This document shows positions 1 to 64,000 of a DNA stretch of 64,000 nt, piece after piece. The stretch is taken from contig JADMKE010000047.1 in NCBI GenBank assembly GCA_018780035.1, forward strand, positions 7,823 through 71,822. The letters run 5' to 3'. The notes beneath the pieces were generated by a model. The model was not told the DNA's origin. It saw only the letters and a list, made by a program, of their open reading frames with translations, and ran no database searches. The stretch's first letter is position 1, and each line of letters starts with the position of its first letter. The position numbers were made by a program, and so were the translations under genes. This DNA comes from Candidatus Sericytochromatia bacterium (GTDB lineage: Bacteria; Cyanobacteriota; Sericytochromatia; UBA7694).

Positions 1-178
1 CTTGTAACAAAGAAAAATCTACATCAATTAATTTCTTAACATCAAACCCTCCTATTTCAGGGTTCCCCAAAACTCGCTCCATAGCAGAAACATCATTAGC
101 AACTGAATTCAATTTATTCAAGCCAAACTGACTGTGTTTAAAAGTTCCAATTCCAATTAACAGAGCTTGTTTACTCAT
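1..178 (-). CDS. caspase-family (peptidase C14-like) protein, N-terminal 59 codons only; the gene runs off the left window edge
   Basis: Not in the ORF track because there is no stop in the window. The reverse-strand ATG at 178..176 gives MSKQALLIGIGTFKHSQFGLNKLNSVANDVSAMERVLGNPEIGGFDVKKLIDVDFSLLQ. The K-x-ALLIGIG ... ND ... GF-x-V-x-x-L pattern is the usual start of bacterial caspase/metacaspase p20-like domains. It lies 10 nt downstream of the EACC1-like ORF, on the same strand, in the same AT-rich composition. Confidence 0.55.
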   Translation of the reverse strand, partial: MSKQALLIGIGTFKHSQFGLNKLNSVANDVSAMERVLGNPEIGGFDVKKLIDVDFSLLQ

Positions 179-188
179 AAGCTATTTT

Positions 189-557
189 CTAAGAGGATAA
201 GTCTTGAACTGCTTGGATTGCTACAGCAAACTCTTCTCTAGAACTTGCTTTTATTTTAATTTTTTTTCCGTTTACTTCTAACTCGATTTCAATAGGTTGA
301 TTTGAAAGTCTATCTGACAAGAAGTTTAGTAATCGCTTTATGTTAACAAAACTTACCTCCGCAGTGACTACCCCAATCAAAAAGCTTCCAATAGATTTAT
401 TTCCTTCAGGCGGATGTTGATCGACTACTCGATTAACCGATTCAACTTCTTCCGAAGATTTCAAAAGTCTTGTAAGCTTTTGTGTCGCAGATTCTAGTTC
501 TTCTGAATCCAAATCAGGATTCAATAATTTAATTGTTAATACTAAATTTGAGCTCAT
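189..557 (-). CDS. small EACC1-like (effector-associated constant component) protein
   Basis: 122-aa ORF. It has an N-terminal acidic helix (DLDSEELESATQKLTRLL), a central PPEGNKSIGSFLIGVV segment and a C-terminal IEIELEVNGKKIKIKASS segment. The layout and its position directly upstream of a caspase-like gene match my recollection of EACC1 proteins in NTPase-based conflict systems. Not verified by search. Confidence 0.45.
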   Translation of the reverse strand: MSSNLVLTIKLLNPDLDSEELESATQKLTRLLKSSEEVESVNRVVDQHPPEGNKSIGSFLIGVVTAEVSFVNIKRLLNFLSDRLSNQPIEIELEVNGKKIKIKASSREEFAVAIQAVQDLSS

Positions 558-640
558 TTCAAATACTTACCTCTACCCTAAGAATCAATAGCATATCTAT
601 AATTGACCAACCGCAAATAAACATTCATTTTCAATCAAAC

Positions 641-816
641 AGTCTATCTTGACCTTTCTATCAAATTTTAGATACAGATCGTGCCCAGTCGAACTGTGTT
701 TTACCTTACTCAATGCGATGAATGTCTAGTTAAAACCAAATATTCCTCTCTTTAACCTCATTTATCCCATTTTTTCCCCAAATTTCCGACTATCCTGCAA
801 AAGGTCAAGATAGCCT
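641..816. repeat. 17-bp inverted repeat pair (16/17 match) separated by 142 bp
   Basis: AGTCTATCTTGACCTTT at 641..657 and AAAGGTCAAGATAGCCT at 800..816. The reverse complement of the first arm is AAAGGTCAAGATAGACT. The pair lies in the 580-bp AT-rich spacer upstream of the EACC1-like gene. Confidence 0.6.
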
Positions 817-1091
817 TGACAGACTAACTTCCCATAGTCGCAAAACGGCCTTTCAGGATAACACGCAAATCTGAAGCTTAGCCCAACAGCAAATCACACC
901 CCAAAGCACAAACCCCTGATCTGGATATCAACACCCAGTACACCAAAACTTCCCCATCATACAAAAAGAATCCAAAAATGGCAAGATCCCCCTCTCTCAG
1001 CTTCTATTCTTCACAAAAATCCCCTATCCCTCCCCAAAAACACAATTCCTTTAAAAACCCTTCACAAATTAAGATTAATTTAAGCCCATGC

Positions 1092-1123
1092 AAAAAGCCC
1101 CCGACATCTGCCGGGGGCTTTTA
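1092..1123 (-). terminator. rho-independent terminator (usable in both directions)
   Basis: GCCCCCG (1097..1103) pairs with CGGGGGC (1112..1118) around an 8-nt loop. The stem is flanked by an A-run and a T-run. On the minus strand it is followed by TTTTT, 15 nt after the stop of ORF 1139..1711. Confidence 0.7.
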
Positions 1124-1138
1124 AGTGAGAAATTTAGC

Positions 1139-1711
1139 TTATTTTTTCTGCAGGTTTTCGAGGGTTTTGTCGTAGATCCGGCCTGCGCGGACAGATTCAG
1201 CGGCGCCACCAGCGACAGCTCCGACGGCATCCCAGCCATCTTCAGCGGTCAAAAGGCCGAGCACAGCCGAGCCCACGCCCAAGCGGGTCATGGCAGAGGA
1301 TTTATCTGGAGCGCTGCCCACCACAGTGCCCACAGCCAGGGCGTCGACGGCAGAGATGCCAGCGCCAGCAGCGGCGGTGTAATGCATAAAACGGGCACCG
1401 ACTTTGGCGCCTTCGACAGCAAATTTACCAGCGTTGCCAGAGAAGAGCCCGATAAAGCCGCCAAACACAGCGCCTGCAGCGGGAGCGGCCAAAGCGCCAC
1501 CGATGGTGTAAGGGATAATGGTGGATTTAAAGGTGGTGGCAATTGCGGTTTTGACACGATCAGAGGTGGGAACGTTTTTCCATTCCAGATTGTCTTTTTG
1601 AATGCCTGCGGTTTTGGGAGCTTCCTGGGCGGGAGCGGCAGGAGCGGGGGCTGCTTTGGGAGCGGAGACGGGGGTCAGAACCTGATTGGATTGGACGGAT
1701 AAGTTACCCAT
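1139..1711 (-). CDS. hypothetical Gly/Ala-rich membrane protein
   Basis: 190 aa. AAGGAA lies about 9 nt upstream of ATG 1711, and the terminator follows the stop. A Pro/Ala-rich N-terminus is followed by glycine-zipper-like hydrophobic stretches (GGALAAPAAGAVFGGFIGLF, GVGSAVLGLL). Preferred over the antisense ORF 1088..1702. Confidence 0.6.
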   Translation of the reverse strand: MGNLSVQSNQVLTPVSAPKAAPAPAAPAQEAPKTAGIQKDNLEWKNVPTSDRVKTAIATTFKSTIIPYTIGGALAAPAAGAVFGGFIGLFSGNAGKFAVEGAKVGARFMHYTAAAGAGISAVDALAVGTVVGSAPDKSSAMTRLGVGSAVLGLLTAEDGWDAVGAVAGGAAESVRAGRIYDKTLENLQKK

Positions 1712-1786
1712 TTTGAATGATTCCTTTTAACACTATTGAGATACTCCTCTTATCCGGGCAAATGCCCCCGATCATTCTTGTCTTTT

Positions 1787-1799
1787 GGTTAAGATAGAG
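1787..1799 (-). promoter_or_regulatory. candidate promoter core (TTAACT-N17-TATCTT on the minus strand) within a 13-mer shared with 8727..8739
   Basis: The plus strand reads GGTTAAGATAGAG. The minus strand reads CTCTATCTTAACC, which contains a -10-like TATCTT with TTAACT 17 nt upstream. It lies about 80 nt upstream of ATG 1711. Confidence 0.3.
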
Positions 1800-1823
1800 A
1801 TAAAAAATGTTAAAGTTAAAGGC

Positions 1824-2306
1824 TTATTTTTGCGCCAAGATCCACTTTAAAACGTCTTGATCGTGGCTTTTGGTGGTCACTTTGGCCATAATATGCACCA
1901 AGATCCCTTCGGGGTTGATCACAAAGGTCGTGCGGTGAATGCCATCAAATTCCCGGCCCATGAATTTTTTCAGGCCCCAGACCCCATATTGCTCGGCCAC
2001 GACATGTTCGGGATCCGAGAGCAATGTGAAGTTGATATTTTCTTTGGCTTCAAACTTTTTCAGGCGGGCCACCGAGTCGGGGCTGATGCCCAACACGGCG
2101 ATATTTTCGGCCGCGTAAGCCGCTTGGCTGTCGCGCAGCCCACAGGCCTGAACCGTACAGCCGGGGGTCATGGCTTTGGGGTAAAAATACAGCACCACAG
2201 TTTTGCCGCGCAGGTCGGACAGTGCGACAGTCTTGCCGTTTTGGTCAAAGAGGCTGAATTCTGGGGCTGCTTGATGAAGGGTTGGGAGGATTCTTGAATT
2301 TGACAT
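1824..2306 (-). CDS. bcp: thioredoxin-dependent thiol peroxidase (Bcp / peroxiredoxin Q)
   Basis: 160 aa. FYPKAMTPGCTVQAC contains the peroxidatic Cys in TPGC and a second Cys five residues later. The whole length shows an AhpC/TSA-type pattern. Confidence 0.9.
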   Translation of the reverse strand: MSNSRILPTLHQAAPEFSLFDQNGKTVALSDLRGKTVVLYFYPKAMTPGCTVQACGLRDSQAAYAAENIAVLGISPDSVARLKKFEAKENINFTLLSDPEHVVAEQYGVWGLKKFMGREFDGIHRTTFVINPEGILVHIMAKVTTKSHDQDVLKWILAQK

Positions 2307-2328
2307 GGGCTTCAGCTTTCTGCGTGTT

Positions 2329-2344
2329 GATAGTCTATACTATC
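2329..2344. promoter_or_regulatory. palindrome GATAGT-N4-ACTATC upstream of bcp (candidate operator)
   Basis: GATAGTCTATACTATC lies 23-38 nt upstream of the bcp ATG (2306). Its right end overlaps the stop codon of the methyltransferase gene by 2 nt (2343..2344). Confidence 0.3.
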
Positions 2345-3143
2345 ACGCCGGGCGCGTCCCCAAAATAACCGGCTGATAATACCCATCGCGAAATTGTTGT
2401 ACCTGTTTAAAACCCGCTTGCACCATCAAATCACAGAGTTTGCCCAGGCCCACGGCATAATATTGCGTCGACATGACTGATGTAGTCAAGTCCTCTGAGC
2501 CTGTACTGGTGTCTGTGCCTGTGCCTGTACCTGAGCCAGAGCCTGTGCCTGCGTCTTTGACAAAATACATCTTCAGATCATAAATCTCGCCTTTAAATTC
2601 CCAGGTCTGAAAGAGCACATAGCGCACACCCTCGACCACCCGCACGCCGTAGGGTTTAACCTGAATGCCTTCCCGGCTTTCACGCTCATAATCCCGCACC
2701 GTGATCAGGCAGCCCCCACCGGGTTTGAGCTTGGCATAAAAAGCTTCAAAGGCCATCAAGATCTCAGCGTCGCATAGTAAATGGGGCACGGAGTTATCGC
2801 AGGCGATCAGCAGATCAAAGCGCTGGGCCTGGGCGGGGTTGGCCTCGCGCATATCTGCCACTTCAAAGGCAATCTCCAGCCCCCGTGCTGCCGCTTCGCT
2901 GCGGGCGCGGGCAATCGCACCGGGAGAGAGGTCGGAGGCGGTCAGGGTATATCCCAATTGGGCCAGCCCCAAAGTCTGTGTGCCAATCCCACAGGCCACG
3001 TCGAGGATCTCTTCGACGCGGCCTGGCCAATGGCTTTGAATCAGGCCATGTAGGCTCTGGGCCTGGCGCTTGATGCTGGCCTCCCAATCTGGAAAGATCA
3101 GGTGGTAATAAGGGGAGAATTGGTCGTAAAAAGCTTGGTTCAT
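2343..3143 (-). CDS. class I SAM-dependent methyltransferase with a low-complexity Gly/Ser/Thr insertion
   Basis: SAM motif I ILDVACGIGTQT, followed by an acidic SDLS loop. The start is taken at ATG 3143, because the ORF-track start at 3179 is a TTG that overlaps the vWA stop. Confidence 0.8.
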   Translation of the reverse strand: MNQAFYDQFSPYYHLIFPDWEASIKRQAQSLHGLIQSHWPGRVEEILDVACGIGTQTLGLAQLGYTLTASDLSPGAIARARSEAAARGLEIAFEVADMREANPAQAQRFDLLIACDNSVPHLLCDAEILMAFEAFYAKLKPGGGCLITVRDYERESREGIQVKPYGVRVVEGVRYVLFQTWEFKGEIYDLKMYFVKDAGTGSGSGTGTGTDTSTGSEDLTTSVMSTQYYAVGLGKLCDLMVQAGFKQVQQFRDGYYQPVILGTRPA

Positions 3144-3175
3144 ACAACGATTATACGTGTTGTGCTCGGCCCATT

Positions 3176-4696
3176 TCAACTCCGTTTGGACTGACTGGCT
3201 TGGTCGATCAACTTTAACAATTCGGCTTTGTACCCCTCTGGGTCTGTGCCCAAAGCGGACGTTACCAAACTTTTGAGTTGCTCAAAATTGGCATGGCCTT
3301 TGTAAGGCGACTCCCTTAAGAGCAGGCCAAACCCGGCCACCCCTGCCGCGAGCCGAAAATTGTCGGAGGTCTTTTCCATGGGCTGCCACTGGCTGAAAAC
3401 CGACTCTTGTATGAGCTGACTTTGGGATTGTCCGGGTTTTTTGAATCGCAACGAAATCTTGAAGAGTTCCTGTGTGCCGGTGTTGGCCTGTGATGCCGTC
3501 GGTTCAATTTCGTAAAGGGCCGTCATGGTTTGACCTGCCCCAATTTCACCCGCATCTTTTTGATCATTGGCAAAATCTTGATTGGGCATCACTCTGTTTT
3601 CGTAGCCAATCAAGCGATAAGAGGCGACTTTTTGGGGATTAAAAGCCAATTGCAATTTGACATCCTGGGCCACCGTCAGCAAGGTACCGGCCATTTCATG
3701 GACCAAAACTTTGCGGGCCTCGTTGAGATTGTCAATATACGCGTAATTCCCGTTGCCTTTATTGGCCAATTGTTCAAGTTTTGAATCTTTGTAATTGCCC
3801 ATTCCAAATCCGAGCACTGTTAAAAAGATCCCTTTTTTGCGTTTTTCTTCGATCAAGGTGACCATCTCTTGATCAGAAGAAAGACCCACATTAAAATCTC
3901 CATCAGTGGCCAAAATGACCCGGTTATTGCCCTCGGGAATAAATTGCTGATGCGCCAATTCATAGGCTTTTTCGATACCCTCTCCACCAGCGGTTGAACC
4001 GCCTGCTTCAAGGCGATCTAGGGATGATTGAATGCGAGCCCTTTGATCGCCAGGGGTGGGCCCCAGTACGATGCCTGCTGCCCCAGCATAGACCACGATG
4101 GATACCCGATCTTGGGAACGCAGAGATTTTAACAGCAGGGCCAAGGAGCGTTTGAGTAAGGGCAGCTTATTTTCGTCACTCATTGAACCCGAGACATCCA
4201 GTAAAAAGACCAAATTGCTGGGGGGCATGGCCTCGGCTGCGATGTGCGGAGCTTGAAGGCCCAAATGCAAGAGCTGGTGTTTGGGATTCCAAGGGCATTC
4301 CGACAGCTCAGTCGTCCAGGCCAGCGGTGATGACCCTTCTGGCGCGGGGTATTGATACGGGAAATAATTGATCAGCTCTTCGGTGCGAATGGCGTCTTTG
4401 GGGGGCCATTGGCCAGCTTCTAGAAAGCGCCGCATATTGCTGTAAGAGGCTGTATCCACATCCAGCGCAAAAGTGGACAGTGGTTGCTTTTGGGGGGTTG
4501 CAAAGGGGCTTTCTTCAATCGCCTGATAACTTTCGGTGGGAACTTCGGTGTATTTGGGAATGTAATTGTACAATTGGGCCCTGCGACTGCTGGACTTGGC
4601 CCGGTCTTGTGCACCAATAAAGTTTGGCAAAGAAATTGCAATTAATAAAACAATAAAAATAGCAGCAAAAAGAGAATACATGATAAATTTTATCAT
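3176..4696 (-). CDS. von Willebrand factor type A domain protein (YfbK-like), membrane anchored
   Basis: 506 aa with an N-terminal TM helix. It has a DVDTASYSNMRRFL...TEELINYF segment, the MIDAS motif LLDVSGSMS, and a long C-terminal domain as in vWA/DUF3520-type proteins. Confidence 0.85.
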   Translation of the reverse strand: MIKFIMYSLFAAIFIVLLIAISLPNFIGAQDRAKSSSRRAQLYNYIPKYTEVPTESYQAIEESPFATPQKQPLSTFALDVDTASYSNMRRFLEAGQWPPKDAIRTEELINYFPYQYPAPEGSSPLAWTTELSECPWNPKHQLLHLGLQAPHIAAEAMPPSNLVFLLDVSGSMSDENKLPLLKRSLALLLKSLRSQDRVSIVVYAGAAGIVLGPTPGDQRARIQSSLDRLEAGGSTAGGEGIEKAYELAHQQFIPEGNNRVILATDGDFNVGLSSDQEMVTLIEEKRKKGIFLTVLGFGMGNYKDSKLEQLANKGNGNYAYIDNLNEARKVLVHEMAGTLLTVAQDVKLQLAFNPQKVASYRLIGYENRVMPNQDFANDQKDAGEIGAGQTMTALYEIEPTASQANTGTQELFKISLRFKKPGQSQSQLIQESVFSQWQPMEKTSDNFRLAAGVAGFGLLLRESPYKGHANFEQLKSLVTSALGTDPEGYKAELLKLIDQASQSKRS

Positions 4697-4783
4697 GACT
4701 AAAATTACCCTTTATTTTATTTTATTTTGGATGTAAATTGCAATTCATTTCCAGTGATTCTATATTCCCGATTGAGATCAGTT

Positions 4784-5575
4784 TCAAACCAATGGGGCTT
4801 GATGCTCTTTGACATGCGACATGATCAGATTGCGCACCATTTCAGCCGTCTCTTCGACACTGAGTTGGGCAAAGTCGGCGTAGGGAATGGGGTCGAGCAC
4901 CTGCAGGGTAATGTCATGAAAACCCTGGATGTTTAGGCTCTTTTTGGGCAGGGCGTCTTTATTGCCATTGATCACCAGCGGCTGAATCGGCACCTGCATT
5001 TCGTGGGCCAAAACAAAGGCACCGGGTTTAAAGTCTTTGAGCAGGCCTGTGGCCGAGCGGGTGCCTTCGGGAAAGAGATAAACAGCGGTGCCGATATTTA
5101 AGGCCTTTTTGCAGGCCTCCAGCATCGTGCGGCCACTTTCGCGGTCGCCGCGCACGAGCGGAATGTACCCGTTGAGGTACATATTCCAGCCAATCAAGGG
5201 CATTTTAAAATTTTCAATCTTCGAGACCCATTTAAACGGAAAAAACAGCCCAAAGATCACGAGGATATCCAAAAGCGATTGGTGGTTCGAAACCATCACC
5301 ATCGGCCGGTCGATCAACTTCTCCCTGCCTGATATCTTTACTGACCAGGGCGGCATAATCCAGAGATACATTTGGGCCCAGAGGCACGAGTACTGGTGCA
5401 GCAGCAGCAAACGCCGATCCCACCAAAAGGTCAGCAGCCAGATCAGCAGCGCCAAACAAAAACAAACGACCGAGGAGAGAATCAGGTAGCTTAAAAACAG
5501 GGCTGAGAGAATTTGACTCTGCACCGGCCTAAACGCCAGTTGAGCCGTAGCCCCCAGCGCCGCGCACAGTTTCAC
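4784..5575 (-). CDS. plsC: 1-acyl-sn-glycerol-3-phosphate acyltransferase
   Basis: HX4D motif NHQSLLD, FPEGTRS motif and an N-terminal TM segment. The longest ORF overlaps dut by 47 nt. A GTG at 5524, 4 nt past the dut stop, is an alternative start. Confidence 0.85.
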
Positions 5576-5990
5576 TTAAACTCTCGCGCTCGTCCCAGCG
5601 CACACGGGTATACGGTGCAATCACCATCTGGGCGATGCGCATATGGCGGGTGACTTCAAAGGGGTCGCTGCCGTGGTTGATCAGAATCACGGCGATTTCG
5701 CCCCGGTAATCCGCATCGATCGTGCCAGGGCTGTTTAAGACGGTCAGGCCATGTTTGAGCGCCAAACCACTGCGGGGACGCACCTGGGCCTCAAAACCAT
5801 GGGGCAGAGCGATGGCCAATCCGGTTGGCACCAGCGTATACGCGCCAGGGGCAATTACAATCGGCTCACGCAGCGCTGCGTGTAAATCCATGCCCGCAGA
5901 ATCGGGGGTTTGGTAAGCGGGCATCGCCACAGGATCGGGTCCAAGCCCGCCATTGACGCGAATAATACTGACTATCTGTGTTTCTTCCAT
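5529..5990 (-). CDS. dut: dUTP diphosphatase
   Basis: Motifs [26 protein letters not shown] and [10 protein letters not shown]. The start is ATG 5990, preceded by GGAG; the ORF-track extension to 6056 overlaps the upstream gene. Confidence 0.9.
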
Positions 5991-6012
5991 CTTTTTCTCC
6001 AGTTGCAATCGG

Positions 6013-6888
6013 TTAAGCCATAATAACAGATATTTCACCCAGGATATACGCAGCAATGGCCTCGGGTCGGCAAGTGAGCTGGTAATTGTCCAGGGTCTGT
6101 TTGTGCATATCTGCCATCAGGGCGGGGTCTTGCCAGATTTGGCTGAGCACAGGGCCCAGATTGTGCCAATCGGGTGGCATCACCACCCGTGGGCAATCGC
6201 GCAAATACCAAGCTGGGGGCAGGTCTTCGCAGAGCAGCAGACAGCCGGCCCGCATGGCCTCAAACAGGCGGTAGGTCATGGCACTGTGGCCTCGGGGAAT
6301 CAAAGCCACTTTGCTGCGGGATAAATAAGCGGCATACGTGTTGGGGTCGAGTCCTGCGCGAAAGCGGCTGCTCCAGACGGCCAGGGCGGAGAGTTCTGCC
6401 CCACCAGGCCTAAAATGTAACAGCACGTCTTGCAGAGCCTGGTAAAACCCCCTGCGGTATTTGTGGGCATGGCCGCTGTAAAAGAGGTCCAGATCGCGCT
6501 CGGCCCAGGGCACAGGGGGGACTTCGGGCACCTCGCCATTGCAGCCCAAGGGCAGTGCGCGTAAATTTGGGGCAGGTTGGCTGGGCCACCAATAGGGGGT
6601 AAAGAGCATTCCCAGCTCGGAAATATATGTCGGGATGCGAAAATCTTCGTTGCTAAAATACAGCATGATCGTCTTGCGGTTCAAAGGGGTTTGAAACTGC
6701 TCGGGCCGATCGGCATAGATGTGGCCGAGCACCCAATTAAAATGGGCGAATAAGGGGCTTTGTTGCAAAACCCCAAACACCGCTTTCAGCCAGGGCAATT
6801 CGCTGTAGACCGGCGGCAGGGTTATTTCCACATTGGGCAGTGCCGCCAGCCAATTCCGCTCTGCCGAAAAATCCGGAAAGCGCTTCAT
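6013..6888 (-). CDS. exostosin-like (GT47-like) glycosyltransferase domain protein
   Basis: 291 aa. The C-terminal segment [28 protein letters not shown] resembles the conserved exostosin motif (S-x-FCL-x-P-x-G ... R-x-x-E-A-x-x-x-GC). Family call from memory only. Confidence 0.5.
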
Positions 6889-6891
6889 GGT

Positions 6892-8634
6892 TTAAGCGGG
6901 GCGTTTTTCGACCTGCTGGATCCAGTCATGCACCTGGGTCTGCATTTGGGCCAGCGGAATCGAGCCTTCGCTCAGCAAGACATCGTGAAAGTCGCTCAGG
7001 CAGAATCTGTCTCCCAGGCGGGCTTCAGCTTCGCGGCGCAGCTTCCAAATCGCCAGATCGCCGACTTTGTAAGACAGCGCTTGGCCGGGCAGCACCAAAT
7101 AGCGGTCGATTTCAGACCAGGTATCGTGGGCGGAATTGGCCGTGTATTGGGTCATAAAGGCGAAGGCCTGTTCGCGGGTCCAGCGTTTGGCATGTAAACC
7201 CGTATCCACGACCAAGCGGCAGGCCCGCCAGATCTCAAAGCTCAAAGCGCCATAATGGTCAAAGGGGTCTGCATAAAAGCCCATTTCGTGGCCCAGGCTC
7301 TCGGTATACAAGGCCCAGCCCTCGATAAACGCGGTGCAGTCGAGGTGGTAGCGAAAATCTGGCAGGTTTTCGATCTCTTGGGCCAATGCCAATTGCAAAT
7401 GGTGGCCGGGCACGGCTTCGTGCAGGGAGAGCGCCGCCATGGTGTATTTGGGCCGCGAGGGCAGGTCGTGGGTGTTCACGTAATAGACGCCGGGGCGGGA
7501 GCGGTCCATCGGCGGGGGGTAATAATACGCTTGGGGGGCTGCAGCGGCCCGGTAGTCTTCGATCTCTTTTAAGACACAGGGTGAAACTGGCAATTTGCCA
7601 AACAGGGTGGGCATCAGGGCCTGGGCCTTTTCCAAAAAGGCCTGGTAGTCGGCCATCATCACGGCTTTGTCGGTGTAATAAAAGCGCGGATCACTGCGCA
7701 AAAAGGCATGAAAGCCTTCAGCGTCGTCGGCATCAAAGCCACATTTAACGCGCACCTGGGCCATTTCTTTGGAGATCCGTTTGACCTCGTCGAGGCCCAT
7801 TTGGTGGATCTCGTCGGCACTTAAACCGGGATAGGTGTATTTGTCGATCAGGTATTGGTAACGCGCCACGCCGTCGGGCAGGGCCCAAATGCCGGGCCCC
7901 TCGTGGCAAAAGGGGACGTATTCGTCTTTGACAAAATCGTAGAGTTTTTGGTAATGGGGACGAATCACACTTTCAATGATTGTGCGAATGACTTCGCGCA
8001 CCTTGGCCTGAACCGGCTCGGAGAGCTGGCTGGCGTTGACTTTAAAGGGCTGGTAGAGCGGCATTTCTTCCAGCGGCAATTCTTTAAAATGGGCCAATTG
8101 CTCAAGCGTATGCCCAATCACGGCCTTGGGCAAGAGAATCCCGTGGCGCAGGCCAATGCGCAAATTGCCGATCGTGTCGTCGGCCTGTTTGGCAAAGTCG
8201 CGCAGGCGGGCAAAATAGCGTTCGTATTGATCGAAGGTGCTCAGGGGCTGAATTTCGACCAATTGTGGAAAGGTCAGGTGAATGCCCTCTTGCTGGTCGA
8301 TTTGCAAATAATGGCTGCCAAATTCATAGGCCTGAATTTCTTGTTTGAGCATCAGTTCAAACAGATCGTAATGGGTCTGGTCGGCTTTTTCGAGCACCTC
8401 GCGGTCGAGGGCCTGCAGATCGAGCAAAAACTGGCGGTTTTTTTGATTCCGGCTGGCGGCAGCTTCTTCGGAGAGATCGGTGAGCTGGTCGTCGAAGCGG
8501 TGATCGCCGTCGTAGGTCGCCCATTCAGGATAATTGCGGCGTTTGAACTCGTGTTGTTGTTTAAACAGGGCCCAGAGTTCGTTGTGGACGCGAATGCGTT
8601 CTGGGAGGGTGGTCGAGGGGCGATTCATAGACAT
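6892..8634 (-). CDS. DUF885 family protein (cytoplasmic paralogue)
   Basis: HEAVPGHHLQ metal-site-like motif, with the DUF885-type pattern over the full length. No signal peptide. Start ATG 8634 or 8628, preceded by GAAGG; the ORF-track start at 8658 is GTG. Confidence 0.8.
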   Translation of the reverse strand: MSMNRPSTTLPERIRVHNELWALFKQQHEFKRRNYPEWATYDGDHRFDDQLTDLSEEAAASRNQKNRQFLLDLQALDREVLEKADQTHYDLFELMLKQEIQAYEFGSHYLQIDQQEGIHLTFPQLVEIQPLSTFDQYERYFARLRDFAKQADDTIGNLRIGLRHGILLPKAVIGHTLEQLAHFKELPLEEMPLYQPFKVNASQLSEPVQAKVREVIRTIIESVIRPHYQKLYDFVKDEYVPFCHEGPGIWALPDGVARYQYLIDKYTYPGLSADEIHQMGLDEVKRISKEMAQVRVKCGFDADDAEGFHAFLRSDPRFYYTDKAVMMADYQAFLEKAQALMPTLFGKLPVSPCVLKEIEDYRAAAAPQAYYYPPPMDRSRPGVYYVNTHDLPSRPKYTMAALSLHEAVPGHHLQLALAQEIENLPDFRYHLDCTAFIEGWALYTESLGHEMGFYADPFDHYGALSFEIWRACRLVVDTGLHAKRWTREQAFAFMTQYTANSAHDTWSEIDRYLVLPGQALSYKVGDLAIWKLRREAEARLGDRFCLSDFHDVLLSEGSIPLAQMQTQVHDWIQQVEKRPA

Positions 8635-8726
8635 ACCTTCAGGCTTTGATGCCCTCACCTTACATCAAAGCCTTGAACATGCAAAGCAGAATCGTGGCAG
8701 ATGTACCAGCATCGTCTGCGGGGCTG

Positions 8727-8739
8727 GGTTAAGATAGAG
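8727..8739 (-). promoter_or_regulatory. candidate promoter core (TTGAGT-N16-TATCTT on the minus strand) within a 13-mer shared with 1787..1799
   Basis: The same 13-mer, GGTTAAGATAGAG, lies about 95 nt upstream of the DUF885 start. Confidence 0.3.
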
Positions 8740-8774
8740 GAGAAATACATTCACTCAACGAAAGAAATGCCGCC

Positions 8775-9797
8775 ATGAAAATTCATGCCAAAGCCCCCAA
8801 CCGCATCGATCTCAGCGGAGGAACTCTGGATATTTATCCCCTCTACGTCTTTGTCGATGGCGGATATACCCTCAATGCTGCGATTGATCTCTACAGCGAA
8901 GTCACGCTCACCCCGCGCAGCGACGAGCGCTTTGTCTTTGTCTCCGAAGATCTGGATCTGCATTTGGAACTCAGCCGCGCAGAATTGCAAGCCGGGGTGC
9001 CCCAGGGGGATATTTTTCAGCTCTTGGTCGAAATTGTGCGGTTTTATGAGCCGGCCACAGGCCTGGAGATCCGAACCCGCAACCAAGCCCCCAAGGGCTC
9101 TGGTCTGGGGGCCTCTTCATCGCTCTTGATCGCCTTAAGTGGCGCCCTCAACCAATACAACCGCACATACATGGACGGCGAAAGCCTGATTCGCTACGGG
9201 GCCGATCTTGAAGCCCGCTCTCTGGGCATTCCCACAGGCAAACAGGATTATTACGCCGCCCTTTATGGGGGCTTGAGCGCCATTCACTTTGGCGTGGAAG
9301 GGGTTGAGCACCAAAATCTCGACCTGGAGGGTTCGTTTATTGAGAAGCTCAACCAATCGCTTTTGGTTTCGTTTACGGGCCAAAGCCATTTTTCGGGCAC
9401 CAATAATTGGGGCATGCTCAAGGCCTATGTCGAAAACCAGGGCCAGACCCGCGAACATTTACACGCCATTCGCCAGACCTCCGAAAAAATGCTTGATGCC
9501 CTGATGAGCGAAGATCTGGAGCAATTGGTGCATTTGATCAACGAAGAGTGGCACAACCGCAAATCTCTGGCTGAAGGGGTGAGTACCCCTCAGATTGATG
9601 CGATGATGGCGGCGGCCCAGGCGGCGGGTGCATGGGCCAGCAAAATTTGTGGGGCTGGGGGCGGTGGCTGCATGTTGACGCTCTGCCCAGCCGGGCTGAA
9701 AGAGCAGGTGGCAAAAGCCTTGGAAAGCCAGGGAGCCCAGGTCATGCACCACAGGATTGCGAGCCAGGGTTTACAGGTCAGCGTATTGGCTGACTAA
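8775..9797 (+). CDS. GHMP-family sugar kinase (heptose-phosphate / fucokinase-like)
   Basis: 340 aa. N-terminal APNRIDLSGGTLD, GHMP motif II PKGSGLGASSSL, and C-terminal KICGAGGGGCM. Confidence 0.8.
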   Translation: MKIHAKAPNRIDLSGGTLDIYPLYVFVDGGYTLNAAIDLYSEVTLTPRSDERFVFVSEDLDLHLELSRAELQAGVPQGDIFQLLVEIVRFYEPATGLEIRTRNQAPKGSGLGASSSLLIALSGALNQYNRTYMDGESLIRYGADLEARSLGIPTGKQDYYAALYGGLSAIHFGVEGVEHQNLDLEGSFIEKLNQSLLVSFTGQSHFSGTNNWGMLKAYVENQGQTREHLHAIRQTSEKMLDALMSEDLEQLVHLINEEWHNRKSLAEGVSTPQIDAMMAAAQAAGAWASKICGAGGGGCMLTLCPAGLKEQVAKALESQGAQVMHHRIASQGLQVSVLAD

Positions 9798-9927
9798 CTT
9801 GCTCGGCGAACCTTGTCGACGAATACGCCCGCCACTGACAATCGGGGGCGAAGTGCGAGCCCTCGCTGGAGCCATTTCGGGCCAATTCCAGGTTCATTCT
9901 GGGCCCATTCCGTTGTTAATTGGGGGA

Positions 9928-10071
9928 TTACTGGTTTTCGTGGGTGGAGATCCGCACCAATGAGGGAGCGGGCTCGGGTTGTGCAGGCTGGTTATTGGCG
10001 ATCAGCCAATAGATCATGCCGCCGGTGAGGAGAAAGAACGTGACCTCGGATACGTGATACAGGGTGTCCAT
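9928..10071 (-). CDS. possible 47-aa single-TM protein
   Basis: ATG 10071 gives MDTLYHVSEVTFFLLTGGMIYWLIANNQ..., with one hydrophobic helix. The ORF-track form (to 10200) adds an implausible N-terminus. Weak support. Confidence 0.2.
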   Translation of the reverse strand: MDTLYHVSEVTFFLLTGGMIYWLIANNQPAQPEPAPSLVRISTHENQ

Positions 10072-10293
10072 GAGGAGAGTTCCTTTCTTAACTGCTACTT
10101 TGTTCTGGTTTACACGGTCTATCTTGATACTAAGTCTTTGGGAACCTTTGCAATAGGAGCCAAGCAACAGCAAATCTGTGCGCTGGATCATATGACGCAA
10201 GGCAATTTCAAAAGTTTCATTTTGAAACCTGAAACGGATCCCAAACCTGCTTAAGAACGCATTCTCAATTCTGCATTCTCAAATTTCCATTGC

Positions 10294-10340
10294 TTGCCCT
10301 GAGCGTTCCCCTGAGCTTGTCGAAGGGAACCGAAGGGCAA
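10294..10340. repeat. nested palindromic REP-like element
   Basis: Outer stem TTGCCCT (10294..10300) pairs with AGGGCAA (10334..10340). Inner stem GTTCCC (10305..10310) pairs with GGGAAC (10325..10330). The loop is CTGAGCTTGTCGAA. It translates as LSLSKG on one strand and LRQAQG on the other. Confidence 0.55.
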
Positions 10341-10487
10341 ACCCACATTCTTAAACATACATATACCATCTGTATGTATTTGTATTATACACAAAACTGT
10401 TTGAGAATTGCAAGCCCTGTTTTGCGCGCAAAGCCTGTTTTTGGGATACAATACGATCCACAGCAACGCCTGTATGGAGGAATCATC

Positions 10488-11483
10488 ATGGAATACCGTT
10501 ATTTGGGGAAATCCGGGCTGAAGGTCTCAGCCCTCTCGTTTGGCTCTTGGGTGACGTTTGGCACCCAAATGGATGTGGACTTTGCCCTGAGCTGCATGAA
10601 AGCCGCGTATGATGCTGGCGTGAATTTCTTTGACAACGCCGAAGTCTATGCCAATGGTCAGTCCGAAGAGATCATGGGCCATGTCTTTAAAAAAGCCGGT
10701 TGGAAACGCTCAGATCTGGTCATTTCGACAAAGCTCTTTTGGGGTGGCCCCGGGCCTAATGACCGCGGGCTTTCGCGCAAACACATTGTCGAAGGCACCG
10801 ATGCAGCCCTCAAGCGCATGCAACTCGACTATGTCGATCTGATCTTTTGTCATCGCCCAGATTTGCATACACCCCTCGAAGAGACGGTTCGGGCCATGAA
10901 CCATGTGATCAACCAGGGCAAAGCGCTCTATTGGGGCACCAGTGAGTGGAGTGCGGATCAAATTCGCGAAGCCACATATATTGCCCGCCGTGAGCATTTG
11001 ATTGCGCCCACGATGGAACAGCCCGAATACAATATGTTTCACCGCGAACGGGTGGAAAAAGAATACGCCTCACTCTACCACGAGCACGGCCTGGGCACCA
11101 CGATTTGGAGCCCCCTCGCCAGTGGCTTATTAACCGGCAAATACAATCAGGGGATTCCCGCAGGCAGCCGCATGTCGCTGGACAATTTCTCTTGGCTGCG
11201 CTCCAAACTCGAATCCGAAGAGGGAAGACAACGACTTGAAAAAGTGCAAGCTTTGGCCCCCCTGGCTTCGGAATTGGGGATTTCTCTGGCCCAGATGGCC
11301 TTGGCCTGGTGTCTCAAAAATCCCTATGTTAGCACCGTGATCACGGGGGCTTCCAAACCTGAGCAGGTGGTCGAAAATATGAAAGCCCTCGATCATGTGG
11401 CGTTGCTGACCCCGGATGTACTCGCCAAAATTGAGGCCGTGCTCCAGAATCGGCCCCAACCCGACCAGGATTTTCGAGGCTAG
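10488..11483 (+). CDS. aldo/keto reductase (Kv-beta-like subfamily)
   Basis: ATG 10488 is preceded by GGAGG. The product reads [21 protein letters not shown]...[18 protein letters not shown] and shows an AKR pattern throughout. The ORF-track N-terminal extension covers the palindromic element. Confidence 0.9.
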
Positions 11484-13330
11484 AAATAAGGGGTGTCTTT
11501 GTTCCAGGTTTTAAAGAAGACCTGGGTATTGTTGGTATCCACATACGCGACAGAGGCACCCGCGCCATTGGAATAGTCCTGGCTGCGCGACTGGTTAAAA
11601 AAGAACAGATCCCCAATGCTGCGGCCTGCTCCCTTTTGGGTTGTGCCGTTGACATCTGCGGCCAGCCGGTTTGTGCCTGCAAAAATATCTTTGGCGACTT
11701 CGTAAGCCATGCTGAAGGCATTGTGGGAATTGCCCCCGACTTTGAGTTTGCCATTGAGAAAAGCCTGGTTTTGGGCTTCGTTGAATTGGTAAAAGGTCTT
11801 GCCGCCGCTGTTGGGCATGGGCCGCCAGACAATTTCGAATTGGCCCTCTTCGCGAACAATGTCTTTCATGCTGACGGGTTTAAACTGCTCTGCGGGTTTG
11901 CCTTGGGCCGACATCATCGCGGCTTTTTTCAGGTTCCGGCCCAGGGCGCGGTTCATCATCACCGAGCCGACGGCCAGGTAGCTGTTGTAGTCAATTTGGC
12001 TGCTGGCCATTCCAGCTTCGCCCGTGATCGCAGGCACCAGGGCCTGTAAATTGGCCTCACTATTGAGTTTGAATTTTTCCACCAGACGGCGGCGGGCAAC
12101 GGGGTCGTCGAGCAGTTTATACACTTTTTCTTCAAACTCTTTGGGTTTGGTCAAGGTGCCTTTGCTGTTAAAATAGCTGCCCAGGTCTTTGATCAGTTCA
12201 TCTGCGGATTGTGTGGTGGTGGCCTGTTGCAAGGCAGCGGGGTCCATTTGCAACTGCACAGGGACCTGTTTGTGTTTGTGGGCCGCCGTGTGGGCGAGGT
12301 AATTGAGTTTGTCGCTGCTCAGGTTAAAATCTGCCTGGACGCTGGCCAAGTCAATGGTTTTCGGCGCGCTTTTGTACTCGGAATAATACGGATCGTTTTT
12401 GATATTAAAGGCCACATCATCCAGGGCCAAGAGGGTATTGACAAAACCCACCCCAAATTTTTCGCCAAATTCTTTTTTGACGGCCTCATATTCACCGGCT
12501 TTGACACGGCGACTGAGTTCTGTAAAAAAGCGGCTGTCCACGGTTGTGCCAGCACCATCCGGTGTCGGCAATTTGATACTGGCTTTGTTTTCTGCCAAAA
12601 CCGTTGCCAATTTATCTGCCCAGCCCGGCAACTGGGTTTTGAAGTTTTTTAAAGTCATACCGGGCTGTAGATCAAAGGTTTTATTGACCTTGACGGCATC
12701 ATCGTGTTCGATCAAATTTTGTCCCCCGCTTAACAAGCGGTCGGGAGCTTCGAAAAAATGCTCAAAACTGCGGGGGGGAGCTGGGGGCCCTACAAACCCG
12801 CTTACTTGTGGGGTGCCCGCATTGCTGGGTTGATCTTTGCCTGGTTTTTCTTTGCCACCCAGGGTGATATACGAAAGAGGATTTTCTTGGCGGTAAGCAT
12901 TGAAGGAGGGGCCTGTGGGAACCGGGCTGCGGCCCTTGTCTGTGGCTGCGGGAAAAAGTTCTGTAGGTAATTTCAGCGTCATCCCTGTGTGCAGGGCATT
13001 CGGGTGGCTGAGAATATCGCGGTTGACTTTGTAAAGCTCCATATACAGATTTGCATTGCCAAAGTATTTATTGGCAATGCTGCTCAGGGATTCTCCGCGC
13101 TTGACTGTATGGGTGCTGGGTTGGGGGGTGGGCGGCTCAAAAGAAAGTTGGGCCAAGGCACTGCCTTGGGGGCTGCTTTGAACCGTGCTCAGGTTGGGCT
13201 GTGAGCTGTTGGTCGGGGGCTGGGAGGGAGCGTTGGGGGCCGGGCTAGTGTGTGTGGGAGAAGGTGTAGGGGGTGTTTTTCCTGTCGGCGGTGTCGTCGG
13301 GGTAACGGGGCGACCATCAATGCGGCTCAT
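11480..13330 (-). CDS. LysM-domain protein with a C-terminal SleB-like cell-wall hydrolase domain
   Basis: 616 aa with a Pro/Thr/Ser-rich N-terminus. The LysM segment is [49 protein letters not shown]. The C-terminal segment [10 protein letters not shown]...EEGQFEIVW resembles the Hydrolase_2 (SleB) domain. Confidence 0.65.
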
Positions 13331-13455
13331 GGGGGGTAAACCCTTTCTTTCAAATAGACAGACAGAAAGCTGTAATTAATTATAGAATAGGCATTGACCT
13401 TTCTTGTTTCGGGCCCACCCTATTTGCCATTGTGGAGAAAACTGCGGTTCAAATT

Positions 13456-13671
13456 ATGGGAATCTGTATCGATCGCTGCCTCTGTTTTAACCGGACTTTT
13501 GCCGATTTGCAAAAACATGCCCAAGAAATGAACCCGACACAAGGCGCTATAAGTCTGGAAGAATTACAAAAGCAAGTGGTTTTTGGGCTCAAATGCAAAC
13601 TCTGTCACCCCTATGTGCGCAGGATGTTGCACACAGGTGAAACGGTTTTTTATCAGATTCTGACGGATTAA
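13456..13671 (+). CDS. BFD-like [2Fe-2S]-binding small protein
   Basis: Cys pattern C-x3-C-x-C ... C-x2-C (MGICIDRCLC ... LKCKLCHPYV) in about 70 aa. The start is ATG 13456; the ORF track uses GTG 13432. Confidence 0.5.
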   Translation: MGICIDRCLCFNRTFADLQKHAQEMNPTQGAISLEELQKQVVFGLKCKLCHPYVRRMLHTGETVFYQILTD

Positions 13672-14246
13672 GCGCTGGTGAACATATTCCAGCTCTCAGC
13701 CAGGGCAAAGCTGGGCAGCTTTTTTAATTCAGACGAGAGACGCAGCAAAACATCGAGATCCACTTCGGCGCGCACATAATCCCCTTCGTCGGCCTCTCCG
13801 TCTTCAAGTGATTCTTCTTCGGCCTCCGAGCTGCCTTCACTTTCTTCACTCTCTTCGACCTCAGCTTCGGTTGACACCTCCGATTCTGCCGATTCGACCT
13901 CGCCTTCGGCTTCTGGGGCCTCAGCCTCTTGGGTCTCTTCCGTTTCGGGTGCGGCCTGCGCCTCTTGAGGGGCTTCGGTCTCTTCGGGGGCTTCCGCCTC
14001 CATCAATTTGCCAATTTCTTTGACGGCATCCATGGAGGCCACATGGCTCTTGGAAAAAGAGGTGCTGCTCACATCCCGCATCGGGGTTTCGTTAAAAGAT
14101 TTGGCCTTGTTTTCGTCTTTGGGGGTCTGCGCCTTTTCTTGAGGCGCTGCTGCAGACTCCGCTTTGGCGGGTTGGGCTGCCGCTTTTTGCGCAGGCTGCG
14201 ACATTTGCACGGGGGTCATGGGGGTGTTCATCGATGCGCGGATCAT
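13668..14246 (-). CDS. hypothetical highly acidic low-complexity protein
   Basis: 192 aa. The central block of about 80 aa is mostly E/A/S/T/P (EAPEETEAPQEAQAAPETEETQEAEAPEAEGEVESAESE...). It lies directly downstream of the GT2-TPR gene on the same strand. Confidence 0.5.
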   Translation of the reverse strand: MIRASMNTPMTPVQMSQPAQKAAAQPAKAESAAAPQEKAQTPKDENKAKSFNETPMRDVSSTSFSKSHVASMDAVKEIGKLMEAEAPEETEAPQEAQAAPETEETQEAEAPEAEGEVESAESEVSTEAEVEESEESEGSSEAEEESLEDGEADEGDYVRAEVDLDVLLRLSSELKKLPSFALAESWNMFTSA

Positions 14247-14337
14247 GGCGGCACCATCCTGTTTTTATTATTTTAGCAAAACGATCAGCATTAAATCCAG
14301 CCCCCAGGCTAACTCTGAGCCAACTTTGAATCCCGAC

Positions 14338-17300
14338 TCAGACCAGGCCCGCCAATTGGTGCAATTTGCGGTAGCTGTGCCAAGACTCAGCCCGGCTGGG
14401 GTTCTCTTTGACCAGACGCTCGCTGAAATACAGCGCGGTGGTGGGTTGTCCGGCCTGCTCATAAGCCTGGGCCAGTTTTTCCAGCAATTGGCTGCGCGCA
14501 GGGCGCAGGCTGTAAATATCTGGTTGATTGGCAATGCGCTCCAAAACGGCCAAAGCCAATTCATAGCCGCGCAGGGCCTCTTCGCGCAGGCCCATCTGTT
14601 GACAGGCCTCAGCCCAGAGCAAAAGGGCTTCGGGATCTTGGCAGGAATGGGGTTCTATCGCCTGATACACGGGGCGCGGATCGCCTTTGCGCAATTCCAC
14701 GCGCCAGACGCCCTTTTGCAAGGTATCGTGAATCGGGGAAGCTTCCCCAATTTGGGCCAAACCCAAGCGGTAATAGTCGAGGGCCTTGTCCCAATTTTCG
14801 GCTTTTTCTTGGCTCTGGCCGAGAATCAGGTACATGCGCTCGGTTTCGGGGGCCTGGGGAGATTCGGCAATCATGCGCTCCATCAGACCTGTATCGCGCT
14901 GTAGTTTGTTTTTGTCCTGGCGAATTTGCATTTGGTAGCCCTGGTGGTAAATGGGCAGGCCCTGAATATGTACATAGACCATGCGGGGCTTGTCTTGGTG
15001 CATCAGCAATTCATGGACCCGTCCGCGAAAACGGTAAAGGGGATTATTGGCAAAGAGCCTTGGCACGGGCAGACTGTCGGCATTGACTTCGACCCCGTCT
15101 TCGTCGAGGGCCACAACCGAAAAGACATAGGCATCGACATTTGCTCGGTGGTGGGCCAGGTATTGTTTGGCACTGGCAATAAAACCCTCAGGCAGGTATT
15201 CGTCGGCATCGAGCATCAAAATCCAGGGGCAACTGGCCTGCTCCAGAGCAGCGTTGCGGGCCTCGGCAAAGTCATCGCCCCAGGCCCTTTCAAACACTTT
15301 GACTTTCTCAAAGCTGCGGGCAATTTCCAGGGTGCGATCGGTGGAGCCGGTATCTACCAAAATAATCTCATCGGCATCTGCCGAGACACTCTCCAAGCAG
15401 CGCCCCAAAAGTGCCGCTTCGTTGCGCACAATCAGGCAAACCGAGACGCGCAGGGCAGAGCTATCTTGGTTGGGGGGCACCACCCGCTCGGCCAAAGTGA
15501 CCAACTCGGCAGCCACAGTGGCTTTGGCCTGTAATGAATGGGTGTTCCAATCAGAGGGGTCTGAATCGCCCACTTCGGTGTGTAAAAAGCCTTCAACCGC
15601 CAGCCGCATCTGGTTTTTTAAGACCTCCCCTTCGATCTCCCACCAGATTCGCGCCTCTGAATCCGCGCTGATCTCTGTGCTGTCACTGTGAACGTGGGTG
15701 GGCAAAAATCCCATCGGCAAATGGCTTTGGGGCATGCCAGTCACCAGCGCTGGGAAAGGGGACTCAGCCAAAGCTTCCAGCAGCGCAGGGGCCTGGGGAA
15801 CACGGCAGGGCAGCAACCAACAGCTTTGATTGGGGGGCAATGGCAGGGGCTGTTCTAAGAGCACCACAGGGGGCAATAGATCGGAGGTAAAACGCTGTTC
15901 GGCCCAGGCTTTTGCCCGTTCCACATCGGGGCCTGCCTGATTCTGCGCCAAGGCCAGAATCACGTGATCTCCGGCCACAAATTCTTCGTAATAGGCTTTG
16001 AGGGCAATATCGATGCCATTTTCCCAATTGGCTTCGAGTGGAAAAACAAACACAAAAGGCGTTTCAGGCTCTGTCGCGGCCGCCTCAGCGGGAGCCGGGG
16101 TGGGCACGCTGACGGGGAGGGGTTCTCCCCGCAATTGGGCCAAAGCCCGGCGAGCCAGTTGGTTTTGGGGTTGAAGCTCAAGGATTTTTTCAAATTCATC
16201 GCAGGCGGCTTCGATTTTGCCCTGCATCACCAGCACTTTGCCAAGATCAAAGCGGCTTTCGACAAAGTCTGGCTGGGCCATCAGGGCTTGGCGGTAATAG
16301 GTCTCTGCCTGGCTGTAATCTTTGCAGGCAAAAAAGCTAAAGGCCAAATTGTGCCAGAGCATGGCCTGCATGGGCAAGCGCAAGGTGAGATGCTGCAAAA
16401 GGGGGCGGGCAATCAGCGGAGCCTGGTGTTGTAACAGCAACAGGGCAAATTCCAAGACCACCGAGAGCAAAAAGGGCTGGCTGGTGGAATTCAGGGCCGA
16501 AAGACTGTCCTGTTTGAGTTCGGCCAATAATTTTTCAGACAGGGGGCCCATTTCATTGGCCTGAAAATGCCCTTCGTTGGCATTTGCCAAGGCCTTTAGG
16601 GCCTGGTGCAAGGATGCCGAGAATCCCGGCAGATCAGGAAATTGCTGCAAAACAGGGGCCAGCACGGGATAATTGTGGTTTAAAAAAGCGGCTTTGACAA
16701 ATTGTTCAGCCAAATAGGGATGATCGGGCAGGGTTTGCCGGGCTGAGGCAAAAGCATGGTAGGCCTGGGTAAACAGGCCCTCTTCGAGAAAGATCTCTCC
16801 CAGGCCGATCCAAGGTTTCCAGGAGATATCTGGCAATTGCAGCAGCGGATTTAACAGGTTCAGACTGTCTGTCTGGCTCAATTCCAGGGCCTGTTGAAAA
16901 CATTCTTGGGCCAGTTCTGTTTCTTTGACATGGCGGGCCATCACTCCGCGCAAGACCCAGAGAGCGGGCTGTTTTTCAATCGAGGCTTGGGTGTGGCGGA
17001 AGCGGTCCAATTGTTCAAAGGCCATTTGGTGTTTGCCCATTTCCCAGAGGGTTTTGAGCAGGTAGAGGCGTGTCGCCAAAAGGGTAAACCCTGTGTCTGG
17101 TGAACGGGCTGCCAAATGTTGAAGTTCTTCAAAAATATCTTTGGCCTGCTGATCGTTTTGGCGCTCAAAGGCGCGAATGCCCAAAAGTAATTTGACCCCC
17201 GTTGGCGTGTCCATCTGGGTTTGGGCCGCATCGAGCAGGGGGCCAGTGACCTCTGGGCTGCGCAGCCAGCAGGTCTCTTTTGCCGTCAGGGCCAGCCCTG

Positions 17301-17760
17301 TTGCAAAACCCACTTCGGGTTTGCGGCTCAGGCTTTCGCGAAAGAGGGGAAAATACACCTGGCTGTCATACTCAGCAGCTGTGCGTTTAAAGAAGCGGCT
17401 TTCGCTGCGCTGATCCATTGGCGAGCGGCAAACAACTTCAATTTCTAGTAACTCAGATTGAGCCAAACATTTTTCCAGATCTGTCCAAAAACCTGCCGCT
17501 GGGATTTCGCCCGGAAAAACCAGGCCCAGCCAATCCTGCTCTGCGGCTTGGCGGGCTGCGGCCCAGATTTCACCCATGTGATTCTGCCACTGCAAAGGCA
17601 GAATTTTGGCGCCAAAGGCTTTGGCCACCTGTAAAGTTGCCTGATCTGCTCCCAGGTCCAAGACCAGGATTTCACTGACTTGGCCGTTGAGGGCATCCAG
17701 GCTCTGTTTGAGCACTTTTTCATCGGAGCGAACAGGCAGACAGACACTGATCTGAAGCAT
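14338..17760 (-). CDS. multidomain protein: degenerate GT2 - TPR - GT2 - TPR
   Basis: 1140 aa. The internal GT2 reads VSVCLIVRNEAALLGRCLESV...ILVDTGSTDRT...WILMLDADEYL. The N-terminal copy reads ISVCLPVRSDEKVLKQSLDAL...LVLDLGADQ...LGLVFPGE and lacks the DxD. TPR-like repeats follow each copy. Confidence 0.8.
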   Translation of the reverse strand: MLQISVCLPVRSDEKVLKQSLDALNGQVSEILVLDLGADQATLQVAKAFGAKILPLQWQNHMGEIWAAARQAAEQDWLGLVFPGEIPAAGFWTDLEKCLAQSELLEIEVVCRSPMDQRSESRFFKRTAAEYDSQVYFPLFRESLSRKPEVGFATGLALTAKETCWLRSPEVTGPLLDAAQTQMDTPTGVKLLLGIRAFERQNDQQAKDIFEELQHLAARSPDTGFTLLATRLYLLKTLWEMGKHQMAFEQLDRFRHTQASIEKQPALWVLRGVMARHVKETELAQECFQQALELSQTDSLNLLNPLLQLPDISWKPWIGLGEIFLEEGLFTQAYHAFASARQTLPDHPYLAEQFVKAAFLNHNYPVLAPVLQQFPDLPGFSASLHQALKALANANEGHFQANEMGPLSEKLLAELKQDSLSALNSTSQPFLLSVVLEFALLLLQHQAPLIARPLLQHLTLRLPMQAMLWHNLAFSFFACKDYSQAETYYRQALMAQPDFVESRFDLGKVLVMQGKIEAACDEFEKILELQPQNQLARRALAQLRGEPLPVSVPTPAPAEAAATEPETPFVFVFPLEANWENGIDIALKAYYEEFVAGDHVILALAQNQAGPDVERAKAWAEQRFTSDLLPPVVLLEQPLPLPPNQSCWLLPCRVPQAPALLEALAESPFPALVTGMPQSHLPMGFLPTHVHSDSTEISADSEARIWWEIEGEVLKNQMRLAVEGFLHTEVGDSDPSDWNTHSLQAKATVAAELVTLAERVVPPNQDSSALRVSVCLIVRNEAALLGRCLESVSADADEIILVDTGSTDRTLEIARSFEKVKVFERAWGDDFAEARNAALEQASCPWILMLDADEYLPEGFIASAKQYLAHHRANVDAYVFSVVALDEDGVEVNADSLPVPRLFANNPLYRFRGRVHELLMHQDKPRMVYVHIQGLPIYHQGYQMQIRQDKNKLQRDTGLMERMIAESPQAPETERMYLILGQSQEKAENWDKALDYYRLGLAQIGEASPIHDTLQKGVWRVELRKGDPRPVYQAIEPHSCQDPEALLLWAEACQQMGLREEALRGYELALAVLERIANQPDIYSLRPARSQLLEKLAQAYEQAGQPTTALYFSERLVKENPSRAESWHSYRKLHQLAGLV

Positions 17761-17786
17761 GGGAGGATCCTTTAAAATTTAATTAT

Positions 17787-18740
17787 TTATTTATCTTGGG
17801 CATCAAACTCAGCCACCAAAGGCAAATGGTCAGAAGCCCAATAGGCTTCGGGGTTTTGCTGAATATGCACCGAGCGCGGGCGGTACTCCGGCATCATGCT
17901 GGGAGAAACCAAGATATAGTCGATGCGCGAGCGGTATTTTTTGGGGTGGTAGGTAAAGACCGAGGGTTTAATTCCCAGGTCTTGGGCGGCGATGTCGACC
18001 AGCCCAAGGGGGTTTTGCGGGCCGAGCAGGGGTTTTAAGGGGGCCGAAGTGGGTTCGTCGTTAAAATCGCCCATCACGACAAAATTGGCTTTGGGATTTT
18101 GGCTCTGGTAGGTCTTGAGCAAACCCTGAATGGCTGTGGCTTCGGCCTCGCGCACAGCATCGGATTCTTTTTTATCGCCGAGTTTGGACTTGAGATGGAC
18201 AGCAAAGACAGTCAGTGTATAACCGCTGGGGGCTTTGAGGGTGACCTGGAGCAAATCGCGGCCAAAGCCCCGCTTGCGTCCCTTGAGCTCAAATTTAAAG
18301 TCTTTGTGGCTTTTGACTGCGACAATCGGCCATTTGCTCATGACCGCCACGTCAATCCCGCGTGGGTCGTTGCCCTCAATCACAATCGGCTCTTGGTAAT
18401 TCATGTCTTTGAGGTATTTGTCGCGGAAGTCTTTGAGGGTCTTTTGCGACTCCACTTCTTGCATGGCGACCACATCGGGCTGTTCCAAATGAAAAATATC
18501 CGCGAGGGCCCGCAGTTCTTTTTTGGGTTTGGCCCTCTCTTTTTTGTTGCGGGGATTGTCGGGGATGCCATCAAAGAGGTTTTCGACATTGTAAGTGGCT
18601 AATTTGAGCGTGGCGGGTGCGGAGTTGACGTCACGGGGGGCACAGGCCAAACAGGTGGCCAAAAACAAACCCATGGCCAAAGGGGCCCTAAAAAGCGCAA
18701 AACGGGGCCGGAGTCTGAGACGCGAAGATGGGTCAAACAT
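17787..18740 (-). CDS. secreted endonuclease/exonuclease/phosphatase (EEP) family protein
   Basis: Signal peptide, N-terminal LATYNVENLF, and C-terminal ASDHLPLVAEF. Confidence 0.85.
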   Translation of the reverse strand: MFDPSSRLRLRPRFALFRAPLAMGLFLATCLACAPRDVNSAPATLKLATYNVENLFDGIPDNPRNKKERAKPKKELRALADIFHLEQPDVVAMQEVESQKTLKDFRDKYLKDMNYQEPIVIEGNDPRGIDVAVMSKWPIVAVKSHKDFKFELKGRKRGFGRDLLQVTLKAPSGYTLTVFAVHLKSKLGDKKESDAVREAEATAIQGLLKTYQSQNPKANFVVMGDFNDEPTSAPLKPLLGPQNPLGLVDIAAQDLGIKPSVFTYHPKKYRSRIDYILVSPSMMPEYRPRSVHIQQNPEAYWASDHLPLVAEFDAQDK

Positions 18741-18770
18741 AGGAGCTTACCTCAAAATTAGGGCTTCTGT

Positions 18771-19328
18771 ATGATACCATACAGCATGCGCCAATTTTTG
18801 ATTGCAATACAGGGCCAAAACCGAACCGGCATCGTGGCAGAAGCCACAGGGCTGCTCTATCGCCATGGGGTCAATATCACGGATTCGTTTATGACCACCC
18901 TGCGCTCGGAATTCACAATGATGATGATTGTGCAATTGCCCGAAGGCCTGGATTTTCAGACCTTTGAAAATGACTTGAATGCCTTGGGGAATCAGGCTTT
19001 GGGAGTGTTTCTGCGCCCGCTTTTGGATTCTGAGACCTTACACGGCAATGCTGAGAGTGTTCCCAATTACTCTCTTTCCGTGCTCGGGCGCGACCAAGCC
19101 GGGATGATCTTTAAATTCTCGCAGCTTTTGGCGCAGCAAAAAGTGAATATCACAGACGTGAATACCCGCCTGCTCGATGGCAGCCAACCCCCGCTTTATG
19201 CCATGATCATGGAGACTTTTGTGCCTCCTGCATTGGCGTTAGAGGACTTAAAAATGGCCTTACACGCCGTGGCCGCTGAAATGGGTGTCGATGCCCATTT
19301 TCACCCGCTTGAACAGCTCGAAATTTAA
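18771..19328 (+). CDS. tandem ACT-domain protein (GcvR-like)
   Basis: FLIAIQGQNRTGIVAEATGLLYRHGVNITD and SLSVLGRDQAGMIFKFSQLLAQQKVNITD are two ACT-type segments. An alternative start is ATG 18786. Confidence 0.7.
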   Translation: MIPYSMRQFLIAIQGQNRTGIVAEATGLLYRHGVNITDSFMTTLRSEFTMMMIVQLPEGLDFQTFENDLNALGNQALGVFLRPLLDSETLHGNAESVPNYSLSVLGRDQAGMIFKFSQLLAQQKVNITDVNTRLLDGSQPPLYAMIMETFVPPALALEDLKMALHAVAAEMGVDAHFHPLEQLEI

Positions 19329-19330
19329 AT

Positions 19331-19849
19331 ATGGCGATCCGCGAGGTCTTGGTCTATCCCCATCCATTGCTGCGCCAAGTCGCTTTGGCGGTGGAAGATT
19401 TTAGCGCCGCTCAGCCCGTGATTCAAGACCTCTGCGATACCATGAATGCCTCGGGCCATTCTGTGGGTATTGCCGCTCCGCAAATGGGTTCGCTCTTGCG
19501 CATTATTGTGATCGACTGCTCAAAACATGTCAAAAAGAGCCAAGGCCAATTGGTGCTGGTGAACCCCGTGATTCTGGAGCGCGAAGAGCATTACAGTATG
19601 CGCGAGGGCTGTATGTCGCTGCCCGATTACCTCGGCCCTGTCAGCCGCGCCCGTCGGATTCGGGTCAGGGCCCAAGACCCCACGGGCATGGCCTTTGAAA
19701 TTCAAGCCGCCAAATTTGAAGCCGTCGTGATTCAACACGAAATTGATCACCTCGACGGCATTTTGTTTATCGACCGGGTGGCCTCACCCCGCACTGAGCT
19801 GATGCGCCGCAGCCAGATGCTGCAACGCCAGGTGTCAGAGGAATCTTGA
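19331..19849 (+). CDS. def: peptide deformylase
   Basis: Motifs GIAAPQMG, EGCMSLP and QHEIDHLDG. Confidence 0.95.
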   Translation: MAIREVLVYPHPLLRQVALAVEDFSAAQPVIQDLCDTMNASGHSVGIAAPQMGSLLRIIVIDCSKHVKKSQGQLVLVNPVILEREEHYSMREGCMSLPDYLGPVSRARRIRVRAQDPTGMAFEIQAAKFEAVVIQHEIDHLDGILFIDRVASPRTELMRRSQMLQRQVSEES

Positions 19850-19864
19850 TTCAAGAAGCGCTGA

Positions 19865-20959
19865 TTATTTTAAATCAGCCATGACTTTTTGCAATTTGCC
19901 CATCAGGGGCATAAAAGACACCATCTGGGCCATCAATTCGGTGTCGTTAAAAAGTTCGCTAAAGAGTGCCAACGGGTTTTGCTTGGTAGCATCAGACCCC
20001 GTGCTGAATTTTTGGAGCATAAAATCCAAAATGCGATTCTGCAGATTTTGGGCCAGACTCAAACTGGCGTAGAGAGTCAAATGGGCCGATTGTAATTGAT
20101 CCGGTGGATGCAAGGCTGCAAATTCATTCCGCAGGGTTTGCAATTGATCTTTGTATTTCTGAACCTGAACCTTCAGATCCTGGCTTTGGGTATCTCCTGT
20201 TTCACTGCCACTGCGGCCGCCGGAAAGGAACATCGTCGGAAAGAGAAAAGACATCGGGTTGCTGAGCTTGTTTTTGGCAAACAGCGCTTTGAGCTTCTCT
20301 TGGTAAGCGGCGCGATCCAAAGATGCTCCCTGTTGTTTGCTCAGGCTCTCGGCCCGAAAACTTTCCAGGGTAAAATCTGTGAAGATCTCCATCACCGCAG
20401 GGGTTTGCTTTTCAAGCAGGTCAAAGTCACTTTTGTGGGTCTTGCGAAAGCTTTCAAAACCCTGTTTAAAGGTTGTGATGCTCGAAAAATCCAGCTCTTT
20501 TTGCATTTTTTCGGTGAGGGTGTCATTGAGATTAAAAAACGCCAGGATTTGGGCGTGTTTTTCGGCGGCTTCAGGCGGGGGTATCAAAGCCTGTAATTTG
20601 TTCTTGAGGTTTTTAAGCGCTTTGATGCTGCCTTCCAGCGATTTTTTCTGAAGTTCGCTGTTTTCACCAAAAGCGGGGCTGCTAGACCCCGAAAGCGCGC
20701 TGGGTAGTGTCAAACTTGTGGTTGGCAAAGCTGGGGAGGTGGTGGAGAGGCCTGCGCCCAAGGCCATAGAAAGAGCCATTGAGCTGGTATTGACACCTTC
20801 TAGATTGGTTTTGCCATAATCTTTAAACAGACTGGCAACCTCGCGGCTGTAGTCTCCCTGGCTGAGTTTGGCAGGAACCGTGGCAATTTGTGACACGGGC
20901 TGACAGGCAAAGGCAGTTAAGAGACAGAGAGAGACAAGGCCGTTCTGGATTTTAGACAT
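19865..20959 (-). CDS. hypothetical lipoprotein
   Basis: Signal peptide with lipobox LLTAFAC. The rest is helical and Lys/Gln/Leu-rich, with no family recognised. Confidence 0.6.
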   Translation of the reverse strand: MSKIQNGLVSLCLLTAFACQPVSQIATVPAKLSQGDYSREVASLFKDYGKTNLEGVNTSSMALSMALGAGLSTTSPALPTTSLTLPSALSGSSSPAFGENSELQKKSLEGSIKALKNLKNKLQALIPPPEAAEKHAQILAFFNLNDTLTEKMQKELDFSSITTFKQGFESFRKTHKSDFDLLEKQTPAVMEIFTDFTLESFRAESLSKQQGASLDRAAYQEKLKALFAKNKLSNPMSFLFPTMFLSGGRSGSETGDTQSQDLKVQVQKYKDQLQTLRNEFAALHPPDQLQSAHLTLYASLSLAQNLQNRILDFMLQKFSTGSDATKQNPLALFSELFNDTELMAQMVSFMPLMGKLQKVMADLK

Positions 20960-20980
20960 GGCGACACACCCACTTTAAAT

Positions 20981-21010
20981 ATTTGACTACACTTTATTTG
21001 ACTACACTTT
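20981..21010. repeat. perfect tandem duplication of a 15-mer (ATTTGACTACACTTT x2)
   Basis: The copies are at 20981..20995 and 20996..21010, 22 nt upstream of the lipoprotein start. Each copy carries TTGACT. Confidence 0.85.
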
Positions 21011-21032
21011 AGTTTTAGTATAAAGCCTGATT

Positions 21033-22226
21033 TCAAAAATACAACTCAAGCTGGGGCAAAGTCAGCCGTTTAAACACTGGTCGGTAGAGATCATTCCTGC
21101 GCAGCAAGGTTTCAAAATTGAGTGAATTGCAGGCATAACCCAGCCAAAGTTCTTCACCCCGTTTGCTCGCCTCTGAAAAAGCCGGATGGGCTTTGGCGGC
21201 ATAACAAAAGGTGTTTTTATCATAGTCGGGGCTTTCAGGCCTCATTTCGCTGTAAAAGGCGATTTGTTTGACCTGCGCTGTCCAGGGCCCTGTGAGCTGG
21301 GGAGCTGTGCGAATCACCACCTCGCGGCTAAAAAAAGCCGGATGGGTATGAACCATCACCCATTTTTGGCTGTTTTTGTCGAAGTGCAGCGAGGCCTCTG
21401 TTGCGCCTTCGGCTACGAGTATCTCTGCATCAGGGCCATCCAGGCCCGGCTTCCAGTGCTGATCTTGGCTAAAATAATGCAAAGGCCAGGGCGATTGGCC
21501 CAGATCACTGAGCGCGACCCGGTTTAGAATCAGGGGGTGTTTTTTGCTTGGCTCTTCGCGAAAGCTCAGCAGGTAGAGAAAGTCCCCAGATTTAACTATG
21601 GCAATGCCGGGAATGGTGGTCTGGCTTTGACTCAGGGGGCGGTAGCTGATCTGCCAACGCAAAGGATGATCGCTGTAATTGACGATTTCCGCCACAGTTA
21701 CGCCTTTGATTGCAAAATTAAAGCCATTTTCTGGCCCTGAGGTGGTCTCCACTTCTTCCAGCAAGAGATAGAGTTTACCCCCCTGCTCAAAGCCATGGAT
21801 CGGCCAGTATTTGCGCTGGTGTGAGGCTTGAGGCGGGGGCAGAAAAAAGGCGGCAGGCAAGCGTTCAAGGTGTTTACCCACCAGCGTGGTACTTTGGCGA
21901 AAAAAATAATCGACCTCAAAACCCTCGGGCCCACATTCGGAAATCCCCAGGCTATTGGCCACCATGGTGGCTTGGGTGCGGTTGGGGCCTGCTTCTTTGT
22001 TGTCAAAATCCAAAACAAAGCTGTCTCCAAAGAGCCAGACCGTTTTGCCAGACAGCAGAGGCACTGAAAAGATCCCATCACCCCCTCGCCAGTTTTGCTT
22101 AAAAGGAAAAAAAGGCATGCAGGGAATCTCTGCCCGCGCAGGCAGATTCAAGGCAACCAGTGAAGCTGCAAGTGAAGCTGCAAGGAGCAGGGCTGAGCAG
22201 ACGCGCTTAGAGAACCGGGCTGTCAT
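21033..22226 (-). CDS. secreted protein, DUF4185-like (beta-propeller glycosidase-like) candidate
   Basis: Signal peptide. WRGGDGIFSVPLLSGKTVWLFGDSFV resembles the DUF4185-type N-terminal motif. The family call is tentative. Confidence 0.45.
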   Translation of the reverse strand: MTARFSKRVCSALLLAASLAASLVALNLPARAEIPCMPFFPFKQNWRGGDGIFSVPLLSGKTVWLFGDSFVLDFDNKEAGPNRTQATMVANSLGISECGPEGFEVDYFFRQSTTLVGKHLERLPAAFFLPPPQASHQRKYWPIHGFEQGGKLYLLLEEVETTSGPENGFNFAIKGVTVAEIVNYSDHPLRWQISYRPLSQSQTTIPGIAIVKSGDFLYLLSFREEPSKKHPLILNRVALSDLGQSPWPLHYFSQDQHWKPGLDGPDAEILVAEGATEASLHFDKNSQKWVMVHTHPAFFSREVVIRTAPQLTGPWTAQVKQIAFYSEMRPESPDYDKNTFCYAAKAHPAFSEASKRGEELWLGYACNSLNFETLLRRNDLYRPVFKRLTLPQLELYF

Positions 22227-23997
22227 TGCCCAAGAGCTTTTTGCGAATCAGGCTGATCGGCGGCAGGCCTTCGCTTAAAAAGGCATCGTGAAATTCGCGC
22301 AGCGAGAAATCTTGGCCTTTGAGGGCCTGGTAATCCACCCGCAGTTTCTGCAGCATGAGTTTGCCCAGGGTGTAGTAGAGATAAGTGGGATCTGAGGTCC
22401 CTCGCCGGGTTTCGAGCAGGGCGTTGGTGCGCGATTGGTAGCCCTCTTTGACAAAGAATTCCACACCTTCTGCAAAGCTCATCTGGCCGGTGTGCATTTG
22501 AATGCCAACAATATAACGGGCATTGCGCAGCAGGGCGTCTTGCAATTGGCCCAAACGCAGCTTCAGATCGCCTTCTCCGTAGCCCTCATCGAGCATCATC
22601 TGCTCACAATAATGGGCCCAGCCTTCAAAATTGCTGGCCGCAGAGAGAATCTGCCGCACCTTGCTGGGGGCCTTTTGGGCCCAGAGAAACTGGATATAAT
22701 GGCCGGGATACGCTTCGTGAATCGCGGTTGAAATAATCACGCCATAGTTAAAACCCGCCATATACTCCGCAATATCTGCCGCTGGCCAAGTCGGATCGGG
22801 CAGGGTCACATTAAAATACGCTTCGGTGGCTTTGGCTTCAAACGGGCCGGGTGTGTCCATCGAGGCAAAGGTCATGGCCCGCATAAACGAAGGGGTCTCA
22901 GCAATCAATGGCGGCACCTGGGAGGGAATGGTGAGGATCTGCTTTTGAACAATAAAGTCCTGAATGCCGCCCAGCACGTCTCTGAAGCTCTGCAAGAGCT
23001 TTTCGGGTGGGGGGTGATCCTTGCCCAAGGCTGCCAAGACCTGTTCCGGGCTGCTTTGGGGATCCAGTTGGGCCGCAACGGCTTTAAATTGGGCCTGGTT
23101 TTTGCGCAAATCTGCATAACCAATTTCCAACAGGCGGGGCAGAGGCAAATCCACCTTTTCATCGTAAAGCAGTTTTTGGCGGTAATTCTCAGCCCCAATC
23201 CGAAAATCTCCCTTTGAACGCGGCAGCAAATCGCTTTTGAGCCAATCCAAATAGGCCTTGAGTTCGGCGATCACCTTTTGGTTGCTTGCCTGAAATTGGG
23301 CCCATAAAACGGGATCTTTAACATCTTTAAACGCTGCGGGCACATCGTTTTCAAAGAAGGGTATCATGTCCGGGATTTGTTCAATCGCGACCTCGGTGAA
23401 GATTTTGGGCGGGTTCTTGAGATTGGCACGGGCGGCGGCAAAAATGGCGGGAATTTGTTGTTCACGGGCGATGACCGCTTTTAAGCGTTGCTTTGGCGGC
23501 GCAAAACTGCGCGAGATCAAGGTGTAGATGGTTTCGCTGGCCCCACTTGCATAGTTGTCGGGGTTCTTTTCCCAGCCCCGGATCTGTTCGGCTTCGAGCA
23601 ATTGCGCGTTTAAATGGGAGATCAGCAATTCGCGATCTTCGGCTTCCAGGGGGCTGAGTTGTGCCTGCGAAAAGGCGCCCAACTCTTTCAGATAGCGTTT
23701 ATTATCGCGGATATCTGCTTCCACTGCGGCCTTGCTGAAATCTTCCAAAACATGGTCAAAGTCGTGTTTTCCGAGATAAGTGGCATAGGTGGGGTTGTTT
23801 TGCAGATAGTCGACAAAATAGCGTTCGACCCAGGCTTGCCATTTGGGGTTGGTAAGCGGGCTGGCCACTTTGCTGGCCATGCGGACAGGGTCTGCGATGG
23901 GCAAAGTCTGGGCCAAACCCGCAGGAGCAGAGCTGGCGCCGAAACACAGCAGAAGGGCCAAGGCCGAAAGACGTGAAGGTAAACGCTTTAAGAGCAT
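22207..23997 (-). CDS. DUF885 family protein (secreted paralogue)
   Basis: 596 aa with a signal peptide (LLLCFGASSAPAGLA) and the HEAYPGHYIQ motif. Collinear with the 6892..8634 product. Confidence 0.8.
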   Translation of the reverse strand: MLLKRLPSRLSALALLLCFGASSAPAGLAQTLPIADPVRMASKVASPLTNPKWQAWVERYFVDYLQNNPTYATYLGKHDFDHVLEDFSKAAVEADIRDNKRYLKELGAFSQAQLSPLEAEDRELLISHLNAQLLEAEQIRGWEKNPDNYASGASETIYTLISRSFAPPKQRLKAVIAREQQIPAIFAAARANLKNPPKIFTEVAIEQIPDMIPFFENDVPAAFKDVKDPVLWAQFQASNQKVIAELKAYLDWLKSDLLPRSKGDFRIGAENYRQKLLYDEKVDLPLPRLLEIGYADLRKNQAQFKAVAAQLDPQSSPEQVLAALGKDHPPPEKLLQSFRDVLGGIQDFIVQKQILTIPSQVPPLIAETPSFMRAMTFASMDTPGPFEAKATEAYFNVTLPDPTWPAADIAEYMAGFNYGVIISTAIHEAYPGHYIQFLWAQKAPSKVRQILSAASNFEGWAHYCEQMMLDEGYGEGDLKLRLGQLQDALLRNARYIVGIQMHTGQMSFAEGVEFFVKEGYQSRTNALLETRRGTSDPTYLYYTLGKLMLQKLRVDYQALKGQDFSLREFHDAFLSEGLPPISLIRKKLLGNDSPVL

Positions 23998-24008
23998 AAA
24001 AGATCCCT

Positions 24009-25463
24009 TTATTTGGATTTGAGCAGCGGGCTGTTAAACAGGCTGAACTTGATCTCACCTGCGCCACTGGGGTCGCGGTAGAGCGCCGGAAAGTCTTTTT
24101 CAGCTTCGAGTTTGTCCCAAATTCCGCGTTCGAGATCGCTGCTCAGGCCGTTGTAATAGACGTGTAAGACCAGCTCAGATCCTCCAAAGCTGTGGGTCTC
24201 CACCTCTTTGACCTGGGCCACCGTTTTTAAGAAGCGAATAAAAGGCAGGGCCTGTTTGCGGTAGTCGGTGATGCCCGCCAGGACCACATTGGCAGGGGGC
24301 TTAAAGGTCAGATAGACGGTGTTTTCAGCGGCGGCCTCCCGATCCAGGCGGGCCAAAGCGTCGATGCCATCGAGTTTATTCCAGAGCTTGTTTTCCAAAT
24401 CGGCTTGGCTGCCTTCAAAAGTCAGATAAAAGCTGGCCTGTTCCCCGCCCTGGCTCCTGAGTTCCACCGTTTTAATACTGGGGATTTCTTGCAAAACCTT
24501 GATCAGGGGCAGGGCCTGGCGGCGGTAAGTTTTGAGCCCGTTGAGCACCAATTGCATAGACTGAGTGGCCCCGGACGCTGCGCTCAGGGCTTGGTTTTTG
24601 ACTTCTTTGGCGGCCAGCGCCAGCAGATCATCACTTAAACGCGCGCCCAATTCAGCCCCAGCATTTTTGCCGACCTCGGTCAACATGCGCTCCAAAGTGG
24701 GGCCCTGAACGACAAAATACTCTTCCAGATTTAGGCGTTTTTGCCCGGTGGCAGCCAAGATCGCCCGCAGCACCACATGGGCCGAGAGCTGGGGCTGGTT
24801 TTGGGCATTTCGCTCTTGCTTGACGGCATTATTGACCACCAAGACAATATCTGCCCCCTGTTCTTGGGCCAATTCTGCCGCTTTTTCGGGATTGTTTAGC
24901 AATTGACCCAGGGCCTGCCGTTTGCTGCTGAGCATTTTTTCGCTGTATTCCGAGTCGAGCACGGCATAGCCCTGTTTTAAAAGGGCATTTTCCAGTTCCA
25001 GACGCAGGGACGATTCGCCCTGTTCTTGGCCATTCAGGCTTTCTGAAACCAAAACCGCAATCCGGTACCTGTTTTTCGCTGTTTCCAAGCCCGCCAAAAT
25101 TTTGTCCACGGCCTGGGTCAATTCTTTGGTTTTGAGTTTAAACTGGATTTTGACCGTGGCAGAATTCAACTGGTTGCTCTTTTGTTCTAAAAACTGCTGG
25201 CTTTCAAAAAAACTGAGGGCTTTGGGCCCGAGTTCATCGAGTATCAGCTGGAGATTGCGCAAAGGCACGGGGCTTTTGCTGCGCAGATAGGCCTCGATAA
25301 TCCGGCTCAGGGCCTGCCGTTGGGCCAGATGTAAAGCCCCGCTGGCGGTGCTCTCCTCGACAGAAATCACCAGGGTTTCTGAAGGCGTGCTAAATTCTGC
25401 TTGGGCCGGAACTGCTACCAAAAGCAGGCTCAGGGCCAATAATGGGGTGAACAGGCGTTTCAT
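24009..25463 (-). CDS. secreted hypothetical protein with a tandemly duplicated C-terminal domain of about 90 aa
   Basis: Signal peptide (AVPAQA-EF). Residues 303-390 and 391-484 align with each other (LNGLKTYRRQALPLIKVLQEIPSIKTVE / LAGITDYRKQALPFIRFLKTVAQVKEVE, and so on). Confidence 0.6.
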   Translation of the reverse strand: MKRLFTPLLALSLLLVAVPAQAEFSTPSETLVISVEESTASGALHLAQRQALSRIIEAYLRSKSPVPLRNLQLILDELGPKALSFFESQQFLEQKSNQLNSATVKIQFKLKTKELTQAVDKILAGLETAKNRYRIAVLVSESLNGQEQGESSLRLELENALLKQGYAVLDSEYSEKMLSSKRQALGQLLNNPEKAAELAQEQGADIVLVVNNAVKQERNAQNQPQLSAHVVLRAILAATGQKRLNLEEYFVVQGPTLERMLTEVGKNAGAELGARLSDDLLALAAKEVKNQALSAASGATQSMQLVLNGLKTYRRQALPLIKVLQEIPSIKTVELRSQGGEQASFYLTFEGSQADLENKLWNKLDGIDALARLDREAAAENTVYLTFKPPANVVLAGITDYRKQALPFIRFLKTVAQVKEVETHSFGGSELVLHVYYNGLSSDLERGIWDKLEAEKDFPALYRDPSGAGEIKFSLFNSPLLKSK

Positions 25464-25632
25464 GTCAAGCTACCTCTGTGATTCGGATGGGCATTCATTC
25501 TAACAAACTTTTTAGCAAAATTATTTGCGCTGGCGGGTACCTTTTTTACCCTCTCACGCCAAATGCAGCTGAGCGGTTATACTTAAAACAGGGTTCAAAG
25601 CCATTTGCCCAAAACAGACAGGAGCACGGTGT

Positions 25633-26064
25633 ATGACAGATTTGCCCAAAACCCAGCGCCACGATCTCGAAATCGAAGAGATCGAAAAAGATCGCCTGAG
25701 CAGCAAGGTGCGCAAGATTCGCGCCCAGGGATCCGCCGTCGACAATTTTGAAGCCCTCGTGCAAAAAGCCGAAGACCTGGCCAAAAAAATTACCTATCTC
25801 GACGAAGACCTGCGCGTGGTTGAAACCGATTCGGCCCATGAGGTCGTCACCCTGCGCAGCGACGAGCCTCAAAGCAGCCCACAAGAGGTGGAGTATTTCC
25901 AAATGGAACTCCACAAAGACGGCCAGACCCAGCTTGAGCGCAAACGCTACAAACGCGAAGAGACCGAAACCGAAAACGTGGACTTTGTGGTTACCGAAAA
26001 GAACCTGGAGCGCCTGGGCAAAGATCTGGGTAAAGATCTGGGTAAAGATCTCAAGGGGAAATAG
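25633..26064 (+). CDS. hypothetical charged protein with a C-terminal (GKDL)x3 repeat
   Basis: AGGAG lies 8 nt upstream of the ATG. 143 aa, rich in E/K/D. The 12-nt tandem repeat is at 26017..26052. Preferred over the antisense ORF 25546..25914. Confidence 0.45.
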   Translation: MTDLPKTQRHDLEIEEIEKDRLSSKVRKIRAQGSAVDNFEALVQKAEDLAKKITYLDEDLRVVETDSAHEVVTLRSDEPQSSPQEVEYFQMELHKDGQTQLERKRYKREETETENVDFVVTEKNLERLGKDLGKDLGKDLKGK

Positions 26065-26100
26065 CTCTGGCCCAGAGGGCCTCTTGACCAGGGTTATTCA

Positions 26101-27258
26101 TTAATAAATAAACTCTTGCAGATGATAGGGCACACACTTGGCGGGTAGGCCTTTTAAGGCCTCTCGCCAGAGCTGAATCTCTTGCTGTAATTCCGTTTCA
26201 GACAAGGGGATCAGTCCGGCTTGCAAAGCTTGTTCAAAGTAGGGCTGATCCGGGTGAGGCACAAATTCAGACAGAAAAATAAAATCGTTCTTGTCGAGGG
26301 GCAAGGCCTGCAGCAGGGCTGTTGAGGCCTTAAAATGCGCCTGGGCATATTGCTGGCCCCCCGCCCCGATCATCAAGATCAAACCCAAATTCAGTCCTGC
26401 CGCTTTGAGTTTTTGGCATTCGCTCTGCATCAGCTCTGGGCTGCCAGGTTTGTTCAAAAACGCGAGCAGAGCGGGATCTGCGGTTTCTATGCCAAGGTAG
26501 ACGCGGTTCAGACCCAAGGCTTGCAGCTCACGCCACTGTTCTGGGCTTTTGGCTTGGGGGCGAAAAGCGTCCATAAAACTGTAAATAGGCAAACCCGGCC
26601 AAGTCTGACGCAGGAGCCTTAGGGCTTGCAAGAGCAAGGGCTGCGGTGTCATCAAAGCGTCGCCGTCGGCCAAAAATAGGCCTTTGCGCATGGCCGATGC
26701 AGGCCCCAAAAAAGCCTGAACCGCCTTTAAGTGCTGGGCAAAAGCCTCAGTGCTGCGCACCTGGAATTTGCGGTCTTTGTAAAAGTTGCAGAAATTGCAG
26801 GCGTTATACGAGCAGCCCACCGTCAGCTGGACCACGATTCCGAGGTACTGATCCGGTGGCAAGATGCTGATGGGCTGGTAAATCTCAGCAAATTGCTGCC
26901 CCTCTTCCCGCAGGCGCTCGGGTGTCCAATGCAAGATGGTTGACACGGCCTGGGCTTGGTCTGGACTAAAAGACCCCGCAGCCAGCTGGGTGCTGAGATC
27001 TGCGTAAATCTGCCTTAAACGTGCTTCGGCTTGCTCTAAAGGCAGGGATCTGCGAAAACGCCGAATCTTGCCAGCCACACTCTCACGGCCTTTGTGTAAC
27101 CAGGCATTGCTCAAGCCCCGCTGATAAAAATCCCCACCCTCAAAAAGACTGATCGGGCGACCGTCGTGCGCAAATACATAGACTTGCTCCCGGCCGTGAG
27201 AACGTCGGGAGGCGGCCAGACTGTCGCGGTTGATGCGCAGACGAAATTCAGAATCCAT
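26101..27258 (-). CDS. radical SAM domain protein with a variant cluster motif and an N-terminal extension of about 130 aa
   Basis: 385 aa. VGCSYNACNFCNFY is C-x4-C-x2-C, confirmed from the DNA at 26791..26830. It is followed by a TIM-barrel-like pattern (GDALM, YLGIETAD). Confidence 0.75.
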   Translation of the reverse strand: MDSEFRLRINRDSLAASRRSHGREQVYVFAHDGRPISLFEGGDFYQRGLSNAWLHKGRESVAGKIRRFRRSLPLEQAEARLRQIYADLSTQLAAGSFSPDQAQAVSTILHWTPERLREEGQQFAEIYQPISILPPDQYLGIVVQLTVGCSYNACNFCNFYKDRKFQVRSTEAFAQHLKAVQAFLGPASAMRKGLFLADGDALMTPQPLLLQALRLLRQTWPGLPIYSFMDAFRPQAKSPEQWRELQALGLNRVYLGIETADPALLAFLNKPGSPELMQSECQKLKAAGLNLGLILMIGAGGQQYAQAHFKASTALLQALPLDKNDFIFLSEFVPHPDQPYFEQALQAGLIPLSETELQQEIQLWREALKGLPAKCVPYHLQEFIY

Positions 27259-27587
27259 GATGCTCCTTTAATGATCCCTGTTATTGGCTGACGTATTCTA
27301 ACCGCTGCTACTCTTGGTGCCAACCGGATGAGCACCAACTTAGCAAGAGCAAGACGATGATTAAAATGGAAATCAGGAGTAAAATGTAAAGCATTGAAGC
27401 AATAAACCAGAAGACGTTATGCACAAATGGGCTTTAGTTTTGGGGATTTAATCTGCCTGACTGGCATTATTTGGGTACAGCTTTTAACCGCCGTACCTGT
27501 CCAATTGAAATCTGAAAGTGGCATTAACAGACTTAATTTAACCAAACATGCCAAATCTGGAAAACTGAACCAAAGGAAAGACATTCA

Positions 27588-28355
27588 ATGAAAAAAAATG
27601 CAATTTTAGCATCAATATTGGCTTCTATCTCCATCTCTGGTTCTGCCTTTGCTTACCCTGGAGATACTTATAATGAGACTTTAAATTGGATTAAAAATCA
27701 TCAATTTTTATCAAGTCAATTCATTGGTCCGCTTAGTGGCATGGATTTTTGGAAAATTATTGCCTTTCGCCAATTGCAAGACAATGTTTTTTTGGATGTT
27801 GAACTGCATTATGATTCACAGGTAAATGGAGATAAGAAAGCCAAACTTTGGGAAGAATCTTTATATCTTGTTCGGCGTAAATATAATCCAAATAAAGCAA
27901 TTGATGAATATTCAGATAAAAGACCTTGGGAGGACGAAGAATATTTACATATTTGGACAAGGGATAATCCTAAAGCACATTTGATACTCTCACATGTTTA
28001 TGATAAAGAAATGGCAAATGATTTTGAAAAGTCAAAATTGATCTTTCATGGAAACGAATACACTGAAGAAGCTCCTATGTCTTATTACAGAAGGGACTTA
28101 CCGGAAGTAAGTCAATACAAGATATTTGCATGGACTGAAGACGTTAAGATATTTTTAGGAAACCAATATGGATTTGAAGTAAGCAATACGGGTGTCATGG
28201 GCAAAACACCCTATTTCTCTCTCAAAATAATTTCCAAAATAGAAGCTCAGAACAGTGCCAATATTTTAGCGAAAAACCTTAAAATTTACCAAAAGTATTT
28301 AGAAAAAGAGAAGACCAAACAAAAGCGGAATGCGCCTTCAGATATTAAAATTTAG
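27588..28355 (+). CDS. orphan secreted protein in an AT-rich islet
   Basis: Signal peptide MKKNAILASILASISISGSAFA. 255 aa, Lys/Asn/Tyr-rich, with no family recognised. AAAGGAAAG lies upstream. Confidence 0.6.
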   Translation: MKKNAILASILASISISGSAFAYPGDTYNETLNWIKNHQFLSSQFIGPLSGMDFWKIIAFRQLQDNVFLDVELHYDSQVNGDKKAKLWEESLYLVRRKYNPNKAIDEYSDKRPWEDEEYLHIWTRDNPKAHLILSHVYDKEMANDFEKSKLIFHGNEYTEEAPMSYYRRDLPEVSQYKIFAWTEDVKIFLGNQYGFEVSNTGVMGKTPYFSLKIISKIEAQNSANILAKNLKIYQKYLEKEKTKQKRNAPSDIKI

Positions 28356-28557
28356 CTGCTATCCCAAAAATGCGACATTGTCATGAATGCTGCCCAGAGG
28401 GCCCTCCAACGCAGCCGCCACAACCCGCGCCACCAAGATATTACTGCTGACATAACAACATACTGGGTAAACCTTTAGGTGAAAGTGAAAACCAAATGAA
28501 AAAGAAGCTCTGTACTGGTTCATTATCATTATCTAAAAATAAGGCGGTGGTGACAAA

Positions 28558-29094
28558 ATGCTTCACAAATTTTTCTTTTCTTGTGTCTTTATGTTTGGGG
28601 TTAATTTGCCTTCATTTGCAGTCAATAGCCATGGTTTACAGAAGGTGCATATTCAAGCCTTAAAAGTGCTAGGAAAACCAATTGCGGTCCCCTATTACAC
28701 TCCAGACACTTGTAAAGTTGATTTTGTGAGTATCATTGATAGCGTTAAAATTCAATTAGGTGGTTTGGGCTATAAAATTCAATACGTATGTAAAAACGCT
28801 TTGATTTATCAGATTGAAGCAACTCAAGGTGGTATCGGAGATATTCCTTTTGAAGGATTGGATTTTCAGGTCAACAACAAACAATTTGGCAAAATATTTG
28901 TAACATATTTCCAACCAAGCGAAAATGGTCCTGAAATGAAACAGCCATTTTACTCTACTGGTTGGTTTGACATGGGAAAAGGCTCTCTTTTTTTCACATT
29001 TCATACAGGAAATGGAAGACTTGATAGCACAAGCCCTCCACTGAGCAAGGCTGAGGTTTTAAAAATTGTAGCCTCGATGGGTCTCCTAAAATAG
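28558..29094 (+). CDS. orphan secreted protein in an AT-rich islet
   Basis: Hydrophobic N-terminus FFFSCVFMFGVNLPSFA. 178 aa, with no family recognised. Confidence 0.5.
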   Translation: MLHKFFFSCVFMFGVNLPSFAVNSHGLQKVHIQALKVLGKPIAVPYYTPDTCKVDFVSIIDSVKIQLGGLGYKIQYVCKNALIYQIEATQGGIGDIPFEGLDFQVNNKQFGKIFVTYFQPSENGPEMKQPFYSTGWFDMGKGSLFFTFHTGNGRLDSTSPPLSKAEVLKIVASMGLLK

Positions 29095-29210
29095 GATTTA
29101 CCAAACCAACCCCGCCTTTAATCTGCCCTATTCACGGCGGGTTATATCACTCAGCTACCCTCTCTGAGCAGGCCCGGCTTCTCAAGTGGTTCCTTACCAG
29201 ATCAATGTGT

Positions 29211-31016
29211 CTATTGAAGCAGGGCCAAAAACGCCTCGCCATACTTCTCCAACTTATGCGCCCCAATGCCACTGATCTTGAGCAGGGCTTCTCGGCTTTG
29301 GGGTTGGGCGTCGGCCATTTCTGCCAGGGTGGCGTCGCTGAAGATCATATACGGGGGAATGCCCGCCTGATCTGCGAGTTCTTTGCGCAGTTTGCGCAAT
29401 CGCTCAAAGAGCGAGGGATTGTAGTCAAATTCTGAAGCTTTGCGTTTGCCTTTTTTCTCTTTGGGAGCTTTGGGGGCGCGCACACGGGGCAGGGCCATGA
29501 TCAGGGTCTCTTCGCCGCGCATCAGAGCTTTGGCGGGCTGCAATAATTTGAGCACCGAATAATCCCCGACATCTTGGGACAAAAATCCCCTGTGGACCAA
29601 ATGACGCAGCAGGTTGCGCCAATAATCTGCACTTTGCTCAGCACCAATGCCATAGGTGCTGATTTTGTCGTGGCCCCTTTGCAGAATTCGCTCATGGTTG
29701 GGGCCGGTGCCTCTCAAAACGTCGATCACATAGGCCATGCCAAAACGCTGTTTGAGCCAATAGACACACGACAGGGCCTTTTGGGCGTCCACAGTCACAT
29801 CCCGCATTTCGGGCGGGTTCAAGCAGATATCACAATTGCCACAGTCTTGGGCCGGGCTTTCGCCAAAATAACCCACCAAAATGCGGCGGCGACAGCTCAG
29901 GGCCTCAGCAAAACCGATCATGGAATTGAGCTTGTGGCTTTCGATCCGGCGGCGTTCGGGGTTTTCGGAGTTTTCAATCAGGCCACGGGCAATTGCGACA
30001 TCGCCAAAGCCAAACAAGAGCAACGCTTCTGCCGGCATGCCATCGCGTCCTGCGCGCCCGGTCTCCTGGTAATAGCCCTCGATGTTTTTGGGCAGGTCAT
30101 AGTGCACGATAAAGCGCACATTGGATTTGTCGATGCCCATGCCAAAGGCCACTGTGGCCACGATCAATTGCAAATTGTCTTGTAAAAATTCGTTTTGCAC
30201 CCGCTTGCGCTCGCCCGCACTCAGGCCCGCGTGGTAAGCCGCGGCGGCATAACCGCGATCGACGAGCATCTGGCTTACTTTTTCAACCTGTTTGCGGCTC
30301 AGGCAATAGACAATGCCCGCTTCTTCGACATGCTCTTTGAGAAAGGCCACCAATTGCTCAGCGGGTTTGCTCTTTTCAAGCACCGTATAGCGGATATTGG
30401 GCCGGTCAAAGCCCGAAACAAAGCTGCGTTCGGGTGGCAATTGCAGCAGGCGCAGAATGTCTTGGCGGGTATGGGCCTCAGCGGTAGCCGTTAGAGCAAT
30501 CAACGGCACATCTGGGAAAGATTCCCGCAATTGGCCCAATTGGCTGTATTCAGGCCGAAAGTCGTGGCCCCACTGCGAAATACAATGGGCCTCGTCGATT
30601 GCAAAGAGGGCGATTTCAATCTCCTTTAAGCGTTCGAGAAAGCCTTCACTGAGCAGGCGCTCGGGGGCGATATACAGCAGATCGAGTTCGCCTGAGTGGA
30701 GTTTCGCCAGCACCCGCCTGGACTCGGCCTGCCCCAAAGAAGAGTTGTAACAGGCGGCGCTGACCCCGTTTTCGAGCAGGGCATCGACCTGATCTTTCAT
30801 CAAAGAGATCAGCGGTGAGACCACAATCCCAACGCCGGGGCGGTGCAAGGCCGGAATCTGGTAGCAAAGAGATTTTCCGCCGCCGGTGGGCATCAGCACA
30901 AAGGCATCCTGGCCCGCAATCAGGCCGCTGATAATCTCTGCTTGTAAGGGACGAAAGGCCGGATAGCCAAAGATCCGCTTGAGGGTGTCCAGGGGAGAGG
31001 CTTGGGCGACAGTCAT
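29211..31016 (-). CDS. recQ: ATP-dependent DNA helicase RecQ
   Basis: FGYPAFRPLQ, PTGGGKSLCYQIPAL, the DEAH box (FAIDEAHCISQWGHDFRPEY), the RQC zinc motif CGNCDIC and a C-terminal HRDC. The start is ATG 31016, preceded by GAGGAG; the ORF-track start at 31142 adds 42 unlikely residues. Confidence 0.95.
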   Translation of the reverse strand: MTVAQASPLDTLKRIFGYPAFRPLQAEIISGLIAGQDAFVLMPTGGGKSLCYQIPALHRPGVGIVVSPLISLMKDQVDALLENGVSAACYNSSLGQAESRRVLAKLHSGELDLLYIAPERLLSEGFLERLKEIEIALFAIDEAHCISQWGHDFRPEYSQLGQLRESFPDVPLIALTATAEAHTRQDILRLLQLPPERSFVSGFDRPNIRYTVLEKSKPAEQLVAFLKEHVEEAGIVYCLSRKQVEKVSQMLVDRGYAAAAYHAGLSAGERKRVQNEFLQDNLQLIVATVAFGMGIDKSNVRFIVHYDLPKNIEGYYQETGRAGRDGMPAEALLLFGFGDVAIARGLIENSENPERRRIESHKLNSMIGFAEALSCRRRILVGYFGESPAQDCGNCDICLNPPEMRDVTVDAQKALSCVYWLKQRFGMAYVIDVLRGTGPNHERILQRGHDKISTYGIGAEQSADYWRNLLRHLVHRGFLSQDVGDYSVLKLLQPAKALMRGEETLIMALPRVRAPKAPKEKKGKRKASEFDYNPSLFERLRKLRKELADQAGIPPYMIFSDATLAEMADAQPQSREALLKISGIGAHKLEKYGEAFLALLQ

Positions 31017-31229
31017 CAGAAGCGGCTCCTCTCGAAGTGTATTGGCTTGTATGCTCAAAACATTATACCTCAAATTTGTCTTGCTCAGTGGCCATGATTC
31101 GCTGCCCCCTTCAGGCCTGCGTGTAGGAAATTTCTCAGACAAAGATGCGGGCTTGGCTGACAGTCTTTGAACAGCTGCTGCGTCAGAATAAAGATCGAAA
31201 GCTAAAAAAAGTCAAAGAGGTTCAAGATC

Positions 31230-32639
31230 ATGGTTCAATGGCAGCCCGTTATACTCTGTGGGGGTTCTGGTACCCGGCTTTGGCCTTTGTCACGGGAGGC
31301 CTTTCCCAAACAATTTATTCGCTCAGACTCAGCCCATTCACTCTTTCAGGAAACCCTGCTGCGCTTTAAAGATCACACAGCCTTTGCTTCGCCCCTGGTG
31401 GTTAGCCACGAGAATCACCGTTTTTTGGTGGCTGAGCAAATGCGCCAGATCAAACAAGCTGCTCAAGCCCTTATTTTGGAGCCTGTGGCGCGCAATACCG
31501 CACCAGCTTTAACCTTGGCAGCCCTGTATGCCCTCTCCAAAGATTCAGAGAGTTTGCTCTTGGTCTTGCCTTCGGATCATGCCCTCAAACACCCTTCGGC
31601 GTTAAATGACCTGCTGCCCCAGGCGACAGAATTGGCTCTCTCTGGCAAAATTGTCACGTTTGGGATTGCGCCCGACCGGCCCGAAACCGGCTATGGCTAT
31701 TTGCTCACAGAGGGCAATAACTTGATGGCTTTTGTCGAAAAACCCGATTCTGAAACGGCTTTAAATTACCTTGCTTCGGGGAAATATCTTTGGAACAGTG
31801 GCATGTTGGCCATGAAAGCCAGTACTTGGATTTCAGAGTTGGATAAATATGCCCCAGAGATTCTCTCTGCCTGTACCCAAGCCATGGCCTCAGCCAGCCA
31901 AGATCAACTTTTTGTTCGCCCTGAGGCCGCCGCCTTTGCCACTTGCCCTGCCTTGGCGAGTGATTATGCTGTGATGGAAAAAACCCAAAACGGAGCTGTC
32001 TTAAGGCTTCAGGCCGGTTGGTCGGATGTGGGTTCTTGGGATGCCTTTAAAGACCTCTTGCCCCAAGATGAATCGGGAAATGCCATACAGGGAGATGTCT
32101 TTAGCTATTTATCCAGTGGCAATCTTGTCCAGAGCAATAGTCGATTTGTGGCCACTTTGGGTGTGCAAGATTTAATTGTGGTTGAAACCCCCGATGCGGT
32201 GCTGGTGGCCAGCAAATCACAGGCCCAAAATGTGAAACAGGTGGTTCAATACTTACAGCTGAATCAACGTCCCGAAGCCGAGAATCACACCCGCGTTGCC
32301 CGCCCCTGGGGCTTTTATGAGACGGTGGATCGCGGCGAACGCTTTCAGGTCAAACGCATCACCGTCTTGCCGGGGCAGGCCCTGTCCAAACAAATGCACC
32401 ACCACCGCTCGGAACATTGGGTGGTGGTCAAAGGCACCGCCAGTGTCACCCGTGGCGAAGAAGTGCGTTTGCTGACTGAAAATGAATCGGTGTATATTCC
32501 AGTGGGTACCATTCACCGTCTCGAAAATCCTGGTACTATTGATCTGGAGTTAATTGAAGTTCAGTCAGGGGCGTATCTGGGTGAAGATGATATTGTGCGC
32601 TTTGAAGACCGCTACCACAGGCATGAAACACCGACATAA
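31230..32639 (+). CDS. manC: mannose-1-phosphate guanylyltransferase / mannose-6-phosphate isomerase
   Basis: N-terminal ILCGGSGTRLWPLSREAFPKQF. The C-terminal cupin reads HHRSEHWVVVKGTASV...VYIPVGTIHRLENPG. Confidence 0.9.
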   Translation: MVQWQPVILCGGSGTRLWPLSREAFPKQFIRSDSAHSLFQETLLRFKDHTAFASPLVVSHENHRFLVAEQMRQIKQAAQALILEPVARNTAPALTLAALYALSKDSESLLLVLPSDHALKHPSALNDLLPQATELALSGKIVTFGIAPDRPETGYGYLLTEGNNLMAFVEKPDSETALNYLASGKYLWNSGMLAMKASTWISELDKYAPEILSACTQAMASASQDQLFVRPEAAAFATCPALASDYAVMEKTQNGAVLRLQAGWSDVGSWDAFKDLLPQDESGNAIQGDVFSYLSSGNLVQSNSRFVATLGVQDLIVVETPDAVLVASKSQAQNVKQVVQYLQLNQRPEAENHTRVARPWGFYETVDRGERFQVKRITVLPGQALSKQMHHHRSEHWVVVKGTASVTRGEEVRLLTENESVYIPVGTIHRLENPGTIDLELIEVQSGAYLGEDDIVRFEDRYHRHETPT

Positions 32640-32648
32640 CGGGGTGTT

Positions 32649-33836
32649 ATGAAGCTTTTATTGGTAGAAGATGATGCAAGTATGGGGTTGCTCTTTGAGC
32701 GACTCCTGACCCGTTTGGGTTATGAAGTTTGTATCGAAAAAAGCGCTGAAGCAGCCTGGGATCGTTTTCAGTACGAGCCCTTTGATCTGGTCATTACCGA
32801 TTGGGTGCTTGCAGGTATCAGCGGTTTAGAACTTTGCAAACGTTTGCGCTCCCTCCCTTATGGCGAATACATTTATATCTGTGTTGTCACTGCCCGTAAT
32901 TCCAAAGAAGATTTGCTCGAAGTGCTTGAAGCCGGTGCCAACGACTATCTGGCCAAACCCCTTGAAATCCCGCTTTTGGAAGTGCGTATTCGGATTGCAG
33001 AACAACAGGTCTTTCATCTCCAACAGCGCCGCGAAGCCAGGGCTGAGTTGTCTCGCCATCAGCTGGAATTGGAAGGGCGTGTTTTGTCGCGCACAGAAGA
33101 GCTTTCGGAAATGATTCAGGCACTGCAAGATGAGATCAACCAACGGCGCAATGCCGAAACCCGCCTGGCCCAAACCCATCTCCAATTAAGGGCCTTGGCC
33201 AGCCATTTGCTCTCGATTCAAGAAGAGCAACAAAAACGGATATCTCGGGAAATCCATGATGAGCTGGGACAGGCCATGACGGCACTCAAACTGGACTTGG
33301 CCTGGCTGCTACAGCAATTAAACGACCAACCGGTTTTACAGGCAAAAATCCAAAAAATGATCCCTTTGGTCAGCGATACCATTTCCACCATTCAGCGCAT
33401 TTGTGCGGAACTCAGACCCGGCCTGTTGGACGATCTTGGGCTTGAAGCCGCTCTGGAGTGGCTGGTACAAGAATTTGGCGAACGTACGGGTTTGGTCTGT
33501 CTATTGCATTTTGAACCCGAAGAATTAGCACTGCCGATGGACCTTTCCACGACACTGTTTCGCATTTGTCAGGAATCTTTGACCAATATTATGCGCCATG
33601 CCCAAGCCAAACAAGTGAAAATCAGCCTGACCCGCGTCGAGCAAACGGTTTCGCTGCGTGTCCAAGACGATGGCAAAGGCATTTCTGCAGATCAAATCAA
33701 CCACCCCCATTCACTGGGTCTGATGGGGATTCGCGAGCGGGTTTTGCCCTGGAATGGCGATGTCACAATCTCAGGCCAAAGCGGTCAGGGCACCACTATT
33801 TTTGTTCAAGTCAGCCTGGAGGAAGAAACCCCATGA
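32649..33836 (+). CDS. hybrid sensor: N-terminal receiver - coiled coil - HisKA_3 - HATPase_c
   Basis: REC segment LLLVEDD...DLVITDWVLAGISG...K, H-box ISREIHDELGQ, and an ATPase domain with GLMGIRERV and GQGTTIF. Confidence 0.85.
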   Translation: MKLLLVEDDASMGLLFERLLTRLGYEVCIEKSAEAAWDRFQYEPFDLVITDWVLAGISGLELCKRLRSLPYGEYIYICVVTARNSKEDLLEVLEAGANDYLAKPLEIPLLEVRIRIAEQQVFHLQQRREARAELSRHQLELEGRVLSRTEELSEMIQALQDEINQRRNAETRLAQTHLQLRALASHLLSIQEEQQKRISREIHDELGQAMTALKLDLAWLLQQLNDQPVLQAKIQKMIPLVSDTISTIQRICAELRPGLLDDLGLEAALEWLVQEFGERTGLVCLLHFEPEELALPMDLSTTLFRICQESLTNIMRHAQAKQVKISLTRVEQTVSLRVQDDGKGISADQINHPHSLGLMGIRERVLPWNGDVTISGQSGQGTTIFVQVSLEEETP

Positions 33837-34459
33837 TTTCTATTTTAATTGCCGATGATCACGCCATTGTGCGTGAAGGTTTGAAGCAAATTCTGTCGGG
33901 ATTGCCCGATTTTAAGGTCAGTGCAGAGGCCTCCAGCGGTTATGAGACGATCCAGAAATTGGAAGAAATGCCCATCGATTTGGTGATTTTGGATATCAAC
34001 CTCGGTGATCAAAATGGACTCGAAGTGCTCAAGCAGATTCGCCAAAAATGGGCCAGCTTGCCCGTTTTAATTCTGACCATGCATTCTGAAAAACAATATG
34101 CCACCCGCATGCTCAAAGCCGGGGCTTCGGGCTTTTTAAACAAAGGTTCTGCTTCAGAAGAATTGGTCAATGCCCTGCGCAAAATTGCCCGTGGTGGCAA
34201 ATACATCACCGAGAGTCTGGCAGAACAATTGGTGATGGAAATGGGGCAAAGCACAGCGGTGCCGCACGAGCGGCTCTCAGACCGGGAATTTGAAATTTTT
34301 AGGCAAATTGCGATTGGCAAAAAGAACAAAGAAATTGCTGAAGAACTGTATTTAAGCGAAAAAACGGTCAGCACCTATCAAAGCCGGATTCTCGAAAAAA
34401 TGAACCTGGCCAATCGCGCAGCCATCATTCACTATGCTTTGGAGAACAGTTTGATCTAG
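33833..34459 (+). CDS. NarL/FixJ-family response regulator (REC + LuxR-type HTH)
   Basis: MISILIADDHAIVREG..., DLVILDINLGDQNG, and C-terminal LSDREFEIFRQIAIGKKNKEIAEELYLSEKTVSTYQSRILEKM. The ATG overlaps the kinase stop (ATGA at 33833..33836). Confidence 0.9.
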   Translation: MISILIADDHAIVREGLKQILSGLPDFKVSAEASSGYETIQKLEEMPIDLVILDINLGDQNGLEVLKQIRQKWASLPVLILTMHSEKQYATRMLKAGASGFLNKGSASEELVNALRKIARGGKYITESLAEQLVMEMGQSTAVPHERLSDREFEIFRQIAIGKKNKEIAEELYLSEKTVSTYQSRILEKMNLANRAAIIHYALENSLI

Positions 34460-34488
34460 CTCCAACCCTTTGGCATTCAGGCTTGGAG

Positions 34489-34523
34489 AATTTTCTGACA
34501 GCAAGTAGCGGCAAGTCCTGATA
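34489..34523 (+). promoter_or_regulatory. bipartite locus motif, copy 1 (AATTTTCTGACA-N17-CTGATA)
   Basis: CTGACA at 34495..34500 and CTGATA at 34518..34523. It lies 55 nt upstream of ATG 34579. Confidence 0.45.
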
Positions 34524-34578
34524 GGGCCCGGTAGGTGGGAATGATTCAATAGAATTATCACCACTCACCGGAGGAAAC

Positions 34579-35196
34579 ATGAAAAAGATTCTGGCTCTGC
34601 TGCTGGCTTTAAGTGCCTGCCAAACCCTTCCCCTTAGTACCCCAACGGGAAACCCCTCAGTGGCGGACCGGCCACGCGAAACCACCCCGACGACTGAACT
34701 GGCAGCTTCCAGCCCCTCAGTTGAAACCGCTTTGGCCCCCCGTCCAGCACAAGGCCCCACTGTGGCCAAGAATGTGCCTCAATCTTCCCCAGCTGCCCGC
34801 GCAGTGAATCTTCCCACCACTGTCTCTGCTTCTGTTCCCAATACAGCCAATGTTGCACCTGTTGCAGCCCCCAAAACCCGCATCCCGATTGCCAGCTTAA
34901 ACGTGCCCAAGGGCTTTGATTATGCCACGACCCAAGATGTTCAGGTCGATATCCAGGTCAAGAGTCCCAACGGCAACCCCTACCAAAAAGTGATGGTTGC
35001 CATCTATGCCGTAGACAGCCAGGGTTTTAATCCCTTGGTACGCGGTGTGACCGATGCTGAGGGCCGTTATCAAGACCTGATGCGGATCCCTGGTTACCAT
35101 CAGGACTTGCAAATCCAGGTCTCTGCTCTGGGCATTGAAAATTACCAACGGGTCAAGATTGTCAACGATCAACTGATTGCTCAATTCGGAAATTAG
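34579..35196 (+). CDS. lipoprotein with a Pro/Thr/Ala-rich linker and a small beta-rich C-terminal domain
   Basis: Lipobox LLALSAC. The C-terminal segment KVMVAIYAVDSQGFNPLVRGVTDAEGRY is carboxypeptidase-regulatory-like. Confidence 0.6.
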   Translation: MKKILALLLALSACQTLPLSTPTGNPSVADRPRETTPTTELAASSPSVETALAPRPAQGPTVAKNVPQSSPAARAVNLPTTVSASVPNTANVAPVAAPKTRIPIASLNVPKGFDYATTQDVQVDIQVKSPNGNPYQKVMVAIYAVDSQGFNPLVRGVTDAEGRYQDLMRIPGYHQDLQIQVSALGIENYQRVKIVNDQLIAQFGN

Positions 35197-35208
35197 AGGG
35201 AAATAACC

Positions 35209-36891
35209 ATGAAAAAGACATTTAACGCTTTATCCATGCAACTTTCAAAAACCTACAGCCTGCTCAGCCTCAGTGGCTTGGCGCTCTTCAGCTTGCTGAC
35301 ACCCGCTCTTGCTGCTGATGTGTATAACTGGGAATTTTTGGCGGGCAATTACAAGGACAATTATGACGCCCAAGGCATTCCCAAGAATCTGGACCCAGCT
35401 CAGCGCAAAGAATACCCCAATGAATTCTGGACCCGACTTTCAGCTTCTCTGCCTGAACAATTGGACATTCGCAAAACCAGCCCCAGCAGCATAACTTCTG
35501 ACAAGTCTGCCAATTTACATATGTTGGAAGAAGGAGATGTCTTTGTGACCTTCTTGCACGAAGGAGCCGGTTACCGCAATAGTTTTGGCTATTTTGTCTA
35601 CGACAAAAACCAGCCCCCGACCAAGTTTGCAGAGATCAAAAGCACAATTGTGTTTCCCAATACCTCTTTTAATGGTTCTGGTGGCAATGCCCGTGGCCTG
35701 AAAAGTGGCGATACCCTTTATCTGGGAAGGTTTAAAGCGGGTCAGAGTTTGGGATTTGTGATTGCCTCTGATGGGTTTGACAGCACCGACGGGGTGCAGA
35801 AAAATCTCGACAGCAGCCGTATTTTTACCACCTTGAGCCAATTGAATCCTGAAAGTGATCCCAGTTTAAAAGCCCATACTGTTTTGCTCTATGATGAAGC
35901 GACCCAGCAGAGTGTTTTGGGCTTGGAAGACATGTTGCGCAGCAATGGCAGCTGTGATCACGATTTTAACGATGTGATTTTTACCCTCAGTGCCAACCCC
36001 CCCGAAGCGGTGGATATCTCGTCTATCAAACCTTTGCCCGAAGCCATTGATAGCGATAAAGATGGGGTATTAGACGCCAATGACAGTTTTCCCAAAGATC
36101 CATCGCGGGCTTTTTACCAGTATTATCCCGAGCAAGGGCAACGCAGCTCCTTGGTCTTTGAAGACAATTGGCCCGCCCAAGGGGATTATGATATGAACGA
36201 TCTGGTGTTGAACTACGCCTTTGAAAACACCACCAATAGCCAAGGCCAGGTCAAAGATATCTCTGTCAATTTTGAATTGGCTGCCCGAGGTGCCGATTTA
36301 CACAATGCCTTTGCCCTCGAAATTCCAGGGCTGGCTCCTGACAATCTCGACAAAGCTGAATTGATCATCGGCAATCAGAGCCAGGTGATACTCCCCGAAT
36401 CGGGACAGCGCAATGCCGTCTTTAACCTGATCGCAGATGCCAGTCGTTTTCTGCCCCAAGGCCAAGGGAAATGCCGCTTTTACAATACCCAAATTGGCTG
36501 TGAAACCCATCCCGGCCAGCAATTTCAGCTCAAATTGTCGCTCAAAACCCCCTTGGCCAAAACGCTGATTGGGCTCCCACCTTACAATCCCTTTATCTAT
36601 CGCACAGATCAACGGGGTTATGAAATTCATCTGCCCAATTACACACCCACCGATCGGGCCAGCAAATCGCTGTTTAAAACCCGTGATGATAATTCAGGCC
36701 CCAATAATTATTATAAAACAAAAAATAATTTGCCCTGGGCCTTAAATATTCCCAGTCAATGGGCTTATCCCTCTGAACAATCTGAAATCTCCAGTGCCTA
36801 TTTGGATTTTAAAACCTGGGCTGAATCCAGCGGTCAGAACAAACCCGACTGGTACCGCCAAAATACCCAAACCGATTTGATTTGGAAATAG
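35209..36891 (+). CDS. secreted DUF4114 / LruC-domain protein
   Basis: Signal peptide. DHDFNDVIFTL is DUF4114-like, and DYDMNDLVLNY plus the C-terminal region follow an LruC-like pattern. It has Asp-rich Ca-binding-like DSDKDGVLDANDSFPKD. Confidence 0.6.
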   Translation: MKKTFNALSMQLSKTYSLLSLSGLALFSLLTPALAADVYNWEFLAGNYKDNYDAQGIPKNLDPAQRKEYPNEFWTRLSASLPEQLDIRKTSPSSITSDKSANLHMLEEGDVFVTFLHEGAGYRNSFGYFVYDKNQPPTKFAEIKSTIVFPNTSFNGSGGNARGLKSGDTLYLGRFKAGQSLGFVIASDGFDSTDGVQKNLDSSRIFTTLSQLNPESDPSLKAHTVLLYDEATQQSVLGLEDMLRSNGSCDHDFNDVIFTLSANPPEAVDISSIKPLPEAIDSDKDGVLDANDSFPKDPSRAFYQYYPEQGQRSSLVFEDNWPAQGDYDMNDLVLNYAFENTTNSQGQVKDISVNFELAARGADLHNAFALEIPGLAPDNLDKAELIIGNQSQVILPESGQRNAVFNLIADASRFLPQGQGKCRFYNTQIGCETHPGQQFQLKLSLKTPLAKTLIGLPPYNPFIYRTDQRGYEIHLPNYTPTDRASKSLFKTRDDNSGPNNYYKTKNNLPWALNIPSQWAYPSEQSEISSAYLDFKTWAESSGQNKPDWYRQNTQTDLIWK

Positions 36892-36896
36892 GTCCG

Positions 36897-38411
36897 ATGG
36901 AAACCATACTGATTATCGAAGACGATCCAGATATTCAGGTCTTGTTGAAGACCTATCTGCGCAAAGCCAATTACCAGGTGAGCTTTGCTCCGACACTTGC
37001 GCTGGGGGTTGAACGCATGACTCAGCTCTCACCGGCGCTGGTTTTGTTGGATATCCATTTGCCCGATGGCAATGGACTCGATCTATTGCCCCAGCTTGCT
37101 GCAGATTCCACTCCCGTGGTCATGTTGACCGCTGAGAGCAGTAGCCTGGAGCAGGCTTTCGCCCTGGGAGCGGTTGACTATCTGCAAAAACCGGTCGTGA
37201 AAGGTGAGCTTTTGGCGCGGGTCAACCGGATTATTGCCAACCGCCGTTTGCATCAAGAGCAAGACAAATTATTGTTGGAATTGCAGGCCGATTTGGCCTT
37301 GGCCACCCAGGTGCAACAATTGAGTCTGCCTCACATCACTTCCCCTGATGCGCCCCTGGCGGTGGAGTGGATCTACCGCCCCTTAACCACCATCAGTGGC
37401 GATCTCTTGGCGGTATCTGCCCCCACTGAGCACAGTCGCTACTTTTGTCTGGGAGATGTCTCTGGCCATGGCATGGCTGCGGCTTTGGTGATGATGGCCC
37501 TGCGCAGCGCGTTTGATAGCTTGGTCAAAATGGCCCCCCGGGCCCCTTGGGAAATGATGCGCGATCTTTCCGAACGGATGAAAAACCTGCTCGATCGCCA
37601 TTATATAACCCTGGTGATTGGGCACCTGGATCTCGAATCGGGTTATCTCCAGATCTGCAATGCCGGACATCCTCCGGTTTTGCTGCGCAGAGCAGGACAA
37701 ATCCTGACCTTACAGGGCAAAACGGGGATGCCGATGGGTATTCAAGCGCCTGAACAGCTGGGCCCTGAGTATGATTTTCACACCCCATTAATGCCTGGAG
37801 ATGAACTCTTGCTTTGCAGTGACGGTCTGTTTGAAATGGGCCAATACAAAACAAAACAAGGTTTTGAGGCTTTGCAAACCTGTTTTGCCAACTGCCAAAG
37901 CCCCAGCTTAAGCGACACGGCTCAACAACTGGTTTCTGGCTTGCAGGCCGAGCAGCTGCCCAGTGACGATCTCAGTCTCTTAATCCTCAAATTACAAACC
38001 CTGACATTTAAAGTCAAAACCGCCGTAAACGCAGAGGCCATGGAAATGGCCGGTGAAGATCTCAAACTGTGGTTGCTGCAAATCAAATGCAACCAACGGA
38101 AAATCGAACAAATGAGCCTGATCTGGCTTGAATATTCAAACAATGTCTTGATTCACTCTCAAGCCAGTCAATTGGAGTTGGAAGCCCGTTTTGACCCCAC
38201 GGGCTTGACTCTGGTGTTTCGCGACAATGGCCAGGCCTGGGCCGTTGATTCAGACTTGGGTTTGCCAGATCCCCTGGCTGAATCTGGCAGGGGTCTTTGG
38301 CTGATTCAGCAGCTCAGCCAAGGGTTTCAACTCACGCGCAAAAATAATTTAAACCACCTTGAACTGACCTGTACACAACTCACTCAAATGGAGACCTTTA
38401 CCGATGTTTGA
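36897..38411 (+). CDS. REC - PP2C (SpoIIE-type) phosphatase - RsbW/SpoIIAB-like kinase fusion
   Basis: REC segment ILIIEDD...LVLLDIHLPDGNG. PP2C segment ISGDLLAV...CLGDVSGHGMAAALVM...CSDGLFE. C-terminal HATPase-like segment EYSNNVLIHS...FRDNG...GRGLWLIQQL. Confidence 0.8.
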   Translation: METILIIEDDPDIQVLLKTYLRKANYQVSFAPTLALGVERMTQLSPALVLLDIHLPDGNGLDLLPQLAADSTPVVMLTAESSSLEQAFALGAVDYLQKPVVKGELLARVNRIIANRRLHQEQDKLLLELQADLALATQVQQLSLPHITSPDAPLAVEWIYRPLTTISGDLLAVSAPTEHSRYFCLGDVSGHGMAAALVMMALRSAFDSLVKMAPRAPWEMMRDLSERMKNLLDRHYITLVIGHLDLESGYLQICNAGHPPVLLRRAGQILTLQGKTGMPMGIQAPEQLGPEYDFHTPLMPGDELLLCSDGLFEMGQYKTKQGFEALQTCFANCQSPSLSDTAQQLVSGLQAEQLPSDDLSLLILKLQTLTFKVKTAVNAEAMEMAGEDLKLWLLQIKCNQRKIEQMSLIWLEYSNNVLIHSQASQLELEARFDPTGLTLVFRDNGQAWAVDSDLGLPDPLAESGRGLWLIQQLSQGFQLTRKNNLNHLELTCTQLTQMETFTDV

Positions 38412-39657
38412 AAATTTAGTCATTCCACAAATTGTCCGTCGTTTTGACTTTGAAGAGTGGGGAGGCACCGAGTCTGTGGTCTGGGAGAGTTCTAAGAAAC
38501 TCAAAAGCTGGGGCGTTCAGCCCGAGATTCTCAGCACCCAGGCCTTGAACCCAACTGCCACAGAAGAGCGCGAAGGACTTCAGATCCAGCGTTTTGATTA
38601 CCACTATCCCTATTGGGGACTGACCGAGCAAAACCGACGCCAACTCGACAAAAAAGGTGGAAACCCCTTTGTTCCTGCCATGGAGAAGTATCTATTGGAC
38701 CTGCCTGGCTTGGATCTGCTGCACAGCCACGGAATGCAACGGATTGCAGGTTTGGTTCGGCGGGTCGCCCAAAAACGCAAGATTCCCTATGTGGTCTCGT
38801 TTCATGGGGGCAATCTGGAATTGCCAAGCTCAGAAATTGAACAAATGTGCTCCCCTGTCAAAGGCAGCTTTCATTTTGGCCGCATCTTTGATCCCTGGTA
38901 TGGCACAGACAAGGCTTTGGCAGAGGCCGATGCCTTGATTTGTGTGGGTTATAGCGAGTATCTCAAGACCCAAGCGGCTTACCCGAATCAACGGGTGGTG
39001 TACTTGCCCAATGGCGTAGAACCTGCGCGTTTTGAACAGGCACAGGGCAACCGTTTTAAACAGCAGTATGGTATTCCCCCCGAGTTGCGCCTATTGCTCT
39101 GTGTGGGCAGGATTGATCCTCAAAAGAACCAAGCCGTTTTACTCGAATTATTGCCTGAATTACCAGAAAATACAGGCCTGGTGTTAATTGGGCCTCCCAC
39201 CGATCCAGGGTATCAGGCAGAACTTGAAGAAACCATCCGTGCCAGGGGCCTTTCTCAGCGGGTGTGGCTGATTCCGGGTTTGAATGCCGATGATCCCCTT
39301 TTGGCTGATGCCTATGACGCAACCGAGATCTTTGTCCTGCCTTCGCGCCATGAACCCTTTGGCATTGTCGTCCTCGAAGCCTGGATGCGGCGCAAACCCG
39401 TTTTGGTCGCTGATCTGGGGGGCTTACAGCATTTGGTCAACGATGGGGTTACAGGGCTGCGGTTTGGGAATACCCGTGAGCTGGTTCAATCGGCCAAGGT
39501 ATTATTGCAAGAGCCCGCGTTTGCCCACTTATTGGGTGAAGCTGGCTATCACGAAGCCCTTTTAAATTATAGCTGGGAGACCGTTGCCCATCGGCTTTAT
39601 AGCTTGTACCTCGAATTGGTGCAAGAAAATTCCCACAGCAAAAGAAGGATCCCCTGA
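38404..39657 (+). CDS. GT4 glycosyltransferase
   Basis: C-terminal EPFGIVVLEAWMRRKPVLVADLGGLQHLVNDGVTG (E-x7-E region). It overlaps the upstream gene by 8 nt. Confidence 0.85.
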   Translation: MFENLVIPQIVRRFDFEEWGGTESVVWESSKKLKSWGVQPEILSTQALNPTATEEREGLQIQRFDYHYPYWGLTEQNRRQLDKKGGNPFVPAMEKYLLDLPGLDLLHSHGMQRIAGLVRRVAQKRKIPYVVSFHGGNLELPSSEIEQMCSPVKGSFHFGRIFDPWYGTDKALAEADALICVGYSEYLKTQAAYPNQRVVYLPNGVEPARFEQAQGNRFKQQYGIPPELRLLLCVGRIDPQKNQAVLLELLPELPENTGLVLIGPPTDPGYQAELEETIRARGLSQRVWLIPGLNADDPLLADAYDATEIFVLPSRHEPFGIVVLEAWMRRKPVLVADLGGLQHLVNDGVTGLRFGNTRELVQSAKVLLQEPAFAHLLGEAGYHEALLNYSWETVAHRLYSLYLELVQENSHSKRRIP

Positions 39658-39709
39658 CAGTTTATTTCCCTGCTCTTTGTCAAAATAAAAGTAGGAGGAA
39701 TTTTAACTT

Positions 39710-40426
39710 ATGTTTATTCAAACCCAGGCTCAGGTTCAGCTGATTAAGAATTATCAAAAACGGCTAAAATGGCAACGCCGATCTCGGCTGTGGTTGCCCC
39801 TGCAAAATCGTTTTATTTTGCGTCTCGCTGCGGGACTTAAACGCAGTTTCGACATCTTGGGTTCTGCGGCGGCACTCCTGGCGCTTTCGCCCCTTTTTGC
39901 AGCCACTGCGCTGGCGATCAAGTGGGAAGATCGGGGCCCGGTCTTCTTTGCCCAAGATCGGGTGGGGCAATACGGCGAGACCTTTCGCTTTTATAAGTTT
40001 CGCTCGATGGTGCTGAATGCCGAAGCGCTGAAAGACAGCTTGGCCCATCTCAATGAGTCAGGTGATGGGGTGATTTTTAAAGCCCGTCAAGACCCCAGAA
40101 TTACATCGGTGGGTCGTTTTATTCGCCGCTTTAGCATTGATGAATTGCCCCAACTCTGGAATGTCTTAAAAGGGGATATGAGTCTGGTCGGACCCCGCCC
40201 CCCGGTTCCCCGCGAAGTGGCAGATTATACCCCCGAAGACCGCAAACGTTTGCATGTCAGACCCGGTCTGACCTGTATTTGGCAGGTCAGTGGACGCAGT
40301 GAGATTCCCTTTCGCATGCAGGTGCAAATGGACCAGGAATATATACTCAAACGCAGTCTCAAGTTGGATCTGTCCCTTTTATTCAAAACGGTGAAAGCGG
40401 TGCTCAGTGGCCGCGGCGCATATTAA
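39710..40426 (+). CDS. undecaprenyl-phosphate sugar-1-phosphate transferase (bacterial sugar transferase family, short form)
   Basis: KRSFDILGSAAALLALSPLF, GPVFFAQDRVGQYGETFRFYKFRSM and DELPQLWNVLKGDMSLVGPRP. AGGAGG lies upstream. Confidence 0.9.
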   Translation: MFIQTQAQVQLIKNYQKRLKWQRRSRLWLPLQNRFILRLAAGLKRSFDILGSAAALLALSPLFAATALAIKWEDRGPVFFAQDRVGQYGETFRFYKFRSMVLNAEALKDSLAHLNESGDGVIFKARQDPRITSVGRFIRRFSIDELPQLWNVLKGDMSLVGPRPPVPREVADYTPEDRKRLHVRPGLTCIWQVSGRSEIPFRMQVQMDQEYILKRSLKLDLSLLFKTVKAVLSGRGAY

Positions 40427-40437
40427 AGGAGAAACCT

Positions 40438-41652
40438 ATGAAAATTCTGTATTTAACCCCTTTTTTGCCCTATCCCCTCAATCGCGGGACCCATCAACGG
40501 GTTTATCACCTGCTCAAAAGCCTCGCATCGGCCCACCAGGTAACGCTTTTTTCGCTTGATCCAGACAATCAAGCTGCAGCCCATCAGGGTGTGTTTGAAG
40601 CGCTCTGTGAGCGGGTCATTCGCAGGCCGGTTACACTCAACCCCTGGCGAAATTTGTCCCAACGGCTGTTTTCACCCCAGCCCGAAACCATGTTCCATTG
40701 GGATTTGCCGGCTATTCGTCAAGAGTTGGGTGAGATACTGAATTCAGAAGACTTTGACCTGATTTTTGCTGAAGATATTTGTATGACTCAGTACATCTAC
40801 GACCTCATGCCTGCCGGGGCAAAACAGATCCCTGTCATTACCGATCGCAATCGTGTGGATTTGGAGTTTATGCAAGAGAGTTGGCCCTATTTAAAAGGGC
40901 TGAGATCCCGTGCCAATTTTGCAGAAAACTACCTCAAACTCGAACGACTTGAACGCCGCCTGGCGAAACGATTTCCCAACCAAGTCGTGTGTTCACCCGA
41001 AGATGCTGATTTTGTCAAACAGCAATTGGATATCAACCCTTGGATCATCGGCAATGGCGTCGATCACCATTATTTCAAGCCCCAAAGCTGGTCCCGTGAA
41101 GGGGATGTGCCCGTGCTCTGTTTTACAGGGGCCATGGACTACGCCCCCAATGCCGAAGGCATTACCTGGTTTATGCAAGAAGTCCACCCGCTTTTGCTCA
41201 AAAAAATCGGGAAGTTTAAATTGCGGATCGTGGGACTCAACCCCGGACCTGAGATTCGGGCTTTTGAAGCTGTTGAGGGGGTTGAAGTGACGGGCGGTGT
41301 TCCGGATATTCGCCCCGCTTATGCTGCCTGTGATGTTTATATTGCCCCGATTCGCATCGGCGGTGGCACCCGGCTCAAAATCATCGAAGCCATGGCAATG
41401 GGCAAACCAGTGGTATCCACCCCCACAGGGGCGCAAGGCCTGGGTTTGACAGAAGGCCTGCAAGTGCGCTACGCCGAAAAATCCGTGGCTTTTGCCGCCC
41501 AGATTGGCGATCTCTTGGCCCATCCGGGAGTACGTGAAAGAATGGCCCAAGCAGGCATGAAGCACATCCTCAAACACTTTACCTGGGAGAGTTTGGGACA
41601 AAAATTAGTGCTAAGAGTAGAACAAGCAATGACTTTGGCCAAGGTGGCATAA
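40438..41652 (+). CDS. GT4 glycosyltransferase
   Basis: N-terminal MKILYLTPFLPYPLNRGTHQRVYHLL. The C-terminal GT1-type domain includes RLKIIEAMAMGKPVVSTPTGAQG. Confidence 0.85.
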   Translation: MKILYLTPFLPYPLNRGTHQRVYHLLKSLASAHQVTLFSLDPDNQAAAHQGVFEALCERVIRRPVTLNPWRNLSQRLFSPQPETMFHWDLPAIRQELGEILNSEDFDLIFAEDICMTQYIYDLMPAGAKQIPVITDRNRVDLEFMQESWPYLKGLRSRANFAENYLKLERLERRLAKRFPNQVVCSPEDADFVKQQLDINPWIIGNGVDHHYFKPQSWSREGDVPVLCFTGAMDYAPNAEGITWFMQEVHPLLLKKIGKFKLRIVGLNPGPEIRAFEAVEGVEVTGGVPDIRPAYAACDVYIAPIRIGGGTRLKIIEAMAMGKPVVSTPTGAQGLGLTEGLQVRYAEKSVAFAAQIGDLLAHPGVRERMAQAGMKHILKHFTWESLGQKLVLRVEQAMTLAKVA

Positions 41653-41787
41653 ATTGTTTGTGATACGCCCATTGCAGCACTATTTAACTGTCTAACTTTA
41701 CTGGATTTATTGACTTTTTTCGTGTAAACTTCAACCCTGAGTTATCTAAAAAAGTTAAGTTAAAATGTGTGAGTCAGTTAAGTAAGT

Positions 41788-42398
41788 TTGACAAATGGGC
41801 GCAATATGTTTAGTTTAAAGAATCAAAAGCAGTTTTGTCTTCAACGGTTTGTCTATACGCGGCACATTTTGCAAGCCTTGGTTGATTTTCATGAAAGTGG
41901 AAAACTGCACCTGGCTTTAACACCCGCCCATATTTTAATCGATGGGGATTCGGTTCAAATTATTGCTGCCCTTGATTCTGAAAAATTACTCTATGATGCG
42001 CAGCGCTACGCAGCCCCTGAGTTACTCGTTCAAGTGGGAATGAGCGAACAGACAGATTTGTATGCCCTGGGGAGGATTCTGTTTGAGGCTTGGTCAGGGG
42101 TTTTGCCTGATGAGAAGGAGAACCCGCTGCCCAGTTTGACGCAATTTTTACCTGAATTGCCCCCTGGTTTGGACCGGTTTTTCCAAACTTTAATGGCCCC
42201 CCAGCTTCAAGACAGATATCCAAATGTAGAAAGCGATCTTTATGCTTTTTAGGCGTTTGAGGCTTATTTTTATCCTTTAGAGAGACGTTCTTTGTTATTG
42301 GGCGCAAACAGGAATTAAAGCAACTGAATAATTGGCTTGATGCCTCCAACCGTGGCATTTATTTTATTCAGGGCCAGCCTGGTGTCGGCAAATCTGCT
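41788..42398 (+). pseudogene. decayed 5' portion of a kinase-AAA-GAF-histidine-kinase gene: a degenerate protein-kinase C-lobe, an in-frame TAG, and a frameshift before the P-loop
   Basis: ORF 41788..42252 aligns to Ser/Thr kinase subdomains VIa-XI, with HRD replaced by LALTPAHIL and DFG replaced by AALDS. It has no N-lobe. The TAG is at 42250. The P-loop GQPGVGKSAL is encoded at 42372..42401 in the frame of the downstream ORF, upstream of any canonical start. Confidence 0.5.
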
Positions 42399-45300
42399 TT
42401 GCTCCAAGAAGTTTTATCTCAAAGAACTTATTTGAGTGGTAAATTTCAGCAGGCCATGAAATATACCCCCTCATATGCTGTTTTTATTGAGTCAATGCAG
42501 TCATTTTTGCGTTTTTTACTCAGTCTTTCTCTGTCTGAACGTTTGGTTTGGAAAGAAATTTTCCAAATTGAAATGGGCCTTTCCGCTCAAGTCCTTTTTG
42601 AAACCCTGCCTGAACTGGCTCTCATTTTAAATGAGACCAGCCAGACCCAGTTCAGTGGCAATTTGATCTTGGAAAATCCCTTTAACAGGGCTTTTGCCCA
42701 ATTATGGCAAGTGGTCAGTTCTCACCAACAGCTGATCGTCTGGTTAGATGATGTTCAATGGGCCGATGACAGTTCTTTGCATTTTTTCCGACAACTCTTC
42801 CCCTTAAATATCCTGTGGTTGATCAGCGGCAGAGAGATACAGCTCTTTCGGCAACAGAGTGAAAGTTCAGGGGATTTGAACGCTGAATTACTTGTGCTCA
42901 GTTCTTTCGAACCCCAATCCACCCATCTCTATTTGCAAGAAGCTTTGGGGGCCAGTTTTTCAGAAACAGAGTCTCTGTTGCCCGTTTTACAGGATTTAAC
43001 CCTAGGCAATCCGCTTTATCTTAAAGTGAGTTTGGAAGATTTTAAACGCCGAAAATTATTGACCTTTCAACCTGAACTTGGGGTTTGGAGCTTGAATTGG
43101 TCTGGTGAAAGGACCCAAAACAGTTTCTCAGAACAGATTTTACAAGACATGATTGGGCGCCAAGTGGCCGCTTTTTCTGAGCTTGAAAGGGCATTATTGG
43201 GGATCGCAGCTTGTTTGGGAGCCCGTTTTGCATATCTGGCACTCAAAACCTGTTTTTTGCAAATGCTGACAAATAGCTCTGTCACAGATTTGAAACAGGC
43301 GTTGTCTACCTGTGTGCGTGCAGGTTTTTTGCATCTCGATCAACCTGGCTTTTACCGTTTTGCCCATGATCGCCTGCACGAATGGATTCATTTGAGCTTT
43401 TCAGCCGAAGAAAGCACCCAATTTCGTTTAAAAACAGGCCGCGTGCTTTTGAATTTAAAAGGTCCACACTCATTGACGGGCTTGGCCGAAACCTTAAACC
43501 CTGTATATCAATCCCTTGATCCAGAAGAATTGACTTTGTTAATCGATGCCAATTTGGAATTGAGTGATCAGGCCTTAAAAAAAGGGGCCCAGGCAGAAGC
43601 GTTGGCGTTTTTAAGTGCTGTCCAATTGATGGCCTCAGAACAGCCTTTCAGTCCTGAACAAGAAATTAAAACTCTGGCCTTGATGGCTTTTTTGGATTAT
43701 CTCAAAGCAGATTTAAGCAATTCAGAACGCAAGCTCAAAAGTCTATTAAACAAATTCCCCGATGCCAATTTAACCGATGTCTATGTGCTGCTGGTGATCC
43801 TCTACACCCAGCAGAATCGCTATCAAGAAGCGGTTGAATTTACGGTGACGATCTTAAACCAAGCCGGGTTAGCGATTTCCCAGGAACCGGCCCAAATCGA
43901 AGCCCTGTTTTCAGGCTGTATTCAAACACTCAGCCGGTCGGTGCCCTCAGATCTATTGGATTTGAGTCTGCGCCCATCGAGCCCGGCTTTTGCAGATATC
44001 TTGCGTTTATTTGCTACATCGACCGCTGCTTTTTACAATTATCAACCTGAATTATTTGGGCTCTATGTTTTGTATTTCCTCGACCAAATTTTGCACCATC
44101 AGGGCGCGCCACAGTCCGGGATTATTTATGCTGCCAGTATTATTCTGGTAATGGCCCAAACAGACTTGGTATCTGTGGCCTGTTTGTTAGCCGATGGAGG
44201 CCTTTTAACGGCCCAGAGCTGGGGTCATTTGGATGAGTTGGCGGTTTTACATTGCGTGATTGGCGATTTTTTGGCCCCTTGGCACCAGGCCTATCGGCAG
44301 GCCTGTTCACATTTTGAAAGTTCCTGGCGGGCAGGATTACAGTCGGGGAATTTGCAATTTGCGGGTTATTCTCGCGTGTTTAAAGGGGCAAATCTGTTTT
44401 TATCAGGGTTTTCCCTTGAAGACTTCCAAACCAAAGAACTTCCTGCCATGTTGGCTTTTAATGCAACCATCCAAAATTTTTCTCCATTGGATGGCTTAAC
44501 TGGATATGCCTTACTTTTACATGCCCTGCGGCAAGAAGCTGAATGTTTTGACCTGCCGAATCAAACGGAGGCCGATTATATTGCGCTGATTCGGGGTCGG
44601 GGAAGTCAAGCGGATTTGTCCAGGTATTTTTCGTTTAAAGCATTTGTGCTCTTGCTTTATGGTCAGATTGAAACTGCGGCAGAAAACTATCGTCAAGCTG
44701 ACAATCTGCGCTATTTACAGGGTTCAGTGGTCAATGTCTTACATCTGTTTACGGGCTTAATTCTGGCTTTGCGCCGGGGTGAAAGTTTAGACACAGACGC
44801 CCATGCGGCTTCATTGCAAAAACTCAATCAATTGGCAGAGCGCTGCCCCGAAAACTTTGGCCCACTCATGGCTTTGGTGATTGCAGAAGATCCCGCTCAG
44901 GCCAATCAACCACGCATTGAAGCCTATGAAAGGGCTGTGACCCTTGCCAGGCAAGAAAAACTCAGCCATATCGAGGCCTTTGCCCTGGAATCTGAGTCCC
45001 GTTTTTGGCAACTTCAGGCTTTGCCCCGTTTGGCCGAACGGGCACTTTTTGAATCTGCTTTGGCGTATCAAAGCTGGGGAGCGACTGAAAAAGTCAATCA
45101 ATTATTGTTGCAATTTCCGCAACGATTAAAATTGCAGTACGAACAACATGTGCAACTTCCACATGCCGATTTGGATTTGGATCTTTTGATGCAAATTTCT
45201 GCTCTCTTTGCCCAGACCACCAAACAAGAAGAACTCTTGGCTGCGATTATGACGATCTTACAGACCCAAACAAAAGCCGAAAAAATGGCTTTGTTTATTG

Positions 45301-46439
45301 CCCCCGAAACAGCCACAGAAGTCACGGAGTGGACCTGTTTGGCCCATTTTGACCAAGGACAATTGCATTTGCAAGAGCGACCCCTCGATGCCGTTTGGCC
45401 CTTGGCTTTGATTCGCTATGTGGTTCAGACCTTGCGGATTGTGCGTTTGCCTCGGCATCTGGAGGAGTTGAATCAGATTCCTGAGGCCCGGAAACTCCAG
45501 GGTTCTCACTTTTTTCTGCCTTTGATTTTGCAAAACCGGCTGACGGGACTGATCTATCTTTGTTCAGAAAGCAATCCAGAGGCCTTTAATCTGCGCTCAG
45601 AACTTCTGCTCAAAGCCCTGGCTGGACATATTGCCAGCTCTTTGACCAATGCCCGAATGTATCACCAATTGGAAGCGACGATATTGGAGCGCACCCAGGA
45701 TTTACAGAAGGCCAATCACGGACTCACTCTTTTGCTGGAAGAGCGGCAACATGTGATTGCCATGGCGGCTCACGATCTTAAACACCCATTGGGCACCTTG
45801 ACCTTGGGGGTTTCTTTGCTCGAACAGATGCATGAACAATTAAGTCCTCAAGACCGGCAAGCGGCTTTTCTGAACTTAAAAAAGACCCTGTCTGACATGA
45901 ATGGCAATACCGAACGCTTGCTGCTGGCTGAAAGCTTGGATTTTGGCGGTCTTGAAGTGCATGTGCAACCCATCTCCCCCAAAGCTGATATTTTGCCCTG
46001 GTTCAGCCCTTATCAATTCCGGGCACAGGAAAAACAAATTGAATTCCAATTGTTTGGTTTTGAAACCCCTCAATGCATCTATACAGATCCGATTTTGTTT
46101 CGGCACATAGTTGAAAATCTCTGTTCAAATGCGCTCAATTTTTCACCCTTTAAGCGCAAGGTCAGGCTGTTCTTTGAGTGTTCGGCTGAGACCTTTGCCT
46201 TTGCTGTCGAAGACCAAGGGCCCGGTATTCCCGTGGATGAGCAGCCCAAATTATTTCAAAAATTTTCCAGATTAACGCCTCGGCCCACGGCTGGGGAAAG
46301 TTCTAGTGGATTGGGGCTGTTTATTGTCAAACAATTGGTGGAGATATTCCAGGGAAAGATTGTTGTTGATTCGGAGATTGGGCGGGGAACCCGGATCCAG
46401 GTACAGCTTCCCAATGCTCACAAGAACCTCACAATTTGA
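42399..46439 (+). CDS. large sensor histidine kinase (AAA/STAND-like ATPase region - helical repeats - GAF - HisKA - HATPase_c)
   Basis: Walker-B-like LIVWLDDVQWADDSSL, then a long helical region. The GAF-like segment is around LLMQISALFAQT...LPLILQNRLTGLIYL. H-box MAAHDLKHPLGTL; ATPase GLGLFIVKQLVE...GRGTRIQV. The frame is open from 42261. The start is uncertain. Confidence 0.75.
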   Translation: MLQEVLSQRTYLSGKFQQAMKYTPSYAVFIESMQSFLRFLLSLSLSERLVWKEIFQIEMGLSAQVLFETLPELALILNETSQTQFSGNLILENPFNRAFAQLWQVVSSHQQLIVWLDDVQWADDSSLHFFRQLFPLNILWLISGREIQLFRQQSESSGDLNAELLVLSSFEPQSTHLYLQEALGASFSETESLLPVLQDLTLGNPLYLKVSLEDFKRRKLLTFQPELGVWSLNWSGERTQNSFSEQILQDMIGRQVAAFSELERALLGIAACLGARFAYLALKTCFLQMLTNSSVTDLKQALSTCVRAGFLHLDQPGFYRFAHDRLHEWIHLSFSAEESTQFRLKTGRVLLNLKGPHSLTGLAETLNPVYQSLDPEELTLLIDANLELSDQALKKGAQAEALAFLSAVQLMASEQPFSPEQEIKTLALMAFLDYLKADLSNSERKLKSLLNKFPDANLTDVYVLLVILYTQQNRYQEAVEFTVTILNQAGLAISQEPAQIEALFSGCIQTLSRSVPSDLLDLSLRPSSPAFADILRLFATSTAAFYNYQPELFGLYVLYFLDQILHHQGAPQSGIIYAASIILVMAQTDLVSVACLLADGGLLTAQSWGHLDELAVLHCVIGDFLAPWHQAYRQACSHFESSWRAGLQSGNLQFAGYSRVFKGANLFLSGFSLEDFQTKELPAMLAFNATIQNFSPLDGLTGYALLLHALRQEAECFDLPNQTEADYIALIRGRGSQADLSRYFSFKAFVLLLYGQIETAAENYRQADNLRYLQGSVVNVLHLFTGLILALRRGESLDTDAHAASLQKLNQLAERCPENFGPLMALVIAEDPAQANQPRIEAYERAVTLARQEKLSHIEAFALESESRFWQLQALPRLAERALFESALAYQSWGATEKVNQLLLQFPQRLKLQYEQHVQLPHADLDLDLLMQISALFAQTTKQEELLAAIMTILQTQTKAEKMALFIAPETATEVTEWTCLAHFDQGQLHLQERPLDAVWPLALIRYVVQTLRIVRLPRHLEELNQIPEARKLQGSHFFLPLILQNRLTGLIYLCSESNPEAFNLRSELLLKALAGHIASSLTNARMYHQLEATILERTQDLQKANHGLTLLLEERQHVIAMAAHDLKHPLGTLTLGVSLLEQMHEQLSPQDRQAAFLNLKKTLSDMNGNTERLLLAESLDFGGLEVHVQPISPKADILPWFSPYQFRAQEKQIEFQLFGFETPQCIYTDPILFRHIVENLCSNALNFSPFKRKVRLFFECSAETFAFAVEDQGPGIPVDEQPKLFQKFSRLTPRPTAGESSSGLGLFIVKQLVEIFQGKIVVDSEIGRGTRIQVQLPNAHKNLTI

Positions 46440-46574
46440 GTTGATATTGAGGCTTTCAAGCCCCTCTACTCTTGAACTATGCCAAGTTCTGAATTAGCGT
46501 GATGATATTCGGACAATTGTGGTCTTTAATATTGCGGCCCTGAAATTTTATCAACTTGTTTTGAGGTACCTATT

Positions 46575-46976
46575 TTGGTTGGCGTTTATTCCCCTCTGGA
46601 GTCAGCTGAACCGATTGTTAATTTTTCTCCCGCTGAGTGTCTGAGTTATTCAGAAATTATTCTCAGAGCCAGTGAGCTTACTCCCTTTTTGCGCCAAGAG
46701 GTCAAACACAAACGTTTTGTGATGTTGTATTCCGATCCCTGTGATACGTTGATCATGACTTACGCAGCTCTGCTGGCAGAGCAGATTGCTATCTTGCAGG
46801 CCCCACTGAGTTCCCCTGAAGAGGGCCAATACCTTGAAGCATTGATGCAAAAATCGGGAATTCAAGCAGTGGTGACCTCTCATGAGTTAAAATCGTGTTT
46901 GGACAATTACGCTCCAGGTTTGGCTCAAAAAACAGAGGTTATTAGTTTTTCTCCTCAGCAAGCGCGCAAAAAATAA
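46575..46976 (+). CDS. 133-aa ORF resembling only the N-terminal subdomain of an adenylate-forming (ANL) enzyme; possible remnant
   Basis: LSYSEIILRASELTPFLRQEV..RFVMLYSDPCDTLIMTYAALLAEQIAILQAPL...ALMQKSGIQAVVTS follows the ANL N-terminal pattern, but the AMP-binding core is absent. The start is a TTG with GAGG 8 nt upstream. Confidence 0.35.
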   Translation: MVGVYSPLESAEPIVNFSPAECLSYSEIILRASELTPFLRQEVKHKRFVMLYSDPCDTLIMTYAALLAEQIAILQAPLSSPEEGQYLEALMQKSGIQAVVTSHELKSCLDNYAPGLAQKTEVISFSPQQARKK

Positions 46977-47635
46977 CCTTTTCCATACACTGTTTGAATC
47001 TGACATTGGGTGGGCCATTTTTTTAAGCGATTGCGCAAGCGATTAATATGGGTCTCAACCAAATGGGCATCCCTTTCTGGCAAAAAAGCCCCTCCCCAAA
47101 GATGGCTGTAAAGCTCGGATTTGGAAAGCAAATCAGGTGAATGAGCAAAAAAGATTTTTAAGAGTCTGTGTTCCATTTCTGAAAGGGACAGCGGCACCTG
47201 ATTGCAATAAAACAGATCTTGACTTTGATCTAAGCGCAGCAGGCCAATTTGTAAACAGGTATTATTCAGCAGATAAGCCCGCAATTGGGCTTTTACACGG
47301 GCCAATAATTCTCTGACATCAACGGGTTTGACAATATAGTCGTTGGCACCTGCTTCAAGGGCTTGAATTTTGGTCTCTACACTGCGTTCTGCCGAAAAAA
47401 TGATCACAGGGGTATTCCATTGATTGCGTATTTTTTGGCAGAGTTGAATCCCATTGCCATCGGGCAATTCCAAATCCAAGAGAATCAAATCAATTTTTTG
47501 GCAGGACAATTGTTTGAATCCCTCTGCACCCGTGACAGTTAAATGGGTTTGATACCCTTGGGTTTCGAGACTCATGCGCGTAAATGTTGCCAAACGCAAA
47601 TCGTCTTCAATAATTAAAATCGTCTGATCGCTCAT
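46955..47635 (-). CDS. OmpR/PhoB-family response regulator
   Basis: REC segment ILIIEDD...DLILLDLELPDGNG...K. The C-terminal winged helix reads LSEMEHRLLKIF...VETHINRLRNRL...IQTVYGKGY. Confidence 0.9.
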   Translation of the reverse strand: MSDQTILIIEDDLRLATFTRMSLETQGYQTHLTVTGAEGFKQLSCQKIDLILLDLELPDGNGIQLCQKIRNQWNTPVIIFSAERSVETKIQALEAGANDYIVKPVDVRELLARVKAQLRAYLLNNTCLQIGLLRLDQSQDLFYCNQVPLSLSEMEHRLLKIFFAHSPDLLSKSELYSHLWGGAFLPERDAHLVETHINRLRNRLKKWPTQCQIQTVYGKGYFLRAC

Positions 47636-47636
47636 T

Positions 47637-48719
47637 TTAGGCTTTGAGCGGGGTTTGGGTCAGTGACAAAAGTTCTGAGTGATTCTGTATGGGTTTTGGC
47701 CACATGCGGGTAATCTCTGCCAAGGAGGCGGATGAATCTTTTTGAAAACCCTGCAAGAGGCTTTGCAAACAAGCAGATTGCAATTTGGGCTCAGCTGAAA
47801 TCTGGTAGAGACCTTGGTAAATTTGGGCCTGTTTAAACCACAATTCTGCTGCCTGCGGAGCATAAATCAATGCCATTTGAACCAAGTGTAAAGCCCGTTT
47901 CAGTCCTTCTACCTGCTTGAATTCAATCAAGGCATCCAGCCAGACCCTGTAGCCCCATTTTAAGAGTTCTTCAGAATGGTTGCCAAAGGCGCTGAGCCAT
48001 TCTTCACTTTTTAGGGCGAGGTTTTGCCACTGGCTGGGATTTTTGAGCAATCGGGCCAAGCAGAATTCACAGACAAGTTCGAAATAGGATTTAAAAAAAG
48101 TGGGTTCCCAGTCTGAAAATTGGTTTTTTAAATTGAGGAGTGCATCTGCAGAGGTCTCAGAGAAAAAATGTTTTAGACTATAAAGCAGTCCAGATGCCAA
48201 TTTGAGAGTCTGTTCAGGCAGATCTTCGGGGCAAAAGCGATGGGCCTCTTGAGCGGTTTGCAATGCGCGCTCAGCCAGAACCCATTGTTGGCGAGCGGCC
48301 TCTAAAAAAGCAATTAAAATTTGTAGTTGAATCGGTTGGCTAAATTGAGGCAATGCTTCGGTCAGAAGGTGTTGGGCTACACTGTCTTGGCCGTTTAAAA
48401 GACAAACATGGCTATTGAGTAAAAGTTTTTCAAAGGCCTCATTGCCTGTTAAAGCCGAAATCTGGGCATCCAAAGGCACAGTTTGCTCTCTGGCATAGCC
48501 CACTGTTTGCAGCAATTGCAATTGAACAATGGCATCTTGAGATAAAATCTGTGAGATTTTTTTGAGGATTTTTTCTGAAGGAATGCGTTTGTCAGATTCG
48601 ATCAATGAGACATAGGCTTCAGATATATCCGCTTTTTCAGCCAATTGACGCATGGACAGGCCCGAATGAAAGCGCAGTTCCCGAAGTCGTTGTGCCAGGG
48701 GTGAGAGTTCAACATTCAT
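47637..48719 (-). CDS. XRE-family HTH protein with a C-terminal TPR-like helical domain
   Basis: LRELRFHSGLSMRQLAEKADISEAYVSLIESDKRIPS is an HTH_3-type segment, followed by about 280 aa of helical repeats. Its stop is 1 nt from the response-regulator start. Confidence 0.8.
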   Translation of the reverse strand: MNVELSPLAQRLRELRFHSGLSMRQLAEKADISEAYVSLIESDKRIPSEKILKKISQILSQDAIVQLQLLQTVGYAREQTVPLDAQISALTGNEAFEKLLLNSHVCLLNGQDSVAQHLLTEALPQFSQPIQLQILIAFLEAARQQWVLAERALQTAQEAHRFCPEDLPEQTLKLASGLLYSLKHFFSETSADALLNLKNQFSDWEPTFFKSYFELVCEFCLARLLKNPSQWQNLALKSEEWLSAFGNHSEELLKWGYRVWLDALIEFKQVEGLKRALHLVQMALIYAPQAAELWFKQAQIYQGLYQISAEPKLQSACLQSLLQGFQKDSSASLAEITRMWPKPIQNHSELLSLTQTPLKA

Positions 48720-48770
48720 ACCCCCTATTATGAACCAGACTTCAACTGCTTGACAAATTATTTCACGCGT

Positions 48771-50333
48771 TTAAAGGGAATTTGATTCAAGCAACGCATG
48801 ATTTGGGTTTTTTTTGACTTTCAAGGGCTTTGAAAGCCGCAATAACAGGCTTGTTTTTTCCGCTTTTGTCAGTCCCAATAGCAACAGGAAAGCCAAACTC
48901 AGGCTTCCCGCCGCTGTGCCACCGAGCAAGAGGCGCAAAAGCGGTGTCAGGGAGGCCAATTGTAACCAAAGTGGCCAGACCAACAGTGAAGCCAATATAC
49001 CTGCCAACCAGGCCCTGCCTGAAGCGCGCAGAAAATAATTCAGAGGCGAGATGCCACTGGCTTTTTGAACCAGAGGCAATTGGAAAAAGACCGCCATCAC
49101 CAGATTGGGGAGCACTGTTCCCAAAGCCACCCCCAAGACCCCCAAGCGCGGAGCCAAAAATAAACTCAGACTCAGGTTTAAAACGGCCTCAGCCATGCCT
49201 CCCCACATCAGGGCTTGCTCCCGTTGGCACATCAGCAAAATTTGGGTTGAACTGCTGCGCAGACTGACCTGCACAAACATCGAGAAAAGCAATAATCTGG
49301 CACAGAGCACCAGGGTGGGGTCGTTGAGATTGAGCCAAAGCTGCAGCAAATCGGGCAGCACCCAAGCCAAGGGCAGGCCCATCAAGACGGCCAAAAGGCT
49401 GACCCATCGGGCAGATTTGAGCAGTGTATCGTGAATCATGGCCTGATCCCCTTGGGCATGGGCCCGAGCTGCCAGGGGGCCTAAATAATCGTGTAATTGG
49501 GTCGTCAATTGGCGAAAGAGATCGGCCACCCTGCCTGCAATTTGGTAGCCTGCAATGGCACTCACGCCCAAGGTTGTCCCAATCACCAATTGGTCACTGC
49601 GGAAAATGACCAAATTGCTCAAGGTAATTAACCAGGCAAAGAAACTAAATCCTGCGACCTCTTTTAAGAGGCTGAGACTCGGACGCCCCAATTTAAATTG
49701 AGGGGGCAGGCCCTGCCAGGCCTTGCGAAAGAGCCAAGCGTTGGTCAATAAGGTGCTCAAAAGGGTCCAGAGTGTGAGCGCCATTAAATTGGGCCAAAAG
49801 TGCAAGAGCAGTAAACTGCCACCGGTTTGCAGCAAAACCCCTTGGGCCTGGATCCGGTTGCGCAGTCGCAATTGGCCCAAACCACGCAACATTTCAGCGG
49901 CCATGCCGGTGGGAAAGAGCAAACCGCTGCCCACCCCAAAGACCAAAAACAGCTGTTGAAAGGGGGTGGGGTCAGAACCAAACTGAAACCACTGGGGCAG
50001 GCCTTGCGCCAAGGGAAAGGAGATCAAAGCCAAGAGCCCCCCCATGAAGCCATAGCTGAGCAAGAGCGAACTCAGCAATTGGCCGTAGCGCTGCCAATCC
50101 CCTTGGGCAGAACTTTGGCTGGTCCATTTTTGCACGGCCGTACCAAAGCCAAAATCGAGCAAAAGGGTATAGCTAAAAATCGACCAGAGCAGGGCCCAAA
50201 ATCCGTATTGCTCTGGGTTGAGCCCCAGAAAAAGGGAACGGGTTAAAACCAACATACTGCCAATGCGCAGAGCCAGGAGGCCGTAATTGCTCAAGGTGCT
50301 GCTGAGCCAGCTTTCGTTTAACTTGCCTGACAT
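48771..50333 (-). CDS. polysaccharide flippase (Wzx / MOP superfamily)
   Basis: 520 aa with about 14 predicted TM segments. The layout and genomic context are Wzx-like. Confidence 0.7.
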   Translation of the reverse strand: MSGKLNESWLSSTLSNYGLLALRIGSMLVLTRSLFLGLNPEQYGFWALLWSIFSYTLLLDFGFGTAVQKWTSQSSAQGDWQRYGQLLSSLLLSYGFMGGLLALISFPLAQGLPQWFQFGSDPTPFQQLFLVFGVGSGLLFPTGMAAEMLRGLGQLRLRNRIQAQGVLLQTGGSLLLLHFWPNLMALTLWTLLSTLLTNAWLFRKAWQGLPPQFKLGRPSLSLLKEVAGFSFFAWLITLSNLVIFRSDQLVIGTTLGVSAIAGYQIAGRVADLFRQLTTQLHDYLGPLAARAHAQGDQAMIHDTLLKSARWVSLLAVLMGLPLAWVLPDLLQLWLNLNDPTLVLCARLLLFSMFVQVSLRSSSTQILLMCQREQALMWGGMAEAVLNLSLSLFLAPRLGVLGVALGTVLPNLVMAVFFQLPLVQKASGISPLNYFLRASGRAWLAGILASLLVWPLWLQLASLTPLLRLLLGGTAAGSLSLAFLLLLGLTKAEKTSLLLRLSKPLKVKKNPNHALLESNSL

Positions 50334-51481
50334 GTTTGGGCCTCGATTTCTTGCAAAAGTACCTGTTCTACTTGGCGTTTGACTTTGTCCACACCAAAGC
50401 GTTCAAAGGCATCCGCTTGGGCCTGTTTTCCGATCGTTTGCAGTCGCTCGGGAAATTTTAATTGTTCGAGCAGAGCCTGGGCCAGGCTTTTGCTGTCTCC
50501 TGGTTGAAACAAAATGCCTGTTTCTCCGTGTTTGATTATTTCTGCAGGCCCATAAGCGTCAGGGGCAAAGACGGCCAAGCCACGCAACATGGCCTCGACG
50601 ATTACCAAGCCAAAGGGCTCACGCATGGTGGTGGGCATCAAAAGCAATGGGTGTTGGGCATAAAGTGGAGCAGGATCAGGCTGCCAACCCAGAAAATGGA
50701 CCTGTTTTTCGAGGCCGTGGGAAGACACAAATTGGCGGCAAAAGTCGAGATAATCAGCTTGACCTTTGCCTGCCACAGTCAGTTCCAAAATCTGCCCCTG
50801 TTCTTTTAGCTGCAAGAGGGCTTCGAGCGCCAGATGTAAGCCTTTTTCGGGATCAATTCGGCCCAAAAACAGGGCTTTGAGGGGGGCGTTCCAATCTGGC
50901 CATGTTTTTTGGCTTGGCAAGTCCAGGCCATTGGGAATAAACACCACTTTTTGGCTGTGGTATTTGCTCTGAATTTCTGGGCCCATCCAACGGGCGACAG
51001 AAATCACGGGGTCCAATTTAAAAGATCCGCCATGCAGACCGGGAATCCGCTCTTTGATTTTTCTGCGAATCCAGGGGGTTAATCCGGGTTTGAGGTAGGA
51101 GTCGGGCCAAAAATCACCGAACTCAAAGACCTTTGGCAATTTGGATTTTTCGACGGCATAGACCGGGCCCAAAGAGATCAAGCGCTGGCTCCAAAGATAA
51201 ACCAGATCGGGTTGAAAGGCCTGGATCGTGTCCAAAGTGAGTGTGTAATTCTTTTTTTCCGTTTGCCATTTTTGCCGGTAACTGCCCTTGGCATAGTCGA
51301 TCCGATCGTAGCTGCGCAAGACATGGCTTTCTGCCAGCGGGGTTTCGTCTGGGCTCTGTGAGGTCAGCACCTGCACCTGGTGCCCACGCTTGCGCAGCCA
51401 ATTGACGGTGGTTTCACAGGCAATTTCGTAACCTCCGACGCTATAAGGGGGATAATAATTTGTCAAAACCAAAATTCGCAT
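50318..51481 (-). CDS. GT4 glycosyltransferase
   Basis: MRILVLTNYYPPYSVGGYEIA..., and C-terminal REPFGLVIVEAMLRGLAVFAPDAYGPAEIIKHGETG. Confidence 0.85.
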   Translation of the reverse strand: MRILVLTNYYPPYSVGGYEIACETTVNWLRKRGHQVQVLTSQSPDETPLAESHVLRSYDRIDYAKGSYRQKWQTEKKNYTLTLDTIQAFQPDLVYLWSQRLISLGPVYAVEKSKLPKVFEFGDFWPDSYLKPGLTPWIRRKIKERIPGLHGGSFKLDPVISVARWMGPEIQSKYHSQKVVFIPNGLDLPSQKTWPDWNAPLKALFLGRIDPEKGLHLALEALLQLKEQGQILELTVAGKGQADYLDFCRQFVSSHGLEKQVHFLGWQPDPAPLYAQHPLLLMPTTMREPFGLVIVEAMLRGLAVFAPDAYGPAEIIKHGETGILFQPGDSKSLAQALLEQLKFPERLQTIGKQAQADAFERFGVDKVKRQVEQVLLQEIEAQTCQAS

Positions 51482-51538
51482 ACTGTGTTTACCTCCGAGA
51501 CTTCTATTACCAGCTTAAGTCTCAGGCCCGTGTGAAAG

Positions 51539-51573
51539 AATCAGACTTTAAGCCCTTTCAGTGTCGGACTTTT
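51539..51573 (-). promoter_or_regulatory. bipartite locus motif, copy 5 (minus strand AAAAGTCCGACA-N17-CTGATT)
   Basis: The plus strand has tgtcgg at 51562..51567 and aatcag at 51539..51544. It lies 57 nt upstream of ATG 51481. Confidence 0.4.
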
Positions 51574-52937
51574 CTGACGGCCAAACGTGAGCCTAGCCTG
51601 GGCCCTGGAGTTTGTTTCTGAGACTGTCTTTCTAATCTTTCCAAGACCAGGATCAGGGCGAAGACCAGCATCAATTGGTAAAAATTATTCGATTGTTTGA
51701 GCACCCATTCAAAACAGGTTTCGAGATAAATCGAGACCTGCCCAGCGGCCAAACCCAACGCCAGTGCCTTGTATACGGGGTTCTGGGCTTTAAAAAAGAG
51801 CCGAAAAGCCCGAAACGCAAATCCCCAGAGCAGAATCACATAGAGGGCCAAACTGTGCCAACCGGCCTCAGCTGCCACCATCAGGTAAGCCGTTTCCACC
51901 AATCCGCCTTTTTCCTCTTCCTCTTCGGGATCATTGCTCTCTTTGCGGGGAATGTGGTCCCCATAGGGGTAAGGGGGGTTGATCTTGAGGCCAAAATTGT
52001 TTAAACCAATGCCGAGGGGTTTGTCGGCCACCATGCGCAGGGCGGCAATGGCCAAAACCTGACGCACCTCCATCGACTCTTCGGGAGCTGTTTCAAAGCG
52101 CTCGTGAATGGAGTCGCTGGCTTTCCAAGCAATGGCTCCCCCCATGGTCAAGGCCAAGAGCAGCACAGCCGTTTTACGCAGGCTGATCTGGCTTGGGGTA
52201 TACGAAAATACAAAAACCAAAGCCAGTCCCAAGGCCAAAAACAACATCCCGCCACGGGAGAAGGTAAACACAGTGCACAACATGCCCACGGCCAAAAGTC
52301 CCAGCCAAAACAGACTGATAGCTGCAGAGCTGCGCTTTTGATTGAGTACATATGAAAAGAGCAGGCAGTTGAACAAATTGACATACATGACCAATGAGTT
52401 TTGGTGCGGAAAGGGCCCTTTGGCCTGCCACATACCCATGCGGTATTTTTGGTTGAGCATTTCATAAAAGATATACAACATGACCAATGCCACGGCCCTT
52501 AAAAACCACTGCAATTGTCTGGGGTTTTGAATCCAATGGCTCACAACCCAAAAAAGCAGGTACATTCTCACCATCTTAAACAGCTCAAAGGCCACAAACA
52601 GTGGCTCTCCGGCATTGACCACCGAGAGGGCTGAAAAGGCAAAATAGAGCCAAAAGACCGTCGAACCTGGCGGCCAAGGGGTGAGTTTGAACTGTTGCCG
52701 TCTGAGCCACAGGGCCCCCAACATACCCAGCGCCAAGATATCGATCAAAGAGACCTCAAAGCCTTTGGCAGTGCCCCTGTAAAACTCCATTGAAACAAAG
52801 TTAATATCCACGGTTTTTACAGTTAAAAAGACCAAGAGTGGAATCACGGCATTGCGCAATCGTGCTGAACGCGACAAAACCAGTGCCAGCAAAGGGGTTC
52901 CCACCACCAAAAAGGCAAAAAACGCCAGGTATTTCAT
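51558..52937 (-). CDS. O-antigen polymerase/ligase family membrane protein (Wzy-like)
   Basis: More than 10 TM segments. FTFSRGGMLFLALGLAL is a Wzy_C-type segment, and there is a large periplasmic-type loop. The start is taken at ATG 52937, which forms an ATGA overlap with the acetyltransferase stop. Confidence 0.7.
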   Translation of the reverse strand: MKYLAFFAFLVVGTPLLALVLSRSARLRNAVIPLLVFLTVKTVDINFVSMEFYRGTAKGFEVSLIDILALGMLGALWLRRQQFKLTPWPPGSTVFWLYFAFSALSVVNAGEPLFVAFELFKMVRMYLLFWVVSHWIQNPRQLQWFLRAVALVMLYIFYEMLNQKYRMGMWQAKGPFPHQNSLVMYVNLFNCLLFSYVLNQKRSSAAISLFWLGLLAVGMLCTVFTFSRGGMLFLALGLALVFVFSYTPSQISLRKTAVLLLALTMGGAIAWKASDSIHERFETAPEESMEVRQVLAIAALRMVADKPLGIGLNNFGLKINPPYPYGDHIPRKESNDPEEEEEKGGLVETAYLMVAAEAGWHSLALYVILLWGFAFRAFRLFFKAQNPVYKALALGLAAGQVSIYLETCFEWVLKQSNNFYQLMLVFALILVLERLERQSQKQTPGPRLGSRLAVRKVRH

Positions 52938-53542
52938 GGCTCTAACAGGGCCCATTGTTTTTGGACTTCTTTTTCTTCTTCAGCTCTTTCAGGTGCAGAG
53001 GGCGCCTCAGGGCGCAAGCGCACCACACGGGCCGGAATGCCCACCGCCACACCATAAGCGGGTACATCACCGAGCACAACGGCGTTGGCGCCGATGCGGG
53101 CATAATCGCCCAAAACCACCCCACCGAGGATCTTGGCGCCTGTGGCAATTTCAACTTCGTGGCCAATCTGGGGATTGTCGATCTCATGCTCCTGTCCACG
53201 GGTGCCCAGGGTCACGCCCTGGTGGAGAATACAATTTTTGCCTATGCGCACATATTCACCGACCACGACCCCATTGGGGTGCGGCAAAAACAGGCCGCCT
53301 TGAATCTGGGCCCCGCGGGCGATATCGCAGCCAAAAAGAATTTGATTGGACAATGCGCTGAGTTTTGAAGGCAGTCCCCAATTCAGAGCGTGAAAGAAAC
53401 CTGCCAGCCTGAACAGCAAGACAGGCAAAAAGCGCGGATGCAGCAGGGACTTCCAAAATTGTGGACGAAAAGGCCAACTGTCTTTGAATTTACACAGATC
53501 GGCTTGTAGGTAATTCTTTAAGTCTGATAGGGCTTGGAACAT
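52934..53542 (-). CDS. hexapeptide-repeat O-acetyltransferase (serine acetyltransferase-like)
   Basis: LPHPNGVVVGEYVRIGKNCILHQGVTLG...HEVEIATGAKILGGVVLGDYARIGANAVV follows the CysE/LbH pattern. Confidence 0.85.
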   Translation of the reverse strand: MFQALSDLKNYLQADLCKFKDSWPFRPQFWKSLLHPRFLPVLLFRLAGFFHALNWGLPSKLSALSNQILFGCDIARGAQIQGGLFLPHPNGVVVGEYVRIGKNCILHQGVTLGTRGQEHEIDNPQIGHEVEIATGAKILGGVVLGDYARIGANAVVLGDVPAYGVAVGIPARVVRLRPEAPSAPERAEEEKEVQKQWALLEP

Positions 53543-53616
53543 CTTCGGCCTCCTAAAAAAAGTGCTGGCCGGTTTACCCGGCTGTGTTAAGCATAAAGGT
53601 TGCCTCCAAGCAAAAC

Positions 53617-53651
53617 ATTCAGCTTTTTGTGACAGGGCCTGTCAGAATTTT
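53617..53651 (-). promoter_or_regulatory. bipartite locus motif, copy 6 (minus strand AAAATTCTGACA-N17-CTGAAT)
   Basis: The plus strand has tgtcag at 53640..53645 and attcag at 53617..53622. It lies 74 nt upstream of ATG 53542. Confidence 0.4.
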
Positions 53652-53700
53652 CCCAAACTTGAATCAGGGCAAGAGGGGGCCGGACTTCTGGTGAGGAGGG

Positions 53701-54606
53701 TTAAGCTGCTGGATGTCTTTGCAACACCGTGACCTGGCCTTTGCCCGGATCTACAGATTTGTTCTGAATCCGTTGCCAGCCGTGGGTCCAGCCGCGAAAA
53801 TGGGCAAAGTGAAAAACCACGCGCCGGGGCAAGGCAAGGCCGGCCTCTTTCAGCTGCCGCTGCTTGAGACTGGCTTGGATATCCCGCGCAGTATCGGCCA
53901 AGACCCGCAAAGGCGCTTTCAACCAGGGGTATTGGGAATTTTGCATATAGGCATCCGCTTCCCCTTCGATAAAACGCCGGCCATAGAGTTGTTTGAGGGT
54001 GTAATTGTGAGAGTGCATGACCTCGGCCTGGGGCACATAGGCAATTTTGAGCCCTTGTTTTTGGGCCCTGAAACCCCATTCGCTGTCTTCTGAGCCCCAG
54101 GCCCAGGTATAAAAAGGCATTTTTTTCCAGGCACTTTTGCGCATGGCGGCCAAGGGCAGAGAATAGGTCATCCAGTCCGGCGCAGGGCCTTCAGCGGGAA
54201 AGGCTTTGGCATAATCCCTTTGCACCCAGGGATCCGCTTCGGGCCGGGGAATTTGGCGGGCAAAGCTGGCCACAATCTGCGGATCTTCAAAGGGCTGGAG
54301 CAGGTGGTCCAACACCTGTTCGTTTAACATCACCACATCGCTGTTGAGAAAGACCAAAATTTCACCTCGGGCAATTTGGGCGGCCTGGTTGAGGACTTTG
54401 CCTGGAAAATACGCTTCGGGAGCAATTGTCTGAATTTGGTGGGCACAGGGTTTGAGCCATTCTAAGCTCTGATCGCGGGTGCCTGAATCCATCACGATCA
54501 ATTCAAAGTCGATAAAGCGTTGGTTAAACAGCGCTTTGAGGACTTCAGCCATAGTCTCTTCGCTGTTTTTATTGCGCAAAATAATGCTGACTAAAGGCGC
54601 GCTCAT
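53701..54606 (-). CDS. GT2 glycosyltransferase
   Basis: VSIILRNKNSEETMAEVLKALFNQRFIDFELIVMDSGTRD...FLNSDV. Confidence 0.85.
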   Translation of the reverse strand: MSAPLVSIILRNKNSEETMAEVLKALFNQRFIDFELIVMDSGTRDQSLEWLKPCAHQIQTIAPEAYFPGKVLNQAAQIARGEILVFLNSDVVMLNEQVLDHLLQPFEDPQIVASFARQIPRPEADPWVQRDYAKAFPAEGPAPDWMTYSLPLAAMRKSAWKKMPFYTWAWGSEDSEWGFRAQKQGLKIAYVPQAEVMHSHNYTLKQLYGRRFIEGEADAYMQNSQYPWLKAPLRVLADTARDIQASLKQRQLKEAGLALPRRVVFHFAHFRGWTHGWQRIQNKSVDPGKGQVTVLQRHPAA

Positions 54607-55436
54607 ACCAAACTCCTTTCCGGCAGAACAGCTGCCTGGGCCATGGCGCTCATGGTCATCTGTGGGCGGGTTGCAATATACGCCAAAATGCGCTGAGCAG
54701 AAGCATATTGGTCGCAGAGATACATGGTGATTGGGTGTAAGATCAAATTGGAGATCACACCCAGGGCCTCATTGGCTTTGAGCTGTTCCAAGACCATGTC
54801 CGTCCAGACTTCAATTGAATACGATTCTGAGCCAAAATCGTCGGACCAATGATAGCGTTTGACCCATTGATCGACCCATTCCGGGGTGCGTTCAGCGTGG
54901 TAGAGATGTTCGTGATCGGGAATAATATTCAAGGGGAAATTGTAAATCCCCGTTGGATGCAATTCGGGCCCATTGCTGTCTTTGCGTACACCATCGGAGC
55001 AGATCAAAATGCCTGCCGCTTTGAGCAGGGCCTCGGTATAAGGCCCATGTTTGTACATGTGATTGCGCCAGCTGGTGATTTTGCGGCCAGTTTGGTCTTC
55101 GATGATCGCAATCGTCTTTTGCAGATCGCGTTTTTGGTACCAAGCTGGGCCATTGTAAGAGCCCAAGGCCTTGTTCCAGAAGCGGTGCCAAAGCTGGGGT
55201 TCAAAACAATCCCAATTGTGGCCCCCAATTTCAATCAGGGGGTTGTTCACAATCGGAACCAGGGCCGGGCCCTCTTCTAAGAAGGCCTTGCCGCTGATAA
55301 AATACGTTGCTTTGACCCCATATTCTGTCAATAATTGGGCAAAATCGAGTGCTGTTTGAACTTCAGACAAATCGCTGTGGGCCTGATTGCCTGTTCCGAG
55401 ACTGCTGTGATGAATATCTGCACTGAGCACAATCAT
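54603..55436 (-). CDS. polysaccharide deacetylase-like (CE4-like) protein
   Basis: MIVLSADIHHSS...KATYFISGKAF...EIGGHNWD follows a NodB-like pattern. The start is ATG 55436, which forms an ATGA overlap with the upstream stop. The family call is moderate. Confidence 0.55.
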   Translation of the reverse strand: MIVLSADIHHSSLGTGNQAHSDLSEVQTALDFAQLLTEYGVKATYFISGKAFLEEGPALVPIVNNPLIEIGGHNWDCFEPQLWHRFWNKALGSYNGPAWYQKRDLQKTIAIIEDQTGRKITSWRNHMYKHGPYTEALLKAAGILICSDGVRKDSNGPELHPTGIYNFPLNIIPDHEHLYHAERTPEWVDQWVKRYHWSDDFGSESYSIEVWTDMVLEQLKANEALGVISNLILHPITMYLCDQYASAQRILAYIATRPQMTMSAMAQAAVLPERSLV

Positions 55437-56653
55437 ACCAAGACCTCCTGACGGTGTAATTGTTTCTGCCAAATTTTGAGCCGGGGCAAGAGTCCGGGAT
55501 CGAGATAACTTCCCCAGGCCTGCAAATAATCGCCAAGTAAATCTTGAAGTGTCAAAGGTTCTGCATTCAATTGCTCGCGTACCCAGGCCAGATAATTCCC
55601 ATCGGTCAGTTCATAAGCCACTGCTGGAAACATCAGCGCCAAGACACTGGCGTTGTCTTGAAAGCGCAGTCCCAAATTGGCAAACAGACCCATTTTGGCT
55701 GAAAAAGACTGGTTGAAAATAAAGTGTTTTAAGCGGCGCAAACGGGTTCCCCGGTAGCCCCATTCTGCGTGCAGACTCTGTAAGATCGCCCGAGAGGGAT
55801 AGTCTTTCCAGGTAAAGTGAGAGAGCGGGGTTTCCAAGCGCCAGGCTTCAAAAGCCAAATGTCCTTGGGCGAATAATTCCAGCAATTCTTCGTTCCAGAC
55901 TTGCAAGTCATGCTGGTTAAAGGCAAGATAATCGGGCCGGTATCTGAACTCCGCTGCCTGGTGATAGGCCTGACGCAATTGCATGGGCAAATCCAGGGCT
56001 GCATTCATGCGCTGCTGTTTTTCGAGATAACTCCAATGGTAATCTCCGCGCATGAATAAAAGGGCGTCCCCCAGCCCGATAATGGCTTTCATGCCATGGC
56101 GGATGATTTGCTCACGCAGGCCCGCACTGGGTTGACCTTGGGCCAAGAGCCAACGGTTGATCAGCAGCAAAGAGCCCCGATTGACCAACAAATTGCGCAT
56201 ATCGCTGGGCAAAATATCTTCGACAGTGTAGCGAATCATCTTTGCCCATGTTTCGGGTTTGCCCAAAAGCAGGCGATGCCCAAATTTCATGTCGTAGAGC
56301 ATCACCAAACAGGGCAGTCTTTTGAGTCGGGCTTCATCGATCACAAAACTGTCGAGCGCCACCCCATAACTTTCTTCAAAAGAACGGGACTCACTTTCGA
56401 GTTTGCTGCGAATGGCATCCACTTGGGAGGCGTGGGGAGCCACCCAGACCAAATCCAAATTGTTGTGAAGGTTTTCTTGGCCATTGACCCACTGCACGCC
56501 TCCCTCTCCGCGGCCGTATCCGCCCGCGATCACCACTGCACTGTAATCTTCGCGGCTGAAACTGGCCTGAAGTCGGTTGCGTAGACCTTGAATCATAGCC
56601 TCGATCTTGTTTTCTAAGGCGGGGCTGCCCGCCACGGTCCATTTTCTGATCAT
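55433..56653 (-). CDS. hypothetical protein with a nucleotidyltransferase-fold-like N-terminus
   Basis: VVIAGGYGRGEGG ... NNLDLVWV resembles the G-[GS]-x-x-R-G-E ... D-x-D motif of Pol-beta-type NTases, with the first Asp replaced by Asn. The start is ATG 56653 (GGAGG 7 nt upstream, ATGA overlap). Confidence 0.4.
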   Translation of the reverse strand: MIRKWTVAGSPALENKIEAMIQGLRNRLQASFSREDYSAVVIAGGYGRGEGGVQWVNGQENLHNNLDLVWVAPHASQVDAIRSKLESESRSFEESYGVALDSFVIDEARLKRLPCLVMLYDMKFGHRLLLGKPETWAKMIRYTVEDILPSDMRNLLVNRGSLLLINRWLLAQGQPSAGLREQIIRHGMKAIIGLGDALLFMRGDYHWSYLEKQQRMNAALDLPMQLRQAYHQAAEFRYRPDYLAFNQHDLQVWNEELLELFAQGHLAFEAWRLETPLSHFTWKDYPSRAILQSLHAEWGYRGTRLRRLKHFIFNQSFSAKMGLFANLGLRFQDNASVLALMFPAVAYELTDGNYLAWVREQLNAEPLTLQDLLGDYLQAWGSYLDPGLLPRLKIWQKQLHRQEVLV

Positions 56654-57846
56654 ATACATGCCTCCTGAAGGGAATTTGGAATTTGGATCAACTGTTGAAA
56701 GGCTGGGATCAATCGGCTGAGATGGTGTTCGATTCTGAAGTGTTTTTGCCACATCGAAAAGCCGTTTTGGCCCAGGCGAGAGGCCAAATCTGGATTCTGT
56801 CCAAGGCGGCGGATGGCGTAAGCCAAGGCTTGAATATTGCCGCTGGGAAAGAGCAGGCCATTGACACCCGGTTTAAGCCAGGTGCGCACCCCACCGACAT
56901 CGCTGCTGATCACGGCCCGCCCGGCAGCCATGGCCTCGACCCCTGTCAGGGCAAAGGTCTCTGGCGCACGGCTGGGAATAATGACGGCCGCTGAGCTTGC
57001 GAGCCAGTTAGACAATTCATGCGGGGCCAGTTGCCCCAAAAATTTCACCCGATCATTTAATCCCAGCTTCAGGGCTTGTGCTTGGTAATCCGTAGCTTGG
57101 CGGCCTTCTCCGGCAATCACCAGTTGGGCTTGGGGCACCAGCACCAGCGCTTCGAGCAAAAGATCGAGCCCCTTGCCTGTGACCAATTGGCCCACAAATA
57201 AAAATTGCAGGGGATGTTTCACCGGGGTGGGCAAAGATTTTACAGTGGGCTCTGCAAAGAGGGGGGCTGTCAGGATGCGTTTGCTGTTAAAGCCATGGGC
57301 TTCAATGTGATTGGCAAAATAATCCGAAGCCACCACCGCCAGATCCAAGCGTTGGTTAATGGCCAAATGGCTTTTCATGGGCCCCAGGGTGCGCAGGGCC
57401 AAGCCCTCTTCCTCGCGGACAACCAGACCGGGGCAGAGATAACAGTGGGCTCCCAGGGTGCGGCTGCAGGTCTGTTTGCCAAAGCCTGTGTATTTGTGTT
57501 CACGCAGGCAAAAGAGTTGGTGATCGTGGTAAAAACGCACCAGCGGGATCCCTGTGTCTAACAGGCTTTCCAGATCTTTGCCCCAGGAAGCGCGCGCTCC
57601 GGGTTGGCGGTGGAGATAGATCAGATCGGGTTGGATTTGTTTGACTTGTTTGGCAAGCTCTACAGCTGGCCAAGCCTGTTCGAAGGCATTGAGAAAAGCC
57701 GGTTGGCTGTGTCCCGGGCCATAGAGCAGGGATGATTGAAAACCGTGGGCTTTGAGGGCCGGCGCTACCTGGGTCAGATAGCGTTCGGCACCGCCGGTGC
57801 CACGGGCCCGGTCATGAATCCAGAGTAATTTGATTGGGTTGGGCAT
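56650..57846 (-). CDS. GT4 glycosyltransferase
   Basis: N-terminal GTGGAERYL. C-terminal PETFALTGVEAMAAGRAVISSDVGGVRTWLKPGVNG. Confidence 0.85.
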   Translation of the reverse strand: MPNPIKLLWIHDRARGTGGAERYLTQVAPALKAHGFQSSLLYGPGHSQPAFLNAFEQAWPAVELAKQVKQIQPDLIYLHRQPGARASWGKDLESLLDTGIPLVRFYHDHQLFCLREHKYTGFGKQTCSRTLGAHCYLCPGLVVREEEGLALRTLGPMKSHLAINQRLDLAVVASDYFANHIEAHGFNSKRILTAPLFAEPTVKSLPTPVKHPLQFLFVGQLVTGKGLDLLLEALVLVPQAQLVIAGEGRQATDYQAQALKLGLNDRVKFLGQLAPHELSNWLASSAAVIIPSRAPETFALTGVEAMAAGRAVISSDVGGVRTWLKPGVNGLLFPSGNIQALAYAIRRLGQNPDLASRLGQNGFSMWQKHFRIEHHLSRLIPAFQQLIQIPNSLQEACI

Positions 57847-57894
57847 GTTTCTTTCCTCCTGACTCCAGCCTAACCGCTAGCGCCAGGGCAAAAG

Positions 57895-57928
57895 AATCAG
57901 CGGATGCTGGCTTTTGCGTCAGAATTTT
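57895..57928 (-). promoter_or_regulatory. bipartite locus motif, copy 3 (minus strand AAAATTCTGACG-N16-CTGATT)
   Basis: The plus strand has cgtcag at 57917..57922 and aatcag at 57895..57900. It lies 48 nt upstream of ATG 57846. Its -35-like half is part of the perfect palindrome at 57918..57933. Confidence 0.45.
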
Positions 57929-57945
57929 CTGACCCCCCAAGCGGG

Positions 57946-57978
57946 TATTCTGACAATTTTCAGGGTCAGGCTCTGACT
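57946..57978 (+). promoter_or_regulatory. bipartite locus motif, copy 2 (TATTCTGACA-N17-CTGACT)
   Basis: CTGACA at 57950..57955 and CTGACT at 57973..57978. It lies 57 nt upstream of ATG 58036. Confidence 0.45.
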
Positions 57979-58035
57979 GCTTTCAGGCCTGCTCTGCCAG
58001 GATAATCAAGGTATCCAAAACACTGAGGTGAAAAT

Positions 58036-59196
58036 ATGAAACGCAAATTGGCCCTGTTTACCTTCTTCGACGCCCTGGGCTGGGAAATCTACAAACACTA
58101 TGGTTTTATGGCTGACGAAGTGCGCGATGCCCGCCCTTTGCAAACCGTCTTTGGTTTTTCTTCAGCCGCAGACCCGAGCATACTCTCGGGTCAGTACCCC
58201 GAAGCCCATGGGCATTGGTCGAGCTTTATCTACGATCCAAAAAACTCCCCCTTTAAACTGATGAATATGGTCAAACACCTGCCCCGCAGCCTCTTCGACC
58301 GCTGGCGGGTGCGGCATTGGCTGAGCAAATTATTGGCCAAGGCCTATGGCTTTACCGGGTATTTTGAAATTTATTCAGTGCCTTTTGGGGTATTGCCCCA
58401 TTTTGACTATCTCGAAAAACGGGATTATTTTGTGCCGGGGGGTATTTTAAAGGGCGACACCATTTTTGATTGGTTGAGTCAACGGGGCATTGCCTATCAC
58501 TGCTCCAATTGGCGTTTGTCTGAAACAGAAAACCTGGCCGCGCTCCAGCAAGAGATATCCAAAGGCGAGATCCAATTTGCCTATCTCTATTTGCCCGCCC
58601 TGGATGGTTTGATGCATGGGGTGGGCACGCGTCACGCCAAAGTGGCTGAGAAACTGCGCTGGTACGAAGGGGAAGTGAAAAAAATCTTGGCCCAGGCCCG
58701 CGAAAACTACGATGAAGTGAGCTTTTATGCCTTCTCGGATCATGGCATGGCAGATGTGGTGGGCAGTGTTGATCTGATTGCCGTGATCGAGAAACTCGGC
58801 TTAAAATTTGGCCAAGATTATGTGGCCATGTACGATTCCACCATGGCCCGTTTCTGGTTTCCCAACCCAGCTGCACGGGCCCAGATCGAACAGGCGCTGG
58901 CCCAAGTGCCCGAAGGCCGGGTCTTGGCTGGGGCAGACCTCAAACGCTGGCACTGTGAGTTTGGTGATACCCGGTTTGGTGAGCTGATCTTTTTGCTCAA
59001 ACCCGGTCTGCTGATTGTGCCCAGCTTTATGGGGCTCAAAGCCATTCCCGGCATGCACGGCTATGATCCCAGCCACAAAGATTCTTATGCCTGCGTGCTT
59101 TCCAACCGGGTCTTGCCCAAAAACATCCACGATTTAACCGATCTGAGAGGCCTGATGGAGGCCGAGATCAAACAGGGTTTGGAGGTTGGCGTATGA
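58036..59196 (+). CDS. alkaline-phosphatase-superfamily protein (nucleotide pyrophosphatase/phosphodiesterase-like)
   Basis: FDALGWE, FGFSSAADPSILSGQYPEAHG, FSDHGM and GMHGYDP are AP/NPP-type metal-site segments. Confidence 0.75.
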   Translation: MKRKLALFTFFDALGWEIYKHYGFMADEVRDARPLQTVFGFSSAADPSILSGQYPEAHGHWSSFIYDPKNSPFKLMNMVKHLPRSLFDRWRVRHWLSKLLAKAYGFTGYFEIYSVPFGVLPHFDYLEKRDYFVPGGILKGDTIFDWLSQRGIAYHCSNWRLSETENLAALQQEISKGEIQFAYLYLPALDGLMHGVGTRHAKVAEKLRWYEGEVKKILAQARENYDEVSFYAFSDHGMADVVGSVDLIAVIEKLGLKFGQDYVAMYDSTMARFWFPNPAARAQIEQALAQVPEGRVLAGADLKRWHCEFGDTRFGELIFLLKPGLLIVPSFMGLKAIPGMHGYDPSHKDSYACVLSNRVLPKNIHDLTDLRGLMEAEIKQGLEVGV

Positions 59197-61085
59197 AACC
59201 CCAAGCCTTGCTTTATGTTGCGATGCCTTATGATCAGGGCAAATCGGGGATCTCCGAATACATCCGAGCCACTTTGAGCGAATTGTCAAAACTTTCCCCG
59301 ATTCAGCTGATCGCTTTAAAATCTGATCTGCCTGAATTAACCCCCTGTTTGGCACCGGGTGCTCACCAAATCATCGCCTTGAACCTACTTTGGGGGAACC
59401 CCCTGTTGTCTTTGCTCTGGTTTTTGCTGGTCTTGCCTTTTCGTTTGCGCAAATTAGCCCCCCGTGGGGTCTTTATTCCTGCCGGCAATCGCCGCTTATT
59501 GCTGCAAAAGGCCTTTCCCCAGATCACCACCATTCACGATCTGGCCCCTTTGCGCCTGACGAAAAAATACGATCCCCTGCGCCAATTTTATCTCACCCGG
59601 CTGCTGCCAAATATGTTAAAGCGCGCAGGCAAATTGGTGGCGATCAGCCAGCAGACCGCCGACGACTTAATTGAATTGGCAGGCATAGCGCCTGATCAGA
59701 TCGCTTTGGCAGCCAATGGTTATAACGCAAGTCGCTTTCTGCCAGCGTCTGCCGCTGACGATTTTGAAAGGCTCAGGTCTTTGGGCTTGATGCAGTCAGA
59801 GACCACACCGACAGATTATCTGCTCTATGTGGCGCGCATTGAACATCCTGGCAAGAACCATATTGGCTTATTAGAGGCTTGGATGGCTTTGCCTGCGGCC
59901 TTGCGGAAGCAGAATACCCTTGTATTGTGCGGCAGCGATTGGAAAGGTGCCGAGGTTGTGCATCAATGGGTTGCGGCCCATCAACCTGAAAACGTGATCT
60001 TTACAGGCTTTGTCTCCGAGGCGGATTTACCTGCCCTCTATCGCCATGCCCAGCTCTACCTTCAGCCTTCACTTTATGAAGGTTTTGGTCTGCCCTTGGT
60101 CGAGGCCATGGCTTCGGGCTGCCCTGTTTTGAGTTCCAATCGGGGGGCCTTGCCAGAGGTCGGGGGCGATGCCGTCTGTTTGGTGGACCCTTTAGAAGCG
60201 GGGGCCTTGGCCATGGCTTTGCTGAATTTGCTGACAGACCCGGCAGCCCGCAAGCAGTTGGCCGACAAGGGCTTGCGCAGGGCGCAGGCCTTTAGCTGGG
60301 AGCGCCATGCCCAGATTGTCCTCCAGGGATTGGCTCCCTCACCCTCCCTGCGTCTCCAGGGGTTGAATCTGCGCAATGGTCATCTGACTGAGGTGTTGGC
60401 AGAAATGGCCGAGCGCATTCGCTCCCGCATCCCGACCCGCCTGTTTTACGTCAATGCAGACTGCCTCAATTTGGCCTGGTCAGACCGGGATTATCGCCAG
60501 GCCTTACAAACGGCCGATCTGCTTTTGCCCGACGGCAGTGGGGTGGCCTTGGCGGCCCGCCTGACAGGTCAAAGCCTGATTGAAAACCTCAATGGCACAG
60601 ACATGTTTGTGCCCCTGTGTGATAAAGCGATTGAAAACGGCTGGCGCGTCTGGTTTTTGGGCGGAAGGCCCGAGGTCAACGAGGCTTTGTATGAGAATCT
60701 CAAACAGCGCAAGCCTGCCTTGCAGATTGCCGGACACCACCATGGCTATTTTGATCCCCAGACTGAAGCTGAAATTGTGGCAAAGATCCGGGCCGATCAA
60801 CCTGATTTGCTCTTTGTGGCCATGGGGGCTCCGCATCAAGAGCGTTGGATTTCCAAATATGCTGATGTCTTGCAAGTGCCCATCATGCTGGGGGTCGGCG
60901 GTCTGTTTGACTTCTATTCGGGCCGTATTCCGCGTGCGCCATTGATGCTGCGCAAATTGGGTCTGGAGTGGACCTGGCGACTTTTACAAGAGCCCCTGCG
61001 GCTCTGGCAGCGTTATTTAATTGGCAATCCCCTGTTTGTGCTGCGCACATTGCGCACAGGCCGACAGTCCCCCCTGCGCGTGTGA
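59193..61085 (+). CDS. bifunctional glycosyltransferase: N-terminal GT4 fused to a C-terminal WecG/TagA/CpsF (GT26) domain
   Basis: GT4 segment LYEGFGLPLVEAMASGCPVLSSNRGALPEVGGDA. GT26 segment FYVNADCLNLAW...LLLPDGSGVALAARL...FLGGRPEV...LLFVAMGAPHQERW...GVGGLFDFYSGRIPRAP...GLEWTWRLLQEP. There is an ATGA overlap with the upstream gene. Confidence 0.85.
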   Translation: MKPQALLYVAMPYDQGKSGISEYIRATLSELSKLSPIQLIALKSDLPELTPCLAPGAHQIIALNLLWGNPLLSLLWFLLVLPFRLRKLAPRGVFIPAGNRRLLLQKAFPQITTIHDLAPLRLTKKYDPLRQFYLTRLLPNMLKRAGKLVAISQQTADDLIELAGIAPDQIALAANGYNASRFLPASAADDFERLRSLGLMQSETTPTDYLLYVARIEHPGKNHIGLLEAWMALPAALRKQNTLVLCGSDWKGAEVVHQWVAAHQPENVIFTGFVSEADLPALYRHAQLYLQPSLYEGFGLPLVEAMASGCPVLSSNRGALPEVGGDAVCLVDPLEAGALAMALLNLLTDPAARKQLADKGLRRAQAFSWERHAQIVLQGLAPSPSLRLQGLNLRNGHLTEVLAEMAERIRSRIPTRLFYVNADCLNLAWSDRDYRQALQTADLLLPDGSGVALAARLTGQSLIENLNGTDMFVPLCDKAIENGWRVWFLGGRPEVNEALYENLKQRKPALQIAGHHHGYFDPQTEAEIVAKIRADQPDLLFVAMGAPHQERWISKYADVLQVPIMLGVGGLFDFYSGRIPRAPLMLRKLGLEWTWRLLQEPLRLWQRYLIGNPLFVLRTLRTGRQSPLRV

Positions 61086-61129
61086 AGCGCGTTTATACAG
61101 CGTTTTGTCGACTTTTTACCTCAGACTTT

Positions 61130-61153
61130 GGCGGCTTTCGGGCCGCTTTTTTT
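61130..61153 (+). terminator. rho-independent terminator
   Basis: GCGGC (61130..61134) pairs with GCCGC (61141..61145) around a 6-nt loop TTTCGG, which reduces to a TTCG tetraloop if T61135 and G61140 wobble-pair. Eight Ts follow. It lies 45 nt after the stop at 61085. Confidence 0.7.
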
Positions 61154-61221
61154 TGTGTGGGTTTGTTGATGGGGGTTGTTTATGATTTTCGGGATGGGTG
61201 TGTTCATTCCAGACTGTAGGG

Positions 61222-61255
61222 ATTTTCTGACAAGCGAAGACACAAGCCTCTGATA
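61222..61255 (+). promoter_or_regulatory. bipartite locus motif, copy 4 (ATTTTCTGACA-N17-CTGATA)
   Basis: CTGACA at 61227..61232 and CTGATA at 61250..61255. It lies 60 nt upstream of ATG 61316. It matches copy 1 at ATTTTCTGACA and at CTGATAGG. Confidence 0.45.
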
Positions 61256-61315
61256 GGACACAGCTCGGGGAGAATCTAGACTAAAGGTATCACACCATTT
61301 TTGGAGGAATTGTTT

Positions 61316-61672
61316 ATGTATATTGAAGTTGAATACATGCCCCAACTGAACCGCGCCACGCTCTATCTGGAGGGCAATTTAACGGCGGCCACCCACCGCC
61401 AATTCGAAAAGAATTTTGAGCCTGTTTTGTCGCAAGCAGCTGTGATTGTGCTGGATTTAAGCGAAGTCAAAATACTCGACAGCACAGGCCTTGGGGCTTT
61501 GATTCGCTGTTTAAAACTCAGTTTAAACGCCAAAGCCCGCCTGATTCTGACCGGGGTTCAGCCTTCACCCCGGATGGTCTTGGAATTAACCCGCACAGAC
61601 CAATTGTTTGAAATCTATGATTCTCAAACAGCGGCCTTTGTCAGCTTGGAAATGGAGGCAAAAATCGCATGA
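61316..61672 (+). CDS. STAS-domain protein (anti-sigma-factor antagonist, SpoIIAA/RsbV-like)
   Basis: 118 aa. LDLSEVKILDSTGLGALI contains the phosphorylatable Ser context D-S-T-G. GGAGG lies 8 nt upstream of ATG 61316; the ORF-track start at 61301 is TTG. Confidence 0.85.
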   Translation: MYIEVEYMPQLNRATLYLEGNLTAATHRQFEKNFEPVLSQAAVIVLDLSEVKILDSTGLGALIRCLKLSLNAKARLILTGVQPSPRMVLELTRTDQLFEIYDSQTAAFVSLEMEAKIA

Positions 61673-62970
61673 AAGGCGTCATTATTTTTCAGGATAATCA
61701 AATATCTGAAAATTTAATTGCTTTAATGCCTGGTCAGAGCCCTTGGCTCTTGCCTGTTTCTGGCAAGCCGATTCTCGAATTCCAATTGGAAACCCTGGCC
61801 TGTATGGGCATACGAGAAGTGCTCATGATTGGCGCTGGCCCGAGTATCAGCCGCAAATATGGCCAGGGTCAGTCTTTGGGGCTGCAATTGGACTATGCAC
61901 CTGCAGTTTCTAATCTAGATCTGTCTTTGGTCTTGCGCCGCAATCTGCAATTTGTGACTGGGCACGATTTGGTCTTGATCCAGGGTTTAAAATTGACCCT
62001 GCCACAACATGCTCCCCATTGTCTGCGTCTGACGGGCTCTCAGCGTTTGGGTGAGGGGGTCTATGCCTTGTCTGCCAAAGAGTTGCCCCAGATTTTGCAC
62101 GACGCAAAGAATTTAAATGACCTGCCCCTGAATGCCAGTTTGGATATTCACCCCATCACCGATGCCCAATCGTATTTGGCTGGGCATTTTTGGTTGGCAG
62201 AAAAAGGGCTCAACGGTCTGAGCTTGCCCGCTTATGGCCAAAAACAGGGGGTTTTGATTGGGTCTCAATTGCAAATCCCAGCGGATCTTTCCCTGATGGG
62301 CCCTGGCCTGATTGCCGATGGCTGTAAATTGGCTCGCGGGGTGCAATTGGAGCAGGTTTGGCTGGGCAAAGGTGTGGTCGTGGGCCCCGGCACCCACTTA
62401 AAGCGCTGTGTGGTCTTGCCTGGTACCTGGATCGGCCCCGGTCTGAGCTTGGCAGACAAATTGGTTTCAGGTCAGACCCTGCTTGACATCTCTGCAGATA
62501 GTTTGGTTGAAATAGAAGAGTCGGCTTGGCTGGATCACATCGACCCGCCTTTTCAGAGAGATGTATCGAGCCGTGTTTTTGCAGGTTTGCTCTGGGCCCT
62601 GCAGACCCCTTTTCAAGCGCTGTTGCAGAGCGAGTGGTCTTCGCAAGATCCCCGCTGGCAGGATTTGCGGGATCGTTGGTCTGAGCGTTTGCATTTGGAA
62701 TTGCGGCCCAAAATGTGGCAGGTGGCGACAGGTCAAATGGCTTTAGTTGGACAACCGCCTGTGGCCAAAGGAGAACGCTCTGCTTACCTCGATTATGTGC
62801 CCGGCGCTTTGCCCTATTCAGATTTTTTGGGGTCTCAAGGTGAACAGGCAGAATTAGACAATGCCTGTTATCCCCTGATTCGCAATTCTGGCGCAGAACT
62901 CAAAATGGCGTTGAAGATCCTGTCCAGATCACTGACAACAAACGGGGAACTCAGGCAAGATAGACAATGA
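61669..62970 (+). CDS. degenerate NTP-transferase-like - left-handed beta-helix - sugar-transferase-remnant fusion (probable pseudoenzyme)
   Basis: The N-terminus MKGVIIFQDNQISENLIALMPGQSPWLLPVSGKPILEF keeps the LLPV-GKPIL part of the sugar-nucleotidyltransferase fold but lacks G-x-G-x-R. Hexapeptide-like repeats lie around GVQLEQVWLGKGVVVGPGTHLKRCVV. The C-terminal LELRPKMWQVATGQMALVGQPP echoes [21 protein letters not shown]. Confidence 0.55.
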   Translation: MKGVIIFQDNQISENLIALMPGQSPWLLPVSGKPILEFQLETLACMGIREVLMIGAGPSISRKYGQGQSLGLQLDYAPAVSNLDLSLVLRRNLQFVTGHDLVLIQGLKLTLPQHAPHCLRLTGSQRLGEGVYALSAKELPQILHDAKNLNDLPLNASLDIHPITDAQSYLAGHFWLAEKGLNGLSLPAYGQKQGVLIGSQLQIPADLSLMGPGLIADGCKLARGVQLEQVWLGKGVVVGPGTHLKRCVVLPGTWIGPGLSLADKLVSGQTLLDISADSLVEIEESAWLDHIDPPFQRDVSSRVFAGLLWALQTPFQALLQSEWSSQDPRWQDLRDRWSERLHLELRPKMWQVATGQMALVGQPPVAKGERSAYLDYVPGALPYSDFLGSQGEQAELDNACYPLIRNSGAELKMALKILSRSLTTNGELRQDRQ

Positions 62971-64000
62971 AATTGACTGCCACAGAGGAAACCCCTATGA
63001 ATCCGGGTGTTGTAGATCTGCCTGAATTGCCAGAATCTCCCGAAGCCCAAACCGCTGTTAAGAGAGAATTGGACCTCAGGCTCTTGGTCACCAGCTTATT
63101 GCTACGTTGGCCCTTGGTCTTGGCTTTGACCTGTTTGGGCGCAGGCGGGGGGTTCTTTGCCAGCCAGCAAATTCAGCCCCATTACCAGGCCCGGACCGTT
63201 TTGCTGCGCCACAATAAAAATACCAATATCAGCCCAGATATCTATTTCGAACCCAATTTGCGCACCCTGCTCGAAACAGTCAAGCTCAGGGGCAATCTCC
63301 AAGACCTCAAACGCAAATTGGGTCTGTCGCTCAGTGACGAAGCCCTGTTTAAAGCCATAGATATTCAGCCCGGCAACCGCAACGACATCATCCAGATTAT
63401 TGCCACAGCACCCACCCCCAAACAAGCTGCCGCCATGGCCAATGGCATCAGCGCCATTTTTCAGCACTCTTCGGCCCAGGTTTCGCGGTCGGTGGCTGAA
63501 CGGGTCTGGCGCTTTCGCACGGGCGAGCGCCAAAATTTAAACAGCGAGTTAAAAGCTGCTCAAAACAAATTGGCGGGGTTTCAGGCCCAACACCAAATCA
63601 GTTTTTACAGCGACACCACCCGACTTTTGCTCGAGCAAATCAAACAATTTGAACTCGATCAAAACAATGCCAAACTGACCCTGCAGAGCAACCAACTGAC
63701 CCTGTCTGAAATGCAAAAAGAAATCAAAAAACGCCCCGAAAATATCCGGGTCATGAGCACCGTTAGGTACCGCAGCCGGGTCAGATACGATGAATTGCAA
63801 GATCAGCTCAAAGGTCTCTTGGAAAAATACACCGAGACCCATCCCAAGGTCTTGGCTCTGCGGGCCCAATTGGAAAGCCTGGGCCGCCAATTGGAAAAAC
63901 CCAGTCAGGCCATTCCCGAAGAAGAGAGTTTTGGCATGGATCCCGTCGTGCGAGAGTTAAAGATCAAACAGGCCGAATTGGCCGCAGGTCTAAGCGGTGG
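62967..64000 (+). CDS. polysaccharide co-polymerase / chain-length determinant (Wzz/GumC-like), 5' part; runs off the right edge
   Basis: Not in the ORF track because there is no stop in the window. ATG 62967 forms an ATGA overlap with the previous stop; an alternative start is ATG 62997. It has the TM helix LLLRWPLVLALTCLGAGGGFF, a Wzz-like segment (YQARTVLL...IIQIIATAPTPKQAAAMANGISAIF), then coiled-coil. Confidence 0.75.
   Translation, partial: MKLTATEETPMNPGVVDLPELPESPEAQTAVKRELDLRLLVTSLLLRWPLVLALTCLGAGGGFFASQQIQPHYQARTVLLRHNKNTNISPDIYFEPNLRTLLETVKLRGNLQDLKRKLGLSLSDEALFKAIDIQPGNRNDIIQIIATAPTPKQAAAMANGISAIFQHSSAQVSRSVAERVWRFRTGERQNLNSELKAAQNKLAGFQAQHQISFYSDTTRLLLEQIKQFELDQNNAKLTLQSNQLTLSEMQKEIKKRPENIRVMSTVRYRSRVRYDELQDQLKGLLEKYTETHPKVLALRAQLESLGRQLEKPSQAIPEEESFGMDPVVRELKIKQAELAAGLSG

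Follow-up and report, generated by a model that had tools for sequence, protein, structure and literature searches.

A palindrome-containing, probable promoter module precedes every operon of a Sericytochromatia polysaccharide locus, with the locus's own NarL/FixJ-type regulator as its most likely reader

What signal controls the operons of a polysaccharide locus of about 32 kb in a Sericytochromatia (Ca. Blackallbacteria-like) genome, and which protein reads it? A brief literature search found no described cis-regulatory signals for the uncultured Sericytochromatia, and a near-match search of a plasmid database with 24 kb of the locus gave no match. We analysed the 64-kb stretch of DNA that contains the locus (hereafter, the window). 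A preliminary description had listed six copies of a two-box motif in this window, each oriented toward the downstream gene, and had tentatively read them as promoters of an alternative sigma factor or, failing that, as sites of a dedicated activator.

All six copies are indeed present at the places given for them and point toward the downstream gene, and the expression TC[TC]GAC[AG]-N16/17-CTGA matches only these on both strands of the 64 kb (34494+, 57949+, 61226+, 57923-, 53646- and 51568-). Chance was rightly judged an unlikely origin, as the N17 form has five matches against 0.07 expected per 64 kb from 100 dinucleotide shuffles, none of which reached five. The idea of one copy per transcription unit holds in that the six do precede operons, but the count was short, as sites at 31133+ (before manC) and 39631+ (before a priming sugar transferase gene) had been missed. 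A weight matrix built exclusively from orthologous sites of other genomes, with no window sites included, recovered eight modules in the window at 26.8–45.6 bits, one per operon; the next independent match in the window scored 7.9 bits, the maximum over 30 Markov simulations was 16.2, and the scan revealed no ninth module in the 64 kb. In related contigs, the matrix found no module in the flanking DNA outside the locus. Conservation at orthologous positions, which the preliminary description had suggested checking, is evident in relatives with 60–98% protein identity and 50–64% GC, in which the motif is kept while the spacers are randomised. The motif is thus a real, conserved, locus-specific transcriptional control signal before each operon. 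The eight modules, with their predicted starts, are:

31123..31196, plus strand: module M, before the manC / HisKA_3 kinase / NarL-type regulator operon (ATG 31230); palindrome GTAGGAAATTTCTCAG at 31123-31138, box 2 CTGACAG at 31157-31163, -10 hexamer CAGAAT at 31184-31189, predicted start 31196 (reading TC); 30.6 bits with the matrix built without window sites
34484..34557, plus strand: module A (earlier copy 1), before the 205-aa protein / LruC-domain protein / REC-PP2C-kinase / GT4 operon; palindrome TGGAGAATTTTCTGAC, box 2 CTGATAG at 34518-34524, -10 hexamer TTCAAT at 34545-34550 (atypical, TTnAnT), predicted start 34557
39621..39693, plus strand: module G, before the Bac_transf priming transferase gene (ATG 39710); palindrome GCAAGAAAATTCCCAC, box 2 CTGACAG at 39654-39660, -10 hexamer CAAAAT at 39681-39686, predicted start 39693; 39.9 bits
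51505..51578, minus strand: module E (earlier copy 5), before the GT4 / flippase operon (ATG 51481); palindrome GTCAGAAAAGTCCGAC at 51578-51563, box 2 CTGATTC at 51544-51538, -10 hexamer TAAGCT at 51517-51512, predicted start 51505
53583..53656, minus strand: module F (earlier copy 6), before the hexapeptide transferase / Wzy operon (ATG 53542); palindrome TTGGGAAAATTCTGAC, box 2 CTGAATG at 53622-53616, -10 hexamer TATGCT at 53595-53590, predicted start 53583
57860..57933, minus strand: module C (earlier copy 3), before the GT4 / 406-aa protein / deacetylase / GT2 operon (ATG 57846); perfect palindrome GTCAGAAAATTCTGAC at 57933-57918, box 2 CTGATTC at 57900-57894, -10 hexamer TAGGCT at 57872-57867, predicted start 57860; 45.6 bits
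57939..58013, plus strand: module B (earlier copy 2), before the phosphodiesterase / GT4-WecG operon (ATG 58036); weak left half AAGCGGGTATTCTGAC, box 2 CTGACTG at 57973-57979, -10 hexamer GATAAT at 58001-58006, predicted start 58013; 26.8 bits
61216..61289, plus strand: module D (earlier copy 4), before the STAS operon (ATG 61316); palindrome GTAGGGATTTTCTGAC, box 2 CTGATAG at 61250-61256, -10 hexamer TAGACT at 61277-61282, predicted start 61289; 44.9 bits

Module M escaped the regular expression because its heptamer reads TCTCAGA. Module G overlaps the stop codon of the GT4 gene at 38404-39657, and 21 bp separate the centre of module B from the palindrome of the divergent module C. The STAS operon can be regarded as a separate unit, since the region's best terminator-like hairpin (61130-61147) lies just upstream of module D. 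Module M, which stands before the operon of the regulator itself, has orthologues ahead of manC in L012, L013 and L016, and in L014, too, the regulator operon carries a module; module A is kept in L010, L012, L013, L014 and L015, module G in L010, L012, L013 and L016, and modules E, F and B each have orthologous sites in L002, L003, L007 and L009.

When 34 sites from five or six genomes were aligned, the module, of about 75 bp, resolved into four conserved blocks with randomised spacers between them. The first block is a 7-2-7 palindrome, GTCAGAA-AA-TTCTGAC, the right half of which corresponds to the first box of the preliminary description. Columns C1 and A4 are invariant, G-6 and C5 are each kept in 33/34 sites, and the symmetrised heptamer has the consensus GTCAGAA with G at the fifth position at 0.96. 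The left half is conserved too, and the matrix matches both strands at the same sites; which half is degenerate, left or right, varies by site. Box 2, CTGA(T/C)(A/T)G, follows 17 nt past the palindrome (16 in module C), with C, G and A of its core invariant and T found in 30/34 sites. A sigma-70-type -10 hexamer, T-A-n-R-M-T, is located 19–20 nt downstream of box 2 (A2 in 31/34, T6 in 34/34); the three exceptions to TAnnnT are orthologues of module A, which read TTnAnT. In module C, the palindrome-to-hexamer distance is preserved because the N16 spacer is paired with a 20-nt second spacer. Exactly 7 nt past the hexamer, 30/34 sites show a Y(-1)A(+1) signature, at which we predict transcription to start. 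Counted from this predicted start, the palindrome would be centred at -65.5 (range -64.5 to -66.5). The module thereby provides evidence for ordinary TAnnnT -10 elements in Sericytochromatia promoters.

This anatomy bears directly on the initial proposal that a dedicated ECF or group-3 sigma factor uses TCTGACA as its -35 element and CTGAnn as its -10 element, perhaps after release by a partner switch encoded in the locus by the following genes:

36882..38411, plus strand: REC - PP2C (SpoIIE) - HATPase_c_2 partner-switch enzyme (Pfam); context, not the proposed reader
61301..61672, plus strand: STAS-domain protein, partner-switch substrate (Pfam; NCBIfam anti-sigma-factor-antagonist superfamily); context

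The presence of these genes within the locus, the fixed spacing of 16–17 nt between the boxes and the invariant C-G-A core of box 2 would all suit such a proposal, and TCTGA-like -10 cores are known in some ECF promoters. However, box 1 forms one side of a symmetric palindrome whose left half is conserved as well, and a role of box 1 as a -35 element is unsupported because such an element is not expected to be symmetric. Furthermore, a start had been anticipated 5–12 nt past box 2, but in the 34-site alignment this region lacks conservation and the canonical -10 hexamer and Y-A signature lie 19–33 nt further on, at a fixed distance that a sigma factor reading both boxes would leave unexplained. 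Neither a sigma-factor domain nor a Sigma54_activat (AAA+) domain was found among the Pfam-tested window ORFs (excluding 189-557, 11480-13330 and 14338-17760) or the called genes of related contigs; the sole sigma-like match in the same scope was a weak Sigma70_r4_2 hit on the GerE domain of the regulator described below. In addition, the L014 and L015 arms do not contain the PP2C-kinase gene yet keep their modules, and the partner switches of polysaccharide loci in Vibrio fischeri and Anabaena act without sigma factors (see below). We therefore consider it quite improbable that a dedicated sigma factor, freed by the REC-PP2C-kinase/STAS switch, reads both boxes, although it could act alongside a regulator-dependent promoter; if such a factor did read the boxes, the locus would represent a partner-switch-controlled sigma regulon for polysaccharide synthesis in the non-photosynthetic sister class of the cyanobacteria. 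SigF-type promoters carry -32 TAGGC and -12 GGTAA elements, and reading of the sequence revealed no GGTAA-like element at the required distance. A partner-switch gene pair together with a two-box motif is, on its own, no indication of an alternative sigma factor, and the REC-PP2C-kinase and STAS proteins more likely constitute a separate, post-transcriptional layer of control.

With a canonical -10 hexamer 19–20 nt downstream of it, box 2 would fall at -39 to -33 rather than at -10. The columns at the -35 position of the 34-site alignment are not TTGACA-like, and a sigma-70 consensus scan, which found no canonical -35 element, called 0/5 modules in the region 50.5–62 kb. Box 2 itself makes a poor -35 element: CTGAYA agrees with TTGACA at 4–5/6 positions, yet a 21-bp spacer would be needed as compared to the usual 16–19 bp. 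A second, proximal 7-2-7 site centred at -42.5 was also considered; the expected offset scored best, but with a mean log-odds of -6.25. As the mean log-odds of the left partner is negative, we treat box 2 as a lone heptamer.

Which protein might bind these elements? While the preliminary description had placed the responsible factor outside the window, a conserved NarL-type regulator is encoded directly upstream of copy 1, next to a putative partner kinase:

33833..34459, plus strand: NarL/FixJ-type response regulator, REC + GerE helix-turn-helix, 208 aa (Pfam)
32649..33836, plus strand: putative cognate soluble kinase, REC - HisKA_3 - HATPase_c (Pfam)

The closest solved relatives of the regulator are VraR and NarL, and it has no NCBIfam equivalog above cut-off (142 bits against 250 for the NarL model; 82 bits against 235 for the RcsB model). 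Its recognition helix, LSEKT[VI]STYQSRIL, is invariant among the orthologues (67–100% identity) and differs in outgroups. The window and L012 regulators share 81% identity, against about 50% for the adjacent 205-aa protein. The kinase, which adjoins the regulator in every case examined, is 67% identical to its L012 orthologue. The order of the kinase and regulator genes is the same in the window, L010, L012 and L013, and the linkage of the pair to the locus and its sites is kept in nine related contigs, rearranged ones included. Indeed, the rearranged loci L014, L015 and L016 still hold the pair and have modules at the new operon starts. Among the related contigs examined, no DNA-binding regulator apart from that of the pair is conserved along with the locus; neighbouring OmpR, XRE, FIST and TetR genes vary between related loci. 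An OmpR-type reader was rejected, as the copies in the window and L012 are 29% identical and occupy different places, as were the XRE, FIST and TetR neighbours, which are not conserved.

As the regulator is linked to the locus and conserved with it, and its own operon carries a module, the fallback idea of a dedicated activator is the better reading, and the NarL/FixJ-type regulator is, by its sequence and linkage, the most likely candidate reader of the palindrome. The tie between regulator and sites is one of co-occurrence only, and GTCAG-N6-CTGAC also suits the 5-6-5 geometry typical of other dimeric factors, so the anatomy could also suit a different, unlinked dimeric binder, such as a CRP/FNR-like or XRE-like protein. 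We consider such a binder unlikely, given that the NarL-type pair is kept in every version of the locus, even rearranged ones, with an invariant recognition helix and a module of its own, and that no other DNA-binding gene is conserved nearby. The cyanobacterial regulator NrrA binds GTCA-N8-TGAC, which we did not use as evidence.

Based on these results, we suggest that the modules are probably activator-dependent promoters of the housekeeping type, forming an autoregulated two-component regulon under the NarL/FixJ-type regulator of the locus. Upon phosphorylation, with the REC-HisKA_3 kinase (32649-33836) as partner, the regulator (33833-34459) would bind the 7-2-7 palindrome as a dimer, centred some 65.5 bp ahead of the start. 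The related heptamer nnCTGA(T/C) at -39 to -33, in place of the missing -35 element, might be occupied by another subunit or dimer; a far more speculative idea is that at this lone heptamer the sigma-region-4-like helix-turn-helix of the regulator could replace the missing -35 contact. The bound regulator would then recruit polymerase to the weak -10 hexamer T-A-n-R-M-T, and, as the manC-kinase-regulator operon carries the same module, the system would be subject to positive feedback.

The same sites could instead serve as repressor operators, with the regulator at box 2 and the palindrome blocking or looping the promoter and induction occurring by release. The overlap of box 2 with the expected contact position of sigma region 4 would fit such an arrangement, but promoters with weak -10 hexamers and no -35 element are typical of activator dependence and not of repressed strong promoters, and the main site lies upstream, its predicted centre of -65.5 being one at which NarL sites are known to support activation. 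Repression through these sites thus appears very unlikely. Finally, the conserved blocks might function as RNA, in the form of a leader hairpin or a riboswitch-like element, and the palindrome could in principle form a short hairpin. We dropped this explanation, which seems extremely improbable, because a scan of the whole window found no Rfam family; moreover, one half is degenerate at many sites, making pairing impossible, and, judged by the -10 hexamer and the start signature, transcription would begin downstream of the palindrome.

The logic of activation by an autoregulated two-component regulator that drives an exopolysaccharide locus is already well known, and several systems resemble the one proposed here in part. 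The E. coli NarX/NarL system shows the same pairing as in the window, a REC + GerE regulator with a HisKA_3 kinase, and the same inverted 7-bp elements 2 bp apart (ogt and yeaR type promoters). The NarL heptamer is TACYYMT, as compared to GTCAGAA in the window modules. NarL targets are 7-2-7 inverted heptamers, and activation can proceed from one such site centred at -44.5, -66.5 or -77.5 (PMC9314961); the functional -66.5 position is close to the predicted -65.5 centre in the window modules. In contrast to NarL sites, the window modules have the extra lone heptamer at -39 to -33, and they precede genes for polysaccharide synthesis rather than nitrate respiration.

In the Rcs system of enterobacteria, a regulator of the NarL/FixJ family controls exopolysaccharide operons (capsule genes for colanic acid and K antigen) via the RcsAB box, an inverted repeat TAAGAAT-ATTCTTA (PMC7298118; also Wehland and Bernhard 2000, as cited in PMC5758874). 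The box and the window palindrome have the core AGAA-WW-TTCT in common, CAGAAAATTCTG and AAGAATATTCTT matching at 9/12 positions, and rcsA autoregulation parallels module M. However, the window regulator is only distantly related to RcsB and has no RcsA-like partner, and unlike the RcsAB box, the window module stands ahead of each operon in the locus, with a constant spacing to the -10 hexamer. Membership in the Rcs regulon was therefore rejected, given 82 bits against the RcsB cut-off of 235, no RcsA and only the box core in common.

At the level of the locus, the Vibrio fischeri syp genes provide a parallel: the same activator site stands before each operon, its reader is a response regulator encoded in the locus (SypG; proposed here for the window), and both loci encode a partner switch. 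The switch of SypE (kinase, REC, PP2C) and SypA (STAS) acts post-transcriptionally and involves no sigma factor (PMC4517449). SypG is a sigma-54 enhancer-binding protein acting on sigma-54-type promoters, whereas the window promoters have a sigma-70-type -10 hexamer, and the REC-PP2C-kinase domain order in the window differs from that of SypE. In the cyanobacterial lineage, Anabaena HenR and All4160, a REC-PP2C phosphatase and a STAS protein, control heterocyst polysaccharide via a biosynthetic enzyme and not a sigma factor (bioRxiv 10.64898/2026.04.08.717354); compared by domain type, the likeness lies in the protein switch and not in the DNA motif.

The eight operons, with a defined operator, predicted starts and a candidate regulator, offer a testable regulon, and the module provides a sequence tag with which the same polysaccharide system can be sought in metagenomes. 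The source organism is itself known solely from metagenome assemblies.

The preliminary description had placed a bipartite motif, TC(T/C)GAC(A/G)-N16/17-CTGAnn, in front of six transcription units of a glycan locus. All six sites were recovered with the pattern TC[TC]GAC[AG]-N16/17-CTGA, and no seventh match to it was found on either strand of the whole 64-kb window. The N17-only pattern matched five times, versus 0.07 matches expected from dinucleotide-preserving shuffles. A relaxed pattern, followed by a weight matrix, revealed two extra copies (modules M and G).

Positions of the eight modules in the window
31133 (+), module M, extra copy upstream of manC
34494 (+), module A
39631 (+), module G, extra copy overlapping the stop codon of the GT4 gene 38404-39657, upstream of the Bac_transf gene
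51568 (-), module E
53646 (-), module F
57923 (-), module C
57949 (+), module B
61226 (+), module D

With a matrix trained solely on sites of other genomes, window sites excluded, these eight sites scored 26.8-45.6 bits; the next independent position reached 7.9 bits, and the top score in 30 simulated 64-kb sequences was 16.2 bits. The motif is real and lies well above the chance level. All operons of the polysaccharide locus in the window carry one module each, and the matrix scan found no module in the variable insert at 41.7-48.7 kb.

An alignment of 34 sites from the window and non-redundant relatives resolved four conserved blocks, with zero-information columns between them. Block 1 is a 7-2-7 inverted repeat, GTCAGAA-AA-TTCTGAC(A), whose centre is A/T-rich even where genome GC is 62-64%. 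The first box described earlier, TCTGACA, is the right half of this palindrome; the left half is likewise conserved, either half may be the degenerate one, and a palindrome matrix scores both strands at identical sites. Block 2, C-T-G-A-(T/C)-(A/T)-G, is the second box and lies 17 nt (sometimes 16) past the palindrome. Block 3, a further 19 nt (sometimes 20) downstream, is a hexamer, T-A-n-R-M-T, with A at position 2 in 31/34 sites and T at position 6 in all 34. Block 4, a pyrimidine followed by A, lies exactly 7 nt past the hexamer in 30 of the 34 sites. Blocks 3 and 4 have the sequence features of a sigma-70-type -10 element with its start site. Module C, both in the window and in the related contig L007, combines a first spacer of 16 nt with a second of 20 nt, so that the palindrome-to-hexamer distance is kept. 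A lone palindrome-like sequence within the kinase gene, GTCAAAGATTCCTGACA at 33573 (-), scored 14.6 bits for block 1; it has neither box 2 nor a -10 element beside it and is probably due to chance.

Taking the conserved A of block 4 as the predicted start (for example 61289 in module D, 57860 in C and 51505 in E) puts the centre of the palindrome at -65.5 (range -64.5 to -66.5) and box 2 at -39 to -33, or at -40 to -34 for modules B and C. Leaders counted from the predicted start are 14-41 nt long, with GGAGG ribosome-binding sites at their ends. At 16-18 nt from the hexamer there is nothing resembling TTGACA, and a consensus promoter scan of 50.5-62 kb called 0/5 modules. Box 2 might be the right half of another 7-2-7 site, degenerate and with its centre at -42.5, a weak idea: the predicted offset scores best, yet the score is negative. 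In the divergent B/C intergenic region (57918-57954), 21 bp, or roughly two turns of the helix, separate the centre of module C's perfect palindrome from that of module B's box 1, and each promoter therefore has the other's site near -86.5 as well.

This anatomy bears on the proposal that the two boxes are the -35 and -10 elements of an ECF or group-3 sigma factor, which we now consider very unlikely. A palindromic box 1 is unexpected for a -35 element, and the 5-12 nt past box 2 are unconserved, whereas a canonical -10 and start signature follows farther on at a fixed distance. Moreover, no sigma-factor domain was found in the Pfam-tested window ORFs (those other than 189-557, 11480-13330 and 14338-17760) or in the called genes of related contigs. 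Of the partner switches that govern polysaccharides, the two studied best are SypE/SypA of Vibrio fischeri and HenR/All4160 of Anabaena; in neither does the STAS protein work through a sigma factor. Two of the more distant relatives (L014 11632-15224 and L015 1029-4534) also have no REC-PP2C-kinase gene between those for the LruC-domain protein and GT4, and the modules are retained in these arms. L014 nevertheless keeps the STAS gene.

In syntenic loci of relatives (60-98% protein identity, 50-64% GC), the motif is present at every orthologous intergenic position, and the stretches separating its boxes show no relationship from one orthologous site to another. Conservation at orthologous loci, which the preliminary description had itself set as a check, was thus borne out, with motifs kept and spacers divergent; orthologous sites are not fully independent, and the randomised spacers of the same alignment serve as internal control.

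The module also co-occurs with a NarL/FixJ-type REC-GerE regulator of 208 aa (33833-34459, +). The window, L012 and L013 share one gene order: manC, REC-HisKA_3-HATPase kinase, REC-GerE regulator, module A, 205-aa protein, LruC-domain protein, REC-PP2C-kinase, GT4, module G, Bac_transf, GT4. L010 and L011 show it too, as far as these truncated contigs extend. The regulator's own operon is preceded by a module in the window, L012, L013, L014 and L016. Its orthologues share 67-100% identity, and the next matches are generic regulators of other phyla at about 58%. Three more distant orthologues (69-76%) sit in rearranged versions of the polysaccharide locus, where modules stand at the new operon starts, including that of an operon now holding the kinase and regulator genes. 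Throughout the orthologue group the recognition helix, LSEKT[VI]STYQSRIL, is invariant; outgroups have a different one. The regulator has changed far less than the proteins encoded around it: between the window and L012 it is 81% identical, versus about 50% for the 205-aa protein. An inserted catalase gene separates the regulator from module A in L014.

We suggest that the phosphorylated regulator would bind the distal palindrome as a dimer, would also occupy the promoter-proximal heptamer (box 2) at the site of the missing -35 element, and would recruit polymerase with a primary-type sigma factor to the weak -10 element. Activation, rather than repression, is the direction we infer, and action on its own operon would create positive feedback. 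The proposed mechanism matches the known behaviour of the NarL family, by analogy: NarL recognises inverted heptamers in the 7-2-7 arrangement, and one such site can activate when centred at -44.5, -66.5 or -77.5 (PMC9314961). The module is proposed to work like NarL operators, but its heptamer sequence differs. At its core the palindrome reads AGAA-WW-TTCT, similar to TAAGAAT-ATTCTTA, the RcsAB box through which capsule genes are controlled in enterobacteria; the locus regulator is an equivalog of neither NarL nor RcsB. One activator site per operon, together with a locus-encoded kinase/PP2C and STAS switch, recalls the syp locus, which however uses a sigma-54 activator. What is new is thus the proposed operator and its regulon in an unstudied lineage, the general kind being already known.

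At its N terminus the kinase carries a receiver domain; it lacks a sensor domain and probably takes its input from a further kinase within a phosphorelay. In L016 (13621-14661) the Bac_transf priming sugar transferase is fused to an Hpt phosphotransfer domain, a hint that the phosphorelay may act on the enzyme directly as well.

By Pfam annotation, the window holds a Wzx/Wzy-type polysaccharide locus with glycosyltransferases, a Bac_transf priming transferase, a Wzy-like polymerase, flippase, deacetylase, acyltransferase and phosphodiesterase, as well as a REC-PP2C-HATPase_c_2 protein and a STAS protein. The nearest named relatives of its proteins are from Candidatus Sericytochromatia, and a genome scan matched the locus to a Candidatus Blackallbacteria assembly at 98% identity; the organism is therefore a member of the non-photosynthetic, uncultured sister class of cyanobacteria. 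Assemblies GCA_053550095.1 and GCA_050248915.1 and the Blackallbacteria assembly that includes contig JBPXJQ010000033.1 contain the locus. The first two genes downstream of module A (34579-36891, +) encode the 205-aa protein and a DUF4114 / DUF4842 (LruC-domain) protein. The former has no family match and just eight homologues in a set of 5.8 billion proteins; those with an organism-named source or on the related contigs examined are all from Sericytochromatia, and the protein is lineage-specific. A strong terminator-like hairpin, GGCGGCTTTCGGGCCGC (61130-61147, +), with a T run after it, stands between the GT4-WecG gene and module D and sets the STAS operon apart as its own unit.

Between the two locus arms lies a cassette of signalling genes that varies from genome to genome, and it contains no module.

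Variable cassettes between the locus arms
window 41.7-48.7 kb: Ser/Thr-kinase-STAND-histidine-kinase (broken), OmpR-type regulator, XRE-HTH protein
L002/L012 (L012 17038-20621), L014 and L016: PAS hybrid kinase with Hpt; FIST protein in L002/L012 and L016
L007/L010 (L010 7848-11023): TetR and ferredoxin/SCP2 genes

Identity between the window's OmpR-type protein and that of L012 is only 29%. In the window, the large Pkinase / AAA_16 / GAF / HATPase gene (41788-46439, +) is broken into ORFs 41788-42252 and 42399-46439 by an in-frame stop, where L013 has Gln, and then a frameshift. Its L013 counterpart is one intact ORF of >1100 aa, and the window copy is either a pseudogene or an assembly error.

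Follow-up and report, generated by a model that had tools for sequence, protein, structure and literature searches.

In the polysaccharide gene cluster of Sericytochromatia, a response regulator in which a receiver (REC) is fused to a SpoIIE-type PP2C phosphatase domain and an RsbW-type serine kinase domain is accompanied by a gene for a single-domain STAS protein, and in five further Sericytochromatia assemblies both genes are fixed members of one Wzx/Wzy polysaccharide cluster. On balance, we consider it somewhat probable that these proteins form a partner switch resembling SypE/SypA and HenR/All4160, which would gate the initiation of polysaccharide synthesis post-translationally and not via a σ factor. 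Partner-switching modules have long been regarded as σ factor regulators. A partner switch acting on a polysaccharide-initiating enzyme has been shown only recently, in Anabaena (2026; PMC13555669). The locus presents the same parts with a different fusion pattern in a non-photosynthetic cyanobacterial sister lineage and in two PVC-group genomes, names two candidate targets (the phosphoglycosyl transferase, PGT, and an uncharacterised pseudo-enzyme family, X) and offers a model, open to direct testing, of how exopolysaccharide synthesis may be gated post-translationally in different phyla.

The three-domain regulator and its neighbourhood

The features of the window, i.e., the whole 64-kb stretch of DNA that was analysed, are collected in Table 1. 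The open reading frame (ORF) of the regulator can be read from position 36882 or from the ATG at 36897, the latter being the start in the orthologues and giving a protein of 504 aa. The first-pass annotation had recognised a receiver, a SpoIIE phosphatase and an RsbW-like kinase in this polypeptide, and all three Pfam domains indeed score above their cutoffs: Response_reg (aa 4-109, 79.8 bits, cutoff 30.2), SpoIIE (aa 182-366, 135.2 bits, cutoff 25) and HATPase_c_2 (aa 380-491, 36.4 bits, cutoff 27.4, E 6e-9). Among homologues of 24-90% identity, the catalytic residues of all three domains are invariant or nearly so. The receiver has an invariant D9, D52 (the phospho-acceptor) and T78 and a nearly invariant K98, and in the PP2C domain the metal-binding residues D169, D187 (within GDVSGHG), D309-G310 and D357-D358 are all invariant. 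The kinase domain keeps E412 and N416 of the N box (EYSNNVLIHS), D443 of the G1 box and G464-x-G466 of the G2 box (GRGLWLIQQL) down to 24% identity, the G1 box reading DxGxxW instead of the usual DxGxG.

A search of the PDB with the single sequence of the C-terminal domain returned a chance match only, and a homologue profile was needed to place it. Built from 11 homologues, this profile matches RsbW (6m36) with an E value of 1.7e-12, in agreement with the anti-σ-type kinase first proposed, and also matches SpoIIAB (about 1e-5) and the RsbW domain of Rv1364c (7.5e-5); it aligns the conserved kinase residues of the regulator with the ATP-binding motifs of RsbW. The AF2 model of the regulator has a pLDDT of 87.4, and its top Foldseek matches are Pseudomonas aeruginosa RssB (REC-PP2C) and the RsbU and RsbW domains of Rv1364c. 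Judged by its sequence, the regulator is a signaling protein of a known type, a receiver fused to a phosphatase and a kinase with predicted opposing activities.

Table 1. Features of the regulator region and of the STAS operon in the window
Feature	Position	Strand	Evidence
REC-HisKA_3-HATPase kinase and NarL-type regulator	32649..34459	+	Pfam, synteny
Three-domain response regulator (REC-PP2C-RsbW-type kinase)	36897..38411	+	Pfam, AF2, Foldseek
Receiver domain	36906..37223	+	Pfam and homologue alignment
SpoIIE/PP2C phosphatase domain	37440..37994	+	Pfam, alignment, Foldseek to the PP2C domains of RssB, SpoIIE and SiaA
RsbW/SpoIIAB-type Ser kinase domain	38034..38369	+	Pfam; profile against PDB; alignments
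GT4 glycosyltransferase	38404..39657	+	Start 8 nt inside the regulator gene
Small phosphoglycosyl transferase (Bac_transf, PGT), initiating enzyme, candidate target	39710..40426	+	Pfam, 225.5 bits
GT4 glycosyltransferase (TIGR03087-like)	40438..41652	+	Pfam
Terminator-like hairpin and T run between the GT4/WecG gene and the STAS operon	61130..61157	+	
Single-domain STAS protein, 118 aa	61316..61672	+	Pfam STAS, 57.6 bits; alignment
Protein X, 433 aa: degenerate NTP_transferase, LbH and degenerate phosphoglycosyl transferase	61669..62970	+	
N-terminus of PCP-like protein (whole protein roughly 670 aa), running off the window	62996..64000	+	tblastn, 82% identity to L005

The overlap of the regulator gene with the next GT4 gene, already reported in the first-pass annotation, recurs elsewhere, with 8 nt in L001, 14 nt in L008 and 4 nt in L011 and L091. 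The Bac_transf protein of the window has 238 aa and is encoded separately from the STAS protein. A histidine kinase (32649..33836) and a NarL-type regulator (33836..34459) lie upstream, as they do in the Sericytochromatia clusters with a readable upstream flank, and this pair may provide the phosphodonor and a transcriptional branch. Pfam showed no Hpt protein in the window, and Rfam and tRNA scans of the 64 kb returned nothing. Pfam matches to 'GT4-conflict', considered as a possible defence system, were rejected, as they are weaker overlaps on ordinary GT4 domains inside the Wzx/Wzy cluster.

The STAS gene, protein X and their operon

The ORF first read as a STAS gene proved to be real (Table 1), and its product carries a predicted phosphosite, S56, in a D55-S56-x-G58-L59-G60 motif that is invariant in the alignment. 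The gene lies 23 kb from that of the regulator and belongs to a separate transcription unit in the window. A local HMM scan of the window found one STAS domain and one strong RsbW-type domain, that of the regulator (E 4e-52); the sole other RsbW-type match is a weak one (E 7e-5) to the HATPase domain of the histidine kinase.

The gene for X overlaps the STAS gene by 4 nt, an overlap found unchanged in every Sericytochromatia locus read. Across the Sericytochromatia assemblies X measures 433-474 aa, and from its degenerate domains it looks like a pseudo-enzyme. The PGT-like nature of its C-terminus is suggested by a 42-column hhalign match (87.7% probability), a weak Pfam match and a collinear alignment, and its AF2 model, with a pLDDT of 51, was too poor and was left out of the fold search. 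In orthologous clusters, Wza comes next after the PCP-like gene that closes the window.

Conservation of the module

In the five further Sericytochromatia assemblies the regulator is 40-90% identical to that of the window, and the syntenic cluster comprises the regulator, the PGT, STAS-X, the PCP-like gene and Wza wherever the contigs allow a view. A compact version occurs in L013 (Kiritimatiellaeota), in which Hpt, REC-PP2C-RsbW, Bac_transf, STAS and X follow each other; L012, a Verrucomicrobiota MAG, has the same run, read from the regulator to X. In both genomes the regulator and STAS genes are one gene apart, with Bac_transf adjoining both, and no σ gene and no other polysaccharide genes (PCP and Wza included) stand beside the run. 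More distant regulators of the same architecture, in L011 and L091, are translationally coupled to glycosyltransferases, and in L091 no STAS gene lies within 8 kb of the regulator and the glycosyltransferases. Another homologue, P0088, has the domain order kinase, REC, PP2C.

Genome contigs were also scanned with the regulator alignment and the motif [YC][LI][GA]DVSGHG. Among the matches listed, most are two-domain RssB-like Pseudomonas proteins, only L011-L013 are full-length, and none is from Sericytochromatia. A metagenome scan with a single X-family protein found only L013 itself and contigs with HMM scores equal to those of the L012 genome.

Proposed mechanism

In the proposed model, the receiver of this HsbR-type regulator would control two opposed outputs, the PP2C phosphatase and the RsbW-type serine kinase, and the substrate of both would be Ser56 of the STAS protein encoded in the cluster. 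If the regulator works like HsbR and SypE, the kinase would be favoured while the receiver is unphosphorylated, leading to phosphorylated STAS, and the phosphatase once it is phosphorylated, leading to free STAS; dephosphorylated STAS would be the active form, as it is for SypA and All4160. The phosphodonor would be a two-component kinase or a phosphorelay, with the REC-HisKA_3 kinase of the cluster and, on the pattern of the PVC homologues, an Hpt protein as candidates. Active STAS would then act post-translationally on the initiation step of the Wzx/Wzy-dependent pathway by binding the Bac_transf PGT, the translationally coupled pseudo-enzyme X, or both. Control of the PGT by STAS is in line with a Rosetta-stone relationship, the Anabaena STAS domain being fused to Bac_transf in All4160.

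A more tentative proposal, possible but rather doubtful, is that the real switch partner of STAS is X, as a membrane-associated dead PGT relative fused to a dead nucleotidyltransferase, and that STAS, X and the active PGT together constitute a checkpoint, widespread and as yet undescribed, at which the first committed step in polysaccharide synthesis is controlled. If true, this would also name the target class that has been sought for more than a decade for the Vibrio SypA switch and that would be represented by SypR, a syp-encoded sugar transferase.

Search for a σ factor and alternative explanations

The first-pass annotation had seen no sigma-70-family ORF in the 64 kb, and the same result was obtained with the sigma-70 Pfam models, none of which has a match above threshold among the plausible ORFs of 100 aa or more that were scanned in the window. 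All matches were to Sigma70_r4, below threshold, and fall on the NarL-type regulator, in its GerE HTH. Three ORFs of the size of an ECF σ factor were considered and rejected: 18771..19328 encodes an ACT-domain protein, 19331..19849 a peptide deformylase, and 28558..29094 is without a Pfam match. No σ gene was found in the flanks read in the five further Sericytochromatia assemblies.

Two outputs had been envisaged at first, an unlinked σ factor and a non-σ target, and the evidence favours a non-σ target inside the cluster. In a switch like that of HsbR and CrsR, the C-terminal domain would also be an anti-σ factor, unphosphorylated STAS would free a distantly encoded σ factor (e.g., a group-2 or RpoS-like one), and the output would be transcription of the cluster. 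The order of the domains is that of HsbR and CrsR, which bind the distantly encoded RpoS (PMC6482189), the RsbW and SpoIIAB domains matched by the profile are anti-σ factors, and the genome view is that of the 64-kb window, other STAS, RsbW, PP2C or σ genes possibly lying elsewhere. However, σ genes are missing from the window, from the flanks read in the five assemblies and from the compact PVC module, the cluster already holds a NarL-type regulator and a kinase for transcriptional control, and the STAS::Bac_transf fusion of the sister lineage points to direct control of the enzyme (PMC13555669). We regard this alternative as unlikely.

The switch could also be real, with STAS directed not at initiation but at the PCP-like protein or Wza, which would make chain length or export the controlled step. 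Such a role would suit the conserved operon that unites STAS, X, the PCP-like gene and Wza in each of the Sericytochromatia clusters read, but in the compact PVC module neither PCP nor Wza stands beside the PGT, STAS and X, and the fusion partner of the cyanobacterial STAS domain is a PGT (PMC13555669), which makes this reading quite improbable.

Little probability also attaches to the idea that the regulator and this STAS protein are not partners, the regulator acting on another STAS protein or on the co-translated GT4 and other enzymes serving STAS. The distance of 23 kb, the separate transcription units and the L091 locus, with a regulator and glycosyltransferases and no STAS gene nearby, are in line with this idea; nevertheless, the window contains a single STAS domain and a single strong RsbW-type domain. 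The pairing, a guess across 23 kb in the first-pass annotation, now has comparative support, because the two genes share a cluster in the five further Sericytochromatia assemblies, wherever this could be checked, and are one gene apart in L012 and L013, and because the STAS protein keeps a phosphorylatable Ser in the invariant D-S-x-G-L-G motif. Finally, the modest HATPase_c_2 score, the atypical G1 box and the fruitless single-sequence search might suggest that the C-terminal domain is catalytically dead and serves for docking, in a regulated phosphatase like HenR or RssB served by a kinase in trans, but this is very improbable given residues that are conserved to 24% identity and aligned with the ATP-binding motifs of RsbW, and given that no other gene with a strong RsbW-like match was found in the window or in the PVC module.

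Comparison with known systems

Post-translational gating of polysaccharide initiation by a STAS switch, the reading preferred here, can be set against several described pathways, of which HsbR, SypE, HenR, Alr3423 and All4160 were compared by published description and not by sequence. The fusion itself is not novel, its architecture and logic being known from HsbR/HsbA, CrsR/CrsA and SypE/SypA (PMC6482189, PMC5085249, PMC4517449); the new part is the genomic context in a Sericytochromatia polysaccharide cluster.

RsbU/RsbV/RsbW-σB and SpoIIE/SpoIIAA/SpoIIAB-σF share with this locus the three catalytic and binding modules and the chemistry of the STAS phosphoserine; in these systems, however, the modules are separate proteins and the σ gene is in the operon, whereas none was found in the window. 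The closest solved REC-PP2C protein is RssB of the RssB/RssC system of P. aeruginosa (3eq2/3f7a), which is without a kinase domain. Rv1364c of Mycobacterium tuberculosis has a PAS sensor and its own STAS domain and is not known to have a receiver. Its RsbU and RsbW domains are the solved precedent of such a fusion (3ke6, Foldseek E 5.7e-21).

In HsbR/HsbA of P. aeruginosa (PA3346/PA3347) and CrsR/CrsA of Shewanella oneidensis, a protein with REC, PP2C and kinase/anti-σ domains acts on a single-domain STAS protein at Ser56, and phosphorylation of the receiver via Hpt changes the output from kinase to phosphatase (PMC5085249, PMC6482189). Both regulators sequester RpoS, which is encoded elsewhere (PMC6482189). 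As described, they have three domains in an order identical to that of the window regulator, and a further likeness to HsbR is the Hpt gene that adjoins the homologue in L013. However, hsbR, hsbA and hptB are adjacent, in a flagellar region, and their outputs are FlgM, the diguanylate cyclase (DGC) HsbD and RpoS, whereas in the window 23 kb separate the regulator gene from the STAS gene, the partners are spread through a polysaccharide cluster, and no σ, anti-σ or DGC gene is nearby.

The syp locus of Vibrio fischeri is a parallel in context, as SypE, a response regulator that combines a Ser kinase domain with an opposing PP2C domain, and the STAS protein SypA (S56) are both encoded inside a polysaccharide locus. 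Control by this pair is exerted below transcription, and the unphosphorylated STAS protein is active (PMC4517449, PMC10120452). SypE differs in its domain order, which is kinase, REC, PP2C (PMC10120452) and not REC, PP2C, kinase, and the window cluster has protein X in addition.

Lastly, the sister lineage offers a possible parallel at the level of the target. In Anabaena PCC 7120, All4160 is a STAS::Bac_transf fusion that is phosphorylated by an RsbW-like kinase and is active in its non-phosphorylatable form, and HenR, a REC-SpoIIE phosphatase, is by genetics its activator, presumably via dephosphorylation (PMC13555669). In HenR/Alr3423/All4160, as well as Synechocystis XssP, a REC-SpoIIE phosphatase, an RsbW-like kinase and a STAS domain act on a Bac_transf enzyme in envelope polysaccharide synthesis, and the window has the corresponding components, linked by synteny and with predicted activities. 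The arrangement is a different one: in Anabaena the phosphatase and the kinase are two unlinked proteins and STAS and Bac_transf form one, whereas the window has a single phosphatase-kinase fusion, free STAS and Bac_transf proteins, and a pseudo-PGT, X, in translational coupling with STAS.

Anatomy and setting of the regulator

The regulator is a 504-aa protein in which a receiver (REC), a SpoIIE-type (PP2C) phosphatase and an RsbW-type kinase are fused, as the first-pass annotation had claimed. All three Pfam domains, including the HATPase_c_2 similarity of the C-terminus, exceed their curated cutoffs, the 8-nt overlap with the next glycosyltransferase gene is likewise borne out, and the ATG start agrees with all orthologues. 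Run as a single sequence against the PDB, the C-terminal domain finds no match; a profile of 11 of its homologues finds RsbW (6m36, E 1.7e-12), SpoIIAB (E about 1e-5) and, in Rv1364c, the RsbW domain (E 7.5e-5), and these alignments bring the N, G1 and G2 boxes into register. The AlphaFold model, built from a 13-sequence input, is confident (pLDDT 87.4, pTM 0.72) and comes closest in structure to P. aeruginosa RssB (REC-PP2C) and to the fused pair of RsbU and RsbW domains in Rv1364c. Over homologues of 24-90% identity, D9, D52 and T78 of the receiver are invariant and K98 nearly so, and the phosphatase (D169, D187-x-x-G-H, D309-G310, D357-D358) and kinase (E412, N416, D443, G464-x-G466) residues are conserved, so that all three domains look catalytically competent; the G1 box reads DxGxxW instead of the usual DxGxG.

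The gene is part of one large Wzx/Wzy-type polysaccharide cluster. This starts with ManC, the kinase/NarL pair, the small protein/LruC pair and the regulator, and continues with GT4, the Bac_transf phosphoglycosyl transferase (PGT), another GT4 and a variable block of sensor genes. Wzx, GT4, Wzy, an acetyltransferase, GT2, a deacetylase, an ORF with no Pfam match and GT4 form the middle, and a phosphodiesterase, a GT4::WecG fusion, STAS, protein X and the start of a PCP-like protein the end. A terminator-like hairpin lies between the GT4::WecG gene and STAS, which makes STAS, X and the PCP-like gene a transcription unit of their own. The protein-kinase fragment and the AAA_16-GAF-HisKA-HATPase protein look like a decayed Ser/Thr-kinase::histidine-kinase fusion; the equivalent position holds TetR and Fer4 genes (L001), a GDSL lipase (L003) or a hybrid kinase with Hpt and a FIST protein (L008) in related loci.

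Features of the window and of compared loci
Feature	Position	Remarks
DUF885 paralogues	6892..8658; 22207..23997	540 and 359 bits; left half, unrelated to the regulator finding
TPR-GT2 protein	14338..17760	1140 aa; left half, unrelated to the regulator finding
Polysaccharide cluster	about 31.2 kb to window end	
Histidine kinase	32649..33836	REC-HisKA_3-HATPase, receiver N-terminal, soluble-looking
NarL-type regulator	33836..34459	coupled to the kinase; pair kept upstream of the cluster in L003/L004 and L008, partly visible in L001
Small protein + LruC-domain protein	34579..36891	small protein without Pfam match above threshold; LruC: DUF4114 + DUF4842, TIGR04456 278 bits; 5-nt gap to regulator; kept in L001 and L008, missing from Blackallbacteria locus L003
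Regulator	36897..38411 (+)	
Response_reg	aa 4-109	79.8 bits
SpoIIE	aa 182-366	135.2 bits
HATPase_c_2	aa 380-491	36.4 bits, cutoff 27.4
GT4	from 38404	
PGT	39710..40426	
Protein-kinase fragment	41788..42252	Pkinase positions 102-200 only
AAA_16-GAF-HisKA-HATPase protein	42399..46439	1346 aa; frame differs from that of the fragment
ORF without Pfam match	55433..56752	
Hairpin	61130..61157	
STAS	61316..61672	118 aa
X	61669..62970	433 aa
PCP-like gene	62996..64000 (+)	runs off window end; L005 orthologue 82% identical
Two minus-strand ORFs	63102..63890	no family matches; overlap PCP-like gene; probably spurious
L092 (Nitrospirota MAG)	8001..13340	regulator, STAS, MlaE, ABC ATPase, MlaD
L011 (Cloacimonetes MAG)	7584..13572	STAS::MlaE, ABC ATPase, DHFR, regulator, GT2::GT4
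L091 (distant locus)	8001..15877	regulator, GT2, GT4, REC-Hpt, binding protein, hybrid kinase
L093 (Nostoc flagelliforme plasmid pNFSY07)	NZ_CP024792.1 266372..271382	annotated as glycosyltransferase, PIG-L deacetylase, STAS, SpoIIE phosphatase, anti-sigma regulatory factor

Conservation of the module

The organism belongs to Sericytochromatia, the non-photosynthetic sister group of cyanobacteria, judging by the sources named for its closest homologues. In five further assemblies of this group (regulator identity 90, 52, 43, 42 and 40%) the cluster keeps its gene order as far as the contigs can be read: the regulator stands ahead of GT4 and the PGT, and farther on come STAS (118 aa, overlapped by X by 4 nt), X, the gene for a PCP-like protein (about 670 aa) and Wza. 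The motif D55-S56-x-G58-L59-G60 is invariant in the STAS alignment, and S56 occupies the position of SpoIIAA S58, SypA S56 and HsbA S56.

The strongest comparative evidence comes from two PVC-group genomes among the matches listed, with regulators just 25% identical to that of the window. In the Kiritimatiellaeota MAG (L013), Hpt, REC-PP2C-RsbW, Bac_transf, STAS and X are five contiguous genes, with no sigma gene and no further polysaccharide genes beside them, and in the Verrucomicrobiota MAG (L012, which also turned up as L097) the genes from the regulator through X follow one another in the same way. Regulator, PGT, STAS and X thus make up a module that survives across phyla, which supports the regulator-STAS pairing proposed earlier and points to PGT and X as the output.

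Farther afield, regulators built in the same way show translational coupling to GT2 and GT4 genes (L011, L091), and one has a STAS gene and Mla-type transporter genes as neighbours (L092), so the family seems to act in envelope biogenesis more broadly; the Mla arrangements hint that lipid transporters of this type may be under phospho-control. Among plasmids, the best match to STAS, in Nostoc flagelliforme, is another polysaccharide-linked partner switch, with its parts unfused.

Protein X

The N-terminus of X is weakly similar to sugar-1-phosphate nucleotidyltransferases and has IIFQDNQIS in place of G-x-G-T-R, which we take to be their signature. A left-handed beta-helix (LbH) segment follows, and towards the C-terminus X aligns collinearly with small PGTs (alignment A6; BLASTP E 7e-6; hhalign probability 87.7%, E 3.4e-6), with a helix-Pro-helix segment and the motif L-x-L-R-P-K-M-W-Q-V-x-x-G-Q-M-A-L-V-G-Q-P-P; the L013 orthologue matches Pfam Bac_transf weakly. 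Because the catalytic Asp-Glu dyad of PGTs (sIDELPQL) is changed to LELRPKM in this X and LDR in other members, and some 30 central residues are missing, X is most likely a pseudo-enzyme. In all, it looks like a triple one, composed of a dead nucleotidyltransferase, an LbH domain and a dead phosphoglycosyl transferase. The family is large (98 cluster representatives at E <= 1e-30, 890 at E <= 1e-10) and uncharacterised, its members typically have 440-490 aa, and no Pfam model spans its full length.

A putative switch for polysaccharide initiation

In the proposed mechanism, a phosphodonor would phosphorylate D52 of the regulator, tipping its balance from kinase to phosphatase, and dephosphorylated STAS would then engage PGT, X or both, permitting initiation of the lipid-linked repeat unit. 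Candidate donors are the conserved REC-HisKA_3 kinase or a phosphorelay, the latter because an Hpt gene adjoins the regulator in L013. Domain anatomy and gene linkage are established, while activities, switch polarity and target we infer from the precedents named below; as a whole, a regulator-STAS switch that gates polysaccharide initiation through PGT and/or X seems to us somewhat better than an even bet. In a parallel branch, transcription could be controlled by the NarL-type regulator, the role that SypG plays alongside SypE, and the pairing of this regulator with the kinase may parallel the SypF-SypG branch.

On the main rival reading, which follows the HsbR/CrsR mode, sequestration of a sigma factor from elsewhere in the genome would be a further function of the kinase domain. 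The reported absence of a sigma-70-family ORF holds for the window, where none of the plausible ORFs that reach 100 aa passes a Pfam sigma-70 model and the sole related signals, Sigma70_r4 matches below threshold, fall on the GerE helix-turn-helix in the NarL-type regulator; only 64 kb of sequence are visible, which leaves room for such a gene. In the local HMM scan a single STAS turns up, together with one strong RsbW-type domain, that of the regulator (E 4e-52); the sole further hit, in the HATPase of the histidine kinase, is weak (E 7e-5). We regard sigma sequestration as unlikely and favour the gating of polysaccharide initiation.

Comparison with known systems

The fusion itself is already known, and the novelty implied for it was overstated: HsbR of P. 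aeruginosa and CrsR of S. oneidensis have the same REC-PP2C-kinase/anti-sigma architecture (PMC5085249, PMC6482189). HsbR acts as a kinase on the STAS protein HsbA and, once its receiver has been phosphorylated in an Hpt-dependent way, as an HsbA phosphatase, with FlgM, the diguanylate cyclase HsbD and RpoS as outputs (PMC5085249, PMC6482189). SypE of Vibrio fischeri shares the three domains in a different order (kinase, REC, PP2C) and controls the STAS protein SypA (S56) within the syp polysaccharide locus, below transcription; the target of SypA is still unknown (PMC4517449, PMC10120452, PMC8256260). What appears to be new is the location inside a polysaccharide cluster, the cross-phylum regulator-PGT-STAS-X module and the pseudo-PGT partner, of which the literature searched gave no account. 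In Anabaena, the RsbW-like kinase Alr3423 inactivates the STAS::Bac_transf fusion All4160 by phosphorylating S74, and genetic evidence points to reactivation by the REC-SpoIIE phosphatase HenR, for which direct dephosphorylation was not shown; fusions of this type are described there as common in cyanobacteria but rare in other groups (PMC13555669). The parts in the window are alike, but the fusions are redistributed: phosphatase, kinase and receiver are joined, whereas STAS and PGT are free.

Follow-up and report, generated by a model that had tools for sequence, protein, structure and literature searches.

On its + strand, the window (the whole 64,000-nt stretch of DNA that was analysed) carries an interrupted sensor gene, which is located in an exopolysaccharide gene cluster. 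The organism is uncultured and belongs to the Sericytochromatia, non-photosynthetic cyanobacterial relatives that have been little studied. The ORF list gives an upstream ORF at 41788..42252 (+, 154 aa) and a downstream ORF at 42399..46439 (+, 1346 aa), both with a TTG start. Three-frame translation was used to follow the reading frames across the break. In frame A the upstream piece (41806..42252, +) runs from ATG 41806 to a TAG at 42250-42252, comprising 148 codons plus the stop, and reads ...MFSLKNQ...LHLALTPAHILIDGDSVQIIAALDS...DLYAF*AFEAYFYPLERRSLLLGANRN*, and the translation of frame B contains FFVIGRKQELKQLNNWLDASNRGIYFIQGQPGVGKSALLQEV. The downstream frame is open from stop to stop at 42264..46439 (+, 1391 codons plus stop, open over 42264-46436), and its first canonical start is a TTG at 42399..42401 (+), directly past the Walker A motif. 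Frame B has no ATG, GTG or TTG between 42264 and 42399, where the only near-cognate codons are ATT 42297, CTG 42324, ATT 42357 and ATT 42366. The first-pass annotation had described the interrupting TAG, the lack of a canonical start before Walker A, and the 1346 open codons downstream, and the translations and ORF list agree with it on all three. The recorded gene call for the downstream frame begins at ATG 42456 (P0119, 1327 aa), and the exact 148-aa upstream product is also on record (P0120).

The domain order is a C-lobe-only pseudokinase, AAA_16 (a STAND-type P-loop NTPase), helical repeats, GAF, HisKA and HATPase_c. The upstream piece has a Pfam match to Pkinase at ~41854-42123, which covers only positions 103-201 of the 263 in the profile and scores 28.6 bits, below the cut-off of 31.7. 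On alignment to solved kinases, its HLALTPAHIL sequence falls on HRDLKPENIL. The downstream frame encodes AAA_16 (Pfam, ~42294-42806, +), including the Walker A motif GQPGVGKS (42372-42395, +), followed by a helical middle region (+). The GAF domain (PF01590, ~45228-45644, +, residues 989-1127 of the downstream frame) scores 25.4 bits against a cut-off of 22.4, and HATPase_c (~46086-46415, +) is above its cut-off with 83.8 bits. HisKA (~45744-45929, +, with AHDLKHPL in the translation) scores 18.1 bits against a cut-off of 26.9, so that this part is weak when taken alone. Walker A is outside any product made from a canonical start in the window copy, whereas it is inside the product in the intact orthologues. 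Judged by its sequence, the gene is orthologous to a conserved, predicted cytoplasmic sensor of a Sericytochromatia/Blackallbacteria-like lineage.

The N-lobe and the ATP site are absent, HRD is replaced by HLA, and there is no DFG, both in the window copy and in all close orthologues. The intact orthologues P0127 and P0005 likewise give a partial Pkinase match. The first-pass annotation had counted three lesions, one of them being the absent N-lobe together with the degenerate HRD and DFG. Because these features are common to all intact orthologues, they are not lesions of the window copy, and the count is reduced to two, namely the TAG and a 1-nt deletion. The truncated and predicted catalytically dead kinase half is a conserved, selected ancestral architecture, with a dN/dS of 0.06-0.08 over the upstream pseudokinase piece.

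The HstK/cbSTKIII dual kinases offer one comparison. They are the 'dual protein kinases' of filamentous cyanobacteria, for example Anabaena Alr2258 (HstK), as presented in passages of PMC2176072 and PMC2853384 in which Phalip et al. 2001 is cited. As these passages describe them, the likeness is that a single cytoplasmic polypeptide combines a Ser/Thr-kinase-type domain at its N-terminus with one or more GAF domains and with a histidine kinase at its C-terminus; the GAF between the kinase part and the histidine kinase is present here too, as are the C-terminal HisKA and HATPase_c, with HisKA below cut-off. Set against the same descriptions, the complete two-lobe Ser/Thr kinase catalytic domain is missing from the window copy and its close orthologues, which have the C-lobe only, and the window copy is broken besides. 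Most of the 115 matches are full-length Pkinase+AAA_16+GAF+HK relatives of 1700-2500 aa with 21-26% identity, and a full-length paralogue of 1992 aa is encoded in the genome itself. Pseudomonas proteins with the NCBI name 'trifunctional serine/threonine-protein kinase/ATP-binding protein/sensor histidine kinase' (P0076, P0080) have the same module order, with AAA_16 between the kinase-like part and GAF-HK, and some are likewise without a Pfam Pkinase match. They differ in their ~22-23% identity and in their length of 1684-1713 aa, which suggests that they retain a full-size N-terminal region. G007 (L012:1459-5523), from another genus of the same family, is 37% identical over downstream-frame residues 23-1387 and has the same AAA_16, GAF and HATPase_c. 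It differs in having a proper ATG ~12 residues before Walker A, which is absent in the window copy, and in having no kinase remnant; no kinase match was found in the ORFs upstream of the G007 gene. This relative of 1355 aa indicates that the family tolerates losing the kinase part.

The premature TAG (42250..42252, +) occupies a position at which relatives read CAG or CAA (Gln). The second lesion is the deletion of a single T from a T run at 42294..42295 (+), which shifts frame A to frame B. A 1-nt frame change had been recognized in the first-pass annotation, but was placed near 42303 rather than at 42294/42295. The spacing from TAG to deletion is 45 nt, both are at the pseudokinase/P-loop junction, and the deletion is the sole indel between the window and the congener G005 over 4.6 kb. 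Both belong to a 104-nt patch (42227..42330, +) that holds seven window-private derived changes, at 42227, 42236, 42250, 42283, 42285, 42294/5 (the deletion) and 42330. The patch thereby contains 7 of the 10 window-private events in the 1401 nt compared, a clustering for which P=5.5e-5 if the events are modelled as uniform and 9e-4 if a 2.4x local hotspot is allowed for. All six substitutions are from G/C to A/T (P about 0.0095), and in codon 160 CGG has become AGA, a synonymous Arg swap that needs two steps and is therefore unlike random error. No ectopic gene-conversion donor for the patch was found in the organism's own genome (94.8% complete), where the best other match was 31 nt long with 88% identity (E=0.006). 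Reassignment of TAG was ruled out, since 531 of the genome's 3217 open frames with 300 codons or more end in TAG.

In each of the three congeners (G005, G002, and G003) the open frame is 1552-1571 aa long and shows 90% amino acid identity to the downstream frame. Together with a 56%-identical relative the congeners have the same MF(S/T)L start, at the ATG found in all orthologues, giving a single frame of 1544-1550 aa. In all three congeners CAA replaces the TAG of the window, and there is one T more at the deletion site. Near-identical strains were represented by contigs from four runs belonging to four studies, ~98.6-99% identical; all four run contigs (Logan) come from other strains, none being identical to the window. 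C is found at 42250 in all four runs, and the extra T behind 42294 in the three informative ones (X2, X4, and X9), the X1 contig ending at 42296. The same holds at the patch sites as a whole, where all four runs (three of three informative runs for the indel) differ from the window and the congeners side with the runs. Among the recorded products, six distinct ones have the full length of 1544 aa. The first-pass annotation had allowed that orthologues might share a two-ORF organisation; in the alignment each orthologue has one ORF, and the lesions are private to the window assembly. JGI metagenome contigs yielded a single distant locus (26% identity) and no near-identical strain DNA, and in the RNA runs X16-X18 at most 0.08 of the words were present.

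Selection on the gene was measured by dN/dS, as the first-pass annotation had proposed for the downstream frame. Values are low and indicate strong selection, at 0.06-0.13 over all pairs and segments (0.06-0.10 outside the AAA_16 segment); over the whole downstream frame the window pairs give 0.085-0.095, and they are not raised overall. Among private codon changes, the window has 44 non-synonymous and 137 synonymous ones (ratio 0.32) and the congener G002 has 37 and 124 (ratio 0.30), and in this comparison relaxed selection after the break was not detected. A break far younger than the species branch would be expected to give this result. Outside residues 141-176, the only window-derived residues at otherwise invariant sites are R11C, Q400L and Q1230K. 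The private changes A141V and A144D replace residues that are invariant in all relatives.

It is concluded that a conserved cytoplasmic sensor is probably represented in the window by a real knock-out allele of very recent origin. The analysis shows that both lesions are private to this assembly, that the gene was intact and selected in its ancestral state, and that no decay is detectable elsewhere in the gene. The closest relatives have neither the stop nor the deletion, so the gene is most likely a copy that broke very recently and not an instance of unusual decoding, and the 1346 codons would still be open because the break is too young for decay. We infer that the lesions are present in the DNA of the cells, that they have a single-event origin and that function is lost. 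Very recently, a CAG would have changed to TAG, with the loss of 1 nt 45 nt downstream, and the 104-nt patch may have come from a single mutational event with several hits, such as an error-prone repair tract. The products would be an N-terminal fragment of 148 aa and, if anything further, a remainder initiated downstream of Walker A and unable to bind nucleotide, the outcome being a fresh null or severely crippled allele. The codons ATT 42297 or CTG 42324 could in principle initiate a product containing Walker A. Among the options named in the first-pass annotation, the private lesions thus favour a recent pseudogene, an assembly error is weakened, and recoding is unsupported.

An assembly or sequencing artefact, in which the gene of the organism is intact and the patch is a locally erroneous or chimeric MAG consensus, is less likely than a real allele, and we regard it as unlikely in its own right. 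The lesions are unique to the window assembly, and a locally bad consensus would also be expected to show a pair of lesions separated by 45 nt within a dense patch, here with seven private changes that comprise one homopolymer deletion and substitutions all from G/C to A/T. The base bias could come from DNA damage in the library, and the remainder of the gene appears fully selected. In addition, the X1 and X4 contigs break at 42296-42313, so assembly at this point is difficult in other samples as well. Against this, the identical split products (exactly 148 aa and 1327 aa) are found on two contigs, one from NCBI and one from another pipeline (Logan). A Logan contig of 74,753 nt carries the neighbouring gene, and the contig of the window is 74,803 nt long. 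The occurrence of the split products on a second contig excludes an artefact of binning or polishing, though not one at the level of the reads, which the Logan contig may share with the MAG. Nor does the assembly look indel-noisy, because comparison with the X2 contig over 1401 nt gives 1 indel against 19 substitutions. Among 48 syntenic ORFs of G005 that match the window at 60% or more, this gene alone has a genuine stop and frame change, and the five others flagged are explained by over-extended starts, a spurious ORF, or the end of the window. The two-step swap in codon 160 likewise speaks against an artefact.

An improbable alternative is that the split is functional. The cell would then have two working genes, one for the pseudokinase C-lobe of 148 aa on its own and one for an AAA_16-GAF-HK sensor lacking a kinase. 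The sensor would arise by near-cognate re-initiation at ATT 42297 or CTG 42324 and would mimic the kinase-less relative. The break is exactly at a domain junction, the N-terminus of the naturally kinase-less G007 aligns at downstream-frame residue 23, beside CTG 42324, and the downstream frame is fully intact, all of which would suit such an arrangement. However, the canonical start before Walker A is absent, direct reading reveals no obvious ribosome-binding site upstream of the ATT or the CTG, and none of the relatives within the species or the genus has a two-ORF form with conserved starts. The replacements A141V and A144D at invariant residues are also unlike a preserved domain. Programmed recoding, with read-through of the TAG and then a -1 frameshift to give a full-length protein, is very improbable: similarity does run on across both breaks and the shift needed is in the common -1 direction, but the signals are found in none of the three congeners and none of the four runs, there is no X XXY YYZ heptamer from 42250 to the frame-A stop (by direct reading), the RNA fold of 42240-42400 is no better than that of shuffles (z=+1.09), there is no Rfam match above noise (the best, SraB, reaches 18.1 bits where the gathering score is 130, with E=0.77), and TAG is a normal stop genome-wide.

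Upstream of the gene, a block starting with TTGACT (41710..41747, +) is near-invariant in the window and the three congeners, whereas the flanking intergenic DNA varies. From this conservation the block may be a putative promoter or regulatory region. A scan with the sigma-70 consensus found no + strand site upstream of the gene and none at 41710..41747, and a pattern search found no second copy of the block within the window. At the other end, a convergent OmpR-type response regulator (46958..47635, -, Response_reg + Trans_reg_C) is, by position only, a candidate cognate partner.

Besides the window allele, three more alleles in the 90% cluster of this gene have independent frameshifts, near codon 371 in P0123, near codon 1225 in P0128 and 28 nt before the stop in G002/P0129. 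In five clusters of neighbouring genes, frameshifts occur in none of the 46 members.

For annotation, both ORFs should be flagged as one disrupted gene, and the missing N-lobe should not be scored as damage, the domain being a conserved, selected half-kinase fused to a STAND-GAF-histidine kinase sensor. The architecture of this half-kinase sensor, which is found in Sericytochromatia, departs modestly from that of the cyanobacterial dual kinases. The lesion itself is ordinary. The dense mutation cluster in one patch, and the apparent excess of independently frameshifted alleles of a regulator in an exopolysaccharide cluster, may deserve study at the population level, and leave the main verdict unchanged. 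As a tentative suggestion, the sensor gene may be a recurrent target of inactivation in wild populations, with the window allele coming from one multi-hit, G/C to A/T-biased patch. If this is true, the frameshift excess and the long-term dN/dS of ~0.09 would fit recurrent, niche-specific selection for turning off a regulator of surface-polysaccharide synthesis.

The sensor kinase gene (+ strand, ATG 41806 to stop 46437-46439) is broken into two ORFs, which the ORF list gives as 41788..42252 (+, 154 aa) and 42399..46439 (+, 1346 aa). By three-frame translation, the upstream frame runs from ATG 41806 (MFSLKNQ...) through LHLALTPAHILIDGDSVQIIAALDS to ...DLYAF, where it meets a TAG at 42250-42252; past the TAG it reads AFEAYFYPLERRSLLLGANRN*. 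The downstream frame is open from 42264, contains FFVIGRKQELKQLNNWLDASNRGIYFIQGQPGVGKSALLQEV, and continues up to the stop at 46437-46439. The strings that the first-pass annotation had read in both frames are thus borne out, and so is its observation that the Walker A motif has no canonical start upstream. Ahead of TTG 42399 the downstream frame offers near-cognate start codons only (ATT 42297, CTG 42324, ATT 42357, ATT 42366), and Walker A (42372-42395) therefore lies upstream of all canonical starts. In Pfam, the upstream piece aligns to positions 103-201 of the 263 in the Pkinase profile but scores 28.6 bits, short of the 31.7-bit cut-off. Matches in the downstream frame are AAA_16 (72 bits), GAF (25.4 bits), HATPase_c (83.8 bits) and, under its cut-off, HisKA (18.1 bits).

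Both interruptions are specific to this assembly. Three congeners aligned at the DNA level have TTT CAA GC. in place of the window's TTT TAG GCG, and TTT(A/G)TTT(A/G)T in place of its TTTG-TTAT; apart from this 1-nt gap there is no indel between the window and the same-genus genome G005 across the 4.6-kb gene. The congeners have CAA at the TAG site, one extra T, and open frames of 1552-1571 aa. For comparison, Logan contigs were placed on 41600-43000; they come from four runs, each belonging to a different study, with the labels soil, wastewater, groundwater and 'organism A'. At about 1.1-1.4% divergence from the window, they represent other strains of the same species. All four have C at 42250, and in runs X2, X4 and X9 an additional T follows 42294; the X1 contig stops at 42296 and is uninformative on the deletion. 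The TAG is therefore found in none of four runs and the deletion in none of three informative ones. A 1-nt shift is indeed needed, as had been proposed, but its place is a T deletion after 42294 and not 42303. Six different intact sequences of 1544 aa belong to the 90% protein cluster, and two of them (P0126 and P0004) share 99% identity with the window's product. We conclude that a conserved sensor gene is represented here by a broken allele that is very young and confined to one strain; an error in the local consensus is the less likely explanation.

The missing kinase N-lobe had been counted as a third lesion, and this does not hold. Congener products start MFSL... where the window has ATG 41806. 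A more distant protein, P0005 (1550 aa, 56% identity), begins MFTL... and retains LHLALTPGHIL, and both it and the intact orthologue P0127 give the same partial Pkinase match in Pfam. In an alignment to solved kinases, HLALTPAHIL lies opposite HRDLKPENIL, while a full-length paralogue in the same genome has IHKDLNPANILI and LIDFGLS at the corresponding places. By the Nei-Gojobori method, all six pairs give a dN/dS of 0.06-0.08 for the pseudokinase segment, as low as for the GAF-histidine kinase segment (0.06-0.09), and the half-kinase is therefore a domain under selection. Judged from these sequences, the absent N-lobe is the ancestral and normal architecture of the gene.

Among 40 other genomes, a match at E<=1e-60 was found in nine (10 of 41 counting the window's own). 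Three of the five other same-genus genomes (G005, G002 and G003) have a 90%-identical orthologue, divided by a contig end in G003; G001 has none, and G004 just a 26% relative. The architecture groups with the cyanobacterial 'dual protein kinases' (cbSTKIII / HstK family), in which, according to PMC2176072 and PMC2853384, a Ser/Thr kinase at the N-terminus and a histidine kinase at the C-terminus are combined with one or more GAF domains, and likewise with proteins named 'trifunctional serine/threonine-protein kinase/ATP-binding protein/sensor histidine kinase' by NCBI. The complete kinase domain that defines the cbSTKIII / HstK family is missing in this orthogroup, which is therefore a derived variant and no plain member. 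Outside two close clusters, none of the 115 matches at E<=1e-20 exceeds 38% identity, a value reached by one match that covers 8% of the query. Full-length dual-kinase relatives among the matches have 21-26% identity, are mostly 1700-2500 aa long and show a full Pkinase match. The paralogue (L002:598-6573, 1992 aa) is Pkinase-AAA_16-GAF-HisKA-HATPase-REC, the orthogroup retains just the kinase C-lobe, and a relative from another genus of the family (G007, L012:1459-5523, 37% identity) has 1355 aa in the order AAA_16-GAF-HATPase and lacks any kinase remnant. This series suggests a stepwise loss of the kinase domain.

The gene shows no sign of relaxed selection, either in dN/dS downstream of the shift (0.085-0.095 in pairs with the window, against 0.083-0.091 in other pairs) or in private codon changes (44 non-synonymous and 137 synonymous, ratio 0.32, in the window; 37 and 124, ratio 0.30, in G002). 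Because private divergence is so small, an open frame of 1346 codons is expected. Against two same-species alleles, six derived replacements in the window fall at sites invariant elsewhere (R11C, A141V, A144D, D176N, Q400L and Q1230K), three of them adjoining the lesions. Ten DNA differences separate the window from all four runs, and seven lie within 42227-42330 (42227, 42236, 42250, 42283, 42285, the deletion and 42330); the congeners side with the runs at each of these sites. For 104 nt out of the 1401 compared, a uniform model gives this clustering P=5.5e-5, and a model with a 2.4-fold local hotspot gives P = 9e-4. The six substitutions in the patch are all G/C to A/T (P ~0.0095 against a lineage background of 111/241). 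No similar sequence that could be a conversion donor was found elsewhere in the genome (94.8% complete). We infer that a single multi-hit mutational event produced the patch.

A locally faulty consensus could also show up as a dense patch of changes, and such an artefact is the strongest alternative, though a less likely one. With 64 contigs and an N50 of 208 kb, the assembly totals 6.47 Mb. The exact 148-aa (P0120) and 1327-aa (P0119) products occur on two contigs, one from NCBI and one from Logan, of which one is the window's own (74,803 nt); a second assembly pipeline therefore reproduces the break, although the Logan contig may share its reads with the MAG. A Logan contig of 74,753 nt bears the exact product of a neighbouring gene. 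The window is syntenic with contig C33 of G005 at 91-94% identity, and 48 of 63 G005 ORFs match it at >=60%; only the studied gene has a genuine stop and frame change, which argues against artefact. Five other flagged ORFs are over-extended N-termini with stops (three), a doubtful 60%-identical ORF, and one cut by the window end. The change of codon 160 from CGG to AGA is synonymous by either path, and this too speaks against consensus error. We therefore consider that the allele is probably real, and somewhat less confidently that it is a null; that it is a functional split into two working genes is doubtful. A recent pseudogene, one of the options listed in the first-pass annotation, is thus favoured over its assembly error. 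Its third option, recoding of the TAG and frame change, is very unlikely: both are unconserved in congeners and runs, TAG is an ordinary stop (ending 531 of 3217 long frames in this genome), direct reading of the stretch from the TAG to the next stop of the upstream frame reveals no X XXY YYZ heptamer, shuffled sequences fold at least as well as the RNA of 42240-42400 (z=+1.09), and Rfam gave a noise match only.

The X1 and X4 Logan contigs both break within 42296-42313, an 18-nt stretch adjoining the deletion site, a hint of strain heterogeneity, or of difficult assembly, in other populations too.

Other alleles of the gene are also disrupted. In P0123 (406 aa, 30,301-nt contig) the last 33-36 residues correspond to orthologous DNA read in another frame (26/36), and so do the first 28 residues of P0128 (347 aa, 3,879-nt contig; 23/28); because of this out-of-frame tail and head, both derive from independently frameshifted alleles. 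The G002 orthologue (L021; P0129) has lost one T of a TT pair 28 nt ahead of its stop (alignment column 4603, about 46408 in the window), a separate 1-nt deletion that replaces the C-terminus and lengthens the product to 1563 aa. P0122 (1096 aa, 6,690-nt contig) begins at a native internal Met and is ambiguous as a broken allele. Five control clusters of neighbouring genes contained no out-of-frame heads or tails among 46 other members, only plain truncations and start-site differences. A rough length-weighted estimate, which ignores kinship and assembly errors, puts the chance of all four disrupted alleles falling in this gene at about 0.009. The excess is a lead and not a result.

The gene lies within an exopolysaccharide cluster comprising ManC, three GT4 glycosyltransferases, a Bac_transf priming transferase and a Polysacc_synt_3 flippase. 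Signalling neighbours are REC-HisKA_3-HATPase, REC-SpoIIE-HATPase_c_2 and an HTH_3 protein, and an OmpR-type regulator (46958-47635) is convergent to the sensor gene. A small ORF without a Pfam match (46506-46976, +) comes after the sensor gene and extends into the 3' end of the convergent regulator gene; if started at TTG 46575 it would have 133 aa. It is 81% identical to a 155-aa G005 ORF, within whose N-terminal extension the window has a stop. For a DUF885-family gene (22210-23997, −), start calls differ for the same DNA (557 aa in NCBI, 596 aa in Logan), which is an annotation inconsistency only. Upstream of the sensor gene, a gap of about 150 nt to a glycosyltransferase gene includes a block (41710-41747, beginning TTGACT) that is almost invariant across four genomes. 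The region 41700-41806, including the stretch right before the start codon, is more conserved in these genomes than coding synonymous sites; it has no sigma-70 consensus site or Rfam match, and no second copy of the block was found in the window.

Going by position, the intact protein would most likely sense a cytoplasmic signal via its STAND and GAF modules, and would then phosphorylate a response regulator controlling the polysaccharide genes. The broken allele itself is probably real but ordinary, and what mild novelty there is would be confined to the half-kinase variant, the patch of mutations and the frameshifts that recur among the gene's alleles.

Follow-up and report, generated by a model that had tools for sequence, protein, structure and literature searches.

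The perfect palindrome GTCAGAATTTTCTGAC at positions 57918-57933, two inverted heptamers around a 2-bp gap (GTCAGAA-TT-TTCTGAC), is, judged by comparison of related genomes, a real and conserved regulatory site. It probably serves a promoter module peculiar to one locus as its upstream activating site, and the most likely binding protein is the NarL/FixJ-type response regulator of the same locus. The palindrome lies in a spacer of 189 bp that runs from ATG 57846 on the minus strand to ATG 58036 on the plus strand, between a minus-strand GT4 gene and a plus-strand gene of the alkaline-phosphatase family (AP family), in the 64,000-nucleotide stretch of DNA that was analysed as a whole (the window). 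The source is a metagenome-assembled genome of 6.47 Mb with 50.6% G+C. The exopolysaccharide locus in question, about 30 kb long, codes for GT4, GT2, WecG, Wzy, flippase, deacetylase and Bac_transf proteins and also for a REC-HisKA_3 kinase, a REC-GerE (NarL-type) regulator, a REC-PP2C-RsbW-like protein and a STAS protein. An earlier, sequence-only reading of this DNA had drawn attention to the palindrome and to four more CTGAC/GTCAG pentamers close by, and its coordinates and sequences proved exact: CTGACAATTTTCAG is found at 57950-57963, GTCAG at 57965-57969, CTGAC at 57950 and at 57973-57977, and the comparable arrangement GTCGGACTTTTCTGAC at 51563-51578. Its proposal that the spacer is a control region common to the two divergent operons is supported by our analysis.

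Perfect 7-2-7 inverted repeats are common in this genome, with 6 in the window and 1088 genome-wide, or about 10.8 per 64 kb. The weight of this palindrome lies in its recurrence and conservation. The clustering of five CTGAC/GTCAG pentamers in 60 bp occurs at one place only in the 6.47-Mb genome, and the exact 16-mer pattern of the palindrome has a single genomic occurrence. The 16-mer is present with 0-1 mismatch in the orthologous spacers of five to seven further genomes (G001, G003, G004, G005, G010, G011 and G012), and the DNA around it diverges among these spacers. In the most distant genomes that keep the 16-mer, the adjoining GT4 protein is down to 34-42% identity. The CTGAC at 57973 is conserved as well. 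The GTCAG at 57965-57969 reads GGCAG in G003, GGTCGG in G001 and GGTGGG in G004, and within the second, imperfect palindrome CTGACAATTTTCAG CTGACA alone is conserved, the ATTTTCAG arm varying among close relatives. Because neither is conserved, the ATTTTCAG arm and this GTCAG are probably incidental. The reading of a second palindrome is thus not borne out by the comparison: the element contains no conserved dyad, and across the relatives its TTCTGACA half-site alone is kept.

The abundance of perfect 7-2-7 repeats, about 11 per 64 kb, and the weak terminator-like stems that the consensus scan listed nearby would be in keeping with an RNA-level hairpin or terminator, or with an inverted repeat that arose by chance and has no function. 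We consider this very improbable. The fold z-score is -1.38, and 17 of 200 shuffled sequences fold equally well or better; the region is without an Rfam match, and the palindrome lies upstream of both predicted transcription starts. Moreover, sequence and dyad symmetry persist from genus to genus amid diverging flanks, and copies of the site stand at 7-8 promoters.

To describe the site together with its surroundings, 30 sites from 8 genomes, which represent 2-3 genera of one Sericytochromatia family, were aligned without gaps and anchored on the 16-mer. The alignment revealed a module of constant order: an 18-bp dyad TGTCAGAA-WW-TTCTGACA, N18, CTGATAG, N19, TAnnnT and a conserved A seven bases on. 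The letters of the dyad are T-G-T-C-A-G-A-A-W-W-T-T-C-T-G-A-C-A. The second box, CTGATaG, occupies alignment positions 35-41, 17 unconserved bases past the final A of the dyad, and 19-20 unconserved bases separate it from TAnnnT at positions 62-67, where T is found in 26, A in 23 and the last T in 27 of the 30 sites. The hexamer is followed by 'aAA' and then, seven bases past it, by the A at position 74 (24/30). Judged by letters and spacing, TAnnnT with the A seven bases on has the hallmarks of a -10 box of sigma70 type followed by a start at a purine. At the second base of this presumed -10, T instead of A is present in 7 of the 30 sites, an observation that counts against the module reading.

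The two halves of the dyad are conserved alike. Mirror positions gave nearly the same counts among the 30 sites: G5 30 and C12 30, T2 28 and A15 30, C3 26 and G14 25, A4 27 and T13 27, and A6 28 and T11 27; the two central bases are A or T in all 30. The same is seen at promoters that work in one direction only (n = 23), where the distal half agrees with the consensus at 6.6 of 8 positions and the proximal half at 7.3 of 8, chance being 2. In 7 of these 23 promoters the distal half is the better one and the proximal half is degenerate, as in GTCAGAA-AA-GTCCGAC at 51563-51578, where the distal half is perfect. Since both halves are conserved even at one-directional promoters, they point to a dimeric protein site and not to a -35 box, and these counts support the view that a protein dimer would bind at the dyad. 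The palindrome thus appears to be a genuine 7-2-7 site, that is, one with inverted heptamers, a 2-bp gap and both halves under selection.

All positions relative to the start were derived from the -10 consensus, with the -10 set at -12..-7. As TAnnnT lies at a fixed 45 bp past the 16-mer, the dyad centre would fall near -65.5 and CTGATAG at -39..-33; where the CTGAT box is shifted by 1 base (N17), the distance from dyad to -10 is still 45 bp. The sequence-only reading had taken the palindrome as supplying a '-35-like half' and the CTGAT box as '-10-like'. The fixed position of TAnnnT moves both, the former to a centre near -65.5 and the latter to -39..-33. A promoter with TTCTGAC as -35 and CTGATAGG as -10 was likewise dropped, as the alignment gave a symmetric dyad and a TAnnnT 19 nt further downstream. 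The symmetric dyad and TAnnnT also ruled out a class II activator site at -41.5 in the style of CRP, NtcA or LuxR, and the half-site spacing of the dyad differs from that of CRP and NtcA too.

A consensus scan of the spacer detected no canonical -35/-10 promoter, and no TTGACA-like hexamer was found at a usable spacing 16-18 bp upstream of the -10. The module therefore has the make-up expected of an activator-dependent sigma70-type promoter, in which a -10 appears to be present and a -35 absent. At genomic sites that do not belong to the regulon, CTGATAG shows no enrichment before TAnnnT/-10 boxes, and so it is not a -35-like element in general use in this genome. Because the box resembles TTCTGACA, it is possibly a low-affinity half-site for the candidate regulator of the dyad; the left half of a second dyad around CTGATAG was not consistently conserved in the 30-site alignment. 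The offset of CTGATAG from the proximal half-site is 25 bp, which is no whole number of helical turns and counts against such a role.

Two highly conserved boxes at a fixed spacing of 17-18 bp resemble the promoter of an ECF/group-3 sigma factor, and the module might be read as one served by a dedicated alternative sigma, with TTCTGACA as -35 and CTGATAGG as -10. The palindrome would then be merely the back-to-back -35 boxes of divergent promoters, the starts would lie 6-8 nt downstream of CTGATTCT, CTGATAGG or CTGACAAT, and the sigma would perhaps be controlled by the partner-switch proteins of the locus, STAS and RsbW-like. The locus does encode REC-PP2C-RsbW-like and STAS proteins, and the AP-family side carries a lone TTCTGACA without a dyad partner, followed by CTGACTG at N17. 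A start just past CTGATAGG would also fit an inverted repeat of 44 nt (34528-34571) in the leader of the operon starting at 34579. This repeat encloses the presumed -10 and shows compensatory changes between G000 and G004; if it belongs to an RNA made from the 34579 promoter, the start would lie further upstream than the module places it. We regard a dedicated sigma as unlikely all the same. It does not account for the conservation of the distal half at 6.6/8 in the 23 one-directional promoters, nor for the 7 in which that half is the better one and the supposed -35 is degenerate, and it leaves TAnnnT and the conserved A at fixed downstream offsets unexplained. No sigma gene is present in the locus, and the motif stands upstream of 0 of the 10 genomic sigma70-family genes, while those ECF genes that have a recognisable upstream promoter show their own GGAAC/CGTC-type motifs. 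G010 keeps the motif, yet the REC-PP2C-RsbW gene was not found in the region of its locus examined. What would mark an ECF/group-3 promoter, conservation of the proximal -35 only and a linked or autoregulated sigma gene, was thus not found at these sites. As for the 34528-34571 repeat, one possibility is that it works in RNA read through from the regulator gene, where it would mask the Shine-Dalgarno sequence; another is that the 34579 promoter has its start further upstream.

We return to the reading of the dyad as an activating site, for which the layout of the spacer is given in Table 1. On this basis we predict that a dimeric NarL-type regulator uses the dyad at 57918-57933 as its upstream activating site, with the dyad centre at about -65.5 for the GT4 promoter and about -87.5 for the AP-family promoter. 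On the GT4 side, CTGATTCT follows the dyad at N17, compared with N18 in most copies. TAGGCT is likewise present in G003, G004 and G005, and the operon is predicted to start at A 57860 (minus), directly before the Shine-Dalgarno sequence GGAGG and ATG 57846. On the AP-family side, a half-site takes the place of the dyad at the standard position of the module. It is the CTGACA portion of the former second palindrome and is conserved in G001, G003, G004, G005 and G012 and absent from G010. Seventeen bases past its final A (N18 after TTCTGAC) sits CTGACTGC, whose CTGACTG is conserved in G001 and G004; G012 has CTGATGG at an equal offset. The counterpart of GATAAT in G004 is CATAAT, which is followed by an identical CAAGGTATC. 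The predicted start of the AP-family operon is A 58013, ahead of ATG 58036. The shifted arrangement on this side is common to G001, G003, G004, G005, G011 and G012. The AP-family side of G010 is unshifted, so that one dyad stands in the standard position (-65.5) for both directions.

Table 1. Features of the divergent spacer, further copies of the module and the candidate regulatory genes (positions in the window)
Feature	Position	Strand	Basis
Dyad GTCAGAA-TT-TTCTGAC, window copy of TGTCAGAA-WW-TTCTGACA	57918..57933	.	30-site alignment
GT4 promoter-proximal box CTGATTCT (consensus CTGATAG), about -40..-33	57893..57900	minus	family consensus
GT4 predicted -10 TAGGCT, N20 after CTGATTCT	57867..57872	minus	fixed-offset TAnnnT
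Lone half-site TTCTGACA, 21 bp downstream of the right half of the dyad, no dyad partner	57948..57955	plus	conservation
AP-family/GT4-WecG promoter-proximal box CTGACTGC	57973..57980	plus	conservation across relatives
AP-family predicted -10 GATAAT, N20 after CTGACTGC	58001..58006	plus	fixed offset
Module before operon starting at 34579: TGGAGAATTTTCTGAC, N18, CTGATAGG, N19, TTCAAT	34484..34550	plus	
Module before GT4 gene starting at 51481: GTCAGAAAAGTCCGAC, N18, CTGATTCT, N19, TAAGCT	51512..51578	minus	
Module before hexapeptide acetyltransferase/Wzy operon: TTGGGAAAATTCTGAC, N18, CTGAATGT, N19, TATGCT	53590..53656	minus	
Module before STAS gene: GTAGGGATTTTCTGAC, N18, CTGATAGG, N19, TAGACT	61216..61282	plus	
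Weak module before manC-kinase-regulator operon: GTAGGAAATTTCTCAG, N18, CTGACAGT, N19, CAGAAT	31123..31189	plus	
NarL/FixJ-type response regulator gene (REC + GerE helix-turn-helix), candidate dyad binder	33833..34459	plus	Pfam
Cognate kinase gene (REC-HisKA_3-HATPase_c), conserved beside the regulator gene	32649..33836	plus	

As shown in Table 1, further copies of the module precede other operons of the locus. In the copy before the GT4 gene starting at 51481, it is the promoter-distal dyad half that is perfect. The copy before the manC-kinase-regulator operon is weak here and strong in the orthologue of this site in G009; its position would imply autoregulation with positive feedback. To define the extent of the regulon, a position weight matrix (PWM) was trained on the sites of the other genomes only and then run across the whole genome. 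Five sites of the window scored 35-36, the 31123 site 22.4 and the STAS-PLD operon on contig C3 40. The GT4 promoter reached 17.5, a low score due to the 1-nt shift of its box. The best unrelated genomic site, one that belongs neither to the locus nor to the C3 STAS operon, scored 16.0. A bipartite regular-expression scan with one mismatch allowed had returned 201 matches against 42-159 for scrambled controls and was too noisy, so the PWM was used instead. All strong sites stand in front of protein-coding operons that have a Shine-Dalgarno sequence and an ATG. Taken by sequence match, every transcription unit of the exopolysaccharide locus has the module in front of it, as has at least one operon with a STAS gene elsewhere in the genome, and this genome-wide specificity, like the architecture and conservation of the module, is directly observed.

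The motif is also narrowly distributed among genomes. In a search that covered the class (47 genomes) and about 350 other genomes of Cyanobacteriota, matches in multiple copies were obtained from two genera of the family only, and a third genus, represented by G009, has variant copies of the motif. Elsewhere in this search there were 6 single matches, compared with 2 for a reversed control pattern. The exact 18-mer occurs in at least 120 metagenome contigs, almost all without the downstream module, and sometimes 2-3 times per contig in unrelated AT-rich contigs. These matches are due to chance or to other systems, L091 being a longer dispersed repeat.

The sequence-only reading had pointed to the NarL/FixJ-type regulator encoded at 33833-34459, and it remains the best candidate binder, because, with its kinase, it is kept in the locus in every motif-bearing genome. 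Orthologues of the regulator at 69% identity or more are confined to the genera that carry locus and motif, and the next-best matches elsewhere in the class are at about 40%. The kinase-regulator pair lies inside the locus in G001, G004, G009, G010 and G011 (in G012 the kinase is cut by the contig end), and no other regulator remains with the locus throughout the motif-bearing genomes. Thus the regulon has a candidate REC-GerE regulator encoded alongside it, and that this gene occurs together with the site, in synteny with the locus in every genome checked, is an observed fact. The module copy at 34484 follows the end of the regulator gene by 25 bp, and in this genus and in G010 the gene ends 25-50 bp ahead of a module copy. 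Its receiver domain is apparently intact, and the recognition helix LSEKT(V/I)STYQ(S/T)RILEKM is invariant across genera. The top NCBIfam match of the regulator is UvrY/SirA/GacA (NF007018) at 158.7 bits; this is well below the cut-off of 280 bits, so that the protein is not placed as a UvrY/SirA/GacA equivalog, and by this score it is to be regarded as a generic NarL-family member. The joint occurrence of regulator, locus and motif could also reflect simple inheritance of the locus as one block.

The NarL-type regulator is tied to the site by sequence-based reasoning, and the dyad might be the true operator of another protein, such as the OmpR-type regulator (46955-47635), the XRE-TPR protein (47637-48719) or one encoded elsewhere; or else the locus regulator might bind it as a repressor. 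XRE-type dimers bind palindromes too, and the finding of the exact 18-mer in unrelated AT-rich metagenome contigs means that other proteins may recognise similar dyads. We think these alternatives improbable, if slightly less so than a dedicated sigma factor. G001, G004 and G010 keep the motif, yet their orthologous loci lack the OmpR-type and XRE-TPR genes; of the DNA-binding genes, that of the NarL-type regulator alone is found together with the motif. OmpR-type regulators typically have direct repeats as their sites. Against repression, activation agrees better than occlusion with the missing -35 and with a dyad that is placed 45 bp upstream of the -10. A search of the orthologous loci of the relatives failed to find the OmpR-type regulator, the XRE-TPR protein or the AAA-GAF kinase, and all three were rejected as binder since they are not conserved with the motif. 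We concluded that the palindrome is most likely the docking site of the gene cluster's own two-component response regulator.

The scheme that we infer for the identity of the binding protein, for activation rather than repression, for the transcript starts and for the role of CTGATAG is as follows. The REC-histidine kinase would phosphorylate the NarL/FixJ-type regulator encoded next to it, which would form a head-to-head dimer on the dyad, with its centre near -65.5, and probably also occupy the half-site-like CTGATAG box at -39..-33, where a -35 box would stand. The regulator would then recruit RNA polymerase with a housekeeping-type sigma to promoters that have a -10 and no -35. In the spacer studied here, the palindrome would serve the GT4 operon (minus, start about 57860) from -65.5 and the AP-family/GT4-WecG operon (plus, start about 58013) from about -87.5, in the latter case by way of the extra half-site placed two helical turns downstream.

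A bolder and more speculative view, which we put forward as a possibility with the balance against it, is that the module amounts to a complete and portable promoter code, the regulator standing in for sigma region 4, with a dimer on the dyad at -65.5 and a further subunit on CTGATAG. Two divergent promoters could then be switched on together from a single symmetric site, as the layout of G010 suggests, and one two-component system would act directly on polysaccharide synthesis, on the operon that encodes it and on as many as three STAS phospho-switch genes. If true, a glycan would come under linked transcriptional and partner-switch control, in a lineage that has been without genetics so far. 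The STAS genes in the regulon link two-component signalling to partner-switch modules. The Sericytochromatia are uncultured non-photosynthetic relatives of cyanobacteria, and the analysis provides a full and testable map of one polysaccharide locus of about 30 kb in this group, with eight promoters, predicted starts, a candidate regulator and kinase and a genome-wide boundary of the regulon. The module, about 75 bp long, is compact enough for a heterologous reporter host, though the organism itself cannot be grown.

The arrangement can be compared with several known systems. In Escherichia coli, NarL and NarP sites consist of inverted heptamers (TACYYMT) with a 2-bp gap that are bound by a REC-GerE dimer, and their distance upstream of the start varies, about -69.5 or -74.5 at nirB and nrfA being examples. 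The heptamer described here is unrelated, and whereas the E. coli proteins govern a global respiratory regulon, the present module is rigid, has three parts and belongs to the regulon of a single locus. Within the same phylum, the cyanobacterial NarL-type regulator NrrA has the site GTCAN8TGAC, which the palindrome literally fits; NrrA acts in glycogen catabolism and not in polysaccharide export. At the Bordetella fha promoter, BvgA has a high-affinity inverted heptad far upstream and sites of lower affinity every two turns or so down to the -35 region. The AP-family side resembles this promoter in its sequence layout, with the dyad at about -87.5, the half-site at about -66 and the box at about -36; the half-site sequence differs, and the likeness is one of site layout only, not of cooperative oligomerisation.

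The RcsAB box TaAGaatatTCcta is found before capsule and exopolysaccharide operons of enterobacteria (PMC4325325, PMC5829831). The two systems share a regulator of the NarL/FixJ family, exopolysaccharide genes and an A/T-centred pseudo-palindrome (PMC4325325, PMC5829831), and 11 of 14 positions agree between the RcsAB box and TCAGAAWWTTCTGA. However, an RcsB-RcsA heterodimer acts there on an asymmetric box, and no RcsA-like partner is evident here; RcsB also ranks well below UvrY and NarL among the NCBIfam matches of the regulator.

A further comparison is with the GacA box. This palindromic sequence, TGTAAGN6CTTACA (PMC8523701, PMC11611043), is the upstream activating sequence for the NarL-family response regulator GacA/UvrY/SirA (PMC8523701, PMC11611043, PMC7911923). 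Both sites are 18-bp 6-6-6 dyads of identical geometry. The sequence here is TGTCAGN6CTGACA, one base away in each half, so that the GacA consensus itself is not matched, and one orthologous site in G011 reads TGTAAGAA. The fourth half-site base differs consistently (C in 26 and G in 25 of the 30 sites), and the module has the extra CTGATAG box. The targets differ too: the GacA system of Gammaproteobacteria acts on Csr/Rsm small-RNA genes, whereas here, in Cyanobacteriota (Sericytochromatia), the targets are protein-coding polysaccharide and STAS operons, and no CsrB/Rsm-type small-RNA target was seen among the strong sites. A recognition helix and box of GacA type may thus have been reused outside the Proteobacteria for the direct control of structural genes. 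Taken together, these comparisons support the view that the palindrome represents a familiar type of control, the NarL/GacA-type upstream activating site, and that what appears to be new is the lineage in which it occurs and the unusually rigid three-part module of which it forms the first element.

A complete but weak copy of the module (18-bp dyad, N18, CTGATAG box, N19, sigma70-type -10) faces the manC-kinase-regulator operon (ATG 31230), which encodes the candidate NarL-type dyad binder, and its orthologue in the related genome G009 is strong. The module at this site fits the plus strand, not a minus-strand reading towards recQ. This orientation implies that the operon would be autoregulated via this copy.

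Features of the module, its dyad and the leader repeat
Feature	Location	Strand	Elements
Module copy, weak but complete	window 31123-31189	+	GTAGGAAATTTCTCAG, N18, CTGACAGT, N19, CAGAAT
Long inverted repeat	window 34528-34571	+	CCGGTAGGTGGGAATGATTC-AATA-GAATTATCACCACTCACCGG
Module copy	G000 (the window's genome) contig C3, about 26083 to 25990; locus L026	-	CGTCAGATTTTTCTGACA, CTGATAGT, TAATCT
Dyad	G000 contig C63, 3806-3900	+	TGTCAGACTTTTCTGATC; TAGAAT at standard offset
AP-family promoter of G010	L045-L047, G010:C19, about 71.3 kb		dyad used directly: N18, CTGATGGT, N19, TATAGT
Site before 34579-like gene	L053 (G011:C224), just downstream of regulator gene		TGTAAGAAAAAACCCACA

Across the whole of the window's genome, the top module score belongs to the C3 copy, downstream of which lie a second STAS gene (110 aa) and then an 870-aa PLD-like protein; an orthologue of this site is present in G002. 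Downstream of the C63 dyad, which lacks the CTGATAG box, lies a third STAS-like ORF; its reading frame seems to be broken, by a frameshift or a stop codon, about 60 codons in. As for the STAS gene of the window, its longest ORF begins at the upstream TTG 61301, but the true start is most likely ATG 61316, because the predicted transcript start is at 61289 and a GGAGG lies at 61303-61307 on the plus strand.

The position of the AP-family promoter differs by 21 bp between genera (L045-L047 versus window 57918-58013). An extra half-site two helical turns downstream of the dyad is found in the window's genus, G011 and G012.

The exact dyad 18-mer TGTCAGAATATTCTGACA or near-copies of it occurred repeatedly on unrelated low-G+C metagenome contigs (L071, L102, L144 and L172), there without the downstream module, and two of the copies in L102 lie within predicted ORFs. 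On these AT-rich contigs a different family of regulators may use the 18-mer as its operator, or the 18-mer may be a repeat of the dispersed kind.

The 70-nt leader of the 34579 gene gave about -29 kcal/mol when folded as RNA. The presumed -10 lies inside the leader's long inverted repeat, whose end falls within the gene's Shine-Dalgarno sequence, and the G004 version of the repeat carries compensatory changes (CCGGTGTGGGG / CCCCACACCGG). The repeat may hide the ribosome site in read-through transcripts coming from the regulator gene. The window site preceding this gene has its orthologue in L053 of G011, and the left half of that orthologous site is the canonical GacA-box half, TGTAAG.
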